DNA of 64,000 nucleotides from Ginglymostoma cirratum (taxonomy: Eukaryota), in contig JAHRHZ010000085.1 in the NCBI GenBank assembly GCA_024137785.1, positions 2,170,279 through 2,234,278 on the forward strand. The letters are read 5' to 3'. The notes beneath the pieces are model-generated. The model was not told the origin of the DNA. It saw nothing but the letters and a program-made list of their open reading frames with translations, and made no database searches. This document shows positions 1 to 64,000 of this stretch, piece after piece (the stretch's first letter is position 1; the number at the start of each line of letters is the position of its first letter). The position numbers were made by a program, and so were the translations under genes.

Positions 1-350
1 CACAAGATCTACCAAACGCTGTTGAATGTTATGATGAATAGGGAATTTCACCTTGACTAGATCGCATCCTGAATACGTGAAGATATTCAATGGTCTTTGG
101 AAGAAGTAACAAGACAGGGATAATCAACGAACGGCAAGACACTAGGAAACTTAGAGGAACGGGAAGGTCTTGGACTTCTGTACACGGATCCCTGAAGGTG
201 GCAGGGAGGTTCAACAGGTGGTTAAGAAGGCATACAGGGCATGTGATTCTATCAGGAATAATATAGATCTACAACCAACGACGCTACGTTACAGGACTTT
301 GGTTAGGCCACAGCTGGAGCACTGTGTGCATTTCTGGTCGCCACATTATA

Positions 351-2966
351 GTAAGGTGCAGTGTTGAGTTTAAAGTTATCGCCAAAACAGATCATTACAG
401 TTAACCGTTAAGGGTTAATTGGACGTGATAATGTGCAATTGAAGACAAGTGGCAAATCACAAGGACACGGCCAAACAGCTTGTTTTGGCTAGGAGGGAAA
501 TAACATTGAGCATTTAAATACAGCCACCTTGGAAGCGTTTTTCATTTTTTTTTGTCAGAAGTCACAGGACACTAGGTTATAGTTCAACAGGTTTTTTTTT
601 GAAATCATAGTTCAGTGTGTTAGGTTGGCTAGAGCTGGGGAAAGGGATTAGGAGCAGAATCCCAAGGGATTACTCTGTGCCATGAAGGGGAAGTAGGTTT
701 CCCAAAGCAAACCAAGGACTTCACTCGCATGGGGTGGATCCTGCTGAGCGGCCTCCCGTATGCTGCCTCGGGACGTGCGAGATTTAAACGGCGAACGGGA
801 CATTGACGCTGCGCTGAAGGAGGCGGCTTAGACTGGTCAGGAAAGAGCAGATAAAGCTGAAGAGAAGCAGACCAGTACAGCCTGCAAATTGGCCACAGTC
901 CTGCACAAAAAGTGGGCGAGCCGGATAAAAGAAATGAGAAGGAAGTCCAGCTAAAGTGCACTTTTTATTCACTTCAGCTGATCGGGTCTCCGATCACTGG
1001 GACTGACTTTTTTTCCGATTTGGAGTACGAGGGGACTGATGGGGAAGGAGTCCCTAACGGTGATAATGTGCCCGTTAGCGCGCCCTTTAGTAACTACTAC
1101 AGAAGGGGCACGGCCAGCAGGCCCTACAGCATGCTCGCATTGTGCGAGATTACCCACTGACAGAATTGCAGGATTTGGGAAAATAATACTCTCTCAGAAA
1201 GCAGGGCACTGGGAGCTTGGATAACTCGGCTATGGGGCTCCATGGCGTATTATGTTTCTCTCAATCACGTGGAGCTACCGAATATGGGAGGGTTGTTTAC
1301 AGTTGAATGCCACACATAGGCCCCCTTAGGGCCCTTGGACAAGGAACATTAGCTGCATGGACACGTGTGACAGTGAGAACTAAGTAGCTGGACACCATGG
1401 AATGGGAGCAGGAAGCTGTCCCGTGGTGTACAATATCACAGGGAAGTGCTTGATTGAGAGAGATAGTAGGAACTGCAGATGCTGGAGAAACTGAGATAAC
1501 AAGGTGTAGAGCTGGATGAGCACAGCAGGCCAAGCATCATCAGAAGAGCCGGAAGGCTGACGTTTCGGGCCTAGACCCTTCTTCATAGATGGGAGAGGGG
1601 AAGGGGTTTCTGAAATCAAATGCCTGATTGGGAGAACTAGCTGCTCAAACAGGACTGTACACTAACAATTTCCAGGGACTGGACCAATAAGCTTTCACAA
1701 CCCGAATGAGAATCCAGCTCATGCACAATGGACGAACGCATCTCAGAGGGATGCTGTTGGCAATGTTGGGGCCAGCTCAGGGCAGACCAGTCGGTGAAGT
1801 TGTAATGTTGTTTGGACAGTTAGTGGATGCGGAAGTGCGCCAAGCTCATGCAGGAGAGCGGTAACAAGGGAGACCCAGGAAAGAACCGGAAGCGAATGAA
1901 AAAAAATAGCAAAATGAGATGCTTGCTGCTTTATGGGAAACAGGCACAGAAAGGGCTGAAATAGACAGAAAATGAATGCATGGTATCACCACCAGTGTTA
2001 CATATGCCATGTGCAAGAAGATTTATAAATCTGGTAAGGAATCAAAGGGGACATCGACCCCTCCCGTGGTGTGAGACACCAATTCTGATTTAGATGCTTC
2101 TTCCCAGAGTAAAAACGGAGAATACACCAAAGTTCCTTCTGTACCCTGCATGAGAGGAACTGGAGGAGATGTGGAGAGAGTAATCCCGTAGACTGGGAAG
2201 GTGGCCGGGACACTGAGATGTGACCAGTAGGGGGAGCCGACTCAGGGGCCCAGAGGTAACACATACCCGTCACAATTCGTTGGAGAAATGGAAATAAACA
2301 GCAAGTTATGGTCTCGGTCGATACGTTCCAGACATGTGGGAACTAAAACAACACTAAATAGACTTGAGAGAGCAGAAACACCTGCGGTGCGGGCACCGGT
2401 GCGATTGACAGTTCGAAATAGGCCACCGCGGATGGTATCTGTGTTAATACGGACAGCAAATGTAAATGTTGTAGGGATGTATGTTGTGAGAGGAAGGGAA
2501 CTAGGAAAGTTTTTTTTTGGTATAAGAAGGGTGATTATGGTCATTGGGAAAGCCAAATGGAAACCCTAATACATTCCTTTCCCTTCATGAATTGTTAATG
2601 ATAAACAAGTATTGAGGGCACAAGGAGATCGCAGACACTATTGAAGGGTCAGTGACAGCAAGGGTTGTATGACCCACTGTCTTCCTGTATTAACAGTCTT
2701 GTGTGGTCAGTCAAGAAACCAGATGGTAATGATAGTCGATGACTGACAGTTAAACCAACACAGACCACTATTTTAACATATACCTGAGTTCTTTTAACCG
2801 AACCATTTAACTTTAATATATATCCGTAATTTAGAATGTCAACTATTAATTCGTATACATATGAAGTATTAACGAAATAAATAAGTTATATAACGAGAGC
2901 ACAAGCCTTCTTGTAATCATTTCAATCGCACCTTGAAATAATCCATTACAAACTTTAGGCCTAACA
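351..2966 (+). mobile_element. Duplicated, internally deleted copy of the intronic ERV (part LTR, gag, start of RT, end of 3' LTR)
   Basis: Collinear with 51110-51350 and 52055-54110, then jumps near 2770-2800 to sequence matching ~58700-58872. Confidence 0.82.
1447..1635 (-). mobile_element. Penelope-derived short insert in the duplicated gag
   Basis: Imperfect TSD tgcttgattgagaga / tgcctgattgggaga; absent at the paralogous site near 52920. Confidence 0.75.
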
Positions 2967-3139
2967 ATCAGGAAAGATTTGATTACACTGGGAACGGTGC
3001 AGAAGAGATTCACCAGGATGTTGTCTCGTTTAAAAAAAAATGAAGAATTGCGGATGCTGTAAATTAGGAACAAAAACAAAGTTGTTGGAAAAGCTCAGCA
3101 GGTCTGGCAGCATCTGTGAAGAAAAAAAGAAGCAGATCT

Positions 3140-3169
3140 AACGTTTCGGGTCCGTTGACCCTTCCTCAG
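3140..3169 (-). ncRNA. Minimal type I hammerhead ribozyme core
   Basis: Minus strand reads CUGAGGA-A-GGGUC-AACG-GACCC-GAAAC-GUU, within a Penelope-type short insert. Confidence 0.6.
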
Positions 3170-4167
3170 AACCCGAACTGTTTTGGATCATTATAGATGT
3201 GAAGAGTCTGGAGAAGCAAGGACTGTTTTCGTTGGAACAGAGAAGGCTGAGGGGAGGCATGATTGAAGTGTATACAATTAAGAATGCACTGACAGGGTGG
3301 ATTAAATGCAACTGCTCCTTTTAGTTGAAAGGTGAATAACGAGAGGTCATAACTTGTTCAGGAAAGGGCAAGAGGTTCAGAGCGAAATTGAGGATTTATG
3401 TTTCACCGAGAGGGTATAGGGTATCAGGGATGCACTGTTTGGGAGGGTACTGCAGACAGAAAACCTTTAAGAAATGTACATGGACGACCACTTAAAATGT
3501 TATAACATTCAAGGCTATGGGCGAAGTGCCTGAAAGTGTGATTAGTGTAAATAGGTGGGCTGCACTCAATGGACCAAAGGGATTTTTCTGTGCTGTATAA
3601 CCTGACGATATTCTTCTCGCAGAGATAAGGACTGCAGATACTGGAAGCTAGAGTCAATAAATGTGGAGCTGGAAAAGCACAGCAGACCAGATAGCACCCG
3701 AGGATCAGGAAAGTCATCGTTTCTGGTCGGGAGGAAGGGTTTCAGCCCGAAAAGGTGACTTTCCTGCTCCCTGGATACTCTCTGACTTGCTGTGCATTTC
3801 CAGCTCCACATGTATTGACCGATATTACTTTCTATCTCGTTGTTCCTCTTTAATGTATCCAGCCATTCAATTAAACACAACTTATCTTCGGACATGAATT
3901 GCAGCATTGTGTAATTAATCTAAATTATGGGACCTCCCCATGACGAATATACACCATCGGCTGTACCCCACGTTTACAATACATGTTTACAATATTGTAA
4001 ACATGTTCGGAATAAACTGAAGAAATGAAACCTTTAATCATACAATAGTGTTAAATTTGGGAATTGACATAATCAGAGGCAATTGACTGTAGCAATCACT
4101 TTCTACTTCATCAACCTTTTTAAACGGTGTCTGAAAGATCAACTTACAACGTGTCATAGAATCTTCC

Positions 4168-5852
4168 CTTCTTTCGCATTTTCCGGAAATGAACTCGAAA
4201 CATGATATATTTGACACATATAGGCGAATTTCGGATATATTTGGCATGCCCAAAGAGCTACTACTTAATAAAGTCCCTTGCCTTTTGCCTGTTTTACATT
4301 TCTAAATCCACTGAAGATTTGTGTACCATTTCTGTGCCAAGTCAGGTTAAAGTCTTCCGGATAAAAGCTAAATGTCCTGCACTGCAGCTTCAGAAAAGCA
4401 GATGAAGGGTCTTCGGAACGTATCGGTACAATGTTTAGGGGAGCTGGTGAAGCTGAATTGTAGAAAAAAAAACAATATTTAAATAAATGTGGACATTGGA
4501 CTTCTACTCAAAAACTTAAACGATTTAATGAACTGATCAACTGTTACTTCTGGGTATGGCAACTGTATTGATGGTCAAACTGGGAGGGGTTGCTATTACT
4601 TTTATCATGTAGGGACCTCCTAATGCAATTGATATATCAACTGTATGTTCAGCAAAAGTACTACCTTGTGTCCATATTAATAAATACAAATATATTTGAT
4701 TTCTCATACTGTAAACTCCTCGCAATTAGCAGTTTGGCAACATGATCACAGGAAATGAGAGGGCCGCAGTCAAAACGGGGGAATAGGAATTTGGCTTTTA
4801 AAGTTGGAAACAAAACGACATTTGAAGTGCTTAATGTTGCTGAAAACATCTAGACAATTCATTGTGTTGCTCGATGCTCAAATTGTTACAAGTGCGTATC
4901 TTGGAAGTCTTGCATTAGCTTTCTATGCAACACAAATTTGAACGCCATTGGTTGGTACAGTGCAATTGTTGAACTGTGTAGTGTCGCTTGTGATGCTTTT
5001 CTTTTTTTACCACATTATTGAACATGTTCCGAAGAAATGAATGATTTTATATACAATGTATATATTTGTGAAAACGTAACTGCTAACTCGCATTCACTAT
5101 TCAATGAAACCAAGACTTAACGTTTAACTGTGATATCACCAACCGTAGACAACAAGTTGCGTGGCGTGTTTGTTAGCAACTGTTTGGATTTGATGTTTGG
5201 CGACGCAGTAATATGTTCCAGAGTCCAGAACAGTCACATTCAAGAGATAGATGAAGGTAGGCTCTACGATACAATATTTTGAAGAGTTTTCTGCTGTCTT
5301 CCTTCAGAAGCATGTCATTATCTTCTTGCCAACAGAAAATCTCAATGTTTGAAAGGTTGAGCTGGACGGTAAAAGGGCATCGCGCGAGAGCTGTTGGAGT
5401 TATTAGGGTCCTTATTAGCATAACGTTAGAAGTAACATTGTCCGAAGTACACACAACTGTTAACAAAATATACGTATATTGATTAAACAGAGAAGGTGGA
5501 TTGCACCGTGAAAGAGCATAATTAGTCCAATACCCTCACGCAGAAGCAATTTATCATGCCTTGTTCTTCAAATTCTGACCCACTATCTGAGTTTCTGCCT
5601 GAACTGAAATATCGCAAATACTTTCTCACTTATCCAGAAGATTCCTAGGACATGAAAACACTGACACGAAAGACATACTAATGCGTGTCCGATTATCTGT
5701 CAATTATCAGTCCAGTTATTCTTCCATCTTGAGAAAGAACATTTCAAACACTGCAAGAAGGAGCATGTACCTGGATAGGAACGACGCGCACAAAAAAATT
5801 TCCACAGTGATCCACTCACAAACATGGCGACAATGAAACTCTGGCGGATCAT
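4168..5852 (-). pseudogene. Receptor paralogue copy A (leader 5771-5852, V 5144-5456, C1 4168-4452), disabled
   Basis: The V exon is 313 nt (+1 frameshift before LNVTVLDSGTYYC). C1 frameshifts after GFRNV into a stop, has deletions, and its donor is mutated GT to GG. TM and tail would lie left of the window. Confidence 0.88.
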
Positions 5853-6244
5853 ATATTGGATGGAAAAAGAGAACTGAGGAAAGTTTGCTGCAACATCAGT
5901 TATACATCGATTTTAATCAAGTAGCACAGGACTAATTCCTGGCGGAGCGGCCAATATGCATGCGTTTTCATATACGATCTTGTTGTCCTAACGGTGAGCG
6001 AAAATAATAACACGGATAGAGAACTACAGTAATCGCAAAAACTAGTTGGTTAATCTACTGTCATAATCTGTATCCACTCACATGACCCTTGGGTACAATA
6101 TCGGCCGGACCAATACAAAACCCCATCCTTTTTTTTACCCGTGTCCACATAACGATAATATCCTTTCTTTGAGAACATTTTTCTCAGAATTTCAAATCAG
6201 CCACAGGATACAACCAAGGCTCTTTCAAAGGAAACACATGCTTC

Positions 6245-6560
6245 GGTGGCACGGTGGCTCAGTGGTTGGCACACTGCTGTCTCCCAGTGCCAGGGATCCG
6301 TGTTCGAGATGGTGATTGCCTGTGTGGGGTTTGCACGTTCTTCCCGTGTCTGAGTGGGGTTTTACCGTTTCGTCCTGCAGTCCAAAGATGTGCAGGTTCG
6401 GTGGGTTGGTCATTGTCCACAGTGTCCAGGGATATGCAGGCAAAGCTGGGTTAGCCGCGAGAGTGCGGGGTGGCGGTGTGGTTGGGTAACGGGGATAGAG
6501 TGGGATACTCTTCGGAGGGTCCATGCAGACTCGATGGCCAAATAGCCTCACCACACTATA
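6245..6560 (+). mobile_element. tRNA-derived SINE (HE1/V-SINE-like)
   Basis: ggcacggtggctcagtggttggcac head with A/B-box-like motifs; duplicated with the gene at 61975-62280. Confidence 0.8.
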
Positions 6561-6734
6561 TGGACTTTGCTATTCAAAGGCATTCATGGTTTAATTACGG
6601 TTTAAAACATACCAGGAGCCGATGTAAACTGTGCGTTCAACTTAATGACTATTTGCCCTGAATATCGGATAAATGAATTAATTGTGTTAAAGCGCAATGT
6701 TCTTGGAGGTGCCGGTGCTCGACGGAGGCGGACA

Positions 6735-9340
6735 AATTCAGAAGTCGCACGACACCGTGTTGTAGTCCAACAGGTTTATTTGAAATCCCAAGCTTTCACA
6801 CTACCGCTTCTTAATCAGTTGAAGTGAGAGATGTCACGCAGACACAGAGTTTATAGGCAGATAGATCAAAGGATCATACAGCTGCTGTGTGTGGAGTGAA
6901 TAAACATCAAATGGCTGATGGAAAACTCTGTTAGAAAGGAGATGCAAGTTTCAATTGATTAAGATACAAGTTCCAGAATGTGTTTCAAGTTACTGCCCCA
7001 AGGTATTTAAAGGTTTAATCCGGTTCCAGCTAACTTTCCAAACTTCACTCAGGTGGAGATACAAAACGTGACATCTCAGGTCAGACACTGAACTGCAGGT
7101 GTGAGACCTCGTTCGAATCTGTCTCTGATTTCTAAGCTGAAATCAGGCTGGTTTTATTCTGAAAACAGGAATTTATAAAATACCACGCTAACTGACTGTG
7201 ACTTCAAATTGTGTGTGTTTGAACAAGACGGAATGTATCTGCAAATAGACAAAGTCTTGGATGAAATGATTCACTTCACAGATTTATATGTATCCGTGTG
7301 TGTTTGTGTGTGTGTGTCTGCCTGTTTGAGAGAGAGAGAGACAGTGAGTGAGATATAATGATGTCAGAACACAACAGTAACGAATATTTTAAAGATACAT
7401 AACAGGGTGGTGGGGCTACCTGTAGCATGACATGAACCCAAGATGCTGCCTGGCTTGCTGTGCTCTTCCACCTTTCTGTTTGTCTACCATGAATCCAAGA
7501 TCACTGCTGAGGCCATCTTCACGTGTACAGAACTTAGCTATCAGACTGAAATCTGCTCGGTGATTCTGTGTTGGTGTGTATCCTGAAGTTTGCCTTGGAG
7601 GATGCTTACCCGAACATAAGAGGCTGAGTCTTTTGGACTCATGGTGAGGAATCACTGAAACAACTACAGAGTGATATCAACAAGTTTCATCCCACCATCA
7701 GACTTAGCATGGACTACTCTTCAGAATCAGTCTCGTTGTAGGACACATGCACCTCCAACAAGGACAGCCACCTCAATACCTCACTCTACTGCAAGCCCGT
7801 GGATAACCTCGCAAACCTATAATTCTTTAGCTTCCACCCTGAACATATTAAAAAATCCAATCCCTATGTACAAGCCCTGTGCATACACAGGATCTGATCA
7901 GATGAGGAGGAACATGACGGACACTTGAAGGTGTTGAAGGATACACTGATAGGAATGGAATATTCCTCAACTCGCCAATCACCAGTTCTGACATGTCACA
8001 TCAAAAAAAAACTGCAACCGCTTCCTCAGAAGACAGACAATGGATAAGACCAATCGAGTGCCCTTAACCATCCAGTACCTACTCAAAGCAGAGAAACTAT
8101 GCCATGTCTTTCACAACTTGCAACATGTTATTGTTAATGATGAGCATCTCGCCATGATCTTCCCTACGCCTGCATGACTCACCTTGAAACAATCACCAAA
8201 TCTTATACAGACCACTGTTTGCAGCAAACTACCCATCCTCCAGAACAACATTGAACATAACACCACATAATTCTGCCATGGCATCCTCTGCAAGACATGT
8301 CAGATCATCAAAATGGATTCTACCATCACACGTGGGAACACCACCTACAATGTACATGGCAGATACTCATGTGACTTGGCCAATGTTTTATTTCCCATAC
8401 ACTGCAGACAAGGACGACCCGAGGCATCGTATACATTGGTGAGACCATGTAGATGCTGCAGAAACAGATAAATGGACACCATAAAACAATCACTAGACAA
8501 GCAACCCTGGGACTGTTCCGTCCCAGTCAGGCAACACTTCAGCGGTCAAGGGCACTTAGCCTCCAGTCTTCAGGTAATCGTCCTCCAATAAGTCTTTGGC
8601 ATACACAACAATGCAGAGTCGCAGAGCACGGACTGATAGCAAAGTTCTGTACCCAAGAAGATAGCCTCAGCCTTGACCTTGGGTTCATGTCGCGCGGAAG
8701 ATGACTGCAACACACTGTTTGGTATCTGTAAAATCTTCCTTATAGTCCTGTTTTGACGTCATGACCTCTCTTAGACTCTCTCTCTGCCAAACACGCACAC
8801 ATAAATCTACGGGGTGAATCATTTCATCCAAGATGTTTTGCGATTTGCAAATCAATTATGTTTTGTTCAAAAAACACACATTTTATAATTACGGTCAGTC
8901 AGTGTGGCACTTCATAAATTCCTGTTATCAAAATAAAACCAGCCTGATTCCAGGTTAGAACTCAGAGGAAGATTCTGAACGAGGCCTCAAAATTTCAATT
9001 CAGTGTCTGACATAAGATGTCATGTTTTGTATCTCTACCTGATTGAAGTTTAGAAAGTTAGGCAGGCACTGATAACACCTTTAACTATCTCAGGGCAGTG
9101 ACTTGAAACAGATCCTGGAACTTGCATCTTAATCAATTGAGCCTTGTCTCTCCTTTACAACAGAGTTCTCCATCAGCCATTTGATGTTTGTTCACTCCAC
9201 TCACACCGGCTGTATGATCCTTCCATCTCTCTGTGTGTCAACACCGTGTCTGCGTGCGCTTTCACACTGCAACTGACGAAGAGGCAGTGTTGCAAAACTT
9301 TGCGATTTCAAATACACTTGTTGGACTATAAAGTGGTCTT
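6735..9340 (+). mobile_element. Penelope-like element with an inverted partial terminal repeat
   Basis: RT C-terminal IPYVQALCIHRI near 7860 and GIY-YIG YIGET..QINGH near 8430. 6770-7440 is a diverged reverse complement of ~8690-9330. Confidence 0.8.
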
Positions 9341-9519
9341 AGGTTTTGGAGTAGATTTGTAGCTCGGGTTGTGGGTGTTGAGGTTGGTTGGCTCGCTTAG
9401 CTGCTTCGTTGTTCCGCACGAGAACACATACTGGCCGGTTCAAACTGACTCCACTCCACAGCTAGGCAACAAAATCCTATACTCGCTACAAAGACTTAAA
9501 CAAACAGGATGCGGAACAA

Positions 9520-11600
9520 CAAACCAACTCCATTCTCCCGCTTTCTCCCTGAAACTCTTGATCCCCTTGACAATCAAGAGCCTATCTATCTCAGTCTTAA
9601 CTGTACTCAATGACCTGGCCTCCACAGCCCGCTGTGGCAATGAACTCCATAGTTTCACCACTCTTTGGCTGAAGAAGTTTCCCCTTATCTCCGTTATAAA
9701 AGGTCCTCCCTTTACTCTAAGGCTGTGCACTCGTGTCCTAGTCTCTCCTACCAATGGAAACATCTTCCCAACATCCAATCTGTCCAGGCCATTCAGTGAC
9801 CTGTAAGTTTCAATTAGATCCCCCCTTATCCTTCTAAAATCCAATATAGTCCCAGAGTCCTCAAATATTCCTCATATGTTAAGCTTTCCATTCCAGGGAC
9901 CATTCTCGTGAACTTCCTCTGAACCTGCTCCAAGGCCAGGACATCCTTCCTGAGATATGGGGTCCAAAAACTACACACAATACTCCAAACGTGACCTGAC
10001 CAGTGCCTTATAAAGGGTCAGTAGTACATCCCCGTTTTATATTCAAGTCCTCTCAAAATAAATGCCAACATTGCATTTCCTTTCCTGACTACTGACTCAA
10101 CCTGCAAGTTTAACTTGAGAGAATGCTGGACCAGAACCCCAAGTCTCTTTGCACTTCAGAATTCTGAATTTTCTCCCCATTTAGAAAATAGTCCATGCTT
10201 TTATTCTTCTTACCAAAGTGCATGGCCTCACAATTTCAAACTTGGTATTCCATCTGTCACTTCTTTGCCCACTCTCCTAACCTGTCCAAATCCTTCTGCG
10301 GCCTCCCCGCCTCCTCAATACTACCTGTCACTCCACCTACCTTTGTATCATCTGCAAACTTAGCCAGAATGCCCACAGTTCCTCCCTCGATATCATTAAT
10401 GTATAAAGTGAAAAGTTATAGTTCCAACACTGACCCTTGCAGAACACCACTTGTCACTGGCTGCCATCCTGAGAAAGAGCCTTTTATTCCCACTCTCTGA
10501 TTTCTGCCAGACAGCCAATCTTCTATCCATGCTAACACCTTGCATCTAACACCATGGGCCCTTATCTTACTCAGCAGCCTTCTGTGTGGCATCTTATCAA
10601 GGGCCTTCTTGAAGTCCAGGTAGATAACGTCCATTAGCTTTCCTTGGTCTACCCTGTTTGTTACTTCCTCAAAGAATTCTAGCAGATTTTCCAGCCATGA
10701 TCTCCCCTTGATGAAACCTTGCTGACTTTGCCCTATTTTACTATGCACTTCAAAATATTCAGAAATCTCATCTTTTACAATGGACTCCAAAATCTTACCC
10801 AAGACCGAGGTTAGGCGAATCGGCCTTTAATTTTCTGTCTTTTACCGTCGTCCCTTTTTAAACAGGGGTGTCACGTTAGTGATTTTCCAGACCTCTGGGA
10901 CTTTCTCAACTCTAGCAATTCCTGAAAGATCACCATTAATGCTTCCACTATCTCTTCAGCTATCTCCTTTAGAACTCTGGGGTGTCGTCCATCTGGACCA
11001 GGTTATTTATCCACCTTCAGGCCAATCAGTTTTACTAGCACCTTTTCCTTGATGATGGTCACCATACTCAGCTCTGCCCCCTGACTCTCACAAGTTTTGG
11101 GGATATTACTCGTGTCTTCCACCGTGAAGACTGACGCAAAGTAATTGCTCATTTCCTCAGCCATTTCCTTCTTCTCCACTACCGTCTCTACACTGCCATT
11201 TTCCAGTGGTCCAACGTCTACTTTTACCTCTCTTTTGCCCTTTATATATCCAAAGAAACTCTTACAGTCTTTATTTATATTAATGGCTTGCTTACCCTCA
11301 TATTTAGTCTTCTCCCTCCTGAAACCTTTTTTTGTTGCCCTCTGTTAGTCTTTGTAAGCTTCCCAGTCCTCTGCTTTCCCACTGCCCTTCATCACATTAT
11401 ATGCTTTCTCCTTCGCTTTTCCGCTATCCTTTACTTCCTTCGTGAGCCATGGTTGCGTCATCCTCCCTGTACCATGCTTCTTTTTCCTAAGGATGAAGTT
11501 TTGCTGCGTGTCCTGAATTACTCCTAGAAACTCCTGCCATTACAGTTCCAATGCCTTTCCTGCTAGGCTCCTCCTCCAGTAAATTCTGCCCAGCTTCTTC
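9520..11600 (-). mobile_element. CR1 LINE fragment (ORF2 RT)
   Basis: ORFs IYLDFKKALDKMPH..GVLQGSVL and RGDLIETY..RGNFFSQRVV. Confidence 0.9.
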
Positions 11601-12010
11601 CTAGGAAAAGTATTGAAAGTGCTATGCAATGGTGATATAGCATGTCACAATAGATTCAAAATAGTATCAATATCAGGCACATTACTCCAGTCATTGGACT
11701 TTCACCATTGGGCTCGAATTCATGAAACCAGCAGTGTGGAATCTAAGATAGAGGTCCAAATGCTGGCATTGCCAAAGTTACTGATGAACTGAAAGGCAGT
11801 GTTGACAATCATGTGATGAATATATATCTGAGTAGTTTAACCTAATCTTTTAACATCAACACATATCTATGAAATAAACTGACAATTATTAATTCATATG
11901 TACATTAAGTATTTTAAGTTAATGAATTAGGTATATAATGAGTGGACAATTCTTCTTGTAATCATTTCGATCAGGCTTTAAAACAACCCATTAGGTACTT
12001 TCAGCTAACA
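11600..12010 (+). repeat. 3' part of the ERV LTR (copy B)
   Basis: Aligns with 58470-58872. Confidence 0.7.
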
Positions 12011-12791
12011 ATGCAAAAAGATTTGAATGCACGCAGGAGGGTGAACCACAGATTCACCGGGATGTTGTCTGGTTTAGAGCATGTCAGCTATGAAGGGAGT
12101 TTGGAGAAGCTCGGATTGTTCTCTTCCTGATTGAGCTGTATATGATTATGAAGGCATTGACAGGGTGGATTGAAAGCAACTGCTCCCCTCAGTTGAAGGG
12201 TGAACAACACGAAGTCATAATTTTTATACGAAAGGCAGAAGGTTCAGACTGAAACTGAGGGTTTATTTTTCACGGAGCATATTGGGTATCAGGAATGCAC
12301 TGCCTGGGAGGATAGTATAGCCGCGAAACCTTTAAGAAATTTAAATGGTCGAGCTTAAATGTCTTATCGTTCAATGGTATGGGCCAAGTGCTGGAAAATG
12401 CAATTAGTGTGGATAGGTGGGCAGCAATCAATGAGCCAAAAAGCCTCTTCTGTGCTGTAAAACGTGATGATTTTTCTCTCCATCTTTTATGACCGTCCTT
12501 AACATTTCCAGTTACTAAATTTAACACTGAACGTATATTCGATAGTGAATTGGAACATTATGTAAATTATGGACCTCTCAACGACGAATATCCACTGTTG
12601 TCTGAATCCCACATGACAATATACTACACACGTTTGGAATAAGCTGAAGAAAGGAAACGTTCAGGAACACAATAATGTCAAATTTCGGGATTGACAGAAT
12701 CAAAGACGATTGACTGTAATCAATTTCTGCTTCTTTATCCTTTTAAAACGATACCTGAAAGATTAACATGCAACGTGCAATAGAACCTTAC

Positions 12792-13064
12792 CTGCTTTCT
12801 TAACAGTTGGTGTTTGCTGGATATGAGCTCGAAACACGACATACTTGACACGCGTGTCACTTTCGGGTATATTTGGCACGTCAAAGGAGCTGCCCACTTC
12901 ATAAGGTCCCTCGCCTTTTGTCTGTTTTACATTTCTAAATCCAGTGAAGATCTGTGTAATGTTTCTGTGCCAAGTCAGATTAAAGTCTTCCGGATAAAAT
13001 CCAGATGTCCTGCACGAAGGGTCTTCAGAACTTATCGTCACAATTTTTAAGGGAACTGGTGTAG
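12792..13064 (-). pseudogene. Orphan C1 exon (copy B); no V or leader upstream
   Basis: CRTSGFYPEDFNLTW is present with intact AG/GT sites. A 21-nt deletion and compensating frameshifts remove the second Cys. Intron homology to the intact gene stops near 13300. Confidence 0.82.
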
Positions 13065-14269
13065 CTGCGTTGTAAATGACAACATTCAAATAATTGTGGA
13101 CATCGGACTTCTACTCCAAAACCTAAATGATTGATTGAACTAACCAGCTTTTACTTCTGGGTATGGCAGCTGCATTGATCTTCATTATAAATGCTGGTAG
13201 GGGTTGTTGTGACTTTTATCATGTAGCGACCTACTAATGCAGTTGAGACATCACATGAATGTTCAACAAAATTGAATACTACTTTGGGTCCATATTAATT
13301 AATACACGTGAGGGGACTAAGTTGGATGGGAACTGAATGGATGTTTTTTCTTATGTTGAAGACTTTAATTCGGCCAAGCAGTTTAAAAAATAAGAAGTCT
13401 CACTTTAAAGGCAGACATTTTTTCTCACCATCAGAGGATCTGTAGCCCTTGAAATTCTTTTTCACAAAAGAGTAGAGGTGGGCCAATTATATTTAATCAG
13501 GTGGCTTTAAATTTAGTTTTGATTTAGTTGGAGTCTCTGAGTTCCGTGGCTACCACAGAGGAAACTGGATTTAGGGACAATTGCTGGTATAAATGTTTAC
13601 TGAAAGTCATTACTTTTCGGCGGAGATGACTGAGCAGAGCCTTTGGCACAACATGGAAGAGCCTTCAATGCACTGCTGTAGACTGCTGAAGATAATTATG
13701 TGCATCAATAGACTGCAATTCTACACTACAGCGAGATGGCAGTGAAGAGTAGAGATATAGGATGTGCTATCTGCAGAGTACACATTGTCAGAAGAATTTC
13801 AAATCCAATATGACTGAAGAAGTCATATTAGATTCATGTGACTCTAGACCCACAGTAATGTGGTTGGCTCCTAATTGCCTTCTGGGTAATCAGAGATGGG
13901 CAATAAATGGTGAGCTAGCCAACTATGGCAACATTTCATGAATGATTTAAGAACAAACTATCCCACATGACAGAGAGTATCTGGGTTGTTCAATGTTGCA
14001 AAGTTGTGGATATGAGAACCAATTATGAGTGAATAAATGGCACAACGTGCATGAAATATCAAATGTGTGCAATGCATCGGAAGTGCTCAAGTAAATGTGT
14101 TTTCGTAAATCTCATTACTATTCATGGTATGTAGTCCTCACTTGACGAGCCAACATTTATTGTTCATCCTCGTCACCAATCAGAATTTGGTACTGAAGTA
14201 TTCTTGACCTGCTGCAGTTCATTTGGTTTGGTTTAGATAGACACATCAGTACCTTCATAAAATCATTGC

Positions 14270-14620
14270 GTTCCTACAGTGTGGAAGCAGGCCATTCAGC
14301 CCATTGAAACAACAGGAAACCTCTGAAGTGCATCTCACACCAGACCCACCCGCGACCCTGTAATCCTGTATATCGCATGGCTAATACACCCGCCCTGCAC
14401 ATTCCCAAACGCCATGGACAATTTTGCAAGGCCAATCCACCTAACTTGCGGATCTTTAGACAGTATGAAGAAACGGACATAGCCAGAGGAAACCCACGAA
14501 CAGGGTGTTGGGAGGGGGGAGGGGAGGGAGGGATATGAAAACTCCACCCAGACAGTCACGCGAGGTTGTCATCAAAACGTGGTCCCTGGTACTGTGAGGC
14601 AGCAGTGCTAACTACTGAGC
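14270..14620 (-). mobile_element. tRNA-derived SINE (HE1/V-SINE-like)
   Basis: Reverse complement of the SINE at 20550. Confidence 0.75.
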
Positions 14621-15239
14621 GCCTGTCCCAATTACAGTGTCAGTACAAAAGAGACTTTCTGGCCATCGAATCAAGAACACTGAAGGACCCATGATAACTT
14701 GCCAAGTCAGATGGAGAATGGCTTGGAGGGTAATTTACATGTTCCCATGTATCTGCTGCCCTGCTATTTTTGAAGGTACTGGTTATGGATTTGGAAGGTG
14801 AAATGCGAAGATTCCCGGGTTTATCAGCTCGACGCTGGATATTGTCCAAGTTTTACTAATTTAAAAATGGACTGGACCATTCACTGAGGACACATAAGTG
14901 TTGCTCATCATTGTGGAATCATCAGGGAACATCCTTAACACTGGTGCAATAGTAGAGGGAAGATCATTGATGAAGTGCAGGAAGATGTTCCGGCTGAGGA
15001 AACTAACCCAAGGGCCACCGGCAGAGATATCCTGGAGCTGACATGATGGAAATCCAACAATCTGACCTATCCTACTTAGTGCTATGTGTGACTCTCAGCA
15101 GTGGATATTTCCCTCAAATCCCAGTAACTCCAATTTTGCTTGGAATCTTTGATGCCGAACTCGGTCAAATGTGGCCTTGATGTCAAACGAAGTCACTCTT
15201 CCCTCACCTGCAGTTATTTTTTTCCTGTAAAGTCATGGA

Positions 15240-15780
15240 GCATGGAATCGCACCCTTGGGCCCAACACGTCCATGCTGACCGAGTTTCCTAAACTAAGCT
15301 AGTCCCATTTGCCTCTTTTCTTCAAAATCCTTCAAAACCTTTCCTATTCTTGTCCAGGTCCAAACGTCCTTTAAATGTTGGAACTGTACCTGCGTCTATC
15401 GCTCCCTCTGGCAGTTCGTTCCATAACAAACCACACAATGTGTGAAAAATGTTGCCCCTCAGGTCCGTTATAAATCTTTCTGCTCTCAACTTAAAAATCT
15501 GATGCCAAGTTTTGAATGTTCCTACCCTAGGGAAAAAGACATTTGCTATTCACCCTGTCTGCCCCCCTCATTATTTCACAAACATCTATGACGTTCCCCC
15601 TCAGCCTCTTTTGCTCCAGTGAAAGAAGTCCCAGCCTATCCAATCTCTCCTCATAACTCAAACACTCCAGTCCAAGTAAAGTCCTTGCAAATCTCTTTTG
15701 CACCTTCTCCAGTTAAATAATATCCTTGCAGAATTGTGCACAGTAATCCCAACGTGGCCTCATTAAAGTCCTGTATAACT
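15240..15780 (-). mobile_element. CR1 3' end
   Basis: Reverse complement of the CR1 3' end type seen at 43650 and 49830. Confidence 0.7.
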
Positions 15781-18700
15781 TGATCCAAATCGTTAATAAT
15801 GTCAAGAGCTGAAGGGAATTGAACTGAGCATCATTGAGCAGGTTATTGGTGGACCAGTGCTAGCACTGTGGATGTCAGCCATCTTCCTGCAGACGAGTGC
15901 GACAATCCTGATAGGGCAGTAATTGGGTGTGTTGGAATTATCCTGTGACGCTTCCTCAGTGGAAAACAAAATCTCATCTCTGTCCAAAAGCGCAACCACT
16001 AATTTTTAAACACCATCCCATACATCTTGACTCATCCTCACTCAATGCAGGTACAAAACACAGAGAAAGGTGGAGAGAGAAACAGATTGAACGCTTTGAA
16101 TGTGGTATAACTTCTTCAGTCGTATTGGACTTGAAATGTTAACTCTGTTTTTCTATCCACAGAACTACCAAACCTGCTGAGTTTCTCTCACAATTTCTGT
16201 TTTCATTTTGTTTCAAATTTCCACATTGTTGGAATCCAGTGATGCAGCTGTGCTTGAACAGTTGGGCTAGGGATCCCACCATATTTGGAGCACACATCTT
16301 CAGTACTATTGATAGACTTCTGTCAAGGCCAATAACCTTTGCAGCATTTGGTTATGTCAGGTGGAGTGATTCAGATCAGCTGAAGACTGGTATTAATGAT
16401 GCTTTAGATATTTGGAGGAGGCTGATAAGCTCACCCACTCAGCACTTCCAGCTGAAGTTTGTTGCAAATGATTCAGCCTCACCGTTTTCGCTAAAGTCTT
16501 GGGCTCCCAGAGCATTAAGCGTGAGATTATTTTTGTAGCCTCCTACTTCAGTAAATTGTTTCATTGTTAAAAGCCTCTCACAAGTAAATGCGGCAGTCCT
16601 GAAAATTATACACCTGAAGTGGTCGCAGTGAAATTGACTAGCCGTGTTTATCAGTTGCTGGACATAACATCTGGCATGCAAGTGGTTGAAAAGCGTCACA
16701 AAAATGACTACAAACTTCACTTCGTGATGTCAGAGGAACATTGCTACACATTGTTGTCTATGCCTGACCTGAGTTTCTCCAAAGTAGACGTAACTGTAGT
16801 TATACAGTCGCCTTAAAGAATCATTCAATGCATAACTATGTTTGTTTAATTTTCTCATCTAAGATTTTGCTGAATCTCCAGATTTTTTCAAAACACTTCT
16901 TTTTGCTTTTTATTTAACCATGCAAGAATTGGCTTTTTGAATCATTCTAACTGCTCACAATTTATATGTTATCAATAGTGCTTGCAGTGTAATAGAAGAC
17001 CGCATTAAATTCCATATTTGTTTCCACTCTCATGTGTTTTGATGTCCAATTCTGTCTTCTATACATTGAATGTTGACTGTCATTTTGTCTCTTTATGTTA
17101 CACCTGAAGACGTATGACTTCATTTATATCTCTTATCTTCTCACAGTATCGAACTGTATTAATACCTTGACTGTTCAATTTATGGCAACTCAAAACAGGA
17201 ACCAATTTATTTCCAGATTATCCAATTTAGTATCAATAATGGGAACAGTTTCACACATCTACTCCAACCATACATCTCATAATGTTGAACATTCTACCAG
17301 ATCCACTCTTGAAAAAACCTCTACCCATGCAGAACAATCCCAACCTCTCCAAACTATCCGCATAACTGAGGTTTCTCGACCCCGCAACAAGTTTTCTAAC
17401 CCTTGTTTTCATACTGTCTGATGCGTTCATATCTTCTTCTCATGTGTTTTCCAGAAACGATAATCACTATCTGCCTGAAGTCTAATGCATTGTTTTGTAT
17501 TTGTTCACGTATTTATGCGCCGTGTGTGTTCAGCATAGATTCCTTGCTCTTGCACATTATTTCTCAATTAGGAAATACCTGGACAGTGCCTACAAGGAGC
17601 TATGGATGAAAGCCGTTGTCACTTTTTTTTAGCATCTGATTCTGTCACGCTAGCTCATAATAGAATGACGTCACGGAAATCAAGGGGATCAAGAATGCCA
17701 TATTGGCTTCAAATGTATGTATGATGGACAACTGTTTGATAAACATATTTTCATAATAAATTTTGCAACAGATTGTCAGCCATTAATTGCAGCCAATGGA
17801 ACAGTCAGAAATAACTTGGATTCATGAGACATTGATAAAAGGAAATAACTCCTTGAACGATTTTTGAAGCTTAATATAGGCTTATGGATGGGCAGTAGCT
17901 GAATAAAAAGCGAAAGCAAAGATATATATAATGCACACATTTGTTTGGTTCTTTTAACCATATTCTTGTTTGCTTAATTTACGCCACTTATAATGAATTT
18001 GTTCCTTTGTACTGGGTTTTCGACAATAGCTGGAACCCATTCAAATTTGACCAGAGTAACGCTTTCTAAAAAAAAAACTATTGTGCTCTGTTTTAGCTGC
18101 AAACAAAGTGTTTGTAATGATTTCATATTTATTCAAATAACACTGCAGAAAACGTGTCAAAGATATATCGAATGTCACCTCAAAACTATGTTTTTGTCAT
18201 TAGCCGAATAAACATGTCTACGCAAGTCCCGAGAAATGTAATACCTATTTGCACCTATTTCTTCTGTTTCGGAAATCTGGTCGTATGAGGAGCAGTTGAG
18301 AACTCTGGGTATGTACTTGATTGAGTGCAAAAAGGTAAGGGGCGATCTGATTGAAATTTACAGAATACCGAGAATGTCCTTGGAATCTACCAGTTCAAGT
18401 TTATCTTCGTCTATGAATCTTATCTTTTACACTGTTAATGATTATCACGCGTTAAATTTATTTTCTGAAGTCAAGAGTGAAGCGTACATATTATAATCAA
18501 CATTTGCATTGTTTGGCATTGCTATCAAGAAGTATAGCTTTAATAGACTAAAGTTTCTATTCTGATCTCCTTCTCGCCAGTGGACAAATGATCTAAATTT
18601 TCTTCATCTCAGAATCAACTTCTTTTCCGTGTAATGAAAAAAAGCAGAAGAACTCTACACGCATCCAGTTTTTTGCAAAACAAAATGCTTTTTACCATCA

Positions 18701-20549
18701 GTTCGAAATTTAAAAACATCAGACAAGAAAATCTTCTGCAGAATTCCATTCTGTCATGATCCGATGAAAAGCAATCTATATCGAAATCAAAACGGAATTT
18801 GCTTGAATTTACACTTCAAGTTTATTAAATTGCTTTTTACAGTGTTCAGAAAGAAAACTGAAATATGCCAATTGTGTGAATTGACATTTCTCTCCATGGA
18901 TGCTGCCTGACCCAATTTTATCGCCAGCATTTTTTGATTTCTGTAACTTCTCTCCATCTTTACCAAAGTATATAGGGTGCAGCAATTGCATTGACGCAAG
19001 CGTTCCCATAAAAGCAGAGTTCAGTGGTTTCAAATATCATCATTAGAGCTTTTAAAAGCTTTAAGCACACATTAAGACATAGAACGCGCATGAAGTAAGT
19101 TGCCTCCCTGTAAAGGAAAGATCCTTATGTCGATAGCCCGCCTAGAGACAGTATCTGAGAAATTTGAAAGTTGAGAGGAAGGTCCAGTGAATTTCAATTG
19201 AATGCTCAAGAGACAGGTGAAGGTGCAAACATTCTCCGCAGTTGTCAACTTCTGTTTGGTAGCTTCTTCATCAAGTTAGGAAAATGTTCCAATCATACGA
19301 TGGAGAACACGGCAGTGCAGATTGCAACAAAATAATTTATTGTTCTACGTGTTAGCTCTTTTTCTAAAAAATGAATATAATTCAATGCTGTTTAGATGCT
19401 CTGCGATTTTTATCATAATTTGAAACACTTGACTCTGTATCTGGAAAACTGCACATGAAACAATGCAACTTTGCCAATACATATTATTTCTGTTCTTATA
19501 TTATTTAGTTTCCAACATTCAGGTCTCTCAAGGATTAAATTTGTGCAGTTGTATGTGACTGCTCTATTGAGAATTAAATTCAAGCCTTATTAAAGAAAAA
19601 TAAATCTGCTGAATAAAGAACAAGAGCAGGAACCGAGACAAAACTCTAAACAAAAGAAAATAGAAAGAATTGCGAATGCTGGAAATCAGAAACAGAAGCA
19701 GAAATTGCTGGTAAAACTCAGCCGGTCTGGCATCACGTGTGGAGCTAAAGCAGAGTTAATGTTTTGGATCCAGTGATCATTCTTCAGAACCAAAATTCTG
19801 TTGATCAATTCTCAAGAATGCAATTGCATCAAAGATGCATATTAAGGAAAACAAACCCGCTGTTCCACCTGGGGATTATTATAATCTCAAATCGAGGTGT
19901 GTGATTGTGATGTGTATTTTGAAGTCGCTGTCAACACTTTCCCGTTGTACCAATATGTTCTCATTTGATTACAAATATGTCCAGCCTTGCTTTTTCCTGA
20001 ACTTAAAGCAATCTACATTTTTGTCTTTGTCAACATCATTCACTTTCCGAAAATTAATAAACATACACCCCAGAAGCAAATTGATAATTTTTTTTTACAA
20101 GCTGCGCGCAACTTTGGCTTGTTACGCTGACAGAGAGAAGAGCCTGCCATGTACAAATTGATGAAGCCAGCCAGCTTGTGAAAGAAACGGTGTGCTCAGC
20201 TTAAGTAGTGATTTGGTAGAGTGTTTCTTTATGATTTAATCATAGAGCAATAGGTATGGAATACACTCATGAAATCAGTGCATCAAAGAGATCGGGATTA
20301 CCGAGTTTATGTTCAGCTACAAATCTGTCATTCAGAAGGTGCATTATCGCTTGATAATGGTCCTCAAAAAATCTGTTTTTCTCCATGCCAGAGCTATGTT
20401 ATCACAAAAGACCCAGAAAAGGCGCATTGCGAATACAAATTAACAGTTAACACTGTTGTAATATCTAAACTATAATGGGTTAAAAATGTAAATAATTCTG
20501 TTTTATGTGACTTTGTAAAAGATAGAGAGGTTAAAATATCTCAATTTTG

Positions 20550-20830
20550 GGGCGGCACGGTGGCTCAGTGGTTAGCACTGCTGCCTCACAGCGCTAGGGA
20601 CCCAGATTCGATTCCAGCCTCGGGCGTCTGTCTGTGTGGAGTTTGCACACTCTCCCCGTTTCTGCATGGGTTTCCTCTGGGTACTCCGGTTTCCTCCCAC
20701 AGTTTAAGGATGTGCAGGTTAGGTGGATTGGCCATGCTAAATTGCCCGTAGTGTTCGGTTGGGGGTGGGATGCTCTGAGTTTCGGTGTGGACTTGTTGGG
20801 CCGAAGGGCCTGTTTCCACAATGTAGGAAT
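20550..20830 (+). mobile_element. tRNA-derived SINE (HE1/V-SINE-like)
   Basis: gggcggcacggtggctcagtggttagcactgctgcctcacagcg..gttcgattcc-like head and gatgtgcaggttaggtggattggcc core. Confidence 0.88.
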
Positions 20831-20910
20831 TCCATGAATTTTAGTGCAACGCTTGAATCTTCCAGCTAGATTGCAAAATATAGTTGATGCAACAAATAAA
20901 ATAAACCTAC

Positions 20911-22439
20911 CTCGTCTTTCATTCCGTGTATTTGTTTTTATTTTTGTTTTGTTTCTACGTGCCTGGTGAGATATAAAGTTTGTATGAGTTGTCAAGAGAG
21001 TGGTGATACTTGCAACTATCTGCAAGCAAAAGAAACTGAACGTAGTTAATTTGTATGCGGGGTTATATATGGCAACCATATTCAATACTGTGCGCAGTTT
21101 TGGTCTCCTTACTTGAAAAAAGATATACTGGCACTGGAGGGGATGCAGAGGAGGTTCACTACGTTGATTCCGGAGTTGAGGTGGTTGGCTGATGAGGAGA
21201 AACTGAGTAGATTAGGATTATATTCATTGGAATTCAGAAGATTGAGGGGAGATCTTATAGAAACATATAAAATTATGAAGGGAATAGATAGGATAGAAGT
21301 AGAGAGGATGTTTCCACTGGCAGGTGAAGCTAGGACAAGAGGGCATAGCCTCAAGATTAGAGGGAGCAGATTTAGAACAGAATTGAGAAGGAACTTCTTC
21401 ACCCAGAGTGTTGTTAATCTATGGAATTCCTTAACCAGTGAAGTAGTTGAAGCTGCTTCAGTAAACGTCTTTAAAGCTAAGGTAGATGTTTTTTTTTGAA
21501 CAGTAAAGGAATTGAAGGATACGGTGAGAGCGCGGTTAACTGGATCTGAGTCCACAAAAAGATCAACCATGATCTTATTGAATGGCGGAGCAGGTTCAAA
21601 GGACCGGACGGCTTACTCCTGCTCCTAGTTCTTACGTTCTTATGTTCTTAATATAACTCAATATGGCAGACACAATAACATTTATTTTATGAGGTTTTAT
21701 GGGTTGAAGCTGAGGAATCACCCTTTTACGAATGAAATTCACTGATGGAGGTTTAACGGTCTCATTCTACTCCAACATTCGATTTGAAGGAAATCATATG
21801 TTTGAAAGTATTTTCACTTCTAATAGTTATTCCAACTGTCCAATGTGGAAGTTCCGATCCCGCTTATGTGAAATTTCATTGCGAAATTTCCTCAATACCT
21901 GCATTTAAATTGCTTCATTTAACATGGACATCTTTGGATATAATGATGTAACACTTTCCCGATCATCGCAGCGAGCAGTATAATTGCAGCACGGGCAAAT
22001 CCAAAGACCATAAAAGGGTCGATTTTCAAGAAAAATACTGTAGAGTAGATGTAATATCATAATTAAAAACTGGAGCGTAAACCAGAAATAAACGGGTTTG
22101 AATATCATATTTCCAAACAGTTTTTTTTTAATATGACATATCATAGAGATAGTGTTGCACGTTCTTTCGCAATAGTGTAAATGATATTTGCTGGAAACGA
22201 GCTCGAAACATAATGTACTTGACAAGTGTAAACTGTGTAGCACTTGTCTGCGCCTGACACATCTAAGGAGGTGACAACCTCACCAAGCCCGTTGCTGTTT
22301 ACTTGTTCATTTCTAAATCCAGTCAAGACTTTTGTATCGTTTATGCCCAAGACTAAAGTCATTTTGTTAAAGGCAGAAGTCCTGCAGAGATAAAAGATCT
22401 TCCGACCGTACCTGCAAAATTTGGGGGGATCTGGTGAAG
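20911..22439 (-). pseudogene. Divergent paralogue copy C: C1 (22161-22439), TM (21919-22037), decayed cyt1 (20911-20962)
   Basis: C1 keeps LCRTS and YTCQVHY but has lost the Trp through local frameshifts. The TM exon reads LFFLKIDPFMVFGFARAAIILLAAMIGKVLHHYIQRCPC then stop. Intron sequences align by eye with 48640-49360. Confidence 0.78.
21050..21650 (+). mobile_element. CR1 3' end
   Basis: RRLRGDLIETYKI..NFFTQSVV and a (gttcttat)n-type tail. Confidence 0.88.
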
Positions 22440-22679
22440 CTACATTGTAAATATTATAATTCAGATAAATCTAAACATTAGAATGCTAATCCAAAACTTC
22501 AATGATCTAAGACACAAGCGATCGGTAAATTTGGAGCGCAGTTTTTGCATTTGTAGTTATTATTTTCTTGGAGTAAATATTAAATTTAACATAGAGCAAT
22601 CCATCTAAAGCGATTCAGGTACCATTTCAAAGTTCAGCAAAATTCGTTTTGAGCTTATATAAATATTATTTTATAGAAA

Positions 22680-24293
22680 TATGTTTGAGATGTCAATCTG
22701 CATCCTTATCCTTGCAATCAGTTTGGAACGGGATTCTAGATCGCAGAAACTGCGACAGCCACGGTCCAAACAAGGGGGAATCACATTGTCCATCTTAATG
22801 AGAAGAGAGAGGAATCACACACCAACTTATTTAGGGACAGAATATATACTATCTGTGATACAATTAGCTATTAACAGCACATAATAAAACGATGGGATGA
22901 GATGACGGTATATCGCATCACCAATCGATTGAGTAGGGTACCCGCGCAAGTGAATTTAACAAAAAAAAAATTGCAGGCTTTCATTGCCGACCATCAGCAG
23001 ATTAGTTCTTATTTGGCAACAGTGCATAATGGTTTCTTACAACGAGAAGTTGCCATGACTTTCAGCCATGATCAATTGTTCCACAAAGCAGTCAGTTTTG
23101 GGACCCCAACTATGTATAATTGATGGTGCATATTTCAGCGGTGGTCACCTAAAGTTTCAGTAGTACACTCACTCTTACAGTATCCAATTGTTAAATTATT
23201 GGTAATTGTTTGTTTCTTGTTTTGTGTATCTGTGTAACTGCCTGTGAACTACATCACATGTTTGACTAACTTGCAACTATTGAGCAATATGTACATGCTT
23301 GCATAAGGGTTAGATAATCGATTTTGAAGATACCAAAGGGTTGTGTGTGGGGTGGGCTTAAAAAAATTATCTCCAAACCAGACCATTCAGGGTTAATCAT
23401 TAATGGTCAATTTGACCTGTAAATAAGCAATTGAAAACAAATGGAAAATTAGAGTGTAAAACAGCCTGCATTGGCTGGGAGTTAACTGCATGACCTTGGC
23501 TGGGTGGGAAACTGAGTAACGTGCATTTAAAAATAAGCCACCTGGAGATGTTTTTCAGCATGTTTTCTGCACAGTGGAATGCCAGAACAAGTGCAGTCAC
23601 AGAATCATAGAACCCCTACAGTGCGGATACAGGCCCTTCGGCCCAACAAGTCCACACAGACCCTCAGAGCATCCCGCCGAGACCCACCCCCCCATAACCC
23701 ACCTAACCTACACATCCCTGAACACTACAGGCATTTTAGTATGGCCAATCCACCTGACCTGCACATCATTGGACTGCGAGAGGAAACCGGAGCACCCAGA
23801 GGAAACCCATGCAGACACGGGGAGAACGTGCAAGCTCCACACAGACATTCGCCCGAGAGTGGAATCGAACTGGGGTCCCCAGCGCTGTGAGGCAGCAATA
23901 CTATGGATTGATGATACAGCATGTAAAGGTGGATTCAAAATAGTATTAATATCCGGGAATTTGCTGCATTCAGTGGAATTTTACCATTGGGCTGGAGCTC
24001 GCGAGACCGTGGAATCTGAGACAGAGTGCCAAATGCTGTCATCATCAAAGTCCCTGATGAGCCGAAAGACAGTATGAGAATTATTTGTTGTGTGTGTATT
24101 TATACATATATATGAGTAGTTTAACTTAAGCAGTTAATTTTAACAGATAACCACAATTTCAAATGCCAACTATTAATTCATATATATAGTATATTTTAAC
24201 CGAATAAAATTAGCTATATAATGAGTGCACTCGTCTTATTGTAATCATTTCAATCAAACCTTAAAGAATCCGTTAGGTACTTTCAATCTAACA
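22680..24293 (+). mobile_element. ERV env 3' end plus 3' LTR (copy D), with a SINE inside the LTR and no CR1
   Basis: LQAFIADHQQISSYLATVHNGFLQREVAMT is homologous to 56431-56772; the LTR aligns with 56802-58872. Confidence 0.8.
23605..23900 (-). mobile_element. tRNA-derived SINE inside an LTR
   Basis: Reverse complement of the SINE at 20550. Confidence 0.85.
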
Positions 24294-24540
24294 ATACAGA
24301 AAGATCTGAATGCACTTGGAAGGGTGTAGAGGAAATTCGCCAGGATGTTGTCCGTTTTGGAGCATTTCCGCGAGGAAGAGAGTTTGGAGAAGCACTGATT
24401 GGCTTCTTTGGAGCAAAGACGGTTTGAAGGAAGTCCCCACTGAGGTGTATACAATTATGGATGCATGGACGAGGTGGACTAAAAGCAACTGTTCAATTTA
24501 GTTAACAAGCATGGGGCTGGATGAACACAGCAGGTCAAGC

Positions 24541-24940
24541 NNNNNNNNNNNNNNNNNNNNNNNNNNNNNNNNNNNNNNNNNNNNNNNNNNNNNNNNNNNN
24601 NNNNNNNNNNNNNNNNNNNNNNNNNNNNNNNNNNNNNNNNNNNNNNNNNNNNNNNNNNNNNNNNNNNNNNNNNNNNNNNNNNNNNNNNNNNNNNNNNNNN
24701 NNNNNNNNNNNNNNNNNNNNNNNNNNNNNNNNNNNNNNNNNNNNNNNNNNNNNNNNNNNNNNNNNNNNNNNNNNNNNNNNNNNNNNNNNNNNNNNNNNNN
24801 NNNNNNNNNNNNNNNNNNNNNNNNNNNNNNNNNNNNNNNNNNNNNNNNNNNNNNNNNNNNNNNNNNNNNNNNNNNNNNNNNNNNNNNNNNNNNNNNNNNN
24901 NNNNNNNNNNNNNNNNNNNNNNNNNNNNNNNNNNNNNNNN
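24541..24940. other. Assembly gap (400 N)
   Basis: Run of n. Confidence 1.
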
Positions 24941-24970
24941 CGGGCCTAAACCCTTCATCAGAAATCATTT

Positions 24971-24998
24971 CTGATGAAGGGTTTAGGCCCGAAACGTC
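24971..24998 (+). ncRNA. Minimal type I hammerhead ribozyme core
   Basis: CUGAUGA-A-GGG-UUUAGG-CCC-GAAAC-GUC. Confidence 0.65.
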
Positions 24999-25694
24999 AA
25001 GTTTTCCTGCTCCTATGATGCTGCTTGACCTGCTGTGTTCATCCAGCCCATGCTTGTTATCTCGGATTCTCCAGCATCTGCAGTACCTTTTATCTCTGTT
25101 CAATTTAGTTGAAGGGTTACCAACGAGGGGGCACAAATTTTACATGTCAAGGCAAGAGTTTCAGACGAAACTGAGAATTTATTTTTCACCAAGGGCATCA
25201 GGAATGCACTGCCTTGGAGGATAGTACAGGTGAGAAAACTCACAAACTTGAAGACATGTAGGTGGACGAGCTTTTAAAACGTCATTACCTTCAACGTTGT
25301 GGGCCAAGTTCTGGAAAGTGTCATTTGTGTAGGTAGGGTGGCTGCACTAAATGGCCGAAGGGCCTTTCCTGTGCTGTATAAATTGATAATATTCCTCTCT
25401 ATCTCGTTGTCCCTTTTTAACATTTCCAGTTTTTGAATTTAATGCTGAAAGTGTCTCCAATAGTGAAATGCAACATTATGTATTTCATCTAAATTATGGG
25501 ACCTGTCGATGACGAGTATTCACTGTTGGCAGTACCCCACGTGACAATATACAACACGTTCCAAATAAGCAATAATGTCAAATTTCGGGGTTGGCATAAT
25601 CAGAAACAATTAACTGCAATAATCATTTTCTACTTCGTCAACCTTTTAAAATGATGTCTAGGAGAGTAACGATCAACGTGTCAAAGAATCTTAC

Positions 25695-25750
25695 CTTCTT
25701 TTGTAACAGTGTAGCTGGCATTTACTGGAAATGAGCTCGAAACGTGATAT
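25695..25750 (-). pseudogene. 3' stub of a C1 exon (copy D), truncated by a Penelope insertion
   Basis: YHVSSSFPVNASYTVTKE plus donor AAG|GTAAGA, nearly identical to 59879-59934. Confidence 0.82.
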
Positions 25751-25751
25751 G

Positions 25752-26905
25752 GAGATAGTAGGAACTACCGATGCTGGAGAATCTGAGATAAAACGTTGTG
25801 GAGCTGGATGAACACAGCAGGCCAAGCAGCATCAGAGGAGCAGAAAAGTTGACATTTGGGGTCGACAACCTTCTTCAGAAATGGGGGAGGGGAAGGGGAT
25901 TCTGAAATAAATAGGGAGAGAGGGGGAGGAGGATAGAAGATGGAAAAAGGAGAAGATAGGTTGAGAGGAGACAGACAGGTCAAAGAGGCGGGGTTAGAAC
26001 CAGTGAAGGTGAATGTAGGTGGGGATTTAGGTGGGGGATAGGTCAGTCCAGGGAGGGTGGACAGGTCAAGGGGGCTGGATGAGGTGAGTGTGTAGGAGAT
26101 GGGGGTGGGGCTTGAGGTGGGAGGAATGGTTAGGGAGGTGGGGACTAGCTGGGCTGGTTTTGGGATGTCGTCGGGGGAAGAGAGATTTTGAAGCTTGCAA
26201 AGCGGTCCCCAAGCCTCAACTAGGTTTTCCTCTGCTTGACTTGGGGACCGCTTTGCAGAACACCTCCGCTTCGTTCGCAACGAAAAACTGCACCTCCCAG
26301 TCGTGAACCATTTCAACTCCCCTTCCCATTCCTTCGACGACATGACCATCCTGGTCCTCCTGCAGTGCCACAATGAACAGTGCAGGAACAGCACCTCATA
26401 TTCCACTTGGGAACTCTGCAGCCCAATGGTATCAATGTGGACTTCACAAGCTTCAAAATCTCCCCTCCCCCAACCGCATCCCAAAACCAGCTTGTTCCCG
26501 CCTGCCTAACCTGCCCTTCCTCCCACCTATCCCCTCCTCCCACCTGCAGCCCCACTCCCATCTCCTACTAGCCTCATCCCGCCCCGTTGGCCTGTCCATC
26601 CTCCCTGGACTGACCTATCCCCTCCCTAACTCCCCACTTACACTGTCCTTTACTGGCTCCACCCCCGCCTGTTTGACCTGTCTGTCTCCTCTCCACCTGT
26701 CTTGTCCTTTATCCATCTTCTATCCACCTCCTCCTCTCTCCCTATTTATTTCAGAATCCCCTTCCCCTACCCCATTTCTGAAGAAGGGTCTAGGCCTGAA
26801 ACGTCAGCTTTCCTGCTCCCCTGATGCTGCTTGGCCTGCTGTGTTTAGACAGCTCTACACCTTGTTATCTCAGATTCTCCAGCATCTGCAATTCCTACTA
26901 TCGCT
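25752..26905 (+). mobile_element. Penelope-like element (second family) with ~440-bp inverted arms
   Basis: GIY-YIG C-terminus LGDRFAEHLR..HFNSPSHS..IFHLGTLQPNGIN. The left arm is the reverse complement of ~26450-26905. Hammerhead core at 26778. Confidence 0.85.
26778..26805 (+). ncRNA. Minimal type I hammerhead ribozyme core in a Penelope terminal repeat
   Basis: CUGAAGA-AGGGUCUAGGCCU-GAAAC-GUC. Confidence 0.6.
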
Positions 26906-27099
26906 TGTGTGAAAGATGTGGCCCCGCATGTCCCTTCTAAATCTTTCTCCTCTCAGCTTAAAACTAGAACCCCGAAGTTTGAACTAGTTGCTCTGAGAGA
27001 AAAGACCTTTACTATTCACCTTATCTCTGCCCCTCATGATTTTATAAACATCTATAACGTCTCCCCTCAGCCTCCTATTCTCCAGTGAAAAATTCATTC

Positions 27100-30000
27100 A
27101 TGGGTATGGAATTTGGCTGTCATTCCATTCTCTGTGACTCTGTGTACTTGTGTATCCTGAAGTCCACCTTGGAGGATGCTTACCTGAAGATTGGAGGCTG
27201 AACGCTCTTGACTGCTGAAGTGTTCCCTGATATTTGCGCCATTCCATTCATCTGTTTCTGTAATGTCTGCATGGCCTTGTCAATATACCATGCCTCGGGG
27301 CAAACGTGTCCGCAGGGTATGGGATAGACAACAATGGCCGAGTCACATGAGTATCTGCCATGGATGTGATTGGTGGTGTTCCGACATGTGACAAGATGCT
27401 ATTTGTCATCAAGGAACAGCTTGATAGTCAAGGACAGTATAACGGTGGCTGAAAGAACTTTTGACGAGGACTCGTCGACTGAGGTGGTATGGGCTGAGGT
27501 CAGAAACAGGAGAGGAGAGGTCACACTGCTGGGAGTTTTTTATAGGCCTCCGCAAAGTTCCAGGGATGTGGCGGAGAGGATTGGCAAAACAATTCTGGGC
27601 AGGAGTGAAAGGAACAGGGTGGTCATTACGGGAGACTTTAACTTCCCCAACATTGACTGGAAATGCTATAACTCTAGTACGTCGGATGGATCGGTTTTTG
27701 TCCAATGTGTGCAGGAGGGTTTCCTGAAACAGTATGTCGAAGGGCCAACAAGAGGGGAGGCCACACTGGATCTGGTACTTGGTAATGAACCAGGCCAGGT
27801 GTTTGATTTAGTGGTAGGTGAGCACTTTGGAGAGAGTGACCATAATTTGGTTACGTTTAGGTTAGCAATGGAAAGGGATAGGAACAGACCACTGGGCAAG
27901 AGTTATAGATGGGGGAAGGGCAATTATAATGCGATCAGGCAAGGCTTAGGAGGGATAGAATGGGGTAGCAAAATGCAGGGGATGGGGACAATTGAAATGT
28001 GGAGCTGGTTTAAGGAACAGATATTGCGTGTCCTTGATAGGTATGTCCCTGTCAGGCAGGGAGGAAGTGATAAGGTAAGGGAACCGTAGTTTACAAAAGA
28101 AACTGTATCTCTTGTTAAGCGGAAGAGGGAGGCTTCTATGACATTGAGACGAGATGGTTCAGATGAGGAGATGGAGAGTTACAGATTAGCTAGGAAGGAC
28201 TTAAAGAGAGAGTTGAGAAGAGCAACGAGGGGACATGAGCAGTCATTAGCAGGAAGAATTAAAGAGAGCCCAAAAGCTTTCTATAGGTATGTGGGGAATA
28301 AAATGATGACTAGAGTAAGAATAGGGCCAGTCAAAGACAGACGTGGGAAGTTGTGTGTGGACCCTGTGGAGATCGGAGAGGTGCGAAACAAATATTTTTC
28401 ATCTGTTTTCACTCAGGAAAAGGAGAATATTGCAGAGGAGAGGACTGAGATACGGGCTATTACACTTGAAACGATTGAGTTTAGTAAGGAGGAGGTGCTA
28501 TCAATCCTCGAAGGTGTGAAGGTAGATAAATCCCCTGGGCCGGATGGGATTTTTCCGAGGAATCTCTGGGAAGCTAGGGAGGAGATGGCGGAGCCTTTGG
28601 CCATGATCTTTGAGTCGTCATTGGCTACAGGTTTAGTACCAGAGGACTGGAGGATTGCAAATGCTGTGCCCTTGTTCAAGAAGGGCAGTAGAGATGACCC
28701 AGGTAATTATAGACCAGTGAGCCTTACGTCTGTTGTCGGAAAAGTTTTGGAAAGGATTATAAGAGATAGGATTTATAATCATCTAGCAAGCAACAATTTG
28801 ATTGGAGATAGTCAACATGGATTCGTCAAGGGCAGGTTGTGTCTCACAAACCTCATTGAGTTTTTGAGAGGGTGACCAAGCATGTGGATGAGGGTAGGGC
28901 AGTTGACGTGGTGTACATGGACTTCAGTAAAGCCTTTGATAAGGTTCCACATGGTAGGCTATTGGAGGAAATGCGGAGGCATGGGATTGAGAGAGATTTA
29001 GCAGTTTGGATTAGAAACTGGCTTTCTGAGAGAAGGCAAAGAGTGGTGGTTGATGGAAAATATTCAGCCTGGAGTCCGGTTACTAGTGGTGTGCCACAAG
29101 GATCTGTTTTGGGACCACTGCTGTTTGTCATTTATATAAACGACTTGGACACAGACATAGGTGGATGGGTTAGTAAGTTTGCAGATGACACTAAAGTCGG
29201 TGGAGTGGTGGACAGTGTGGAAGAATGTTGCAGGTTGCAGGGAGACTTGGATAAACTGCAGAATTGGGCTGAAAAGTGGCAAATGGAGTTCAATGCAGGT
29301 AAATGTGAGGTGATTAACTTTGGGAAGAATAATAGGAATGCAGAATAGTGGGTCAATGGAAAGATTCTTGGTAGTGTGGATGTGCAGAGGGATCTTGGTG
29401 TCTCGGTACATAGATCCCCGAAAGTTGCCACCCAGGTTGATAGTGCTGTTAAGAAGGCATACAGTGTGTTAGGTTTCGTTGGTAGAGGGATTGAGTTGCA
29501 GAGCCGTGATGTCATGCTGCAACTGTACAAAACACTAATGCGGCCTCACTTGGAATATTGTGTACAGTTCTGGTCGCCCCATTACAGGAAGGGTGTGGAA
29601 GCATTGGAAAAGGTGCAGAGGAGATTTACCAGGATGTTGCCTGGTCTGGAGCGAAGGTCTTATGAGGAAAGGCTGAGGGACTTGGGTCTGTTCTCATTGG
29701 AGAGAAGAAGGCTAAGAGGGGATTTAATAGAGACATACAAAATGATCAGAGGATTAGATAGGGTGGACAGTGAGAGCCTTTTTCTTAGGATGATGACGTC
29801 GGCTATTACGAGGGGGCATAGCTGCAAATTGAGGGGTGATAGATTTAAGACAGATGTCAGAGGCAGGTTCTTTACTCACAGAGTGGTAAAGACGTGGAAT
29901 GCCCTGCCTGCCAATGTAGTTAACTCAGCCCCATTAGGGGCATTTAAACAGTCCTTGGATAAGCATATGGATGATGATGGGATATTGTAGGGGGTGGGCT

Positions 30001-31400
30001 TAGATTCGTTCACAGGTCGGCGCAGCATCGAGGGCTGAAGGGCCTGTTCTGCGCTGTATTGTTCTATGTTCTATCTATGTTGAAGGCTAAAAAGAACATG
30101 GCATAGTTTCTCATCTCTCGGGAAGTATTGGATGATGAAGGGTACCTGATCAGTCATTTCCTGTGTCTGTCTTCTGAGCAGGTTGTTGCTGTTTTTCACT
30201 GTGGCATGTTGGAACTGGAAACTGATGAATTCAGTATCGTATCCCATTCCTATGGGAGCGTCCTTCAAAAAATTTAGGTGTCCGTCGCTTTCGGCTTCAC
30301 CTGTTTGGAACCTGTTTAGCACAGGGCTTGACTGGGAAAGACTTTTTATATATGTTTAATGCAGAAGTTAGAGAAGTGCAGCTTTGTGAGGTTATCTGTG
30401 GGCTTGTGATAGAGTGAGGTATTGAGGTGTTTATCCTTGATGGAGATGCATGTGCTCAAGAATGGAACAGATCCTGAAGAGTAGTCTACGCTAAGCCTGT
30501 TGGTGGGATGACACTTGTTGATATTGCTATGTCATTGTATTAGTAATTCCTCGCCATGAGTCCACAGGACTCCGCCTCTGATCTTCAGGTAAATGTCCTC
30601 CCAGGCAGACTTCAGGATACACAACGACGCAGAATCACCAAGCAGAGACTGATAGCCAAGTTCTCTAGCCAAGAGGCCAGCCTTAACAGGGATCTTAGGT
30701 TCATGTTGCGCTACAGATGAAACGTCTGACACTGTTCTGCAGGTCTGTATCTGTAAAATCTTATTTACTGTCCTGTTTGACAGCATCACCTCTCTCAAAC
30801 ACACACATGGACACACACACGCGGACACACACACACACAGACGCACATACCTATAGGATGAATCATTTCGTCCAAGCTGTTTGTCTGTTTTCAGATACTA
30901 ACTACTTTGTTCAAAAGCAATACAATTTGTAGTCACAGTCAGTCAGTGTGGCATTATAAAAAATTGCTACTTTCAGAAAAAAAACAGCCTGATTCCAGGT
31001 TATGGCTCGCAGACAGATTGTGAACGTGTCCCCACACCTTCTATTCAGTGCCTGAACTAAGATATCGCCTTTTGTATCTCTGCCTGATTGAAGTTTAGAA
31101 AGTTAGGCAAACACTGATGAAACCTTTAATTATCTCAGGGCAGTGACTTGAAACGAATTCTGGAATATGCATCTTAATCAACCGAAACTTGGGTCTCCTT
31201 TCTAACAGAGTTCTTCGTCAGCCATTTCACATGTGTTCAATCAACTCACACAAGTTGTATGATCCTTTGATCTCTCTTCCTATAAACTCTGTGCCTGTGT
31301 GCGCTCCCTCACTGCACTGGATAATGGAACGGTGCTGCGGAACCTTGTGATTTCAAATAAAACTGTTGGACTATAACCAAGTGTCATGTGATTTTAGATA
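27100..31400. mobile_element. Penelope-like element (same family as 6735-9340) split by a CR1 insertion
   Basis: Minus-strand EN/RT fragments at 27100-27390 and 30075-30560, and a plus-strand terminal repeat at 30560-31400. Confidence 0.72.
27395..30072 (+). mobile_element. 5'-truncated, well-preserved CR1 LINE (endonuclease part plus RT)
   Basis: GDFNFP, SDH, KSPGPDG, NYRPVSLTS, YMDFSKAFDKVPH, GVPQGSVLGP and FADD are present, broken by two stops and one frameshift. Ends in (tgttcta)n. Confidence 0.95.
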
Positions 31401-32649
31401 TTAACTCTATTTTTTGATCCACAGAACTGCCAGACCTGCTGAGTTTCTCTAGCGATTTTTGTTGTTATTTGTTTCAATTTTCCACATTGTCTGATAGAAT
31501 CCAGTAATGCAGCTCTACATGAACAGCTTGGTTCAGCATCCCACCATATCTGGAGCACACCTCTTCAGTACTATAGCTGGACTGCTGTCAGAGCCAATAA
31601 CCTTTACAACATTAGTGTTATCATGTAGACTGATTTGAATCAGCTGGAGACTGGCATTAGTGATGTTTAGGGTCTTTGGAGGAGGCCGATATGCTCATCC
31701 ACTCAGCACTTCTGGCTGAGGTTTACTGCAATAAATTCATCCTCACCTTTTGCCGTAATGTGTTGGGCTCCCAAATCATTAAGAGTAAGAATATTTGTGG
31801 AGTCTCCTATTACAGTAAGTTATTTCATTGTTCAACACCTCTCACAATTAAATATCGTTGTTCTGAGCACTGCACCTGAACTGTTTGCATTGAAGTTAAC
31901 TAACCAGGTCTATCTGTTGTTGCATATACCATTTGTCACACATGAAGTCCTGGCTGTCACAGACTAATTAGTACAGTTTAAGAATGTAAGTGACGAACTC
32001 TGTGATATTTCACAGCAAGTAGTTGAAAGCTATCGTAAAGATGGCTAAAAATTTAGTTTTGTAATATCAGAGGAGCATTGTAGCACATCGCCGTCTGTGC
32101 CTCACCTGAGTTTATCCAGAATTGACCTAAGTCTAGCTGTATAATTTCCTTAAAGAATCAGTCAATTCATAACTTCGGCTGATTCTCCAGATTGTTTGAT
32201 AAACACTTCTCTTTGCATTTTTTTTTAACCATGCGAAAATTGACTTTTCAAATCAATCTAACTGCTCAAGATGGATATGTTGCCAACAATGCCGGGAGTA
32301 AAATAGAAGACTACATTAAAATCCATATTGGATTCCACTCGAACATTTTGACAATCAAGACACACTTTGATACATTGAATCCTTACTCTCGGTTTCGATC
32401 TTTATTTTGAATCTGAAGAGATATGTCTTCATCTATATCTGTTATGTACCCACATGTATCGATCTTTATTTAAAGCTGACTATTGCCTTCATGGCTACTT
32501 GAAACAGAAACTATTTTACTTCCAATTACCCAATTTACTGTCAAAGATGGGAACAGTTCACTGATCTACTCGATCCAGGCCTTCCATTATGTTGAACATT
32601 CTATCAGATCCCTTCTTGATCCATTTCTCTGCAGGAAGAACAATCCCAA

Positions 32650-34140
32650 ACTCTCCAACCTCTTCCCTGCCCAGCTCTCACCTCTTTCTCTCTTCCTTGA
32701 CTTCTTGTCCTCTCACTCTCCCTTACCCTTTCTCCTTCCTATATCCACTCTGCCACCCCCACACGCTGTCCCTTCAATCCTTTCTCCCACTCTCCCTTCT
32801 GCATTTCTCTTTCTTGCTCTCTCTCTTTCCCTGCAACCCACTGTCTCTCCCTCGCCAGGTACTGTCTCTTCCCCAGTCTGCGCTCTCATTTGATCTCTCT
32901 GTCTCTAACCCCCACCATCTTACTGCACTGGTCCCCTCTCAACCGAATGTGCGCTTATTCTCTCTCACCAATATTTCTCTTCCCATCCATTGCACTTCCT
33001 CCACCTCACCTTCACCCCTTCTACTTCCTTTATCTTCTGCCCAGCCATCTGTCTCTACCTCACATTCATCATGTCTGTCCCATTTACTCTTCTCCTGACC
33101 ACCTCGCTCTTTCTTTCTCCCCCGATGCTACCCAACAGTCATACTTTCTGTCTCATGAGCTCCCTCCACAACTCCCCATCCTCTCTGCCCCAAGTTCCTG
33201 TACACTCTCACACGCATCCTTGTTCAACTACTCCCCCTGCTTCTCTTAGCCAGTTCTTACTCCTCCTCCATCTCTCTTATTCTCTATTCATCACTCTATC
33301 CCTCTCTTCTTCCTGGTACTCTTCCTGTTGCACTCTTTATCTTCCTGTCCACTCCCACACCCTCTCCCTGTAACTTTCACTCTTTCTCTGTTGCTTCACC
33401 ACTTCCTTCCACTCTCCTCTAATCCTCAGTTTTCCCCTCTCTCTCCCTCATTCTATCCATCTCCTCTGCTCTCTCTTCTTCCCCATCACCCTACCCGTCA
33501 CACTCCATCATCTGAACTCTCCCCCTCTTTTCATTATGCCATCACTCTATCCCTCTATCTTGCCTTCACCTCCCACAATCTCTAATCCTACCTTTGTCTT
33601 CCCTTCTCCCTCTCTCTCTCTCTCCTCTTCCCTTTCTCACTTCTCTCTCTCTCTCACCATCTCTCATTCTTTTTCACCCATTCCCCTCTCCCTTGGCCCA
33701 TCCCTCACTCTCCCCAGTGCTCTCTTCCCCTCTCACTGCTGTCCTTCTCTCTGACTCCCTTGCTGCTTCCTTCTATCCCTTCCCTCGCATTTCCTACTGC
33801 AGGATCACTCTTTCTGTCTCTCACAAACTTCCCCCCCCAAACCTACTCCTATCTCTCTACACCCTTTCCAAACTTCATTCGCTCCCTGCCCCTTTCTGCC
33901 TCTATCCTTTCCTTGTCGCTTTATCCCACTACATATTTCTCTAACTTATCTAACTCACCGCCTCCCTGACCTTGCTCGTCTCCCTACCCGTTGCTCTCAA
34001 GATCTATGTGCTTTGACCTGTTTTGCTCCCTCTCAAAATATTCTTCTCACTCTGTCAAACTCATCACATTGCTCGCCCTGAACTCTCCCTCACCCTTCCC
34101 CCATCCCCCCATGCATGTACAACATCCCTGCCACAGCTCT
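32650..34140. repeat. ~1.5-kb pyrimidine-rich (C/T) low-complexity tract
   Basis: Strong C+T bias on the + strand; the S/L/P-rich ORFs here are compositional artefacts. Confidence 0.9.
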
Positions 34141-34149
34141 CTCATTTCA

Positions 34150-35960
34150 ATTTTGTAAAGGGAGATTCCAAGAGTTTTTTTCAGATATTGAAAAGGAAAG
34201 AAAATGGCTATTGTGTTGGACTCCTGGAAAATGAGGCTGGAGAATTGTGTAGCAAGAAATGGGGGAGGAACTGCATCGGTACTTTGCCTCTGTCTTCACA
34301 GTGGAAGACCCCAGCAGCATAGCAGTATTTCAAGAGAGTGAGGCAGCAGAGAAGAGTGTAATGGAGGTCAATAAGGAGAAGGTGCTGGGCAAGCTGAAAG
34401 CTCTGAAGTTGAATAAATCAAGCAGACCAAATGGACTACATCCTGGGTTCTGAAGGAAATAGATGAGGAGAGTATAGGTGCATTGGAAGTGATCTTTGAG
34501 GATCCACTGGAGCTAGGAAGGGTCCCAGAGGATGTGAAAATCGTTCATGGAGCCCACCTGTTTAAGAAGTGAGATAGGCAGAAGATTGGAAACTATCAGC
34601 CAGTTAGCCTAGCCTCGGTTGTTGGTAAAATTGTCGCGAGCATTATTAAGGATGAGATTGTGGAGTATTTGGGAGTGCATTGTAAAATAGGGCTGAGTCA
34701 GCATGGTTTCATCAATGAGAGTTCATGCCTGACAGATCTGTTAGAATTTTTCATGGAGGTAACAAGCAAGTGAGACAAAGGAGAGCCAGTGGAACTGATC
34801 TATCTGAGTTTCCAGAAGGCCTTTGACAAGGTACAGCACAGGAAGCTGCTAAATAAAAGCCCATGGTGTTTGGGTAAGATTCTAGCATAAATAACAGATG
34901 GGTTGACTGGCAGAAGGCAGATAGTGGTGATAAAGGGGGCTTCTTTAGAGAATGGCAGCTAGTCACTAATGGACTTCTGCAGTAGTCAGTGTTTGGAACA
35001 CATCTATTCATGTTATGTATTAACAGTCTGGACAAAGGAATTGAGGGAGTTGCTGGTACATTTGCAGATAGCACAAAGATAAGTGGAAGGGCGGGCAGTG
35101 CTGAGGAAGTGGGGAGGCTGTAGAAGGACTTGAACATGCTAGCAAGTGGTCAAGGAAGTGGCAGATGGAGTACAATGTGGGAAAGTGTGAGGGTTTGCAC
35201 ATTGATGGGAAGATTAGAAGCATAGACTGTTTTGTAAATGGTGAAATGCTTCAGAAATCTGAAGCACAAAGGGACTTGGGAGACCTAGGTCAGGACTCTC
35301 AAGGTTAACATGCAGGTTCAGTTGGTGGTCTAGGGAGTCAACTGCACTGTTTGCAATCATTTCAAGATGGGTAGAAGACAAGAGCAGATACTGTATGAGG
35401 TTTGGTCAGGCCATAGTTGGAATATTGTTAGCAGATTTGGACCTTGTATCCAAGGATGGTTATGATGGCACTGGAGTGATTCCACAGGAGGTGTACATGA
35501 ATTATCCCAGGGATGAAGGGCTTGCCATAAGAGGAGCAGCTGAGGACGCTGTGTCTATATTCACTGGAATTTAGAAGGATGAAGGGGATTTCATTGAACT
35601 TTACAGAATACTGAGAGGTCTAGATAGAATGGATGTGGAGAAGTTGTGTTCACTTGTAGGAGAAGCTAGGACCCAAAGCCACAGTCAAAATTGAAGGGAC
35701 GACTCTTTGGAAGTGAGATGAGGAGGAATTTCCTCAGCAAAGCGCAATTAACCTGTGGAACTCATTGATGCAGACTGATGTGGAAGCCAACCCATTCAGT
35801 GCATTTAACCAAGCGATAGATAAGTTCTTAATTGGTAATGGGATCAGGGGTTACAGGAAGAAGGCAGGATATTGGGGTCAAGAAATATATCAGCCACAAT
35901 TGAATGGCAGAGCAGACTCAATGAGCCAAATAGTCTAATTCTGCATCTGTATCTTTTGGT
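34150..35960 (+). mobile_element. Decayed CR1 LINE fragment
   Basis: Degenerate RT and 3' end motifs (FQKAFDKV, FAD, RRNF). Confidence 0.8.
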
Positions 35961-36674
35961 CATACTGTCTCATGGAGTTTTTACAACAATTCACAGGGTT
36001 GCCTGAGGGCTAGTTTTTATCTCCAAAATTTACTGAATGCAAATTTCACCAACCCATAGTTTGATTTGAACCCATGTCCCCAGAACATTGACCTGGAATT
36101 CTCAATTCTTTATCCAGTGACATTACCATTGTGCCTCCACCTCTAGTTAGACCACACGTAGTGGACAACAATTTTGTTCACTTATCTGAGGAAATATGCA
36201 CTGACATTGGACGCTGGCTGAAGAAAGTTCATTGTGTTAATCATGACATGGAGGAATGTTCTAATGAGGAGAGCTTGAATAGGTTGGGCCTGTCCTCATT
36301 ACAATTTTAGGAATGAGAGGCAAACTTCTTCAATCATACAATACCTCAAGGGGCTTGGAGCATTTATGCAGAAAGGTTGTGTACCCCTGTGGGCGAGTCC
36401 AGGACCAGAGGGCATAATCTCAGACTTGAGTGGTTGCCTATGTACAACAAAGTTGAAAGGAAATTTCTTCCCATGAGGTTAGTGAATCAATGGAGTTTCT
36501 TTAACATTGACAGCTGTTGAGATTGGACCAAGCAGTATACTCAAGGCTACAATCAAAATATTTTTAATCAGAAGAGAATCAAGACCAATGCCTAAAAATG
36601 TCAGGAGAGTGGATTATCAGATCAACCACGATACCATTGAATGGCAATGGTATTGGGCCAAATGGAATTAAAAT

Positions 36675-37250
36675 TATAGAATTCCTACAATGCAGAAAGA
36701 AGCTATTTGCCCCATCGAGTCTGCACTGACTCTTCAAGGAACATCCTACCCAAACTCTTGCTCTATCCCCAGGTCCCTGCTTTTAACCATGTTTGATCCA
36801 TGTAGTCTACACAGCCCTGGACATTACAGACAATTCAGCATGGCCAATTCCCTTGATATGCCCATATTTGGACTGTGGGAGCAAACTGGAACACCTGACG
36901 AAAACCAACGCAGGCACAGAGATAATGAGCATAGTTCAGTTCAATTTCTGGTCAATGGTAAACCCCAAGGTGTTGCTCGTGAGGGACGCAATGATGGAAA
37001 TGACATTGAAATGACATGGGGCAATGGTTAGATTATTTATTACTGGAGATGGCCATTGCCTGGCATTTGTGTGGTGCAAATGTTTCTTCCTATTTATTCG
37101 CTCAAAATGGATATTGTTGATGCCTTGCTGAATTTAGATATAGATTGCTTAGTACCAGATCAGTGAATGGTACTAAGACAGTCACCTCAGACTGAAATCT
37201 AACCCCGGTCCCTAGTGCTATGAGGAACAGTGTTAACCACTGAGCCATCA
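36675..37250 (-). mobile_element. tRNA-derived SINE interrupted by a 248-bp inverted copy of 39430-39677
   Basis: SINE halves flank 36929-37176. Confidence 0.75.
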
Positions 37251-38189
37251 AACCTACTTTTCCTATATTTTATGGTCTCTATCCTTGTGGAGATCAAGCT
37301 TTAATTTACTAATTCATCTTCCCCTGCTTTTTCTTCTCCTTACTTTCCATTTCAAGTTTTGTTCATTGATTTACATTTGCATTACTCCCATTGATCTTTC
37401 ACTCACCGCTCACTATCCACTTTTTCTTTCTCCTCTTTTTCCCTGTGTCCGTTCTCCTTCTACCTCATTTCTTTTTATTTTGCTTTGTCTTTCTCTATTA
37501 CATTTTTTTGTCATTTGTAGTTGTATCTTAGTTTCTTCCAGTTTTGACGTCAAAATTTCTGTTTCCTTTCTTCCATTTAGAAATATTGAATAATAATTTG
37601 AAATTCCACATCATTTCTTAATCCTGCTTCGACTCCCATCTCCAATTTATTGACGATCCTTCTTAGTTTAGCATTAGCCAAGTTTTTAGTTATCCACTGT
37701 TACATATTCCACTTCCACAAAACTCTTAACAGCATTCAAAATTCAAAGAATTGCTTTGCTATGGTGAGGTTTATTGATCAGAATAAACACACACCAGTTA
37801 TGAAGGAAAGATCCGTCTGATGCCCTTTGAGGCAGGAAGCTGCTGTGGTAATATTACCCGAGACCCACTGAAACATGTTTGATTGGAAGCACAGCATGAT
37901 TCAAACCCAGGTGCCCAAAATATTATTTTTTACTCCAGGTTACTATTCCAGGTAACACTACCGTCATCTCCCTGGTAATTGATATGATCAATCTGTTTCA
38001 GTCTGGGAGCTGACGTATTCAACAACATTACTGGGATTATAACAAATGATGGCACTTGTGGAATTGAACACCCTAATTTTTTAAAAAAGGGAATGTAGCC
38101 TTTGCGTTAAGAATACTCTCCAACGTGTTGTGTGATGCTATTATCCTTCAATAGGATTATTTGAACAGACCTAGCAGTTCAAGGCTGGG

Positions 38190-40420
38190 CATCGATGAGA
38201 CACTGTGGGCCATCAGCAGCAGCAAAATTGTGCTTTAACACAATCTAAAAACTCATGACATGGCATAGCCTCACTCCAACATTATCATGATGCAAGGTGC
38301 AGTGCAGGAGGTCATGGCAGGACCAGCACCAGGCCAAACCTAAAAATGAGGTGAGCTGACCAAACAGGACTACACGTGTGCCAAACGGTATACACATTAA
38401 ATGTTAGACAGAGTTAAGCTATCCCTCAACCAACGGATCAGATCTCAGCTCTGCAGTACGGTCACATCCAGTAATGAACAGTGGTGGACAATTAAACAAC
38501 TCACTGCAGGAGGGGGAGGCTCCACATGTATCTCATCCTCAATAACAAAAACAGCCCAGTGCACAAGTGCAAATAATAAGACTGAGCATATGCTGCAGCT
38601 TTCATCAGAATTTCCTAGTGGGTGATCCTTCTCAGTCTCCTCCACAGAACCCCATCACAGATGCCAGTCTTCAGACAGTTTGATTCACTGCATGTAATAT
38701 CAAGAAACAGTTGGAAACAGTGTATATTGCAAAGGATATCAGAGCTGAGAACATTCCAGCGATAACACTGAAGACAGGTACTACAGAAATTGACGCACCC
38801 CCAGTCAAGCTGTTCCAGAACAGCTACAAACACCTACCTGACAACATGAAAAATTGACAAGGAAATTGCGTACATCAAAAGCAGGATAAATCCAAACAAA
38901 TAAATTATTGTCCCATGCCTACATTTGATCATCAGTAAAGTGATGGAAGATGCCTATGATGCTGCTTGACCTGCTGTGTTCATCCAGCCCCATGCTTGTT
39001 ATCTCCAACAAAAGTCATGTTCTGTAGCATCTGCTGAGCAATGATCTGCTCAGTGATCCTTAGATCGCCCAGGGGTACTCAGCTCCTGACCTGATGAGAG
39101 CCTTGGTTCAAACATGGACAAAATATCTGAATTGCAAAGCTGACGTGAGAGTGACAGCCCTTGACATCAAGGCTGCTTTTGACTAAGTGTGGCATCAAGT
39201 GCCCCAAGCAAACATGGAATCAATGCAAATCGGGAGATGATTGGAGTTGTACGTGACACAAATTAAGATGACTGTGGTGGTCAAACGTCAGACATTACCT
39301 GTCCAGCAATGCCTGCAGGAGATCCTCAAAGTAGTGTCCTAGGCCCAAACTTCTACATCTGTTTCATTAATGATCTTTCTTCCATCATACGATCAGAATT
39401 GGAGACATTCATTCACGATTTCACTGCAGTTAGTACCATTCACTGATCTGGTACTAAGCAATCTATATCTAAATTCAGCAAGGCATCAACAATATCCATT
39501 TTGAGCGAATAAATAGGAAGAAACATTTGCACCACACAAATGCCAGGCAATGGCCATCTCCAGTAATAAATAATCTAACCATTGCCCCATATCATTTCAA
39601 TGTCATTTCCATCATTGCGTCCCTCACGAGCAACACCTTGGGGTTTACCATTGACCAGAAATTGAACTGAACTATGCATTTAAATATAATAGTTGTAAGA
39701 ATAAGCTAGAAGCGAGGAATCCTGCAGTGGGTAACTTACCTCCTGCTTCTCCAAAGACATTTCACCATCTACATGGCACAGTCAAGAGTGTGATGGAATG
39801 CTCCACACTTGCCTGGATGAATGCATTTCCAACAACACTCAAAAAGATGGATACCCCACCACAGAACAAAGCAACCCACTTGTTTGGCAACCCACAAATA
39901 CATTTCTGATGAAAGGTCTAGGCCCGAAACATCAAGCTTTCCTGGTCTTATGATGCTGCTTGGCCTGCTGTGTTCATCCAGTTCCACACCTTGTAATCTC
40001 GGATTCTCCAGCATCTGCAGTACCTATTATCTCTAATACATACTTCCGCCAGAACTGATGCTCAGTAACTTCAGCGCATTTCATCCACAAAGTGCTCTGC
40101 AAAAGCACACTAAAATCCTTAGACTTCACCTTGGAAACACATGACAACTTCTGTCTCAAAGGACAATGGCAGCAGATATGTGGGATCACCACTAGCTGAA
40201 AGGTTCCTTTCAATCCACTAACGATACTGACTTGGAAACGCATTACCATTCAGCCACTGCGACAAACTCCTCAGATTCCTTCCCTCATGGCATTATGGGC
40301 CAGCAGACAACACATGGACAGCAGTGGTTCTGGAAGGCAGCTCAACTTCTCAAGGTCAACAAGGGATGGGCAATAAATGCTGGTCCAACCAGTGACAAGC
40401 ACATCTCATAACTGAGTTAT
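38190..40420 (+). mobile_element. Decayed LINE of a second family (L2/Crack-like RT)
   Basis: ALDIKAAFD*VWHQ near 39160 and SVLGP near 39330. Related minus-strand fragments lie at ~14640-15210 and ~41500-42270. Confidence 0.65.
39900..40035 (+). mobile_element. Short Penelope-derived insert with a variant hammerhead core
   Basis: ctgatgaaaggtctaggcccgaaacatc followed by the family body. Confidence 0.7.
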
Positions 40421-40544
40421 CATGGAAAACATGTTGTACTTAATTTACATGAGGTATTATTTCACTGAAACTCATGCACATGATGATGCCAATTCATCTC
40501 ATCGAAACCATTTAAAAATAGTTTATTACACAGAAGACTGCAAA

Positions 40545-40990
40545 CAAGTGTGGCATGGTTGTCAGTAATTAGCACTGCTGCCTCACAGCACCAGGAACCT
40601 GGGCTCAATTCCACCCTTGAACATCTGTCGGTGTGGAGTTTGCACATTCTCCCTGTGGCTGCATGTGATTACTCCAGGAACTCCTGTTTCCTTCTTTCTG
40701 CGTTTCCAGGGAATATCTGAAGTTTGACCACCATAGCCATCTTACTTTGTGCCATGTACATCTCCAATCAATGGAGAGTTATCTCCTGATTCACATTGAT
40801 TCCTTGTTTGTTAAGCGTCATTGATGCCACTCTGGCAAATGTCCAGTGATGTGCAGGTTAGGTGGATTGGCCAAAGTAAATGCAAGATTATAGGGATACG
40901 GTGAGGGGATGAGTTTGGATGGGATACTCTTCGGAGACTCAATGTGGACTCAATGGGCCATATGGCATAATTCCACACTGTAGGGATTCT
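40545..40990 (+). mobile_element. tRNA-derived SINE with an internal LINE fragment (~40700-40840)
   Basis: SINE head and core motifs lie on either side of the insert. Confidence 0.7.
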
Positions 40991-41499
40991 ATGATTCTTC
41001 TATTCAATATGAAGAGAAAATACAATAATCCAAGCTATTTACATGTGTATTCTTTAAACTGTTTAGAAACACACGCTATGAAAATAATCCCATCACTTTA
41101 CTGTGCTGCAACACCAGAAAGCGTTATCCTCCCTCTCACACCTATAATTTTGCCTTAACAGCTTAATTCAATTTTTGTAATGAGACATTCATAGCCTCTC
41201 AATCGTGATTATTCACACAAATATACCAACATATTCTCAGCTTGAAGATTTTACGGTCTGGAATTTTGAACATAAATTCCTTAAACTGAGGTAAGCTATT
41301 TCCTAAATGTTCTGAACTGACTCCTTTTTTGAAACATTATATATCGTGCCCGAAATTTGTGTTCATTGGTTCCATTTCCCTGAGTTTGTACTTTTAGAGT
41401 TATAGCATCATAGCCTCATGGAGATGGATAGCACACAAAAAGGTCCTTTAGCCCATCACATCTGCATTGGTCAAAAATAATCCCCTTACTATTCTAATA

Positions 41500-42270
41500 A
41501 CATTTTTATTTATTCAGTCATAGGACGTGGGCATTGCTGGCTGGTCAGAATCTATTACTGTTCAGTAGTTGCTCTTGAGCAGGTGTTGATGAGCAGCTTT
41601 CTTGAACGACTGCCATCCCTGTGCTGGAGGTTGACCCACAATGCCTTCAGTGAGGGAAATCCAGGATTTTGACCCAACAACAGCGAAGGAATGATGATAT
41701 GTTTTCCAGTCAGGATGGTGAATGAATGGAGCAGAACTTGCAAGTTATGGTGTTCCCATTTATCGGCAGCCCTTGTCCTTCAAGACGGAAGTGATTGTGG
41801 GGTTGCAAGGTGAAATCTGAGGATCTTTGGGCTCATCAGCACAAGCCTGGATATTGTCTAGATCTTGTTGCATTTGAATATGGACTGCTTCAATATTTGA
41901 GGAATAGTGAATGGTCGTGAAAATTTTGCAATCAATGGCAAATGTTCCCACTACTGGGTTTATGATGGTAGGAAGGTCATTGATGGAACAGCTGAAGCTG
42001 GTTGGGCCTAGAATACTACCATGAAGAACTCCTGATGAGGTGTCCTGGAGCTGAAATGACTGACCTCCAGCAACCACAACCATCTTCCAATGTGCCTTGT
42101 AAGACTCCAACCAGGGGAGACTTTGTTCCTGATACCAATTGATTCCAATATTGCGAGTGCTCCTTGGTGCCACTCTCAGTAGAATGTGGCATAGTGTCAA
42201 GGGCTGTCACTCTCATCTCTCAACTGGAATGCAGCTCATTTGTCCATGTTTGAACCAAGGCTATAATTGA
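41500..42270 (-). mobile_element. LINE fragment (second family)
   Basis: ORF SGVLHGSILGP..INDLP..MQQDLDNIQ. Confidence 0.7.
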
Positions 42271-43649
42271 TGTCCAGCACTTGGTCTTTTTTGATTGGTT
42301 GCACCCACTAGATCGTCTTCTCATCACAGACATCATGTTAATGCATCTTCTACAGCAAACATATATCCTACATTGGACAGCAATGTCAAAACCACGTGCA
42401 CTTTGGCAACTGAAATCTCATAAAAACCTTTCATACTTGCACAAGTTATTCATTTGATTCAGACATCTCACCACTTTTCATAAAGAGCAAAATATTGCCC
42501 TTATACTTACACATTAATTTTCAGAAACTGTGTAACTGTGTCAAAAATATGATTTTTCAAATGTCCTCTAACACATTCCTGCAATGAGGAGTACTGATGC
42601 TTTAAAAGTTAACCAATGCATTATCAGAGACTGAATTGGTGAAATTATACCTGCAAAGATAAATGACTGCATTGTCAGGATACTTCTATCAGCTAGTTAA
42701 CAGTACAGAATCCAGAATCCTGAAGTATCTGATATTAATGAGTTTTGAAGTCACTATCACAATGGACATGTTTATCAATACCTAACTGTGAGATGAGGTA
42801 AGCATGGACTGGTGTAGATTAAGGATGCACGATGTGTAGAAAGAGATTGGCATGTCGTTGTGGTCATTGTGATGATCCCAACTGACATTTTTTTTAATCT
42901 GGATCAATCAGACCTCAGGTAGGAATCTGGCTTGATTGACCATAGCTTTATTTGTTTAGCTTTAACAAAACGTCGTCTCACAGAAACAAAATTGCAGATT
43001 ATGCTGCATCAACAAATCAAGTGCATTACAAAAGAGCAAAGATCAAATAGAATCATCAAAAGTTTCAATTTCCAATGCAAATTCAAAGATTTGAAGCACA
43101 TAGTTAAATGTATAATCCATTTAATCACAAAACATCACTTTGTAAATTGGTAAGAAAGAAATTTGCTTGTGAGTGGTACCCAAATAAAACAGTGCAATTT
43201 TCAATATTCTACACATGTAACACAAAGCAGATTGTTTGTAGCTGTTATCATAGTAGGTTTAAGCAACTTGCCAGGAGAAATTTTAGACTGCAACTGTGAT
43301 AACATCTTCCTGGAACTAACACACAACTGAACTTCTCAGAACTTATGTTAAGTCGGCTCTTTTGGATATCCTACCACTTCTATTTTTGGACTAACACAAA
43401 CTCTACACTTCAACGTAATCTAATTCACTATATCTGTCACATTACATCCATCCATTTCCAAGACCTTCACAGGAATTCACTACTCAAAAGTTTTCTCTCA
43501 GCAATGTTACATTTCTCTTCATGTAAAACAAAACGACTACTAATACTCTCTAACAAACATTTGATAACCCATCGTCCACTTTTGGAATTGTACATTCAAC
43601 TTACAAGGATTTTGCTGGGTTTGAAAGTTTTGAACTACAGCAAGACCTA

Positions 43650-44060
43650 ATTAGACTGGCGCTACTTTTCCTGGAGCATCAGAGGCTGAGGGGTAATTAT
43701 AGAGGTTTACAAATTCATGAGTGGTGTAAATAGGGTGAATAGCCAATGTCTTTTTCCCAGGGTAGGGGATTCCCCAACTAGAGGGCAATGGTTTAAGGTA
43801 AGAGGGGAAAGATTTAAAAGGGACCTGAGGGGCAACTTTTTCACACAGAGGATGGTGCTTGTATGGAATGAGCCGCCACAGGAGGTTGTGGAACCTGGAA
43901 CAATTACAGCATTGAAAAGGCATCTGGATGGGTACATGAATAGGAAAGGTTTGGAGGGATATGAGTCAAATGTTGGCAAATGGGACCAGATTAATTTAGG
44001 ATATCTGGTCGGCATGGAAAAGGTGGATTGAAAGGTCTGTTTCCATGCTGTACAGCTGTA
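43650..44060 (+). mobile_element. CR1 3' end
   Basis: RGNFFTQRMVLVWN. Confidence 0.8.
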
Positions 44061-45677
44061 TGGCTCTATGACCCTATTACTAATGTTGCTAGTTTGGAAG
44101 GAATGTTTGACAAACAAAATTCCATGAGTGCACAGAATCTATTCATCCCACAACTATGTCATGTAAACCGTTTTATTAAAGCAAATGTCATGATAAAAAA
44201 CTTCCAAGTTAGTTATTAACTTCAGATACAGGATGAAAGAACAGCCAGTTAGTAACTCAAAATCAGAAACATAAGCTTGCACTAATCATTATATATATTT
44301 AAATCCCACAAGGAAGTGTCAAACTGAATCAAGAATAACTTGAGTGGAAACATATACCTGTTTTACTTATCATAATAACGTAAACCTTGACATTTAGTTT
44401 TTACTGTAGTAAAACAATCAGCAGAATATTCCTCAAATTATGACAGACACTAATGTGAAACTGGAGTAACTGCAGAACTGCAAAAATTCAAAGGAAAATG
44501 AAAATTCTTGACATTAAATGGTCTTGACTTGTCAAGGTTTTTTGTTTCTGAGATGCTGTTAGTAGTTGGCAGGGAGATGTTTTGTTGAAACGTGTTGGCA
44601 GCCTAACAGGTGGGTTATCGAGGCTGAAGCATTAGTATAAACATTGGATGGATAGAGCACTACCATTTGTTACCTGCACTTTAAGTGTCATGTTTGAGTC
44701 GATAATATTGCGAATTAATGAAGTCAATTGGCAGTATGGTCACGTTAATGGGGCAGTAAGTCATTGACCCACACCAATTTTCTGAGATCATGGGTTAAGA
44801 TTCCATGATGGCAGAAGGGGAAAATTGGATCCAATTTTAAAATCCAGAATTGAAAGTCAGTTTAATTGTGACCATGTAACACTCATGACTTTTGTAAAAA
44901 ATATTGGAACCATTAATGTCCATTACAAAGTAAATGTGCGATCCTCATTTGCTTTGACCTGAATGTGACTCAAGACCCAATGTCATGTGGTCGACTCTTA
45001 ATGGTTCCCTGAACATTCTTCACAAGTTAACATGCAAGTAGGAGTGGGCAATAATTGGAGCCAGTTATCACTTGGGCCTATTTAGCTTCACAAAAGAAAA
45101 AAGAAAGGCATTAATATTTTGCAGAACAGTAATGACATAGACAGGACTGATAAAATCAGAAATATTGCTTGAATGATAGTAGATTGAACAAAAAAAGTCA
45201 AATCAAAAAATGTAATAAAACACCAACAAATTAAAAAGAATAAAACAATGCACAACTGATACATATGTTTGACACAGTAAGAACCATCTTACGCTGAAAG
45301 AAAAGACAAAAGGAAATGAAAATATCAGTATTTTCATGTTGAAACTAGCAGTGAAATAGTGGGAAAAATCTACCAGTTTAGGAGTTTTTTAAAAGTTATT
45401 CAAAAACAATAATATTTACTTCTTAGGTGAAACATAACAGAGAGTTCTAGAGATTTATGAGTTTAGTAGTTTGAATGAAGCCAGTTGCTATCTCAAATTG
45501 TGCATGTTAAACAAGTTTGAAGGCAAAATAGATTTAGTTCATGAGACATTAAAGGAAGTTAAGAAGTCAATGACTACTTTTTGAAAGTAATGAAAGACCA
45601 CAGAGAGGGCTGAACCAGACAGAAATGGATACAAAACACCCTTAATACCAATATCTTCTCATTTTATCTATAGGTCT

Positions 45678-45812
45678 TTAAGTTTGGCTGTTGGTTTTCA
45701 CTGCTGCATACAATGGAGTTGCAGTTTTGTGTTCTGGTTTCAATGTTAACTTGGGACCGTTCAAATTCAGAGTAGCGTAAGTCAGCTGGCTTTTTCTCAT
45801 GCTGTCTTTGGT
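45678..45812 (-). CDS. Terminal cytoplasmic exon with ITIM (LTYATL) and ITIM/ITSM-like motif (TPLYAAV)
   Basis: Acceptor aattttacag|. The phase-0 frame reads TKDSMRKSQLTYATLNLNGPKLTLKPEHKTATPLYAAVKTNSQT then TAA. This frame is not in the ORF track. Confidence 0.85.
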   Translation of the reverse strand, partial: TKDSMRKSQLTYATLNLNGPKLTLKPEHKTATPLYAAVKTNSQT

Positions 45813-48800
45813 CTGTAAAATTATATTGAAAGTAATTCATTTTTGCTCCAACGTTCATAAAATGCTAAGAATTTTTCAATGTTATCCAGGAACCAAATGA
45901 TTGAATTAAGAAAATAATTACTGTATTCAAACATATGAACTGAAAAGTACCTCTGCATATATTGTTCTTTCATCCTGGGGCTTCGGAATATTAGAATTCT
46001 TTGAGTGGACCAGTTTAAGATCAGCATACATTAATCTGTCTTCAACTGTCTCTTGTTTCCTCTGGAAAGTTAAAGTTTAATTCCATGAATTTATGTTTTC
46101 TGGAGTCAAGAATCAACATTTCAGAGTAATCAATGACAATTATTTTGTCTCCTTGAGTTTGCTAGCATTCTGTTACATTCTTAATAGTTGAAATCCACTG
46201 TATTCAATCTCTTTTCTCCACTCAGCAAAAATGAAAGCTGCCTCATTGCTCGATGGTGTAAGGTGTCCATGTTGGACTGGGGTGGACAAAGTCAGAAACC
46301 ACATGACACCAGGTTATAGTCCAAAAGGTTTGTTTGAAATCACAAGCTTTTGGATCCTCAGTCCTTCTTCAACTATCTGCAAATGTATCTGCAAATACTC
46401 ACTCTCTCTCTGTCTCTCCCACACATACACATAAATGCACACATGCATGTGAATCTAGGGAGGGAATTTGTATTTGCAGATACAGTTAATTTTGTTAAAA
46501 AGCACACAATTTATAGACAGTCAGTAAATGTGTGGCACTTTATAAATTATTACTTTAGAAATAAAATCAGTCTGACTCAAAACCAAGACACAAAAAATTT
46601 CTAAGCAAGGCCTCACACCTAACATTCATTGTCTGGCGGAAAGAGTCACCTTTGCTTTGCACGAATAAAAACTTTAATTCTCTCAGGACAGTGATTTGAA
46701 AGGAATTTGGGGATTCGCATGGACATAATAATGATTTAAGATTTAAGAGCACCTCGGGTTTATTTAATACGTCTTGATCAGTGGTGTGACCCTTTGATGT
46801 TGTACTTATAAATTCACTGTCTGATACTACCTCTCTCACTGACAGCTGAAGAAGGACTGAGGCTCCTAAAACTTGTGTTTTCAAGTAAACTTGTTGCACT
46901 AGAAACTGGTGTCTTGTAATTTTTGATGTTGTCATTGGCTGATGTCACCTTGCTCGCAAGCTATGAAAATTTATGTTTGAGTATGTTAAAACTTAGAAAA
47001 GGAACTCTGCAAAATTCAGTTTTCAAAGTACAAAATTATTGTATTAATTCAACATTATCAATTTTCAACATTCATACTGAAATCATTCAACATTACATCC
47101 TGCTACAGATTGAAGATGCTGTGAACGTTTTGCTCTAGATTTTGATGGAACTGATCTGAATTTTGTTTACAATGATAAATAAAGTTACTTAAAGCATGTC
47201 TCTTCATTTGGAAATAAAAACACAATTCAAACTGTGTGTAATGCCTAAACTGCTATGCTATCATTGGTTGTCTGGTGCATTAATTGGCTTCAAACTGGTT
47301 TTTCTTGTATTTTTGGCTTAATGCTTAAATTAGTAATTTAATTATACCGATAGAAGCAACCATTTATTGGTAAGATGAATAGTAATCAAACAATTAGATC
47401 TCATTAATTATGTCAATAGCACAGTTTCAATGATAATAAATGGGACAGTGAAGGTTTTTAGTGAAGATGAACATGCAAGCCAATTCCGTTGAATCTTTAA
47501 GGTACACAAAATGCCACACAGTATTTTCCAGCAAAGTGTTAACTTCTACCTGAAGATGTTTTTGTTAGGATAGCAAAATGAGGCAACAGATAATTTGGGA
47601 GCCTGGTCATGTAGAGAGTAAAGAAATAATTGAATAGTTAACCAATGGTGTTCCTTCCATTCAAAGAACAAAACACAAAATGGCAATTCTGTTTTACACA
47701 TATGCTCTCAGACTTTATATGCAATATTGTTTTAACAGAGGCAATTATTCATTCTCTTGAGATCTGCACCTCTGTACCTGACTCATTGAAATGCGGAGTG
47801 ACAACCTGACAAGACCAGGGGAAATGAAGGGAAGCATTAGCAAAGCTGAGAAACATGTTAAGTAACACAAATTCAAGGGCAGCTACTCAATGCATGTAAC
47901 ACTGACAAGAAGCTAAATGATTAAAAACAAATAAATAGAGATGAATGGCTCTGGCCTAATTGACATTATAAACACATCACTGCAGGATGATTAGGAGAAC
48001 TGATTATCCAATGATATTTAGTATGGACAAAGGAAAAGGGGATATGTTCATATTACATTAATAGTAATGGATGAGATCTGTATCTTAGGATCACAGATTA
48101 GAATAAAAAATGAGGAGTCTTCCATGGTGGAGCTAAGAAACAGTAAGCAGGAGGAAACGTTGGCAGTTGCTTATAAGCCACAAAGGCCAGTACTAATGTG
48201 AGGCACAGACAAAATAAAAAGACCAGTGTAGTGTGGTACATAGTTTTTGCAACAATCATGGCTGGATCCAATCAAGACATAGGCTTGACAAAGAGATGAG
48301 TACTATAGATGTGAAGGATGAGTTTCAGAGTGTGTTAGGGAGAGTTTTCTGGAGCAGTTAGTCTGTTTAAGAACAGACTAGAGAACTATGTTTATCTTGC
48401 AACGTGCGACAAATAATAATTAACAATATTGTTGCAAGAGAATCTTGAAACATGAATAACTGTACAATGATGGATTTAGCCATGACAAGTATGATAGTTG
48501 TTAATGTTTGTAATACTTTCAATCATTTCTTTCTGTATGTTACTTTCATGGTAAAGGCTAAGTTGCACTTTTGTCATGACAATAAAACTGTTTGACTTCA
48601 TCCAGATAGATTAAAACATTACTTTGATTGCAGTGACTGAATCATTCAGATAATTTTCAAAGCAAAGTCGATGGCTACAGGCTTTACCTCATCTTTGGGT
48701 TGAGTAGGATTTCTTGCTTTTTCCTTTGAACCTGGTGGCAATAAATTTGACATCAATTGTCAAGAGAGCCGTGATGTTTGCATTCATCAGTAAGATAGCA

Positions 48801-51800
48801 AAATACACTATGATTCACGTCGACACAAGGTGTAATAAGCTAACTGGATTCAGGATGTAACTGAACATGTTGAACTCCAGTACAATTATTTAGTTTGTGT
48901 TGAAGCTGTCAAAATATTACTTCATCAGCGAAATTCACCGGACTACCTTCAGATCTGAAAAGATAAGATTTAACAGACTAAAGCTACGACCCTGAACATG
49001 CAATGTTGGCTTTGAAGTGACACAAATGCGTGTAAGTAGTTTCACATCATATATTTATTTTAACTGGACAAGTCAGATTTCAGTACCCAATAATGTGAAT
49101 GCACTTCAGGTTGTTTAATCAACACATGTGTGGAAGTTGTTCCATTTCGTATGTATATTCCTGTTCGTACCTTTAGATATAATGAATAGAAAATGCTTCG
49201 CAACCATCACTGTGCATAATAGAATTGCAAGTGCTCCAGTGGCACATCCAGCGACAACAGCAACCCTGATTTTGGAGGCAAAATCTATGAGATGAACATA
49301 AAATTAAAATTAGAATTGGTTGTGAGAACCAGAAACTTATACATTTAAATATCATATGCTTCTTTTCTCATTACACTGCTTTGGTAATATTCTACTACTG
49401 TACATGAAATCTCACATGTTAACTTCTCCCCTCAGCTTTTCTTTATGCAGTTGGATACAAAGAGGGTAAATTATCGGAATTTGGAGAAATAAAAGCAGAT
49501 GAAACAATAAATATAATTAATATATCAAAATCCGGCAGTATTCAATTAATAAGTGTTCAGATCAGATGACTGTGGGACAAGTTTCCTTGAGATTCATTTT
49601 TGAGCACAAATTATTTTATACATTTTCAAAGAAAATCTTTCTCCATGTGCAAACTACCCAACTGTTGAGGGCAGACAATTGCATAGTCATCGTTCACTGG
49701 ACTAACAATAGAGAACTCCAAGTTCTTGGCTCGCGGATTTTAATGCCACCAGGGCAGATGGTGAAATTTGAACTCAATATAAACCTGTTTGTCAGAAAAT
49801 CACATGGTCTCCTTGTTATCGGAAAGATGTTGTTAGACTTGAAAGCATTCAGAAAAGGTTTGCAAGGATGTTTTCAGTTTTGGAGCATTTTAGCTACACA
49901 TAGAGGCTGAATAGGCTGGGGCTATTTTCTCTGGAACCTCAAAAGCTGAGGGGTGACCTTACAAATGTTTGTAAAATCATTCCAGCTATGGATAGAATGA
50001 ATAGTCAAGGTATTTTCCCCAGGGTGGGGCAGTCCTAAACTGGAGGACATAGGTTTAAGTTGAGAGGAGAAAGATTTAAAATGGACCTAAGGCGTAACTT
50101 TTTCACACAGAGGGTGGTGTGTGAATGGAATGAACTGCCAGAAATTGAGGTAGCATCTGGTACAATTACAACATTTAAAAGGCATCTGGATGGGTCTATG
50201 AATAGGAATGGTTTGGAGGGATATGTGCCAAATGCTGCCAAATGGGACTAGGTTAATTTAGGATATTTGGTCGGCAAGAACGAGTTGAAACTAAGTGTCT
50301 GTTTTTGCATAGTACATCTCTATGACTGACTGTATGATCAGGTCCTTTGGAAGTAATTTTGCCAACGTTATTTGTCATGCAAGTGACTCACTGCAAATTA
50401 GATGATTGTTAACCACCCCCTTGGCAATTACAGAAAGATAATAAATGTCCTCCCAGTAAACAATACCCTCAATGAAATCAAAAGATCTGCTAAACTCTGT
50501 TGAATGTTATGATAAATGGGTACACTCTTAGCTAAGATTACAAGGCATGGAGCTGGATGAACACAGCAGGCCAAGCAGCATCATAGGAGCAGGAAAGCTT
50601 GACATTTTGGGCCTAGACCCTTCATCAGAAATTATTTTTGATGGGGTCATCAGGATTTCTGATGAAGGGTCAGGCCCGAAACGTCAAGCTTTCCTGCTCC
50701 TATGATGCTGCTTGGCCTGCTGTGTTCATCCAGCTCCACACCTTGTTATCTCAGATTCTCCAGCATCTGCAGTACCTTTTATCTCTGATACACTCTTAGC
50801 TAAATCGTTTTCTGAACATATATGAAGATATTCAGGGGTCTTTGGAAGAAGTAACACAACAGGGATACTCAATGAATGGCGTGACACTCGGAAGCTCAGA
50901 TGAGTGGGAAAGGCTTGGACTTCTGTCCACAGATCCCTGAAGGTTGCAGGGCAGTTCACCATGGTGGTTAAGAAGACATACAAGGCATATGATCTTGTCA
51001 GTAATGGTGTAGATTTATAACAGCAAGGAGACTACTTTGGAGTTTAACAGGACTTTGGTTAGGCCACAGCTGGAGCACTGTGTGCAGTTCTGGTTGCCAC
51101 ACGGTTATAAGTGTTCGGCTTAAAACATCTCCAAGACAGACTATTAAGCCTTAAGGGTTAATTGGAAATGGCAATGTGCAATTGAAGACAAGTGGAACAT
51201 CACAAGGCTTTCAGCAAAACAGCTTGCCTTGCCTGGGAGGGAAAAAATATCGTGCAGTTAAAAAGGAGCTATGTTGGAAGTGTTTATCAATTTGTTTTTG
51301 TTAGAAGTCACAGGACACTAGGTTATAGTCCAACAGGTTTTTTTTTAGAATCACAAGCTTCCCAACCGCTGCTCATTCATCAGGAGAAGATGACCGGACG
51401 AAACAGCAGACCTCAGAAAGCTTGTGATTTCCAATGAACCTGTTCGACTATAGCCTGGTGTGTGTGACTTCTGACTTTGTCCACCTCACTCCAACACTGG
51501 CACCTCCATGTCATAATTTGTTTTTACGCAGTGGAATGCCTGGAAAACCGCTGTAAACGCGCCGAAATAGTAAAACAGCGTGTAACTTGAGACTTAGAAT
51601 AGTATTAATGTCGGGGACTTGGCACCATCCATTGAAAGTTCACCAACGGGCTCAAGACCGGCGCCGTGGAACTGGAGATCGAACTCCATGTACCTCCATC
51701 GCCAAAGTCCCCAGAGAGCAGAGAGGCAGTGTGAAACTCACATGTTAAAGATATATCTCAGTAGATTAACCTGACGATTTAACTTTCATATATTAAGTGA

Positions 51801-54800
51801 GTTCAGACACATATGTATCATATGAACTCACTTTATTAATTCATAACATGTAATTGGTATTTCAACCCAATAAATTAACCATATACTGAAGTACACGCGC
51901 CTTTCTATCATCATTTTGATCAGACCTACAAGAACCAGTTAGGACTTTCCACCCAACAAGACATTGGGCATTGCGAGCAGCATCGGAGGAAAATGTCCAA
52001 CAAGATGGTACTTTGGATGTGGAAACATTGTGTCCCGGGATGTTCATTTAATGATTAGTTCAGTGTGTTAGGTTGCCTGTAGCTGGGAAAGGGATTGGGA
52101 ACAGAATCCCGAGGCATAACTCTGTGCAATGAAGGGCAATCTGTGGGAGGTAGGTTTCCCAAAGCAAACCAAGGGGTCACCCACATGGGGTGGATCCTGC
52201 TGAGCGACCTCCCGTATGCTGCCCCGGGAGGTGCGAGATTTGAAGGAGGTGAACGGGTCATTGACCGCTGCGCTGGCCGTAGCAGAAGCTTGCGCTGAAG
52301 GAGGCGGCTTGGACTGGTCAGGAAAGAACAGATAAAGTCAAGCAGAAGCAGACCGGTAGAGCTGGCAAATTGGTCACAGTCCAGCACAAAAAGTGGGCAA
52401 ACCGGGGAATCCAGCTAATGTGCCCTTTTTATTCGCTTCAACTGATCGGGTCCCCGATCACTGGGACTGGTATTCGTCCGATTTGGAGTACGCGGGGGCT
52501 GATGTTGAAGGATTCCCTAATGGTGATAACGTGCCAGTTAGCGCGCCCGTTAGTAACTAATACAGCTAAAGGTCACGGCCAAAAGGCCCCACACAGCATG
52601 CTCGCATTGTGCGGGATTACTCACTGACAGAATTGCAGGATTTGGGGAAAAGAATTTCCGTCAGAAAGCAGGGCACTGGGACCTTGGCGATCTCGGCTGT
52701 GGGACTCCATGGTGTCTAATGTTTCTCTCAATAATGAGGAGTCTGGAATATGGGAGGGTTGTTTCCAAATGAAGTCACGTATAATGCTCTGAATGGGGCC
52801 CATGGGCCTGGAACATCAGCTGCATGATCACGTGTAGCAGTGAGAACTAAGTATCTGGACACCATGGAATGGGAGCTGGAAGCAGTCCTGTGGCGTACAA
52901 TATCACTGGGAAGTTCCTGATTGAGACAGTTAGTTACACAAACGGGACTGTTCACGAACAATTTCCAGGGATGGACCAAGATGCTTCCACAACCCGAATG
53001 AGATCCAGCTCATTCAAAATGGACCAACTCATCTCAGAGGGACGCTGCTGGCAACGTTGGGGCCAGCTCAAGGCAGACCGGTCGGTGAAGTTGTCAGAGA
53101 TAAAAGGTACTGCAGATGCTGGAGAATCCGAGATAACAAGCATGGGGCTGGATGAACACAGCAGGTCAAGCAGCATCATAGGAGCAGGAAAACTTGACGT
53201 TTCGGGCCTAAATTTCTGATGAACGGTGAAGTTGTCATGTTGTTGTGGATGCGGAAATGCGTCAAGCTTATGCAGGAGAGCGGTAACAAGGGAAACCCAG
53301 GAAAGGATGTGAAGCGAAAGAAAAAAGTCAGCAAAAAGAGATGTTTGCTATTTTGTGGAAAACAGGAACAGGCAGGTCTGAAATAGACAGAAAATGCATG
53401 GTATCACCACCAGTGTTATATGTTCCCTCTGGAAGAAGACTTGTAAATCCAGTAAGGGACCAAAGGGGACATCGACCCCTCCCATGGTGTGAGACCCCAA
53501 TTCTGATTTAGGTGCTCCTTCCCAGGAAAAAAAAAGATACGTCAGAGTTTCTTCTGTACCTCACATGAGAGGATCTGGAACAGATTTGGAGAGTGAGTAA
53601 TCTCCTAGACTGGGAAGATGGCCGGGACACTGAGATGTGACTGAAAGGACGAGTCCAGAGGCCACAAGTCCCTAACACAGTTCATTGGAGAAATGGAAAT
53701 AAATAGCAAGTTATGTTCTTCCTCGGTATCTTCCAGACATGTGCGAACAAAAATGATTGTAAGTAGATTCTAGAGAGCAGAAAGACCGGTGGTGCGGACA
53801 TTGGTGCGATTGGTATTTGGGAATAGACTATCGCGGATAAATGAAACATAAATGAAAGTACCAAAGGCATGGATGTTGTGAGGGGTAAGGAACGATGGAC
53901 TCCAATAGGAAAGTATTTTTTGGTCTCTCAAGGGTGATTGTGGTCGTGGGGAAAACGAAGTATTGAGAGCACAATTAGACCATAGACTCTATCTAAGTGT
54001 TAGTGACAGCAAGGGTTGAATGAGCGATTGTCTTCCTGTATAACAACCTTGTATGGCCAGTAAATAAACCAGATGGTAAAGACGGTCGATGACTGACAGT
54101 AAAACCAACACGCCCCACGTTGGCATCAGCTGTCCCAGATATTGTAACATTACTGGAGTCACTGTAATTGGGAACTGATGAATGGTAAACCGTAAGCGAC
54201 CTAACTAATGCTTTCTTCTCCATTGCCTTTGATGAGAATTCACAGAATCAGTTTTATTTCACATGAGAGGGTAGAGTGTACACAGTTTGTAGGTTGTGGG
54301 GGGGCTACTTGCTCAGTCCAACTCTCTGCTATGGTTGAATAGCCTGGATCTGGAGATGCTGTCTCTCTCCAGCGATGTAAAAGCGATATAACAACAGATG
54401 ACATCTTGCTACGTGGCTCGTTAGAAGACGCAGTAGCCACGATCAATAGCTACGTTGACTCAGAATCGGAATAGAGACTGGGAATTTATTCCTAAGAAAA
54501 ACCAGAGCCAAGCCAGTGTGTTATTTTACTGATAATACTTTGGGCGGGGGAGACTGCGTGATTCCTGACAAAGTGAGAAATAAAGTCAGTGAGCTGCAAG
54601 CCCGGACAAATAAAGAAATCACCCAAAGCTTTTTGGCGATATTGGGTTGTTGAAGATGCAAATCCCTCGCAACTTAATTACACCTCATCGCTGAAGTGGT
54701 TTCTTACTATGACTTTGGGACACAGCACCTAAGGGAAATGTTGCTTGGCAGTGGCTCATATGCGGGGTGATTAGCTGGTGTGTGAAAATGCTTCAGATAA

Positions 54801-57800
54801 AAGGGACGCAAACCAATTTAGGGATTATTATGGTGGACCATCAATTCAGGTTCATTAAAATTTCACAGTTATCCCATCTTCAGTAGCATATCATCTGCAC
54901 CCCAGTGATCAAACCGAATATTGTTTTTACTGTCAGAGTGGAAATAACCAATGGAAATAAATTATCTTCCCATTGCCGCTCTGTAAACACACCATGAACA
55001 TTACAGAGGCGAGGCCGGAGAGATGTACTCACTATTCTAGATTGAGCAGAGGCGAGAATGCTTGTGTTAACTTCCATGGGTATTGAAGCTCTAAAAAATA
55101 AAATTGCTAAAGCTAGGCAACTAACCAAATATTAACCTATTCGTTGCGTGGACCAAATCATTAGCTCATCGAGATTAAGCAAATTGATTTTTGACTGAGA
55201 TAACAAGGTGTAGAGCTGGATGAACACAGCAGGCCAAGCAGCATCAGAGAAGCAGGAAAGCTGACGTTTCGGGCNNNNNNNNNNNNNNNNNNNNNNNNNN
55301 NNNNNNNNNNNNNNNNNNNNNNNNNNNNNNNNNNNNNNNNNNNNNNNNNNNNNNNNNNNNNNNNNNNNNNNNNNNNNNNNNNNNNNNNNNNNNNNNNNNN
55401 NNNNNNNNNNNNNNNNNNNNNNNNNNNNNNNNNNNNNNNNNNNNNNNNNNNNNNNNNNNNNNNNNNNNNNNNNNNNNNNNNNNNNNNNNNNNNNNNNNNN
55501 NNNNNNNNNNNNNNNNNNNNNNNNNNNNNNNNNNNNNNNNNNNNNNNNNNNNNNNNNNNNNNNNNNNNNNNNNNNNNNNNNNNNNNNNNNNNNNNNNNNN
55601 NNNNNNNNNNNNNNNNNNNNNNNNNNNNNNNNNNNNNNNNNNNNNNNNNNNNNNNNNNNNNNNNNNNNNNNNNNTCCTGCTCCTCCGATGCTGCTTGGCC
55701 TGCTGTGTTCATCCAGCTCGACACCTTGTTATCTCAGATTCTCCAGCATGTGCAGCTCTTACTATCTCTGGTTTTTGACTGACATGGTTTGCAAGTTTGC
55801 GGATAGCACCGTTTAGAAAATGTATCACACCGGGATAAATCCTAGTTCCAAAGCTAACTGAATAGATTGTCAGCTGCTCGAGCTGTGTAGTTACAGCACA
55901 AAGACATGAAGTGATCAATGTATTGCAATCTGTACATCTGTTGTCTTGGAAATAATTATTTCACCTCACTATTACTAACTTAATGCTTCTGCCTGTCTTG
56001 TTAAAGAGTAATTGCAATGCCACAGTACGCAATGCCGATTATTTAAAACTTAATACAGCAGCAAATATGGTGCCAGTTTATCAACCTATCTCATCAGTCA
56101 CGGGGTACGCTGCTGACATCAGTATTTTATGGCACATGGCTGTAAACAGCAATTAGACCCATTGGGAACAATAGGCCTGGTAGGCCCCTTATATTTCCCT
56201 ACCTTTGAAACATCATACAATCATTTATGAAATTGGTCTGAACCACATATTTGATTCTAGAAATCATTCTGTCCACCTTATTGATAAGAGAGAGGAACCA
56301 TCTGCCAACCTATTTCGGGACAAAACATATGTTATCTATGATGAAATTAGATATAATCACCACATAATCGAAGAATGGGAGCGATAACTGTGTATCGAGT
56401 ACAGTACCTCCAGTTGTTATATTTAAGAAATTGCAGGCTTCCCTGACCAAGCATCAGCAGGTTCGTTCTTACTTGGCAACAAAACACCATGGCTTCTTAC
56501 AGCAAGAAACTGCCATGACTTACAGCCCTGATCAATTGATTCACAAAGCAGATAATTTAGGAACCCTTTCTATGTACCATTGGTGGGTCATATTTAACGG
56601 ATGGTCACCAGAAGCTTCAGCAGTACTCTCACTGTTATGGGATCCAAACGTTTATATTATTTTTAACTGTTTCTCGTTTTTATGTATCTGTGTGATGGCC
56701 TGCAAACTATATCACATGTATCAAAAACTTGTAGCTATTGAGCAGCATGTACGCGCTTGTAAAAGGTTTTGAGAAACGATTTTGAAGACATCAATGGGTG
56801 TTGTGTCGTCCAGGCTTAAAAATGACATCTCCAAACCAGACCGTTCAGGGTTAATCATTTAAGATTAATTGCACATGAAAGTCAGCAACTGCAGACAAGT
56901 GGAAAATCACAGTTTCAGTGTGAAAAAGGCTTTCTTTGGCTGGGAGGGAACTGCATGAACTTGGGTGGGTGGAAAACAGAACAATGTACAGTTAAAATTG
57001 TCCTTGTTCAAAAAAGGGAATAGGGATAACCGCGGAAATTCAGACCAGTTAGTCTAACAGCAGTGGAGGACAAATTACAAGAAAGGGCTCGAAGAGATAG
57101 GATTTATGGTCACTTGGATAGGCACAGTTTGATTCGTGATAGTCCGCATGGATTTGTGAGGGGTAGAACATGCCTCACAAACTTTATTGAATTCGTTGAA
57201 GAGGTCCCCAAACACGTGGATGAAGGTAGCACAGTGGATGTGGTACACATGGATTTAAGTAAGGCGCTTGATAAGGTTCCCTATGGTAGGCTCATGCAGA
57301 AGACAAGGAGGCATGGGGTAGGGGAAATTGTGGCAGATTGGATTCAGAATTGGCTGACCCTTACAAGACAAATGGTGGTACTGGATGGAAAATATTCAAC
57401 ATGGTGCTCAGTTACGAGTGGTATACCACAAGGATCAGTTCTGGATCCTCTTCTGTTTGTGATTTTTGCAAATTATTTGGAAGAAGGATGGAACTGGTGG
57501 ATTAGTAAGTTCGCAGATGATATGAAGGTGTGTAGAGTTGTGGATAGTGCGGAGGGCTGTTCTAGGTTACAAAGGGACATTGATAGGATGCAGAGCTGGG
57601 CTGAGAAATGGCAGATGGAGTTTAACCCTGAAAAGTGTGAGGTGATTCATTTTGGAAGGACAAATTTGAAAGCAGAATACAAGGTTAACAGAAAGATTTT
57701 TGGTAGTGTGGAGGACCAGAGGGATCTTGGGGCTCATATCCACAGTTCCCTGAAAGCTGCCACCCAGGTGGATAGAATTGCTAAGAAGGCGTATGGTGTG

Positions 57801-60800
57801 TTACTTTTCATTAATAGAGGGATTGAGTACAAGAGCTGTGAAGTTATGCCCCAGCTATACAAAACCCTTGTTCGGCCACATCTGGAGTATTGTGTCCAGT
57901 TCTAGTTGCCTCATTACAAGAAAGGTGTGGAAGCATTGGAAAAGGTGCAAAGTAGATTTAACAGGATGTTGTCTGGAATGGAGGGAAGGTCTCAGGACGA
58001 AAGGTGAGAGCCCGAGAGCTCTTCTCTTCACAACGACGAAGGATGAGAGGTGACTTGATAGAGGTATGCAAAATGATCAGAGGTATAGAAAGAGTGGACA
58101 GCCAGAGAATATTTTCCTCGGTTGGACGTAGCTATTATGAGTGGGCATAGTTTTAAAGCGAGTGGAGGTAGATATAGGGGAGACGTCAGAGCTAGGTTCT
58201 TTCCTCAGAGAGTGGTCCGGGCGTGGAATGCCTTGCCGGAGAGTTTAGTCGAGTCGGCCTCATTAGGGGCATTTAAGTGGCTAGTAGATAGGCATATGGA
58301 TGATAGTACAAGTTTGGGGTAGAGGTTAGATAGACCTTAGGTTTAGAGTAAAATTTCGGCACAACATCGTAAGATGAAGTGCCTGAACTGTGTTGTACTG
58401 TTCCCTGTTCTAAAAAAGACACATCTGGAAGACTTTTTCAGCTTATTTTCTCCGCAGTGGAATACCAGGAAGAGTTGCTGTAAGTTTTATGAAATGGTGA
58501 TATAGCATGTGACAGTAGATTCGAAACAGTATTGATATCGGGGATTTTGCCCCATTCATTGGACTTCCACCGTTGGGTTGGTGTTCATGAGACGGGCACC
58601 GTGGAATCTCAAATAAAGTTCCAAGTGATGTCATCGCCAAAGTCCCCGCCGAGTCCGAAAGGCAGTATGAGAATCACTTCTTCATACGGATATATGCGGA
58701 GTTTAACCTAACCATTCAACTTTAACGTGTATCGAAAATTTAAAATGTCAACTACTAATTCATATGTGTATGAAGTATGAACGAAATAAATTAGCTCTAA
58801 AAATGAGTGCACCTGTATTGTAATTATTTTAGTCTAACGTAAAACAATTCGTTATAAACTTTCGACCTAACACAGAAAGATGTAATTCCACTGGGGAGGG
58901 TGCAGAGGGGATTCGCCGGGATGCTGCCTGGTTTGGAACATTTTAGCTGTGATGTTTCTGGAGAAGCATGGACTGTTTTCTTTGGGGCAGGGAAGGTTGA
59001 GGGGAGCCTACGATTGAGCTGTATACGATTATGAAGGCAGAGACAGGGTGGATGAACAACAACTGCCCACTTTAGTTTAAGGATGAATAACGTGAGGTCA
59101 TAATTTGCAGAGGGAAAGGTAAGTGGTTTACAGCTACATGGAGGATGTATTTTTCACAAAGAGGGTGTTAGGCATCAGTAACGCGCTGCCTGGGAGCCTA
59201 GTGCAGGTAACAAACCTTTCAGTAATGTACGTGGACTACGCCGTAACATTCAAGTCTCTGGGCCAAGTGCTGGAAAGTGTGATTCTTGTAAATATGAGGG
59301 CTGCACTCAAGGGACAAAAAGGCTTTTTCTGTGCTGTATATCCTGATGATATTCCTCTCACAAACGGTGAGGACTGCAGATGCTGGAATACAGAATAAAT
59401 GAATGTGGAGCTGGAAAAGCGCAGTAGGTCAGACAGCAGCGCGGGAGCAGGAATGCCATCACTTCGGCCCGAAACATTCACTTTCCTGCTCTTCGGCTGC
59501 TCTCTGACCTGCTGTGCATTTCCAGCTCCACATTTATTGACTAATTTTCCTCTCTATCTATTTGTCAGCCTTTAATGTATCCAAAAAAATAAATTTAATA
59601 CTGAATGTATCTTCGGAAATGAATTGTAACTTTGTGTATTTAATTAAAACTATGGGACCTTTCAACGACGAATATTCACTTTTGGCAGTATCTCACCTGG
59701 CAATATACTACACACATTTGGAATAAGCTAAAGAAAGGAAACCTTTGACCATACAATAGTGTCAAATTTCGGGATTGACACTATCACCGGGAAATGACTG
59801 TCGTAATAACGTTTTACTTCGTCAACCTTTTTAAACGATGCCTGAACGATTAACGTACAATGTGTCATAGAATCTTACCTTCTTTCGTAACAGTGTAGCT
59901 GGCATTTACTGGAAATGAGCTCGAAACGTGGTATACTTGACACACGTAGACTATGTCACTTTCGGGCATATTTGGCACGTCCAAGGAGCTGACCACTTCA
60001 TAAAGTCCCTCGCCTTTTATCTGTTTTACGTTTCTAAATCCAGTGAGGATTTGTGTACCGTTTCTGCGCCAAGTCAGGTTGAAGTCTTCCGGATAAAAGC
60101 CAGATGTCCTGCATTGCAGCTCGAAAGAAACAGACGAAGGGTCTTTTAAGGGTATCAACACAATGTTTAGGGGAGCTGGTGAAGCTGCATTGTAAATAAA
60201 ATTCACATAAATGTAGACATTGGACTTCTACTCCAAAACTGAAATGATTTACTGAACTAACCAACTGTTACTTCTGGGTATGGCGGCTGCATTGATCGTC
60301 ATTATTTATGCGAGTAGGGGTTGCTGTTACTTTTATCATGTAGCGACCTCCTAATGCAATTGATACATCAATTTATACTATCTTGTGTCTCTATTAATGA
60401 GTAAATATGTTCGAGTTTTCATACTGTACACTTCTCGCAATCAGCGGTTTGGGAACAGGATCGTTGAAAATGAGACGGCCGCAGTCCAAGCGAAGGGAAA
60501 GGGAAAATACGGAGTCCGTATTTTCAAATTTGAAAATAAAATGACATTTAAAGTGCTTAATAACCTCGAGACAATACATTCTGTTACTCCGTGCTTAAAT
60601 TGTAAAAGTGCTTCCTTGGAAATCTTGCATTAGCTTTCAATGTAACACAAATTTAAATACCGTTTGCTGACACAGTGCAATTTCTGAACTGTGTAGTGTC
60701 GCTGGTGATGCTTTTTTTTTAAACGGCATTATTGAACGTGTCATTCGGAAGAAGTGAACAATCTTATATTCACTGCATGCATTTAAGAACATGTAACTGC

Positions 60801-61548
60801 TAACTTGCATTTACTGTTCATTGGAACCAAGTTGACTGAACGTTTACTTTGGTAGCACTAACCGTATACTACAAGTTGCGTAGCTTGTTTCTCAGATATC
60901 CTTCCATGCTGATTTTCGAATCTACAGTAATATGTTCCCGCGTCCAGGACAGTCACATTGAAGAGTTTGAGGTCGGCTCTATGTTTCGTTACCGTGAAGA
61001 GTTTTCTGCTGTCTTCCTTCAGAAGCATCTCATTACCTTCTCTCCACCAGAAAACACTTATCTTTGAAGGGTTGGACTCGAAGGGGAAAAAGCACCGCAG
61101 GATAGCTGTTGTATTTATCAGGGTTTTTACTTGCATAATATCCGGAGTAACATCGTCCGAAGTGCAGACAGCAACTGTTAACAAAAGCCATATATACAAT
61201 GATTAAGCAGGGAAGATGAACTACAACATGAAATAAACTAATTAATCCGAGACAGTAGCTCTTTGTTTTCTCCGTCACTCTCTGAATTCCTGCCCTAACT
61301 GAACTACTGCAAATATTTTTTCACTTATTCAGAGGATTCTTAAAACAAGGAACTCAGACGTAAAAAGCATATGAAAAAAAGTGTCCGATTATCCATCAAG
61401 TATCAGTTCAATTATTCTTCCACATCAATCAAGGACATTTCAAACACTGCAGGGAGGAGCATGTACCTGGATACGAAATGCACAGAAAACATAAGTTCCA
61501 CAGCGATCCACTCACAAACATAGTGACAAAGAAACTCTGGCAGAACAT
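45678..61548 (-). CDS. Intact 6-exon Ig-superfamily receptor gene (leader-V-C1-TM-cyt-ITIM), SIRP-like inhibitory receptor, 330 aa
   Basis: Exons of 82+312+306+114+44+135 nt = 993 nt splice in frame with GT-AG junctions (phases 1,1,1,1,0). Protein: MFCQSFFVTMFVSGSLWNLCFLCISYPV...LRC..FWWR..DAGTYYC..ATQLVVY-ASP..LQCRTSGFYPEDFNLTW..YVCQVYH..-TM VAVVAGCATGALAILLCTVMVA-..LTYATL..PLYAAV..stop. Confidence 0.85.
46260..46930. mobile_element. Penelope-derived terminal-repeat fragment with inverted ends
   Basis: Begins with acaccaggttatagtcc..gaaatcacaagc and ends with its approximate reverse complement; interior resembles 8780-9330. Confidence 0.6.
48688..48731 (-). CDS. First cytoplasmic exon
   Basis: Acceptor attgccaccag|, donor GAG|GTAAAG, 44 nt, phase 1/0. 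Reads GSKEKARNPTQPKDE. A decayed homologue with matching flanks is at 20911-20962. Confidence 0.75.
49171..49284 (-). CDS. Transmembrane exon
   Basis: Acceptor tcatctcatag|, donor AAG|GTACGA, 114 nt, phase 1/1. Reads DFASKIRVAVVAGCATGALAILLCTVMVAKHFLFIISK. A homologue sits directly after the divergent C1 exon at 21919-22037. Confidence 0.85.
49830..50340 (+). mobile_element. CR1 3' end
   Basis: RRNFFTQRVVCEWN. Confidence 0.8.
50521..50803. mobile_element. Palindromic Penelope-derived mini-element with a 15-bp TSD
   Basis: TSD tacactcttagctaa at 50521-50535 and 50789-50803, with ~100-bp inverted arms. The site is empty in the paralogous sequence near position 50. Confidence 0.85.
50659..50685 (+). 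ncRNA. Minimal type I hammerhead ribozyme core
   Basis: CUGAUGA-AGGGUCAGGCCC-GAAAC-GUC. Confidence 0.62.
51103..51957 (+). repeat. 5' LTR (interrupted by a ~215-bp Penelope-derived insert at ~51300-51515)
   Basis: Collinear similarity to 56802-56997 plus 58413-58872 (e.g. gacaagtggaa, cgcagtggaat, catcgccaaagtcccc, ending in aaca). Confidence 0.75.
53083..53237 (-). mobile_element. Penelope-derived short insert in ERV gag with a 14-bp TSD
   Basis: TSD cggtgaagttgtca at 53083-53096 and 53224-53237; absent at the paralogous site near 1795. Confidence 0.82.
55188..55782. mobile_element. Palindromic Penelope-derived element in ERV env, spanning an assembly gap
   Basis: Inverted arms either side of the gap; TSD tttttgactga. 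Confidence 0.78.
55275..55674. other. Assembly gap (400 N)
   Basis: Run of n. Confidence 1.
56802..58872 (+). repeat. 3' LTR (interrupted by CR1 at ~56998-58412)
   Basis: Follows the env stop and a PPT-like tract; matches the 5' LTR. Confidence 0.75.
56998..58412 (+). mobile_element. CR1 LINE 3' fragment inserted in the 3' LTR
   Basis: 280-aa RT ORF (GIPQGSVL, FADD). Absent from the LTR copy at 23340-24293. Confidence 0.92.
59879..60184 (-). CDS. Ig C1-set domain exon
   Basis: Acceptor acaatgcag|, donor AAG|GTAAGA, 306 nt. C1 motifs LQCRTSGFYPEDFNLTW and YVCQVYH. Confidence 0.93.
60863..61174 (-). CDS. Ig V-set domain exon
   Basis: Acceptor ttgttaacag|, donor ACG|GTTAGT, 312 nt. B-strand Cys (LRC), C-strand Trp (FWWR), D-x-G-x-Y-x-C (DAGTYYC) and G strand ATQLVVY are all in one exon. 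Confidence 0.93.
61467..61548 (-). CDS. Leader/signal-peptide exon of the intact receptor
   Basis: ATG at 61548 gives MFCQSFFVTMFVSGSLWNLCFLCISYP, then a phase-1 donor CAG|GTACAT. The same frame, length and donor occur in the paralogue at 5771-5852. Confidence 0.75.
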
Positions 61549-61623
61549 ACATTGGATGTAAAAAGAGGACTGATGAAAGTTTGTTGGAACATAAGTTATG
61601 CATCGATTTTAATCACTTGCTTC

Positions 61624-61646
61624 TATATAAAGGCAAGAAGCACGTG
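61624..61646 (-). promoter_or_regulatory. Candidate TATA-like box plus E-box upstream of the intact gene
   Basis: TATATA at 61624-61629, about 80 nt upstream of the ATG, and CACGTG at 61641-61646. The TATA-containing ~20 nt is missing from the pseudogene copy near 5920. Confidence 0.3.
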
Positions 61647-61974
61647 ACTAATTCCTTGCCGAGTGCACAACATGCATGTGTTTTAATATAAGATCTTGTT
61701 GTGGTAACAGTGAGCGGAAATGATAACTCGGATAGACGTCTGCAGTTAAAGCAAAATCTAGACCCAGATGGTGAAACTACTGTCGGAGTCCGTATCCACT
61801 CACATGACCCACCAGGCTTGGGCGCAATATTGCCCGGACCAATACAAAACTCCATCCGATAATTTTTTACCCGTGTCCACATAACGATAATATTCTTTCT
61901 TTGAGAACATTTTTCTCAGAATTTCAGTTCAGCCACAGGATGCAACTAAGGCCTTTTCAAGGAAAACACATGTT

Positions 61975-62280
61975 TCGGTGTCACGGTGGCTCAGTGGTTG
62001 GCACTGCTGCCTCCCGGTGCCGGGGATCCGTTTTCGAGATGGTGATTGTCTGTGTGGAGTTTGCGTATTCTTCCCGTGTCTGAGTAGGTTTTTACCGTTT
62101 CCTCCCGCAGTCCAAAGGTGTGTAGGTTCGGTGGGTTGGTCATTGTCCACAGAGTCCAGGGACATGCAGGCGAAAGTGGGATACCCGCGGGAATGCGGGG
62201 TTGCGGTTTGGAGGTGTGACGGGGATAGGGTGGATGCTCTTCGGAGGGTCAATGCACAAGATCATAGGGATTCTATGATT
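61975..62280 (+). mobile_element. tRNA-derived SINE upstream of the intact gene
   Basis: Paralogous to 6245-6560. Confidence 0.8.
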
Positions 62281-64000
62281 CAAAGGCTTTTGTAATTTAA
62301 TTCTGCTTTGAAATATACCAGGCCTTATTAAATAATTAACGTAAATCGTGCATTTAGCTGAATGAGTATTTGCCCTGGCTTTTGGATCAATGACTTAATT
62401 GCACAAAAACGCAATGTTCTTATTTCCTGCGGTGGAAGTGCTTTCGGCTTGTGATTTCAAATAAACCTATTAGATTATAACCTGGTGTCATGCGACTTCT
62501 GATTTATTTCTTGCAGGGAGCGGATGGTCGAATTCGATGAAGTTGCTGTCACGCCGGCGAGTGAATGATGTGGATTTGCTGAATTTTGCTGATGTTTCGG
62601 GCAGCCGTGGCACAAAGTTTCCACTTTCCCTGGCGGAGACACCCACTGACATTCATGAAAACGCTGCACTGAATATTTTACTCAGGAATCCATCAAATCC
62701 ATGGACCGCACGTAAGGTTGCTGATCAGTGATTGCTTCAGTCTGCTCCTGCTCTTTAGTGACTAAGCGGACATAAATTGAGATGTGTTCGATTAAAATGT
62801 CAATTGCAATTAAATGATAGTGAATAACATATTGTTTATTCTCTGTTTTGGGGAATTCCTGACAATTAATCTCAGAGACAGTGTTTCTTTCGTGAAGCTT
62901 TAAGACAATGAATTTCTTGTCTGTCAGTTTCACTGCTTTATCCTGATGCCGTCCTTCTCAGTTCTGTGGGAGCTGTAGCCATTCAGGCAAGTAGAGAGAT
63001 TTCAGCAAACTCCTGAATTCTACCGTTTAGAGAGAAGTAATGCACTTCCAAGCAATGAAATGGATCAACTAACAGCGATCGCTTGCCCTGCCTGTGAAAC
63101 CCTCCTGTCCTCCGTCCCCAAATGCTCACTGGGTTTATCTGCGCCACGTTGCCGACAGAGGATTAAGAAGGCAGCCCGAGACAGCTTTCTCAGGGGCATT
63201 TAGGTGTGTCCAATAAATACTGGCCGAGCCAGCAACGTCCACATTCCGTGAAAGCATAACAATAAATGTTATCTTGTCAGTTTCATTTCAAAAGACAACC
63301 AGATATGATGTCGGGAAACAACATAAAGAACCTGGCAGAAAATAAAAAAACAATCACAGGCTATTAATGCCTTGGTTTGTTCATAACATTGTTAAATAAA
63401 ACTTTCTTCATTTTGAATTAGACATGAGAGTAGAACCTGTGAAGTTAATTGTCTGTAATGAGCTCCTGTTCTAATTTTGGGACCGGACATCAAAGTACTG
63501 CGGATACTGGCGATTTGAAACAAAAACAGACATTGCGGGAGAAACTCGGTGGCGAGAAAACAGAGTTAATGTTTCGAGTCCAGTGACCCTTTTTTCTGCG
63601 TTTGGCTGGGACAGGACGGAACTAACACTTATCCACATTGTCAGACAGGTTTTTGTCGGCAGCTGTACAGAAAAAAAAAAAATGGATAAACATGTGTGGG
63701 GTCCTGAAGCCGGGATCTTCAATAATTGAGCTGCTTTCATCAATTCCTAAATTCGAGAAATGCGGTTTTGAGCTGGTCCACTGGTATGTTTTGTGTGCAG
63801 AGCAAACAGCGCCAGCTATTGGGCTGTTTATCATTATGAAATATGAGCACACAAAGCTAAAACTGATCAAACCCGAGACTGTGAAATAAAAGTGTTTGGA
63901 ACTTATTAACAGAAGTATGAAACCTACAGTAGAGGGTAGTTGTATTTCGTGATGTGAGCTGAACTCGAGAATGTTTCCATTTGTTTGTCCGCTCGGCTGA

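Follow-up and report, generated by a model that had tools for sequence, protein, structure and literature searches.

Gene conversion that matches the ectodomains of paired receptors is taken to indicate that pathogens exploit the inhibitory receptor. Such pairs have been described from mammals and frogs; in Siglec-11/16, Siglec-5/14 and the Xenopus CEACAM pairs, bounded gene conversion keeps the exons for ligand binding alike, and pseudogenes arise often (PMC5701461, PMC5112662, PMC4042635). We analysed a 64,000-nucleotide stretch of the Ginglymostoma cirratum genome (hereafter the window), which belongs to a mixed-orientation receptor cluster approximately 2 Mb long that adjoins SLC38A8 on contig C85. 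The locus resembles the Siglec and CEACAM pairs in its inhibitory and putative activating genes, its likely conversion-matched ectodomains and its many pseudogenes, but the shark ectodomain is unrelated (C1-set) and the host is a cartilaginous fish. The family is best read as non-rearranging VJ-C1 paired receptors of cartilaginous fish. We consider it probable that the window gene, gene E, is an intact and transcribed receptor with a likely inhibitory tail, and that the spliced Arg gene g2308 is its likely activating partner, probably kept matched to it by gene conversion.

Gene E and the decayed copies in the window

Gene E is the sole intact copy in the window. Its exon anatomy and open frame could be read directly: seven exons lie on the minus strand, every junction is AG/GT, and the 1077-nt coding sequence gives a protein of 358 residues consisting of an Ig domain, a C1 domain, a transmembrane (TM) segment and four tyrosine motifs. 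The leader exon (61467..61521, 55 nt) starts with ATG at 61521 and ends in a GT donor. The N-terminal Ig exon (60863..61174) encodes a short VJ-derived domain with C46-C102 and without the J glycines; the J-type GxG motif is present in 37 of 55 database relatives and is lost from all 5 clean genes of the cluster, and a model of this first domain matched I-set domains best. The C1-set exon (59879..60184; Pfam C1-set, E 1.6e-10) is separated from the TM exon (49171..49284) by an intron with one 400-N stretch, and no charged residue occurs in the best hydrophobic 21-mer of the TM exon. The tail is formed by cytoplasmic exon 1 (48688..48731), exon 2 (45951..46061), with the ITIM-like LMYADL and a second tyrosine in IYAE, and exon 3 (45678..45812), with the ITIM-like LTYATL and a fourth tyrosine in LYAAV before the stop and the 3' UTR. 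The strict ITIM pattern fits two of the four motifs. The TM and tail exons, at 49284-45678, add to an earlier sequence-only reading of the window that gave C1 exons alone. The protein is 69% identical to Stegostoma XP_048402855.2.

Besides gene E, the window contains one whole pseudogene (A) and three V-less fragments (B, C and D), all on the minus strand. The sequence-only reading had placed minus-strand C1 exons or stubs at 4168, 12792, 22161, 25695 and 59879, and we found them at these positions. It had counted one intact and four decayed receptor copies; the intact gene stands, but the four decayed copies do not, because A is the only whole gene among them, B has a C1 exon only, D is a stub and C belongs to another subfamily. 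Five whole-gene copies were thus rejected, since only E and A are whole. Pseudogene A has a leader exon (5771..5825), a frameshifted Ig exon of 313 nt (5144..5456) and a C1 exon (4168..4452) that contains one stop and three deletions and ends in a GG donor. The TM and tail exons of A fall immediately to the left of the window; the twelfth "R" label among TM exons, that of A, is a frameshift artefact and was excluded from the count of Arg/His TM exons. Fragment B (11614..13306) consists of a C1 exon (13064-12792) with three deletions, together with flanking intron. Fragment C (22161..22439) is a decayed C1 exon followed by a decayed TM exon (21925..22037, ends approximate), while fragment D (25695..25750) is what a SINE/LINE insertion has left of a type-1 C1 exon, a 56-nt stub of its 3' end. 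Fragments D and C share one composite block of about 9 kb (16500..25750, minus strand), which has paralogous blocks at 75-81% identity in two other parts of the cluster (G000:C85:3090.2-3097.9 kb and 2571.8-2582.6 kb).

The collinearity first described between 1-6720 and 50480-62430 was recovered as 57-6704 against 50800-62421 at 73-87%, insertions aside, and the similarity is far above chance (E = 0 over a 3.6-kb block). The "LTR pieces" noted there proved to be an old unclassified dispersed repeat (608..2761, no strand assigned; counterpart 52056-54111), and their LTR identity was not borne out. Many cluster genes have inherited this repeat in their C1-TM intron, and other contigs match it at 65-85%; none of the 4 ORFs tested for it gave a Pfam family at E <= 0.1. 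A decayed LINE with endonuclease and RT lies on the plus strand at 27370..29990, and further LINE pieces occur in the window, for example at 56999-58304.

The cluster and the mosaic Arg gene g2308

Extension into the flanking DNA gave 42 C1 exons or stubs; the count covers 0.95 of 1.46 Mb of core and excludes three C1 exons from distant subfamilies. The minus-strand orientation reported for all copies applies within the window but not across the cluster, where 21 exons or stubs lie on each strand. Among the 34 V-bearing copies, 5 are clean genes and 29 are disrupted or carry a defective splice site, in agreement with the proposed birth-and-death of an immune-receptor family, which is in itself ordinary for such a cluster. 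The family includes both ITIM-tailed and Arg-TM members. The cluster contains long N stretches. Among the 300 longest of 505 candidate flank ORFs scanned, two matched amino-acid transporters and one matched RT, and marker searches for cadherin, GPCR, homeodomain and inward rectifier placed nothing on C85. LTB4R-like genes sit on C84, an observation that is not diagnostic.

The second intact gene, g2308 (G000:C85:2297799-2310268), lies 70 kb from the window gene and is directly seen to be a mosaic, in which 8.4 kb with 87-98% identity to gene E is followed by an Arg TM exon and a tail stripped of inhibitory tyrosines. Scanning of g2308 in 700-nt steps revealed 88-97% identity to gene E across 12 consecutive steps, followed by an abrupt change to 86-94% identity with two other Arg genes. 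The likely gene-conversion tract common to both genes occupies 54907..63707 (minus strand) in the window, with 87-98% identity inside and 71-81% outside. Comparison of the two proteins showed that 196 of 206 ectodomain residues are identical, versus 26 of 38 in the TM exon; synonymous differences in V and C1 amount to 2/136, versus 108/1960 in three introns (5.5% divergence; p 0.044). The sequence pattern indicates that this mosaic needs gene conversion or a double crossover, together with a swap of the TM/tail module. A second clean pair consists of g2564 (ITIM) and g2939 (Arg), with 183 of 206 residues identical, so that four of the five clean genes fall into two pairs; the tail of g2939 is uncertain, as one of its exons runs into N.

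Phylogenetic analysis pointed in the same direction. The 11 Arg/His TM exons group as a single clade (94/96, the bootstrap of 94 being just below the starred mark), and a single clade for the 6 type-1 ectodomains attached to Arg/His TM exons was rejected (p-AU 4.35e-41), which directly shows that the Arg exon arose once and became joined to several unrelated ectodomains. Since the Arg exons form one clade and the ectodomains are matched to different inhibitory genes, the pattern is that expected from gene conversion.

Gene E and g2308 are both transcribed. Splicing of g2308 was observed directly, with RNA-derived contigs joining C1 to the Arg TM exon and then to c1, c2 and c3, c2 also being skipped; the joints come from two of four runs (X2 and X4) in one study, for which no library type is recorded. 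The major spliced form, with c2, keeps one ITIM-like motif and the c2-skipped form none. The transcription of gene E rests on exon-edge contigs, its joint table being filled by SINE matches: an exact contig of the Ig exon begins at the donor (run X1), and exact contigs of cytoplasmic exon 3 occur in X1 and X2, the X1 contig departing from the genome at 45812. Run X2 holds exact contigs of both gene E and g2308 tails, with no differences. The almost zero depth of raw-read runs X20 and X21 on the exons, and the zero contigs of runs X1 and X3 on g2308 exons, are not a sign of silence or absence.

Proposed pairing mechanism and rival explanations

The cluster contains genes with near-identical ectodomains in two clean pairs, and one member carries ITIMs and an uncharged TM segment while the other combines a reduced tail with a basic residue in the TM segment. 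In a crude pattern count over the same 55 relatives from chimaera, rays and sharks, 17 have the Arg without an ITIM tail, 17 have an ITIM tail without the Arg, 3 have both and 18 have neither. By analogy with known paired receptors, the tyrosines of gene E, once phosphorylated, would recruit SHP-1/2-type phosphatases, and binding of a self ligand would damp the leukocyte. The Arg of g2308 would pair with an acidic residue in the membrane segment of a CD3-zeta/FcR-gamma-type adaptor, and the receptor would trigger the cell once a pathogen mimics the self ligand. A zeta-type TM exon with its aspartate was found in the genome. The adaptor of g2308 is uncertain because in one equally good membrane window the Arg falls close to the outer end, with a Lys possibly inside; prediction of a complex between the Arg TM exon and two zeta-type TM exons scored 0.11 and decided nothing either way, and the AlphaFold model of the full-length Stegostoma relative (pLDDT 45.6) was too poor for use. 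As to its history, one recombination in the C1-TM intron may have joined a type-1 ectodomain to a type-2 Arg module, after which conversions would have re-matched copies of the Arg module to different inhibitory genes and most copies would have decayed.

Plain birth-and-death by unequal crossing-over, in which the likeness of E and g2308 reflects recent duplication and the functions are unpaired, accommodates the majority of broken copies and the large collinear blocks that link E, A and g2308 at 74-81%. It also agrees with a dN/dS in V above 1 in just 2 of 21 pairs, which does not support pathogen-driven positive selection. A recent duplication or a single crossover, however, predicts high identity continuing on one side, whereas 71-81% is observed on both sides of the ectodomain, and the bounded ectodomain match is seen again in the second clean pair; we regard this explanation as quite unlikely. 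The local tandem expansion proposed by the sequence-only reading is insufficient alone because orientation is mixed and the nearest relative of gene E is a bounded mosaic. The window copies do not group most closely with one another, and a local array of sister tandem copies was rejected. It is also unlikely, if somewhat less so, that g2308, as a true paralog whose ectodomain is matched, acts as a weak inhibitory or decoy receptor instead of an activating one. The ITIM-like motif of its major form and an Arg possibly at the membrane edge would suit such a role, but 10 of the 11 exons in its clade retain the Arg codon and proteins of Stegostoma and Heterodontus have the Arg, which goes with a 109-nt exon that places the distal tyrosines in another frame; in g2308, mutation has also removed both c3 tyrosines.

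That the family consists of B7-type ligands, as an expansion of B7-H6 (NCR3LG1), appears very improbable. The V-C1 layout is the same, one of the best solved-structure matches is B7-H6 (E 2.7e-14) and certain database names read "NCR3 ligand 1-like", but B7-H6 is a ligand, and the ITIM/Arg dichotomy is characteristic of receptors. The frequent J-type GxG motif among the relatives also argues against ligands. B7-H6 is linked to RPS13/NUCB2, and in this shark a separate C1-exon locus lies on contig C62, 0.54 Mb from RPS13, as a separate candidate; membership of our family in B7-H6 was rejected. Least credible is an assembly artefact, with E and g2308 as two alleles or a misjoin. The N stretches of the cluster and of the C1-TM intron of gene E would allow it, but collinearity with A and g2308 persists on either side of the latter, contigs independently link the type-1 C1 end to the Arg exon, and the X2 contigs match both tails. 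Haplotig duplication, raised as a possible refutation by the sequence-only reading, was rejected on these independent contigs, on the intron divergence and on the wholly different TM and tail modules.

Comparison with known receptor systems

SIRP-alpha and SIRP-beta1 resemble the shark family in a V-type plus C1-set ectodomain, a four-tyrosine inhibitory tail and clustered activating relatives. SIRP is the best solved-structure sequence match (2wng, E 2.6e-16) and supplies the top Atlas feature hits and the NCBI automatic names for relatives; profile scores are similar for SIRP, B7-H6, UrIg2 and Ig chains. Gene E and its named relatives differ from SIRP (V-C1-C1) in having one C1 domain rather than two, and the shark N-terminal domain is short. 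The TM Lys of SIRP binds DAP12, whereas the shark family has Arg. SIRP is linked to NSFL1C/FKBP1A on human 20p13, whereas the shark cluster adjoins SLC38A8; SEP-domain exons lie on C87 and C52, with 0 of 95 C1 matches on those contigs. A Pfam search for CD47 gave no match anywhere and its controls likewise, hence it is uninformative. SIRP is placed at Tetrapoda in PMC13262535. We liken the family, as a working analogy, to SIRP or Siglec pairs and do not equate it with SIRP.

PRARP, NKp30/NCR3, NITR and UrIg have a germline-joined VJ exon, and the GxG motif of the 37 relatives suggests the like for the shark family. Non-avian PRARP has a VJ-C1-TM-ITIM layout as well; NKp30 has an Arg-type TM segment and is not known to have a C1 domain. 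The second domain of NITR is of I type, and NITR membership was rejected because the shark second domain is C1-set. Gene E differs from PRARP and other VJ-C1 genes in the loss of its GxG motif. PRARP, NKp30 and UrIg are described as MHC-linked (PMC10751288); the neighbour of the shark cluster is SLC38A8. UrIg is a secreted molecule that has three C domains (PMC12227049). Our literature search found no description of this shark receptor family, and one supplementary file of PMC3964593 has no SIRP, NKp30, DAP12 or ITIM entry.

A more tentative and rather doubtful extension is that the SLC38A8-linked VJ-C1 family represents an ancestral paired system of jawed vertebrates, sister of SIRP through whole-genome duplications, with dozens of members in all cartilaginous fish; turtles would retain it as tandem-VJ ITIM/Arg receptors, one of them on the chromosome of SLC38A8, and mammals would have lost it. 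Human 16q and chromosome 20 are paralogous. If true, the missing KIR/LILR-like receptors of shark NK or myeloid cells would be found in this family, which would also serve as a living model of the germline VJ-C1, CD3-zeta-signalling receptor ancestral to T-cell receptors. The paired-receptor reading names a large family labelled inconsistently in databases as SIRP-, tapasin-, B7-H6- or light-chain-like, and offers E and g2308 as two cloneable genes for ligand and adaptor searches. It is likely that sharks, like mammals and frogs, use DNA copying to keep their paired immune receptors alike, and a transcribed shark pair with a mappable tract would extend this strategy to the oldest living lineage having adaptive immunity.

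Gene E and the decayed copies in the window

The intact receptor gene in the window, gene E, consists of seven minus-strand exons with AG/GT ends throughout: a leader (61521-61467), an Ig exon (61174-60863), a C1 exon (60184-59879), a transmembrane (TM) exon (49284-49171), and three tail exons (48731-48688, 46061-45951, and 45812-45678). The exons missing from the sequence-only reading were located using relatives from Stegostoma, which are the closest named relatives. The open frame encodes 358 aa, with 69% identity to XP_048402855.2 across 349 columns. Its best membrane window is uncharged, and its tail carries four tyrosine motifs, two of which fit the strict ITIM pattern. Domain 2 is C1-set. 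Domain 1 has a cysteine-to-cysteine span of 56 residues, and its predicted model (pLDDT 87.6) matched I-set domains best (Z 13.1), with shark VNAR at 11.9. Because the J-type GxG motif, lost from E, is kept in 37 of 55 database relatives, domain 1 probably represents a shortened VJ domain.

RNA support for E comes from exon-edge contigs of one study (runs X1–X4), its splice joints being masked by SINE matches in the joint table. In X1, one contig of 674 nt is an exact match to 45309-45812 and departs from the genome at the exon edge, while a second is exact over the Ig exon, beginning at its donor; the tail was also matched exactly in X2. SINE pairs lie head-to-head at 50532-50754, 59398-59538, and 3653-3819, forming fold-back palindromes, and this SINE predominates in the RNA reads.

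The feature in the window is real. The five reported C1 ends (4168, 12792, 22161, 25695, and 59879) are exact and all on the minus strand, and self-comparison bore out the collinearity (57-6704 against 50800-62421, 73-87% identity, with LINE and SINE insertions breaking the blocks), adding three shorter blocks near positions 12792, 22161, and 25695. The proposed birth-and-death history is broadly right, though ordinary, but the copy number was set too high: A is a whole pseudogene, whereas B, C, and D are fragments. In copy A, the Ig exon is frameshifted and the C1 exon contains a stop and three deletions and ends in a bad donor; the TM and tail exons of this pseudogene sit just left of the window. 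Fragment B, a C1 exon without V, retains approximately 1.7 kb of surrounding sequence. D amounts to a C1 stub of 56 nt, and C is a C1 exon from another subfamily with a TM remnant; the block carrying D and C recurs twice more in the cluster. The tree built from 41 C1 exons places a gene beyond the window as the sister of E and groups C with a pair of distant copies, leaving A and B as long unresolved branches; therefore, the five copies are not a fresh local array. Elsewhere in the window, 36929-37176 and 39430-39677 form a 248-bp inverted pair (99.6% identity, 2.3 kb between), a sign that this repeat-rich DNA underwent a local inverted duplication very recently.

Extent, relatives, and locus of the family

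Searches of the 4.36-Gb genome gave at least 95 matches for C1, 67 for V, and 51 for TM/tail, most of them at 1.76-3.78 Mb of contig C85, which holds the window at 2170279-2234278, with more groups at C85 9.6-9.9 Mb and on C84. The core spans 1.46 Mb, and the 0.95 Mb of it that was read contains 42 C1 exons or stubs (21 on each strand) and 34 V exons; the wider stretch holds 30 TM exons. Among the 22 leader-V-C1 genes modelled, five have canonical splice sites and stay open through the TM (E, g2308, g2564, g2883, and g2939), and two more are open, each with a faulty splice site. All 12 remaining V exons contain stops or frameshifts. Across the 21 pairs among seven genes, dN/dS was 0.31-1.28 for V, exceeding 1 in only two pairs, and 0.31-0.67 for C1 when one near-identical pair was excluded. 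The cluster evolves by birth and death with a faster outer domain, and these ratios do not amount to evidence for positive selection.

At the C84 start (L099, L100, L139, L140), two type-2 genes are closely related to those at C85 2.68-2.72 Mb and may belong to the cluster as an unplaced piece. More clusters of this VJ-C1 family, with intact J motifs, lie at C84 6.7-7.5 Mb (L126-L136) and at C85 9.6-9.9 and 14.4 Mb (L116-L120). A conserved member at C85 1.90-1.92 Mb (L104-L105), with Arg at the TM start, a short tail, and approximately 77-80% identity to a Chiloscyllium protein, may be an older activating type apart from the core Arg clade. At C84 17.2 Mb (L121-L123), three LTB4-receptor-like genes stand in tandem.

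A profile search returned 87 representatives at E <= 1e-30. All 10 named at upper ranks are chondrichthyan (chimaera, sharks, skate, and rays), and the 10 named at lower ranks comprise five amphibian, two chondrichthyan, two turtle, and one coelacanth. The turtle proteins P0139 and P0098 are tandem-VJ receptors, one ITIM-tailed and the other with an Arg TM. In database model P0002, the first ~108 residues match repeat DNA (L041, L162, L179) rather than receptor exons and are likely an annotation error.

SLC38A8 exons lie approximately 0.13 Mb past the last family C1 on C85. In Heptranchias, Chiloscyllium punctatum, Scyliorhinus torazame, and the turtle Malaclemys, one chromosome-length record carries both SLC38A8 and a profile hit or family member, and turtle P0139 is on the same chromosome record as turtle SLC38A8; in Latimeria the two are not on the same record. 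SEP-domain exons, one set of which we take to be NSFL1C, are on C87 and C52, and RPS13 is on C62. In human, SLC38A8 is at 16q23, SIRP at 20p13, and B7-H6 at 11p15, and 16q and chromosome 20 are paralogous.

A mosaic gene and probable partner of gene E

The gene g2308 (C85:2297799-2310268, minus strand, 321 aa), 70 kb from E, is a mosaic. Compared in 700-nt steps with E and with Arg genes, which, unlike E, carry arginine in the TM exon, it is 88-97% identical to E from approximately 2 kb 5' of the leader through approximately 4.5 kb of the C1-TM intron, and 74-77% further upstream. Downstream, it is 86-94% identical to two other Arg genes and 71-82% to E, in short patches only. Identical residues number 196/206 in the ectodomain and 26/38 in the TM exon. 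In the two Ig exons, synonymous sites differ less (2/136) than the introns do (108/1960; p 0.044), suggesting repeated conversion that favours exons. At the TM position where E has Gly, g2308 has Arg; how deep this Arg lies in the membrane is ambiguous, and a lysine further along is a possible alternative.

The second tail exon of g2308 is 109 nt, placing the distal tyrosines out of frame. Contigs of X2 and X4 (two of four runs, one study) contain its TM-c1, c1-c2, c2-c3, and c1-c3 joints (c1–c3, cytoplasmic exons) at GT-AG ends. Their loose end at the TM acceptor is identical to a type-1 C1 3' end that three of 42 C1 exons share (E, g2308, and one V-less fragment); among the matches listed, X2 V and C1 contigs carry 8/10 V and 2/2 C1 differences of g2308. 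With c2 included, the transcript retains one ITIM-like motif, whereas skipping c2 leaves none, both c3 tyrosines being mutated; splicing may thus tune the signal. Skipped versus full contig depth over the tail (L010:3655-6496) was 26.9 versus 40.9 in X2 and 70.7 versus 114.9 in X4. In X2, the V and C1 contigs listed (59879-61174) carry g2308 letters only, and the E tail (45309-45812) is present at much the same depth; E may have an allele whose ectodomain was converted, but contigs drop variants.

Discordant trees and comparison with known receptors

A second clean pair is formed by g2564 (ITIM) and g2939 (Arg), with 183/206 residues identical. The tree of 32 TM regions gathers 11 Arg/His exons into a single clade within the type-2 lineage (94/96); eight of them, including all six joined to type-1 ectodomains, fall in a subclade with starred support, a mark that the full clade narrowly misses. 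Those six ectodomains are dispersed among inhibitory genes in the ectodomain tree, where their grouping as one clade, set by TM type, was rejected (p-AU 4.35e-41). A single recombination in an intron would have created the type-1-ectodomain/Arg-TM gene, whose copies conversion would have re-matched to different inhibitory genes. Gene E would damp cells via SHP-type phosphatases, and g2308 would activate them via an ITAM adaptor with an acidic residue in its TM; the genome has, on C32, a zeta-type exon encoding aspartate. Most notable is the pairing of transcribed inhibitory and Arg genes, matched by a probable conversion tract with clear bounds, within a chondrichthyan VJ-C1 family that apparently has no name.

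No description of the family or pair was found in the literature searched, which included PMC12227049, PMC10751288, PMC11599192, PMC13262535, PMC12272517, and PMC3964593; this does not establish absence from print. SIRP, B7-H6, and NITR were not accepted as the identity of the family, which differs from SIRP in domain number and locus; PRARP is still a candidate. By analogy with other pairs, this one may be a defence against pathogens that engage the inhibitory member. E and g2308 would work like SIRP-alpha/beta1 and like Siglec pairs and Xenopus CEACAM pairs (PMC5701461, PMC5112662, PMC4042635).

Follow-up and report, generated by a model that had tools for sequence, protein, structure and literature searches.

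The window analysed here (64,000 nucleotides, C85:2170279-2234278 of the genome assembly) holds one intact inhibitory receptor gene and decayed copies related to it. Among the latter is the candidate of this study, a C1 exon followed by a TM exon in which an arginine resides (Table 1). The intact paralogue has AG..GT ends throughout, and its three tail exons supply four Tyr motifs, two of which are canonical ITIMs. Two group-1 pseudogenes also lie in the window. The first, at 4168-5456, has a frameshifted V, a stop in its C1, and a frameshifted TM just beyond the window; the second, at 12792-13064, is a solitary frameshifted C1. Two 400-base runs of N (24541-24940 and 55275-55674) each fall inside a SINE-like repeat.

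Table 1. Positions in the window of the exons and remnants of the candidate and of the intact inhibitory paralogue
Feature	Positions	Strand	Remarks
Candidate C1b exon, group-3 type, pseudogenic	22161..22439	-	279 nt; AG..GT ends; frameshifts in two compensating pairs; Trp not in frame
Candidate TM exon	21932..22037	-	106 nt (intact genes: 114); Arg codon CGT 21993-21991 = column 16
Read-through to TAA (21921-21919)	21919..21931	-	after 12-nt deletion across former donor
Candidate cyt1 homologue	20911..20962	-	52 nt; G-T-stop, i.e., stop at third codon
cyt2 remnant, degenerate	18215..18408	-	insertions; limits approximate
cyt3 remnant, degenerate	17979..18096	-	stops and frameshifts; no readable ITIMs
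Chimeric junction near 22779	22440..23532	-	group-3 V-C1 intron fused to group-1 C1-TM intron; also in two sister copies
Group-1 C1a exon, 3' remnant with donor	25695..25750	-	56 nt; lacks 5' part and V exon; preceded by mobile-element sequence
Leader exon, intact inhibitory paralogue	61467..61521	-	
V exon (V-set), intact inhibitory paralogue	60863..61174	-	
C1 exon (C1-set), intact inhibitory paralogue	59879..60184	-	
TM exon, uncharged, intact inhibitory paralogue	49171..49284	-	
cyt1 exon, intact inhibitory paralogue	48688..48731	-	
cyt2 exon, intact inhibitory paralogue	45951..46061	-	ITIM LMYADL and second Tyr motif
cyt3 exon, intact inhibitory paralogue	45678..45812	-	ITIM LTYATL and ITIM-like motif, stop

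A decayed Arg-TM locus and its sister copies

Much of what the initial annotation recorded at the candidate holds. Specifically, the C1 exon has the reported length, is stop-free, and keeps both Cys while its Trp is gone; the TM exon, with its Arg and an AG acceptor, has no donor and is read on to a TAA; the cyt1 homologue stops at once; and no V exon was found upstream of the candidate C1 within the window. The layout, initially described as a lone C1, needs amendment: the 3' remnant of a group-1 exon, C1a, sits 3.2 kb upstream of the candidate C1 (C1b) in colinear context. Thus, the locus is a C1a-C1b-TM chimera.

The short, ITIM-free tail was first explained as a simple read-through of a donor mutated from AAG|GT to AAG|AT. 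The donor is indeed gone, here through a 12-nt deletion; the GT-to-AT change is the state of three sister copies. Read-through of a mutated donor does not account for the tail, which is made by that deletion together with a frameshift in the TM exon. Two deletions lie within this exon, one of 6 nt directly after the Arg and one of 2 nt near the 3' end that shifts the frame. Because of the 2-nt shift, the bases that intact genes translate as I-I-S-K are read here in another frame, as the tail residues IQR.

The C1 frame, though open as described, carries two compensating frameshift pairs (deletions of 1+8 and 1+5 nt) plus a 3-nt deletion, and about 21 of its codons are consequently out of frame. 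Since 21 random codons are stop-free with a probability of 0.28, the open frame is uninformative on selection, and we rejected the reading of the stop-free C1 as a selected one. The candidate C1 matches no Pfam family at E<=0.01 and so receives no C1-set score; three other C1 exons of the family, scanned with Pfam, are recognised as C1-set with E-values between 1.6e-10 and 3.2e-10. C1 pN/pS is 1.0 in the three closest copies of the candidate clade, compared with 0.56 for group 1 and 0.59 for group 2. The candidate possesses a basic TM residue and a short tail and, with no V exon, a frameshifted C1b, and a blank Pfam scan, has no intact ligand-binding ectodomain. Read from its DNA, the locus is a pseudogene and would make no receptor.

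A genome-wide search for copies of the candidate's clade returned eight matches. Four are group-3 TM copies, the candidate included, and none of the four is intact. They form a clade with support of 100/100. At column 16, their codons are CGT, CGT, CAT, and CCT, specifying Arg, Arg, His, and Pro, so that one of the candidate's three sisters shares its Arg; CAT is the product of CpG decay of CGT. The TM donor is lost in all four copies, and in the C85:2928k copy, read-through continues in frame into a tail of approximately 10 residues. Three copies have in common the chimeric junction near window position 22779 and an 8-nt C1 deletion. The fourth, C85:3566k, is the only copy that has a V exon, albeit a broken one, and that is free of the 8-nt deletion; its column-16 residue is Pro. 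The AU test does not discriminate between branching orders of the four copies (p-AU 0.24 and 0.21), and the Arg codon was kept in the alignments used for this order and for the TM clades. Every other group-3 C1 or V unit examined contains a stop or a frameshift. Two C1 exons occur only in this dead clade, the intact genes being V-C1-TM. Finally, the candidate C1 frame is a weak query for homologues: none of 56 candidates reached E<=1e-4, and this search found no annotated protein of the clade in other species.

A cluster of ITIM-bearing and Arg-bearing genes

Searching the genome with the C1 of the intact paralogue yielded 98 matches (150 scored of 165 candidates), located mostly at C85 1.76-3.78 Mb. 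The DNA surveyed for TM exons comprises 1,068,809 bases of the 1.91 Mb at C85:1.89-3.80 Mb, window included, and 70 kb of C84. Because this is only part of the 1.91 Mb, the cluster counts are lower bounds. At least 33 TM exons are of the candidate's type: 12 of group 1, all Gly or decayed; 6 of the group-2 Gly set; 11 of a group-2 Arg clade; and the 4 of group 3. The group-2 Arg clade (support 92/87) encodes its basic residue at column 17, with CGT in ten exons and CAC in one. Thus, 10 of 33 TM exons carry an Arg one column away from that of the candidate. We rejected the notion that the candidate Arg is the Arg of this living clade, given that the two are one column apart and belong to separate clades.

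Nine of the ten column-17 Arg exons retain AG..GT ends, and one member, the pseudogene C85:3536k, has independently lost its donor. Three stand behind intact leader, V, and C1 frames (C85:2309.9k, C85:2939.5k, and C84:33.3k). Upstream of five lies a lesion, which is a frameshift in the leader for one, a defect of the C1 acceptor for another, a C1 frameshift for a third, and stops in C1 for the remaining two. For the other two exons, the surveyed DNA contains no ectodomain exon. Intact Arg-TM members, whose absence everywhere the initial annotation named as fatal to its proposal, are present in this genome and among the gene models of other sharks, and one of them is spliced. The Arg-TM genes at C85:2939.5k-2950.5k and C84:33.3k-41.4k have intact frames, and in the C84 gene, the C1 Trp is replaced by Gly. 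Several Arg genes combine group-1 heads with group-2 tails; group-1 heads are carried by six genes of the column-17 clade, one of which has His. The Arg gene C85:2309.9k is identical to the ITIM gene of the window at 95/103 positions in V and 99/101 in C1, with 90.7% identity over 8 kb of DNA. Near-twin ITIM and basic-TM members thus coexist in the cluster, which, as far as gene structure reveals, is a paired-receptor family.

Within the column-17 clade, 10 of 11 exons keep CGT, and seven putative intronic CpG sites are each kept in 1-6 of the 11 copies, which are not independent of one another. This pattern suggests that selection acts on the column-17 Arg. Overall TM pN/pS does not separate living from dead clades: it is 0.92 for the candidate clade, 0.98 and 0.96 for the Arg clade and group 1, respectively, and 0.59 for the group-2 Gly set. 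A frameshifting cyt2 exon of 109 nt is found in 8/11 Arg-clade copies and in 1/6 Gly copies.

Transcription of C85:2309.9k was assessed by comparing four runs (X1, X2, X6, and X7) with L007:3200-7400, a part of the gene C85:2297805-2309921 (L007, L008); none of the runs listed as matching is registered as RNA. Contigs from X1 and X2 (studies P1 and P2) join TM to cyt1, cyt1 to cyt2, cyt2 to cyt3, and cyt1 to cyt3 at GT..AG, and they differ at no letter from the TM exon of this gene; the C1-TM joint lies outside the compared stretch. X6 gave 217 reads, all in repeat-like intron stretches, and X7 gave zero, so neither run touches the TM or tail exons. With cyt2, the tail has one ITIM followed by a frameshifted end. 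When cyt2 is skipped, both cyt3 tyrosines are mutated, and no ITIM is present. Contig depth, which is a poor measure, is 70.7 for the skip form versus 114.9 for the full form in X2 and 6.1 versus 12.4 in X1. Since the full tail of this spliced gene keeps one ITIM, living Arg members are not all short-tailed.

Homologues in other sharks and rays, all of them automatic gene models, have a TM Arg in 9 of 14 cases. Zebra shark XP_048402851.2 (P0003) and one Hemiscyllium model have this Arg at column 17. P0003 ends after one ITIM, as does the gene C85:2301k of the present genome, and therefore loss of the distal ITIMs seems older than the split of the species. At column 16, the position of the candidate's residue, horn shark P0007 has Arg, and its ITIM-bearing twin P0015 has Gly; the two are identical at 242 of 278 positions (87%), and the short tail of the P0007 model may be incomplete. 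The C1 of P0007 belongs to none of groups 1-3, so convergence, rather than orthology, probably explains the Arg it has in common with the candidate. An Arg placed more N-terminally, together with a short tail, occurs in Heptranchias, Scyliorhinus, Chiloscyllium, and two rays. P0003, P0007, and P0015 are intact V-C1-TM models, the first two with Arg, whereas the candidate is a pseudogene, of which neither P0003 nor the horn shark pair is an established orthologue. The Hemiscyllium model P0004 is apparently a fusion by annotation of two neighbouring genes, V-partial C1-TM(R) and then V-C1-TM-tail, under a misleading name.

Origin of the candidate Arg

The initial annotation viewed the candidate as the relic of an activating member of a paired-receptor system. 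The family is real and contains intact Arg-TM members; descent of the candidate from such a member is likely only, as its Arg cannot be dated to before inactivation. We regard the candidate as a pseudogene within a shark paired-receptor family and assign a probability of about 60% to its descent from an activating lineage (i.e., one with an Arg anchor and a short tail). The Arg as such is weak evidence, because basic TM residues are common under neutral simulation and stray cases exist. Specifically, in simulations of 1,500 replicates per setting, with two start exons and two distances, columns 12-24 acquired a basic residue in 19-42% of cases and columns 16-17 did so in 2-16%. Among 16 Gly-class exons, two have a stray Arg or Lys in columns 10-24. 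The position of the Arg and the shared donor loss provide moderate evidence for activating descent. Two of the four group-3 copies have CGT and a third has its CAT derivative, all four have lost the donor, and column 16 is where the horn shark Arg gene has its Arg and its ITIM twin a Gly.

The initial annotation also allowed that the Arg could be simple pseudogene drift. As a private change in the candidate, drift fails, since the Arg is inherited within the group-3 clade. Drift deeper in the clade is a possibility to be taken seriously, if a somewhat doubtful one: both the Arg and the donor loss could be neutral decay in an inhibitory or already dead group-3 lineage, the likeness to an activating receptor being coincidental. 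Every group-3 unit examined is broken, and a C1 frameshift is common to the three closest copies. The fourth copy, with its V exon, has Pro; by parsimony, the column could have been Pro initially and have turned to Arg once the lineage had been frameshifted. The living Arg clade, moreover, is distinct from group 3 and has its Arg at column 17; a donor was lost independently in its pseudogene C85:3536k; and drift, as noted, often places a basic residue in one or another column of the TM. Against this explanation, only 0.3-1.5% of simulations put a basic residue at column 16 itself, a position that matches the horn shark Arg twin, and the Arg co-occurs with a donor loss that yields a clean tail in the in-frame sister.

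Under activating descent, an Arg would have arisen in the ancestor of the clade and its TM donor would have disappeared, leaving a tail as long as the one still read in frame in C85:2928k. An unequal crossover would then have placed a group-1 5' half in front. C1b would have become frameshifted, and the unit would subsequently have duplicated and decayed.

A different notion, which we consider very unlikely, is that the chimera works or did so recently: an upstream V and C1a would be spliced to the Arg TM with the dead C1b skipped, producing a group-1-headed activating receptor. All exons are phase 1, the chimeric junction is present in three copies, the C1a frame of C85:3097k is open, group-1 heads also occur in the six column-17 clade genes mentioned above, and the candidate's TM acceptor is AG. 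However, C1a in the window is a 56-nt remnant with no V found, and in C85:3097k, the C1a acceptor is AT and the TM acceptor AA. Finally, we discount as exceedingly improbable the idea that the candidate is an intact activating gene whose lesions come from faulty assembly: some single-base indels of the cluster do fall in homopolymers (e.g., in the leader at C85:2494.5k), but those of the candidate are multi-base (5, 6, 8, and 12 nt), its 8-nt C1 lesion recurs in two sisters that are 77-80% identical, and its V exon is missing altogether.

Relation to known receptor systems

Paired receptors such as KIR, LILR, PIR, PILR, and SIRP form clusters of members with similar ectodomains, some with ITIMs and others with an Arg or Lys in the TM (PMC3533184). 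Members with a basic TM couple to ITAM adaptors, and ITIM members inhibit (PMC3533184, PMC2413239, and PMC3210942). Ectodomains can be homogenised between the opposite signalling halves, as in KLRC and PIR, and rat Ly49 provides 'bifunctional' members with both Arg and ITIM (PMC3210942). The cluster exhibits the same clustering, homogenised ectodomains, and Arg-plus-ITIM forms; it differs in consisting of cartilaginous-fish V-C1 genes and in that the candidate is dead. By analogy, the Arg members that are still alive would associate with an adaptor bearing an ITAM, of the CD3zeta/FcR-gamma or the DAP type, and activate, and ITIM members would recruit SHP phosphatases and inhibit. A TM exon of the CD3zeta/FcR-gamma family is present in the genome; a search of the genome for the DAP10 family gave no match, which is not proof of absence. 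A predicted complex of the C85:2301k Arg TM with two CD3zeta/FcR-gamma-family TM exons scored 0.11 versus a mark of 0.34, a value that counts neither for nor against pairing.

SIRP-alpha is inhibitory and SIRP-beta DAP12-coupled (PMC3533184). The cluster family resembles SIRP in its order of V then C1 and in a tail with four Tyr motifs, and automatic RefSeq names include 'SIRP-alpha-like' and 'SIRP-beta-1-like' (one zebra shark member). In a ranking against solved structures, SIRP-alpha (2wng) placed 6th when P0003 was compared and 5th when the family profile was; CD276, UrIg2, and antibody chains did equally well or better. The mammalian SIRP ectodomain is V-C1-C1, and its basic TM residue is Lys rather than Arg. 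Intact cluster genes differ on both counts, having one C1, not two, and, in the basic-TM members, Arg, not Lys. The mammalian SIRP neighbours NSFL1C and SNPH (SEP-domain and syntaphilin-family genes) have family matches on C87, C52, C77, and C138 and none on C84 or C85, with the proviso that these contigs may form one chromosome. On the C1 count, the structure ranking, and neighbours off C84/C85, orthology to mammalian SIRP is not established.

Skate MDIR molecules are likewise paired receptors. The FcR-gamma-coupled receptors LILRA2, PIR-A, NKp46, GPVI, OSCAR, Fc-alpha-R, and Xenopus XFL contain an NxxR/TM1 module (PMC2413239). An older class of the same shark family is similar, with an N-terminal TM Arg, a short tail, and, in several members, an Asp or Glu 17 residues later. 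The NxxR motif is absent from the candidate and the column-17 clade. Their Arg lies mid-TM on an inhibitory-type exon, with no acidic residue at +17, and so the two have an origin separate from that of NxxR/TM1.

The principle of paired receptors is already known from mammals, Xenopus, and rodents. We found no description of the shark V-C1 family in the literature consulted, including the accessible portions of PMC12227049, PMC11599192, and PMC10751288 and one PMC3964593 supplement; subscription journals fall mostly outside this literature, and other supplements may list these genes. We put forward, tentatively and as something short of an even bet, the following combined picture: sharks have a paired V-C1 family in which an activating Arg anchor was invented at least three times (N-terminally, at column 16, and at column 17), activating tails acquire new ligand-binding heads through crossovers within the C1-TM intron, exon skipping switches a living member between Arg-plus-ITIM and Arg-only forms, and the candidate would be the fossil of one invention, which, separately from mammals, arrived at a SIRP-beta-like arrangement, V-C1-C1-TM(basic).

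Being a pseudogene, the candidate carries little weight of its own, and the cluster carries more. There, near-twin ITIM and Arg genes adjoin and illustrate how the paired immune receptors of cartilaginous fish pass through cycles of birth and death. These twins are test pairs for defining the adaptor and the ligand of the oldest jawed-vertebrate V-C1 receptors and for learning whether a SIRP-type checkpoint reaches sharks.

Other relatives are found in and around the cluster. An older-class V-C1-TM gene at C85:1905587-1918039, close to P0011 and P0010, has open V, C1, and TM frames, an N-terminal TM Arg, Asp at +17, and a short tail; it is probably a conserved activating member of the FcR-gamma type, as predicted from these features. 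More distantly related V-C1-TM genes that belong to the same superfamily are scattered through the cluster at C85:1.96-2.12, 2.74-2.78, and 3.68-3.78 Mb; some of them have J-like strands with GxGT. Finally, C84:6.7-7.5 Mb and C85:9.6-9.9 Mb harbor additional clusters of C1-set exons, with 34-44% identity to the window C1.

What the first reader, a model, noticed from the sequence alone, without database searches (positions are those of the whole stretch)
45678..61548. Complete germline-joined V-C1-TM-ITIM receptor gene spread over 16 kb of repeats
Seen: six exons splice in frame to a 330-aa type I membrane protein with a signal peptide, a V-set domain, a C1-set domain, five N-x-S/T sequons, an uncharged TM core and a tail with LTYATL and PLYAAV 23 residues apart. 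The ORF track shows only V and C1; the leader, TM and tail exons are in frames it misses. Established: C1-set domains are largely confined to Ig/TCR, MHC, tapasin, SIRP and B7-H6-type molecules, and paired tyrosine motifs of this kind recruit SHP-1/SHP-2. Inference: an inhibitory SIRP-like or antigen-receptor-like leukocyte receptor of cartilaginous fish with a one-V-one-C1 ectodomain, probably from a poorly characterised family.
Basis: partly seen in the sequence, partly recalled or inferred. Interest (0 to 1): 0.85.

Follow-up and report, generated by a model that had tools for sequence, protein, structure and literature searches.

The report
Shark SIRP-like V-C1 inhibitory receptor gene
This is a real, apparently intact and at least partly transcribed shark gene for a membrane receptor with one variable-like and one constant-type antibody domain and a SIRP-alpha-style inhibitory tail. 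It belongs to a large family that annotation pipelines already call "SIRP-alpha-like", so it is a sound but not unprecedented find.

Summary
The gene is real and lies on the minus strand. It has seven exons (367 aa), not six (330 aa). An RNA contig with no mismatches joins the TM exon to 48731-48688, then 46061-45951, then 45812 onward.

The second domain is a true C1-set domain by Pfam and by fold. The first is a compact V-like domain with no C'' strand and no J motif; its nearest folds are I-set.

The N gap lies inside the 10.6-kb intron 3, so no reading frame crosses it. Its flanks match, in register, the two halves of one palindromic repeat. The C1-to-TM splice (59879|49284) was not seen in RNA. 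It rests on three points: matching phase, no rival TM exon, and every exon except the leader matching one zebra-shark protein best (C1 80%, TM 70%, tail 76-79%).

The tail is two SIRP-alpha-like modules, each with two tyrosines 23 residues apart. The best reading is an inhibitory receptor that recruits SHP-1/2. The family spans sharks, rays and chimaeras and is pipeline-named PTPNS1-like. I found no paper on it. This scan has already reported the same family at other places in this genome.

The parts
61467..61548 (-). Exon 1: start codon and split leader (27 codons plus 1 base, phase 1 donor). A second in-frame ATG at codon 10 is an alternative start.
   Evidence: Sequence read. The 3' part of the leader resembles family leaders, 9-10 identities over 15-18 residues to P0165, P0021 and P0166. 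No RNA evidence was obtained.
60863..61174 (-). Exon 2: N-terminal Ig domain D1. It is a compact V-like domain with two N-glycosylation sequons, WWREG in the C strand, DAGTYYC in the F strand and no G-x-G J motif.
   Evidence: Pfam ig 3.5e-09, V-set 1.9e-06, I-set 5e-06. AlphaFold model pLDDT 87.6 with seven strands. Foldseek best matches are NCAM, titin and OBSL1 I-set domains, then NKp44 and VNAR. 57/103 identical to P0162.
59879..60184 (-). Exon 3: C1-set Ig domain with three N-glycosylation sequons. Phase 1 at both ends.
   Evidence: Pfam C1-set E 2e-10, 41.3 bits against a cut-off of 21. PDB sequence hits to Ig CH domains and SIRP-alpha. Model pLDDT 88.9; Foldseek best matches are MHC class II beta-2, MHC I alpha-3 and Ig CL, TM about 0.8. 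81/101 identical to P0162; sister to it at 100/100 support.
49285..59878 (-). Intron 3 (10.6 kb). It holds the N gap 55275-55674, a reverse-transcriptase fragment on the + strand at 57063-57905, and copies of a palindromic repeat.
   Evidence: RVT_1 E 9e-22. Repeat families D1, D2, I1 and I4. No further C1-like exon and no alternative phase-1 TM-like exon in the sequenced part.
49171..49284 (-). Exon 4: stalk, uncharged transmembrane helix and the start of the cytoplasmic part. Phase 1 at both ends.
   Evidence: Sequence. 26/37 identical to P0162. RNA contig of run X1 covers 49260-49171 and splices to exon 5; one X8 read shows the same joint.
48688..48731 (-). Exon 5: 44-nt cytoplasmic exon (phase 1 to 0).
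   Evidence: Found by a splice and phase scan. 10/14 identical to P0162. Both joints are present in the X1 contig.
45951..46061 (-). Exon 6: first tail module (37 aa, phase 0/0) with ITIM LMYADL and, 23 residues on, TIYAE(T).
   Evidence: Joints 46061|48688 and 45812|45951 in the X1 contig with 0 mismatches. 28/37 identical to P0162. 15/30 identical to the second tail module of rodent SIRP-alpha.
45372..45812 (-). Exon 7: second tail module with LTYATL and PLYAAV (23 residues apart), stop at 45680-45678, and at least 306 nt of 3' UTR.
   Evidence: The X1 contig covers 45812-45372. 34/43 identical to P0162. Sequence.

Best explanation
A single seven-exon gene on the minus strand (61548-45678) encodes a 367-aa type I membrane glycoprotein. 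Its parts, in order, are a split leader, a compact V-like domain, a C1-set domain, an uncharged TM helix and a cytoplasmic tail.

The tail is built from two repeats of one module: an ITIM, about 22 residues containing K-P, then a second tyrosine. This is the plan of the SIRP-alpha tail.

The gene is a member of a chondrichthyan SIRP-like V-C1 receptor family. Its apparent orthologue is zebra shark LOC125459911.

Inferred mechanism: the fast-evolving D1 binds an unknown ligand. Src-family kinases then phosphorylate the tail tyrosines. Each 23-residue-spaced pair docks the tandem SH2 domains of SHP-1 or SHP-2, which damp activation of the cell.

Shown here: exon structure, domain types, splicing of exons 4 to 7, and family membership.

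Inferred, not shown: the C1-to-TM junction, phosphatase recruitment, cell type and ligand.
For: - Exons: canonical splice sites, with phases 1,1,1,1,0,0.
- RNA: contig record 5 of run X1 (686 nt, 0 mismatches) joins exons 4-5-6-7.
- Domains: Pfam C1-set E 2e-10. The C1 fold matches MHC and Ig constant domains.
- One gene across the gap: Stegostoma P0162 is the best match for every exon except the leader, on both sides of the gap. The values are V 55%, C1 80%, TM 70%, E5 71%, E6 76% and E7 79%.
- Tree: the window's C1 is sister to P0162 at 100/100, inside a chondrichthyan clade at 100/99.
- Collinearity with SIRP-alpha: P0162 aligns to rodent SIRP-alpha across the V/C1 boundary (E 8e-9) and across C1, TM and the first ITIM (E 3e-7).
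- Tail: exons 6 and 7 each align to one SIRP-alpha tail module.
- Gap: its flanks match one palindromic repeat copy in register.
- Rival exons: there is no competing TM or C1 exon in the sequenced intron.
Against: - No read or contig crossing 59879|49284 was obtained. The gap could hide sequence.
- Expression of the V and C1 exons is only hinted at: about 10% of the stretch's words are held by runs X1-X3.
- RNA depth is very low: under 1 read in the poly-A run X8 and none in X9.
- Only two of the four tyrosines fit the strict ITIM consensus. TIYAET has T at +3 and PLYAAV has P at -2.
- The C1 tree does not resolve a link to tetrapod SIRPs.
- The family profile scores UrIg2 (1e-31) above SIRP-alpha (7e-27) in the PDB.
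- The other family copies in the window are decayed, so local decay is common.
Confidence: 0.8

Rival explanations
1. Two unrelated pieces brought together by the assembly. In this reading the leader, V and C1 exons are a remnant or a separate short gene, and the TM and tail exons belong to another gene whose 5' exons lie in the gap or were lost.
For: - An N gap of unknown true size lies between them.
- The C1-to-TM junction was not seen in RNA.
- The window holds several broken copies of the family.
- The gap sits in a repeat that occurs several times, so two different copies could have been joined.
Against: - Both halves match the same Stegostoma protein best, by wide margins, and in its exon order.
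- Both junction sides are phase 1.
- All exons on both sides are intact, unlike the decayed copies.
- The gap flanks fit one repeat copy in the same orientation and register.
- No other TM-like phase-1 exon lies downstream of C1.
Confidence: 0.1
2. The reader's six-exon, 330-aa form, which skips exon 6, is the main product. The tail would then carry only LTYATL and PLYAAV.
For: Exon 6 is phase 0/0, so skipping it keeps the frame. Family members differ in the number of tail modules.
Against: The only RNA contig across this part includes exon 6. The orthologue model P0162 and other family members also include it. No 48688|45812 joint was listed.
Confidence: 0.07
3. The family is not a SIRP relative. 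It would be a separate non-rearranging antigen-receptor-like lineage, near UrIg/UrIg2 or Ig light chains, that acquired a similar ITIM tail independently.
For: - The family profile's best PDB match is UrIg2 V-C1-C2-C3, and Ig light chains align over V plus C1.
- The C1 tree leaves the SIRP link open.
- Pipelines also name members tapasin-related-like, NCR3LG1-like or MHC class II beta-like.
- There is one C1 domain, against two in SIRPs.
Against: - The similarity covers whole 31-residue tail modules, both tyrosines included, not just the ITIM hexamer.
- Collinear V/C1 and C1/TM/ITIM alignments to SIRP-alpha exist.
- Rodent SIRP-alpha was the only non-chondrichthyan hit of the P0021 search.
- A skate member has V-C1-C1.
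- Lungfish SIRP-like proteins carry the same tail modules.
Confidence: 0.2

Closest known systems
Chondrichthyan 'tyrosine-protein phosphatase non-receptor type substrate 1-like' proteins. The nearest is Stegostoma tigrinum LOC125459911 (P0162, 381 aa); others include Heterodontus XP_067905931 (P0021).
   Same: They share the exon order and domain plan: V-like domain, C1, TM, short exon and two tail modules. Identity to P0162 is 55-80% per exon. The window's C1 is sister to P0162 at 100/100 and sits in a clade with 100/99 support.
   Different: The species differs: no identical protein is in the collections. The P0162 model has a different, probably mispredicted, N terminus. D1 has diverged far more (55%) than the rest.
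Mammalian SIRP-alpha (SHPS-1, PTPNS1, CD172a)
   Same: Both have a V-type domain directly followed by C1-set, a single uncharged TM helix, and a tail of two modules, each with an ITIM plus a second tyrosine about 23 residues on. Alignments: 15/30 identities for exon 6 against the second SIRP-alpha module; a collinear BLASTP match. SIRP-alpha domains 2 and 3 are C1-set (PMC2785349).
   Different: This gene has one C1 domain instead of two. D1 is short, with no C'' strand and no J-like G-x-G bulge in this gene. The second tyrosines read YAET and YAAV rather than YASI and YASV. CD47 binding is unknown. Orthology is not resolved by the C1 tree.
UrIg / UrIg2 of elasmobranchs (PMC12227049; PDB 9dmx)
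   Same: Both are non-rearranging single-exon V domains followed by C1-type domains in cartilaginous fish, with a split leader. UrIg2 is the best PDB match of the family profile.
   Different: UrIg2 has a canonical VJ domain and 3 to 11 C domains, and the paper reports no ITIM tail. This gene has one C1, no J motif and a SIRP-type tail. In the tree, the multi-C1 chondrichthyan proteins fall outside the family clade.
Ig light chains and TCR chains
   Same: They share the one-V-one-C1 ectodomain and phase-1 exon borders. Light chains align to the family profile across both domains.
   Different: This gene shows no rearrangement signals and no separate J segment. It is a germline-joined single V exon, with a signalling tail of its own instead of reliance on CD79 or CD3.
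Teleost NITRs (from my own knowledge, not tested here)
   Same: They are non-rearranging V-type receptors in multigene clusters, with ITIM-bearing and charged-TM forms.
   Different: The second NITR domain is I-type, not C1-set, and NITRs are known only from bony fish.

Membership tests
Chondrichthyan SIRP-like V-C1 receptor family (pipeline-named PTPNS1-like) | The C1 domain falls inside the family clade | tested here: met
   Family clade of 28 rows at 100/99. The window's C1 pairs with Stegostoma P0162 at 100/100.
Chondrichthyan SIRP-like V-C1 receptor family (pipeline-named PTPNS1-like) | Leader, V-like, C1, TM and tyrosine-module tail in this order | tested here: met
   Exon model. It is collinear with P0162, P0021 and P0161. 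The C1-to-TM link itself is inferred.
SIRP family (SIRP-alpha type) | N-terminal V-type domain directly followed by a C1-set domain | tested here: met
   Pfam and fold results. The V/C1 boundary of the orthologue aligns to that of rodent SIRP-alpha.
SIRP family (SIRP-alpha type) | Three-domain ectodomain V-C1-C1 | tested here: not met
   There is only one C1 exon, with no other C1-like match between 59878 and 49285. The orthologue P0162 also has one. The gap's content is unknown.
SIRP family (SIRP-alpha type) | Cytoplasmic tail with four tyrosines in two ITIM-containing modules | tested here: met
   The four motifs are LMYADL, TIYAET, LTYATL and PLYAAV, with spacings of 23, 14 and 23 residues. 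Each module aligns to a SIRP-alpha module.
SIRP family (SIRP-alpha type) | Groups with tetrapod SIRPs in a phylogeny, to the exclusion of Ig/TCR/MHC/UrIg | tested here: inconclusive
   The C1 tree leaves the family, the sarcopterygian SIRP C1s and the multi-C1 proteins in an open polytomy. No Ig, TCR or MHC references were available.
SIRP family (SIRP-alpha type) | Binds CD47 and recruits SHP-1/SHP-2 when phosphorylated | not testable with these tools
   This needs binding assays.
SIRP family (SIRP-alpha type) | Conserved synteny with the SIRP locus | not tested
C1-set Ig domain | Pfam PF07654 above the gathering score, and a C1 fold | tested here: met
   41.3 bits against 21. Foldseek best matches are MHC II beta-2, MHC I alpha-3 and Ig CL, at TM about 0.8.
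V-set Ig domain (VJ type) | Nine-strand V fold with C' and C'' strands, and a J-like F/x-G-x-G-T-x-L-x-V G strand | tested here: not met
   There are 55 residues between the cysteines. The model has seven strands and no C''. The best folds are I-set. The G strand lacks G-x-G, though many relatives have GNGTGT.L.V. The Pfam V-set match is partial, at 28.5 bits against 26.
ITIM | (I/V/L/S)-x-Y-x-x-(I/V/L) | tested here: met
   LMYADL and LTYATL fit. PLYAAV fails at -2 and TIYAET fails at +3.
UrIg / UrIg2 | Canonical VJ exon followed by several C domains | tested here: not met
   One C1 exon and no J motif. Description of UrIg2 is in PMC12227049.

The most novel reading that the evidence does not exclude
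The family is the cartilaginous-fish counterpart of SIRP, kept in an ancestral one-V-one-C1 form. If so, an ITIM-signalling, non-rearranging V-C1 receptor shaped like a single antigen-receptor chain already existed at the base of jawed vertebrates. The V-C1-C1 SIRPs of tetrapods would then be a later elaboration. This bears on the idea in PMC2785349 that SIRPs sit close to the antigen-receptor precursor.
Probability: 0.3. Interest if true: 0.55.

Novelty: new member of a known kind. Interest (0 to 1): 0.35.

Why it matters
C1-set domains are nearly confined to antigen receptors, MHC molecules and a few partners. Non-rearranging V-C1 genes in cartilaginous fish therefore inform how antigen receptors arose.

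This gene adds a well-defined intact member, with RNA-supported tail splicing, to a large SIRP-like family that seems to exist only as pipeline annotations.

Its value is as a curated gene model and as an entry point. It could be used to study ligand, cell type, SHP recruitment and paired short-tailed forms. Its fast-evolving D1 next to conserved C1, TM and tail is also of interest.

It is not a new kind of system. The same scan has already met the family at several other places in this genome.

Tried and rejected
I chose the TM and tail side. The contig stops 24 nt short of the 49284 acceptor, and no loose end there was listed.
- Run X9 gave no reads, and X8 gave under 1x depth on the exons.
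All searches were done exon by exon by reference, or with database homologues.
- The search for homologous proteins with P0162 found no protein identical to the window's gene.
- Literature searches for shark, chondrichthyan or elephant shark together with SIRP found nothing relevant. A search for 'PRARP' gave mostly unrelated papers.
- UrIg membership was considered and rejected.
- An alternative TM exon inside intron 3 was sought and not found.
- Complex prediction was not used, because unphosphorylated tail peptides would not be informative.


Full report
**What is in the sequence**

The ORF list shows the two Ig exons on the minus strand at 61199-60858 and 60206-59865. Reading the DNA and scanning for phase-compatible exons gives seven coding exons with GT..AG borders:
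- E1, 61548-61467: leader.
- E2, 61174-60863: first Ig domain, D1.
- E3, 60184-59879: C1 domain.
- E4, 49284-49171: stalk and TM helix.
- E5, 48731-48688: short cytoplasmic exon.
- E6, 46061-45951: first tail module.
- E7, 45812-45678: second tail module, stop included.

The phases are 1,1,1,1,0,0. The coding sequence is 1,104 nt including the stop codon and encodes 367 aa.

E6 is phase 0/0, so leaving it out stays in frame.

- Five N-x-S/T sequons lie in the ectodomain.
- The 22-residue TM core is uncharged.
- LTYATL and PLYAAV are 23 residues apart.

E6 adds LMYADL and TIYAE(T), also 23 residues apart.

The leader has a second in-frame ATG at codon 10. From there it resembles family leaders more closely.

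**RNA evidence**

One call of read laying was available, with at most 6,000 letters. I laid 43500-49400.
- Contig record 5 of run X1 is 686 nt long, has depth 8.5 and no mismatches. It runs 49260-49171 | 48731-48688 | 46061-45951 | 45812-45372.
- All three skipped parts end CT..AC on the + strand, which is GT..AG for the gene.
- One raw read of the poly-A run X8 shows the E4|E5 joint.

Exons 4 to 7 are therefore spliced as modelled, E6 is included, and the 3' UTR is at least 306 nt.

Depth is very low, and run X9 had no reads. The contig ends inside the TM exon, so the C1-to-TM junction (59879|49284) was not observed. Runs X1-X3 hold about 10% of the sampled words of 59800-61600. This hints that part of the V or C1 exons is also present in RNA assemblies, but I could not lay it.

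**The gap**

The 400 N at 55275-55674 lie in intron 3 (59878-49285), so no reading frame crosses them.

The flanks are the two arms of a palindromic repeat (I4). An intact copy of that repeat stands at 50532-50787. The left flank matches it with an offset of 4663 and the right flank with an offset of 4983. If this copy is whole, only about 80 nt are missing and the two sides are continuous.

This is consistent with continuity but does not prove it. Two different copies of the repeat could have been joined.

The sequenced part of the intron holds:
- a reverse-transcriptase fragment on the other strand;
- no further C1-like exon;
- no alternative phase-1 TM-like exon.

**Domains**

E3 is a C1-set domain.
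- Pfam PF07654 scores E 2e-10, at 41.3 bits against a cut-off of 21.
- PDB sequence hits are Ig constant domains and SIRP-alpha.
- The model has pLDDT 88.9, and its best Foldseek matches are MHC class II beta-2, MHC I alpha-3 and Ig CL, at TM about 0.8.

E2 is less clear-cut.
- Pfam ig, Ig_3, V-set and I-set all pass or nearly pass their cut-offs.
- There are 55 residues between the cysteines.
- The model (pLDDT 87.6) has seven strands and no C''.
- The best fold matches are I-set domains, with NKp44 and a shark VNAR among them.

Many relatives carry a J-like GNGTGT.L.V G strand. This gene and its nearest relatives have lost the G-x-G. I call it a compact V-like domain.

**Relatives**

A full HMMER scan with the C1 exon found many single-C1 proteins of 200-450 aa. 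Their sources are sharks, rays and chimaeras. Their pipeline names are mostly 'tyrosine-protein phosphatase non-receptor type substrate 1-like' or 'signal-regulatory protein beta-1-like'. Some are named tapasin-related-like, NCR3LG1-like, MHC class II beta-like or uncharacterised.

The closest is Stegostoma tigrinum LOC125459911 (P0162). Exon by exon, identities are:

| Exon | Identity to P0162 |
|---|---|
| V-like D1 | 57/103 |
| C1 | 81/101 |
| TM | 26/37 |
| E5 | 10/14 |
| E6 | 28/37 |
| E7 | 34/43 |

P0162 is the best match for every exon except the leader. This holds on both sides of the gap, which is the main argument that the two halves are one gene.

In a C1 tree, the window's domain is sister to P0162 (100/100) inside a chondrichthyan clade (100/99). 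The link to coelacanth, lungfish and rodent SIRP C1 domains is unresolved.

No protein identical to this gene was found.

**Why SIRP-like**

- The orthologue aligns to rodent SIRP-alpha collinearly across the V/C1 boundary (E 8e-9). It also aligns across C1, TM and the first ITIM (E 3e-7).
- E6 aligns over 31 residues, both tyrosines included, to the second SIRP-alpha tail module (15/30 identical).
- E7 aligns to the first module.
- The tail has the SIRP-alpha plan of two ITIM-plus-second-tyrosine modules.

From established knowledge of SIRP-alpha and PECAM-1, tyrosine pairs at this spacing engage the tandem SH2 domains of SHP-1 and SHP-2. That step is inference here.

By ectodomain alone the family profile is about equally close to UrIg2 (1e-31), SIRP-alpha (7e-27), SIRP-gamma and Ig light chains. 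The SIRP label therefore rests largely on the tail and on collinearity. The V-C1-C1 feature of SIRPs is not met.

**Context**

The other family exons in the window carry stops, frameshifts or deletions. They lie at 5478-4166, 13077-12811, 22452-21922 and 25764-25693. This gene is the only intact member here.

D1 has diverged much more from the orthologue (55%) than C1, TM and tail (70-80%). That pattern is expected of a ligand-binding domain under changing selection; this is inference.

**Literature and earlier scan notes**

The held library has the SIRP-alpha structure paper, which stresses the V-C1 link to antigen receptors (PMC2785349). It also has the UrIg papers (PMC12227049 and PMC10751288). 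I found no paper on this chondrichthyan family.

The scan's own notes show the same family reported at several other places of this genome, with the same reading.

**Verdict**

This is a real gene. It is a new member of a known, pipeline-annotated but apparently unstudied family, and is of moderate interest.

Noticed in passing
window 4166-5478, 12811-13077, 21922-22452, 25693-25764 (all minus strand): Four further copies or fragments of the same V-C1 family, all damaged. Copy A has a frameshift in V and a stop in C1. Copy B has a deletion and a frameshift in C1. Copy C has a C1 lacking the conserved W region, followed by a TM-like ORF with an arginine. The fourth is only the last 24 codons of a C1 exon, lying beside the second N gap (24541-24940).
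   Followed up: partly
window 50532-50787, 53140-53210, 55195-55770, 59403-59473: A palindromic repeat of about 220-250 nt (83-nt arms 93% complementary, 57 nt apart) occurs several times in intron 3. The assembly gap sits at the centre of one copy, which may be why the assembly broke there.
   Followed up: partly
window 43697-44090 and 46258-46454: Very high summed depth in the RNA runs, in the thousands. Nearly all reads fit only in part and run on into unlike sequence. These look like abundant interspersed repeats, not part of this gene's transcript.
   Followed up: no
window 27370-29990 (+) and 57063-57905 (+): LINE-type retroelement remains. The first has an endonuclease (Exo_endo_phos_2) plus reverse transcriptase split by frameshifts. 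The second is a 280-aa RVT_1 ORF inside intron 3 of the receptor gene.
   Followed up: partly
family proteins P0044, P0074, P0113, P0030 (other species): Short-tailed family members end their TM helix with a conserved D-H pair (..IIVDHV..) instead of carrying an ITIM tail. They are possible adaptor-coupled, activating counterparts of the inhibitory forms.
   Followed up: no
P0032 (Amblyraja radiata) and P0160 (Heterodontus francisci): The skate member has two nearly identical C1 domains (V-C1-C1). The horn-shark member has its tail modules duplicated to six or more tyrosine motifs. Both domain number and tail module number vary by exon duplication within the family.
   Followed up: no
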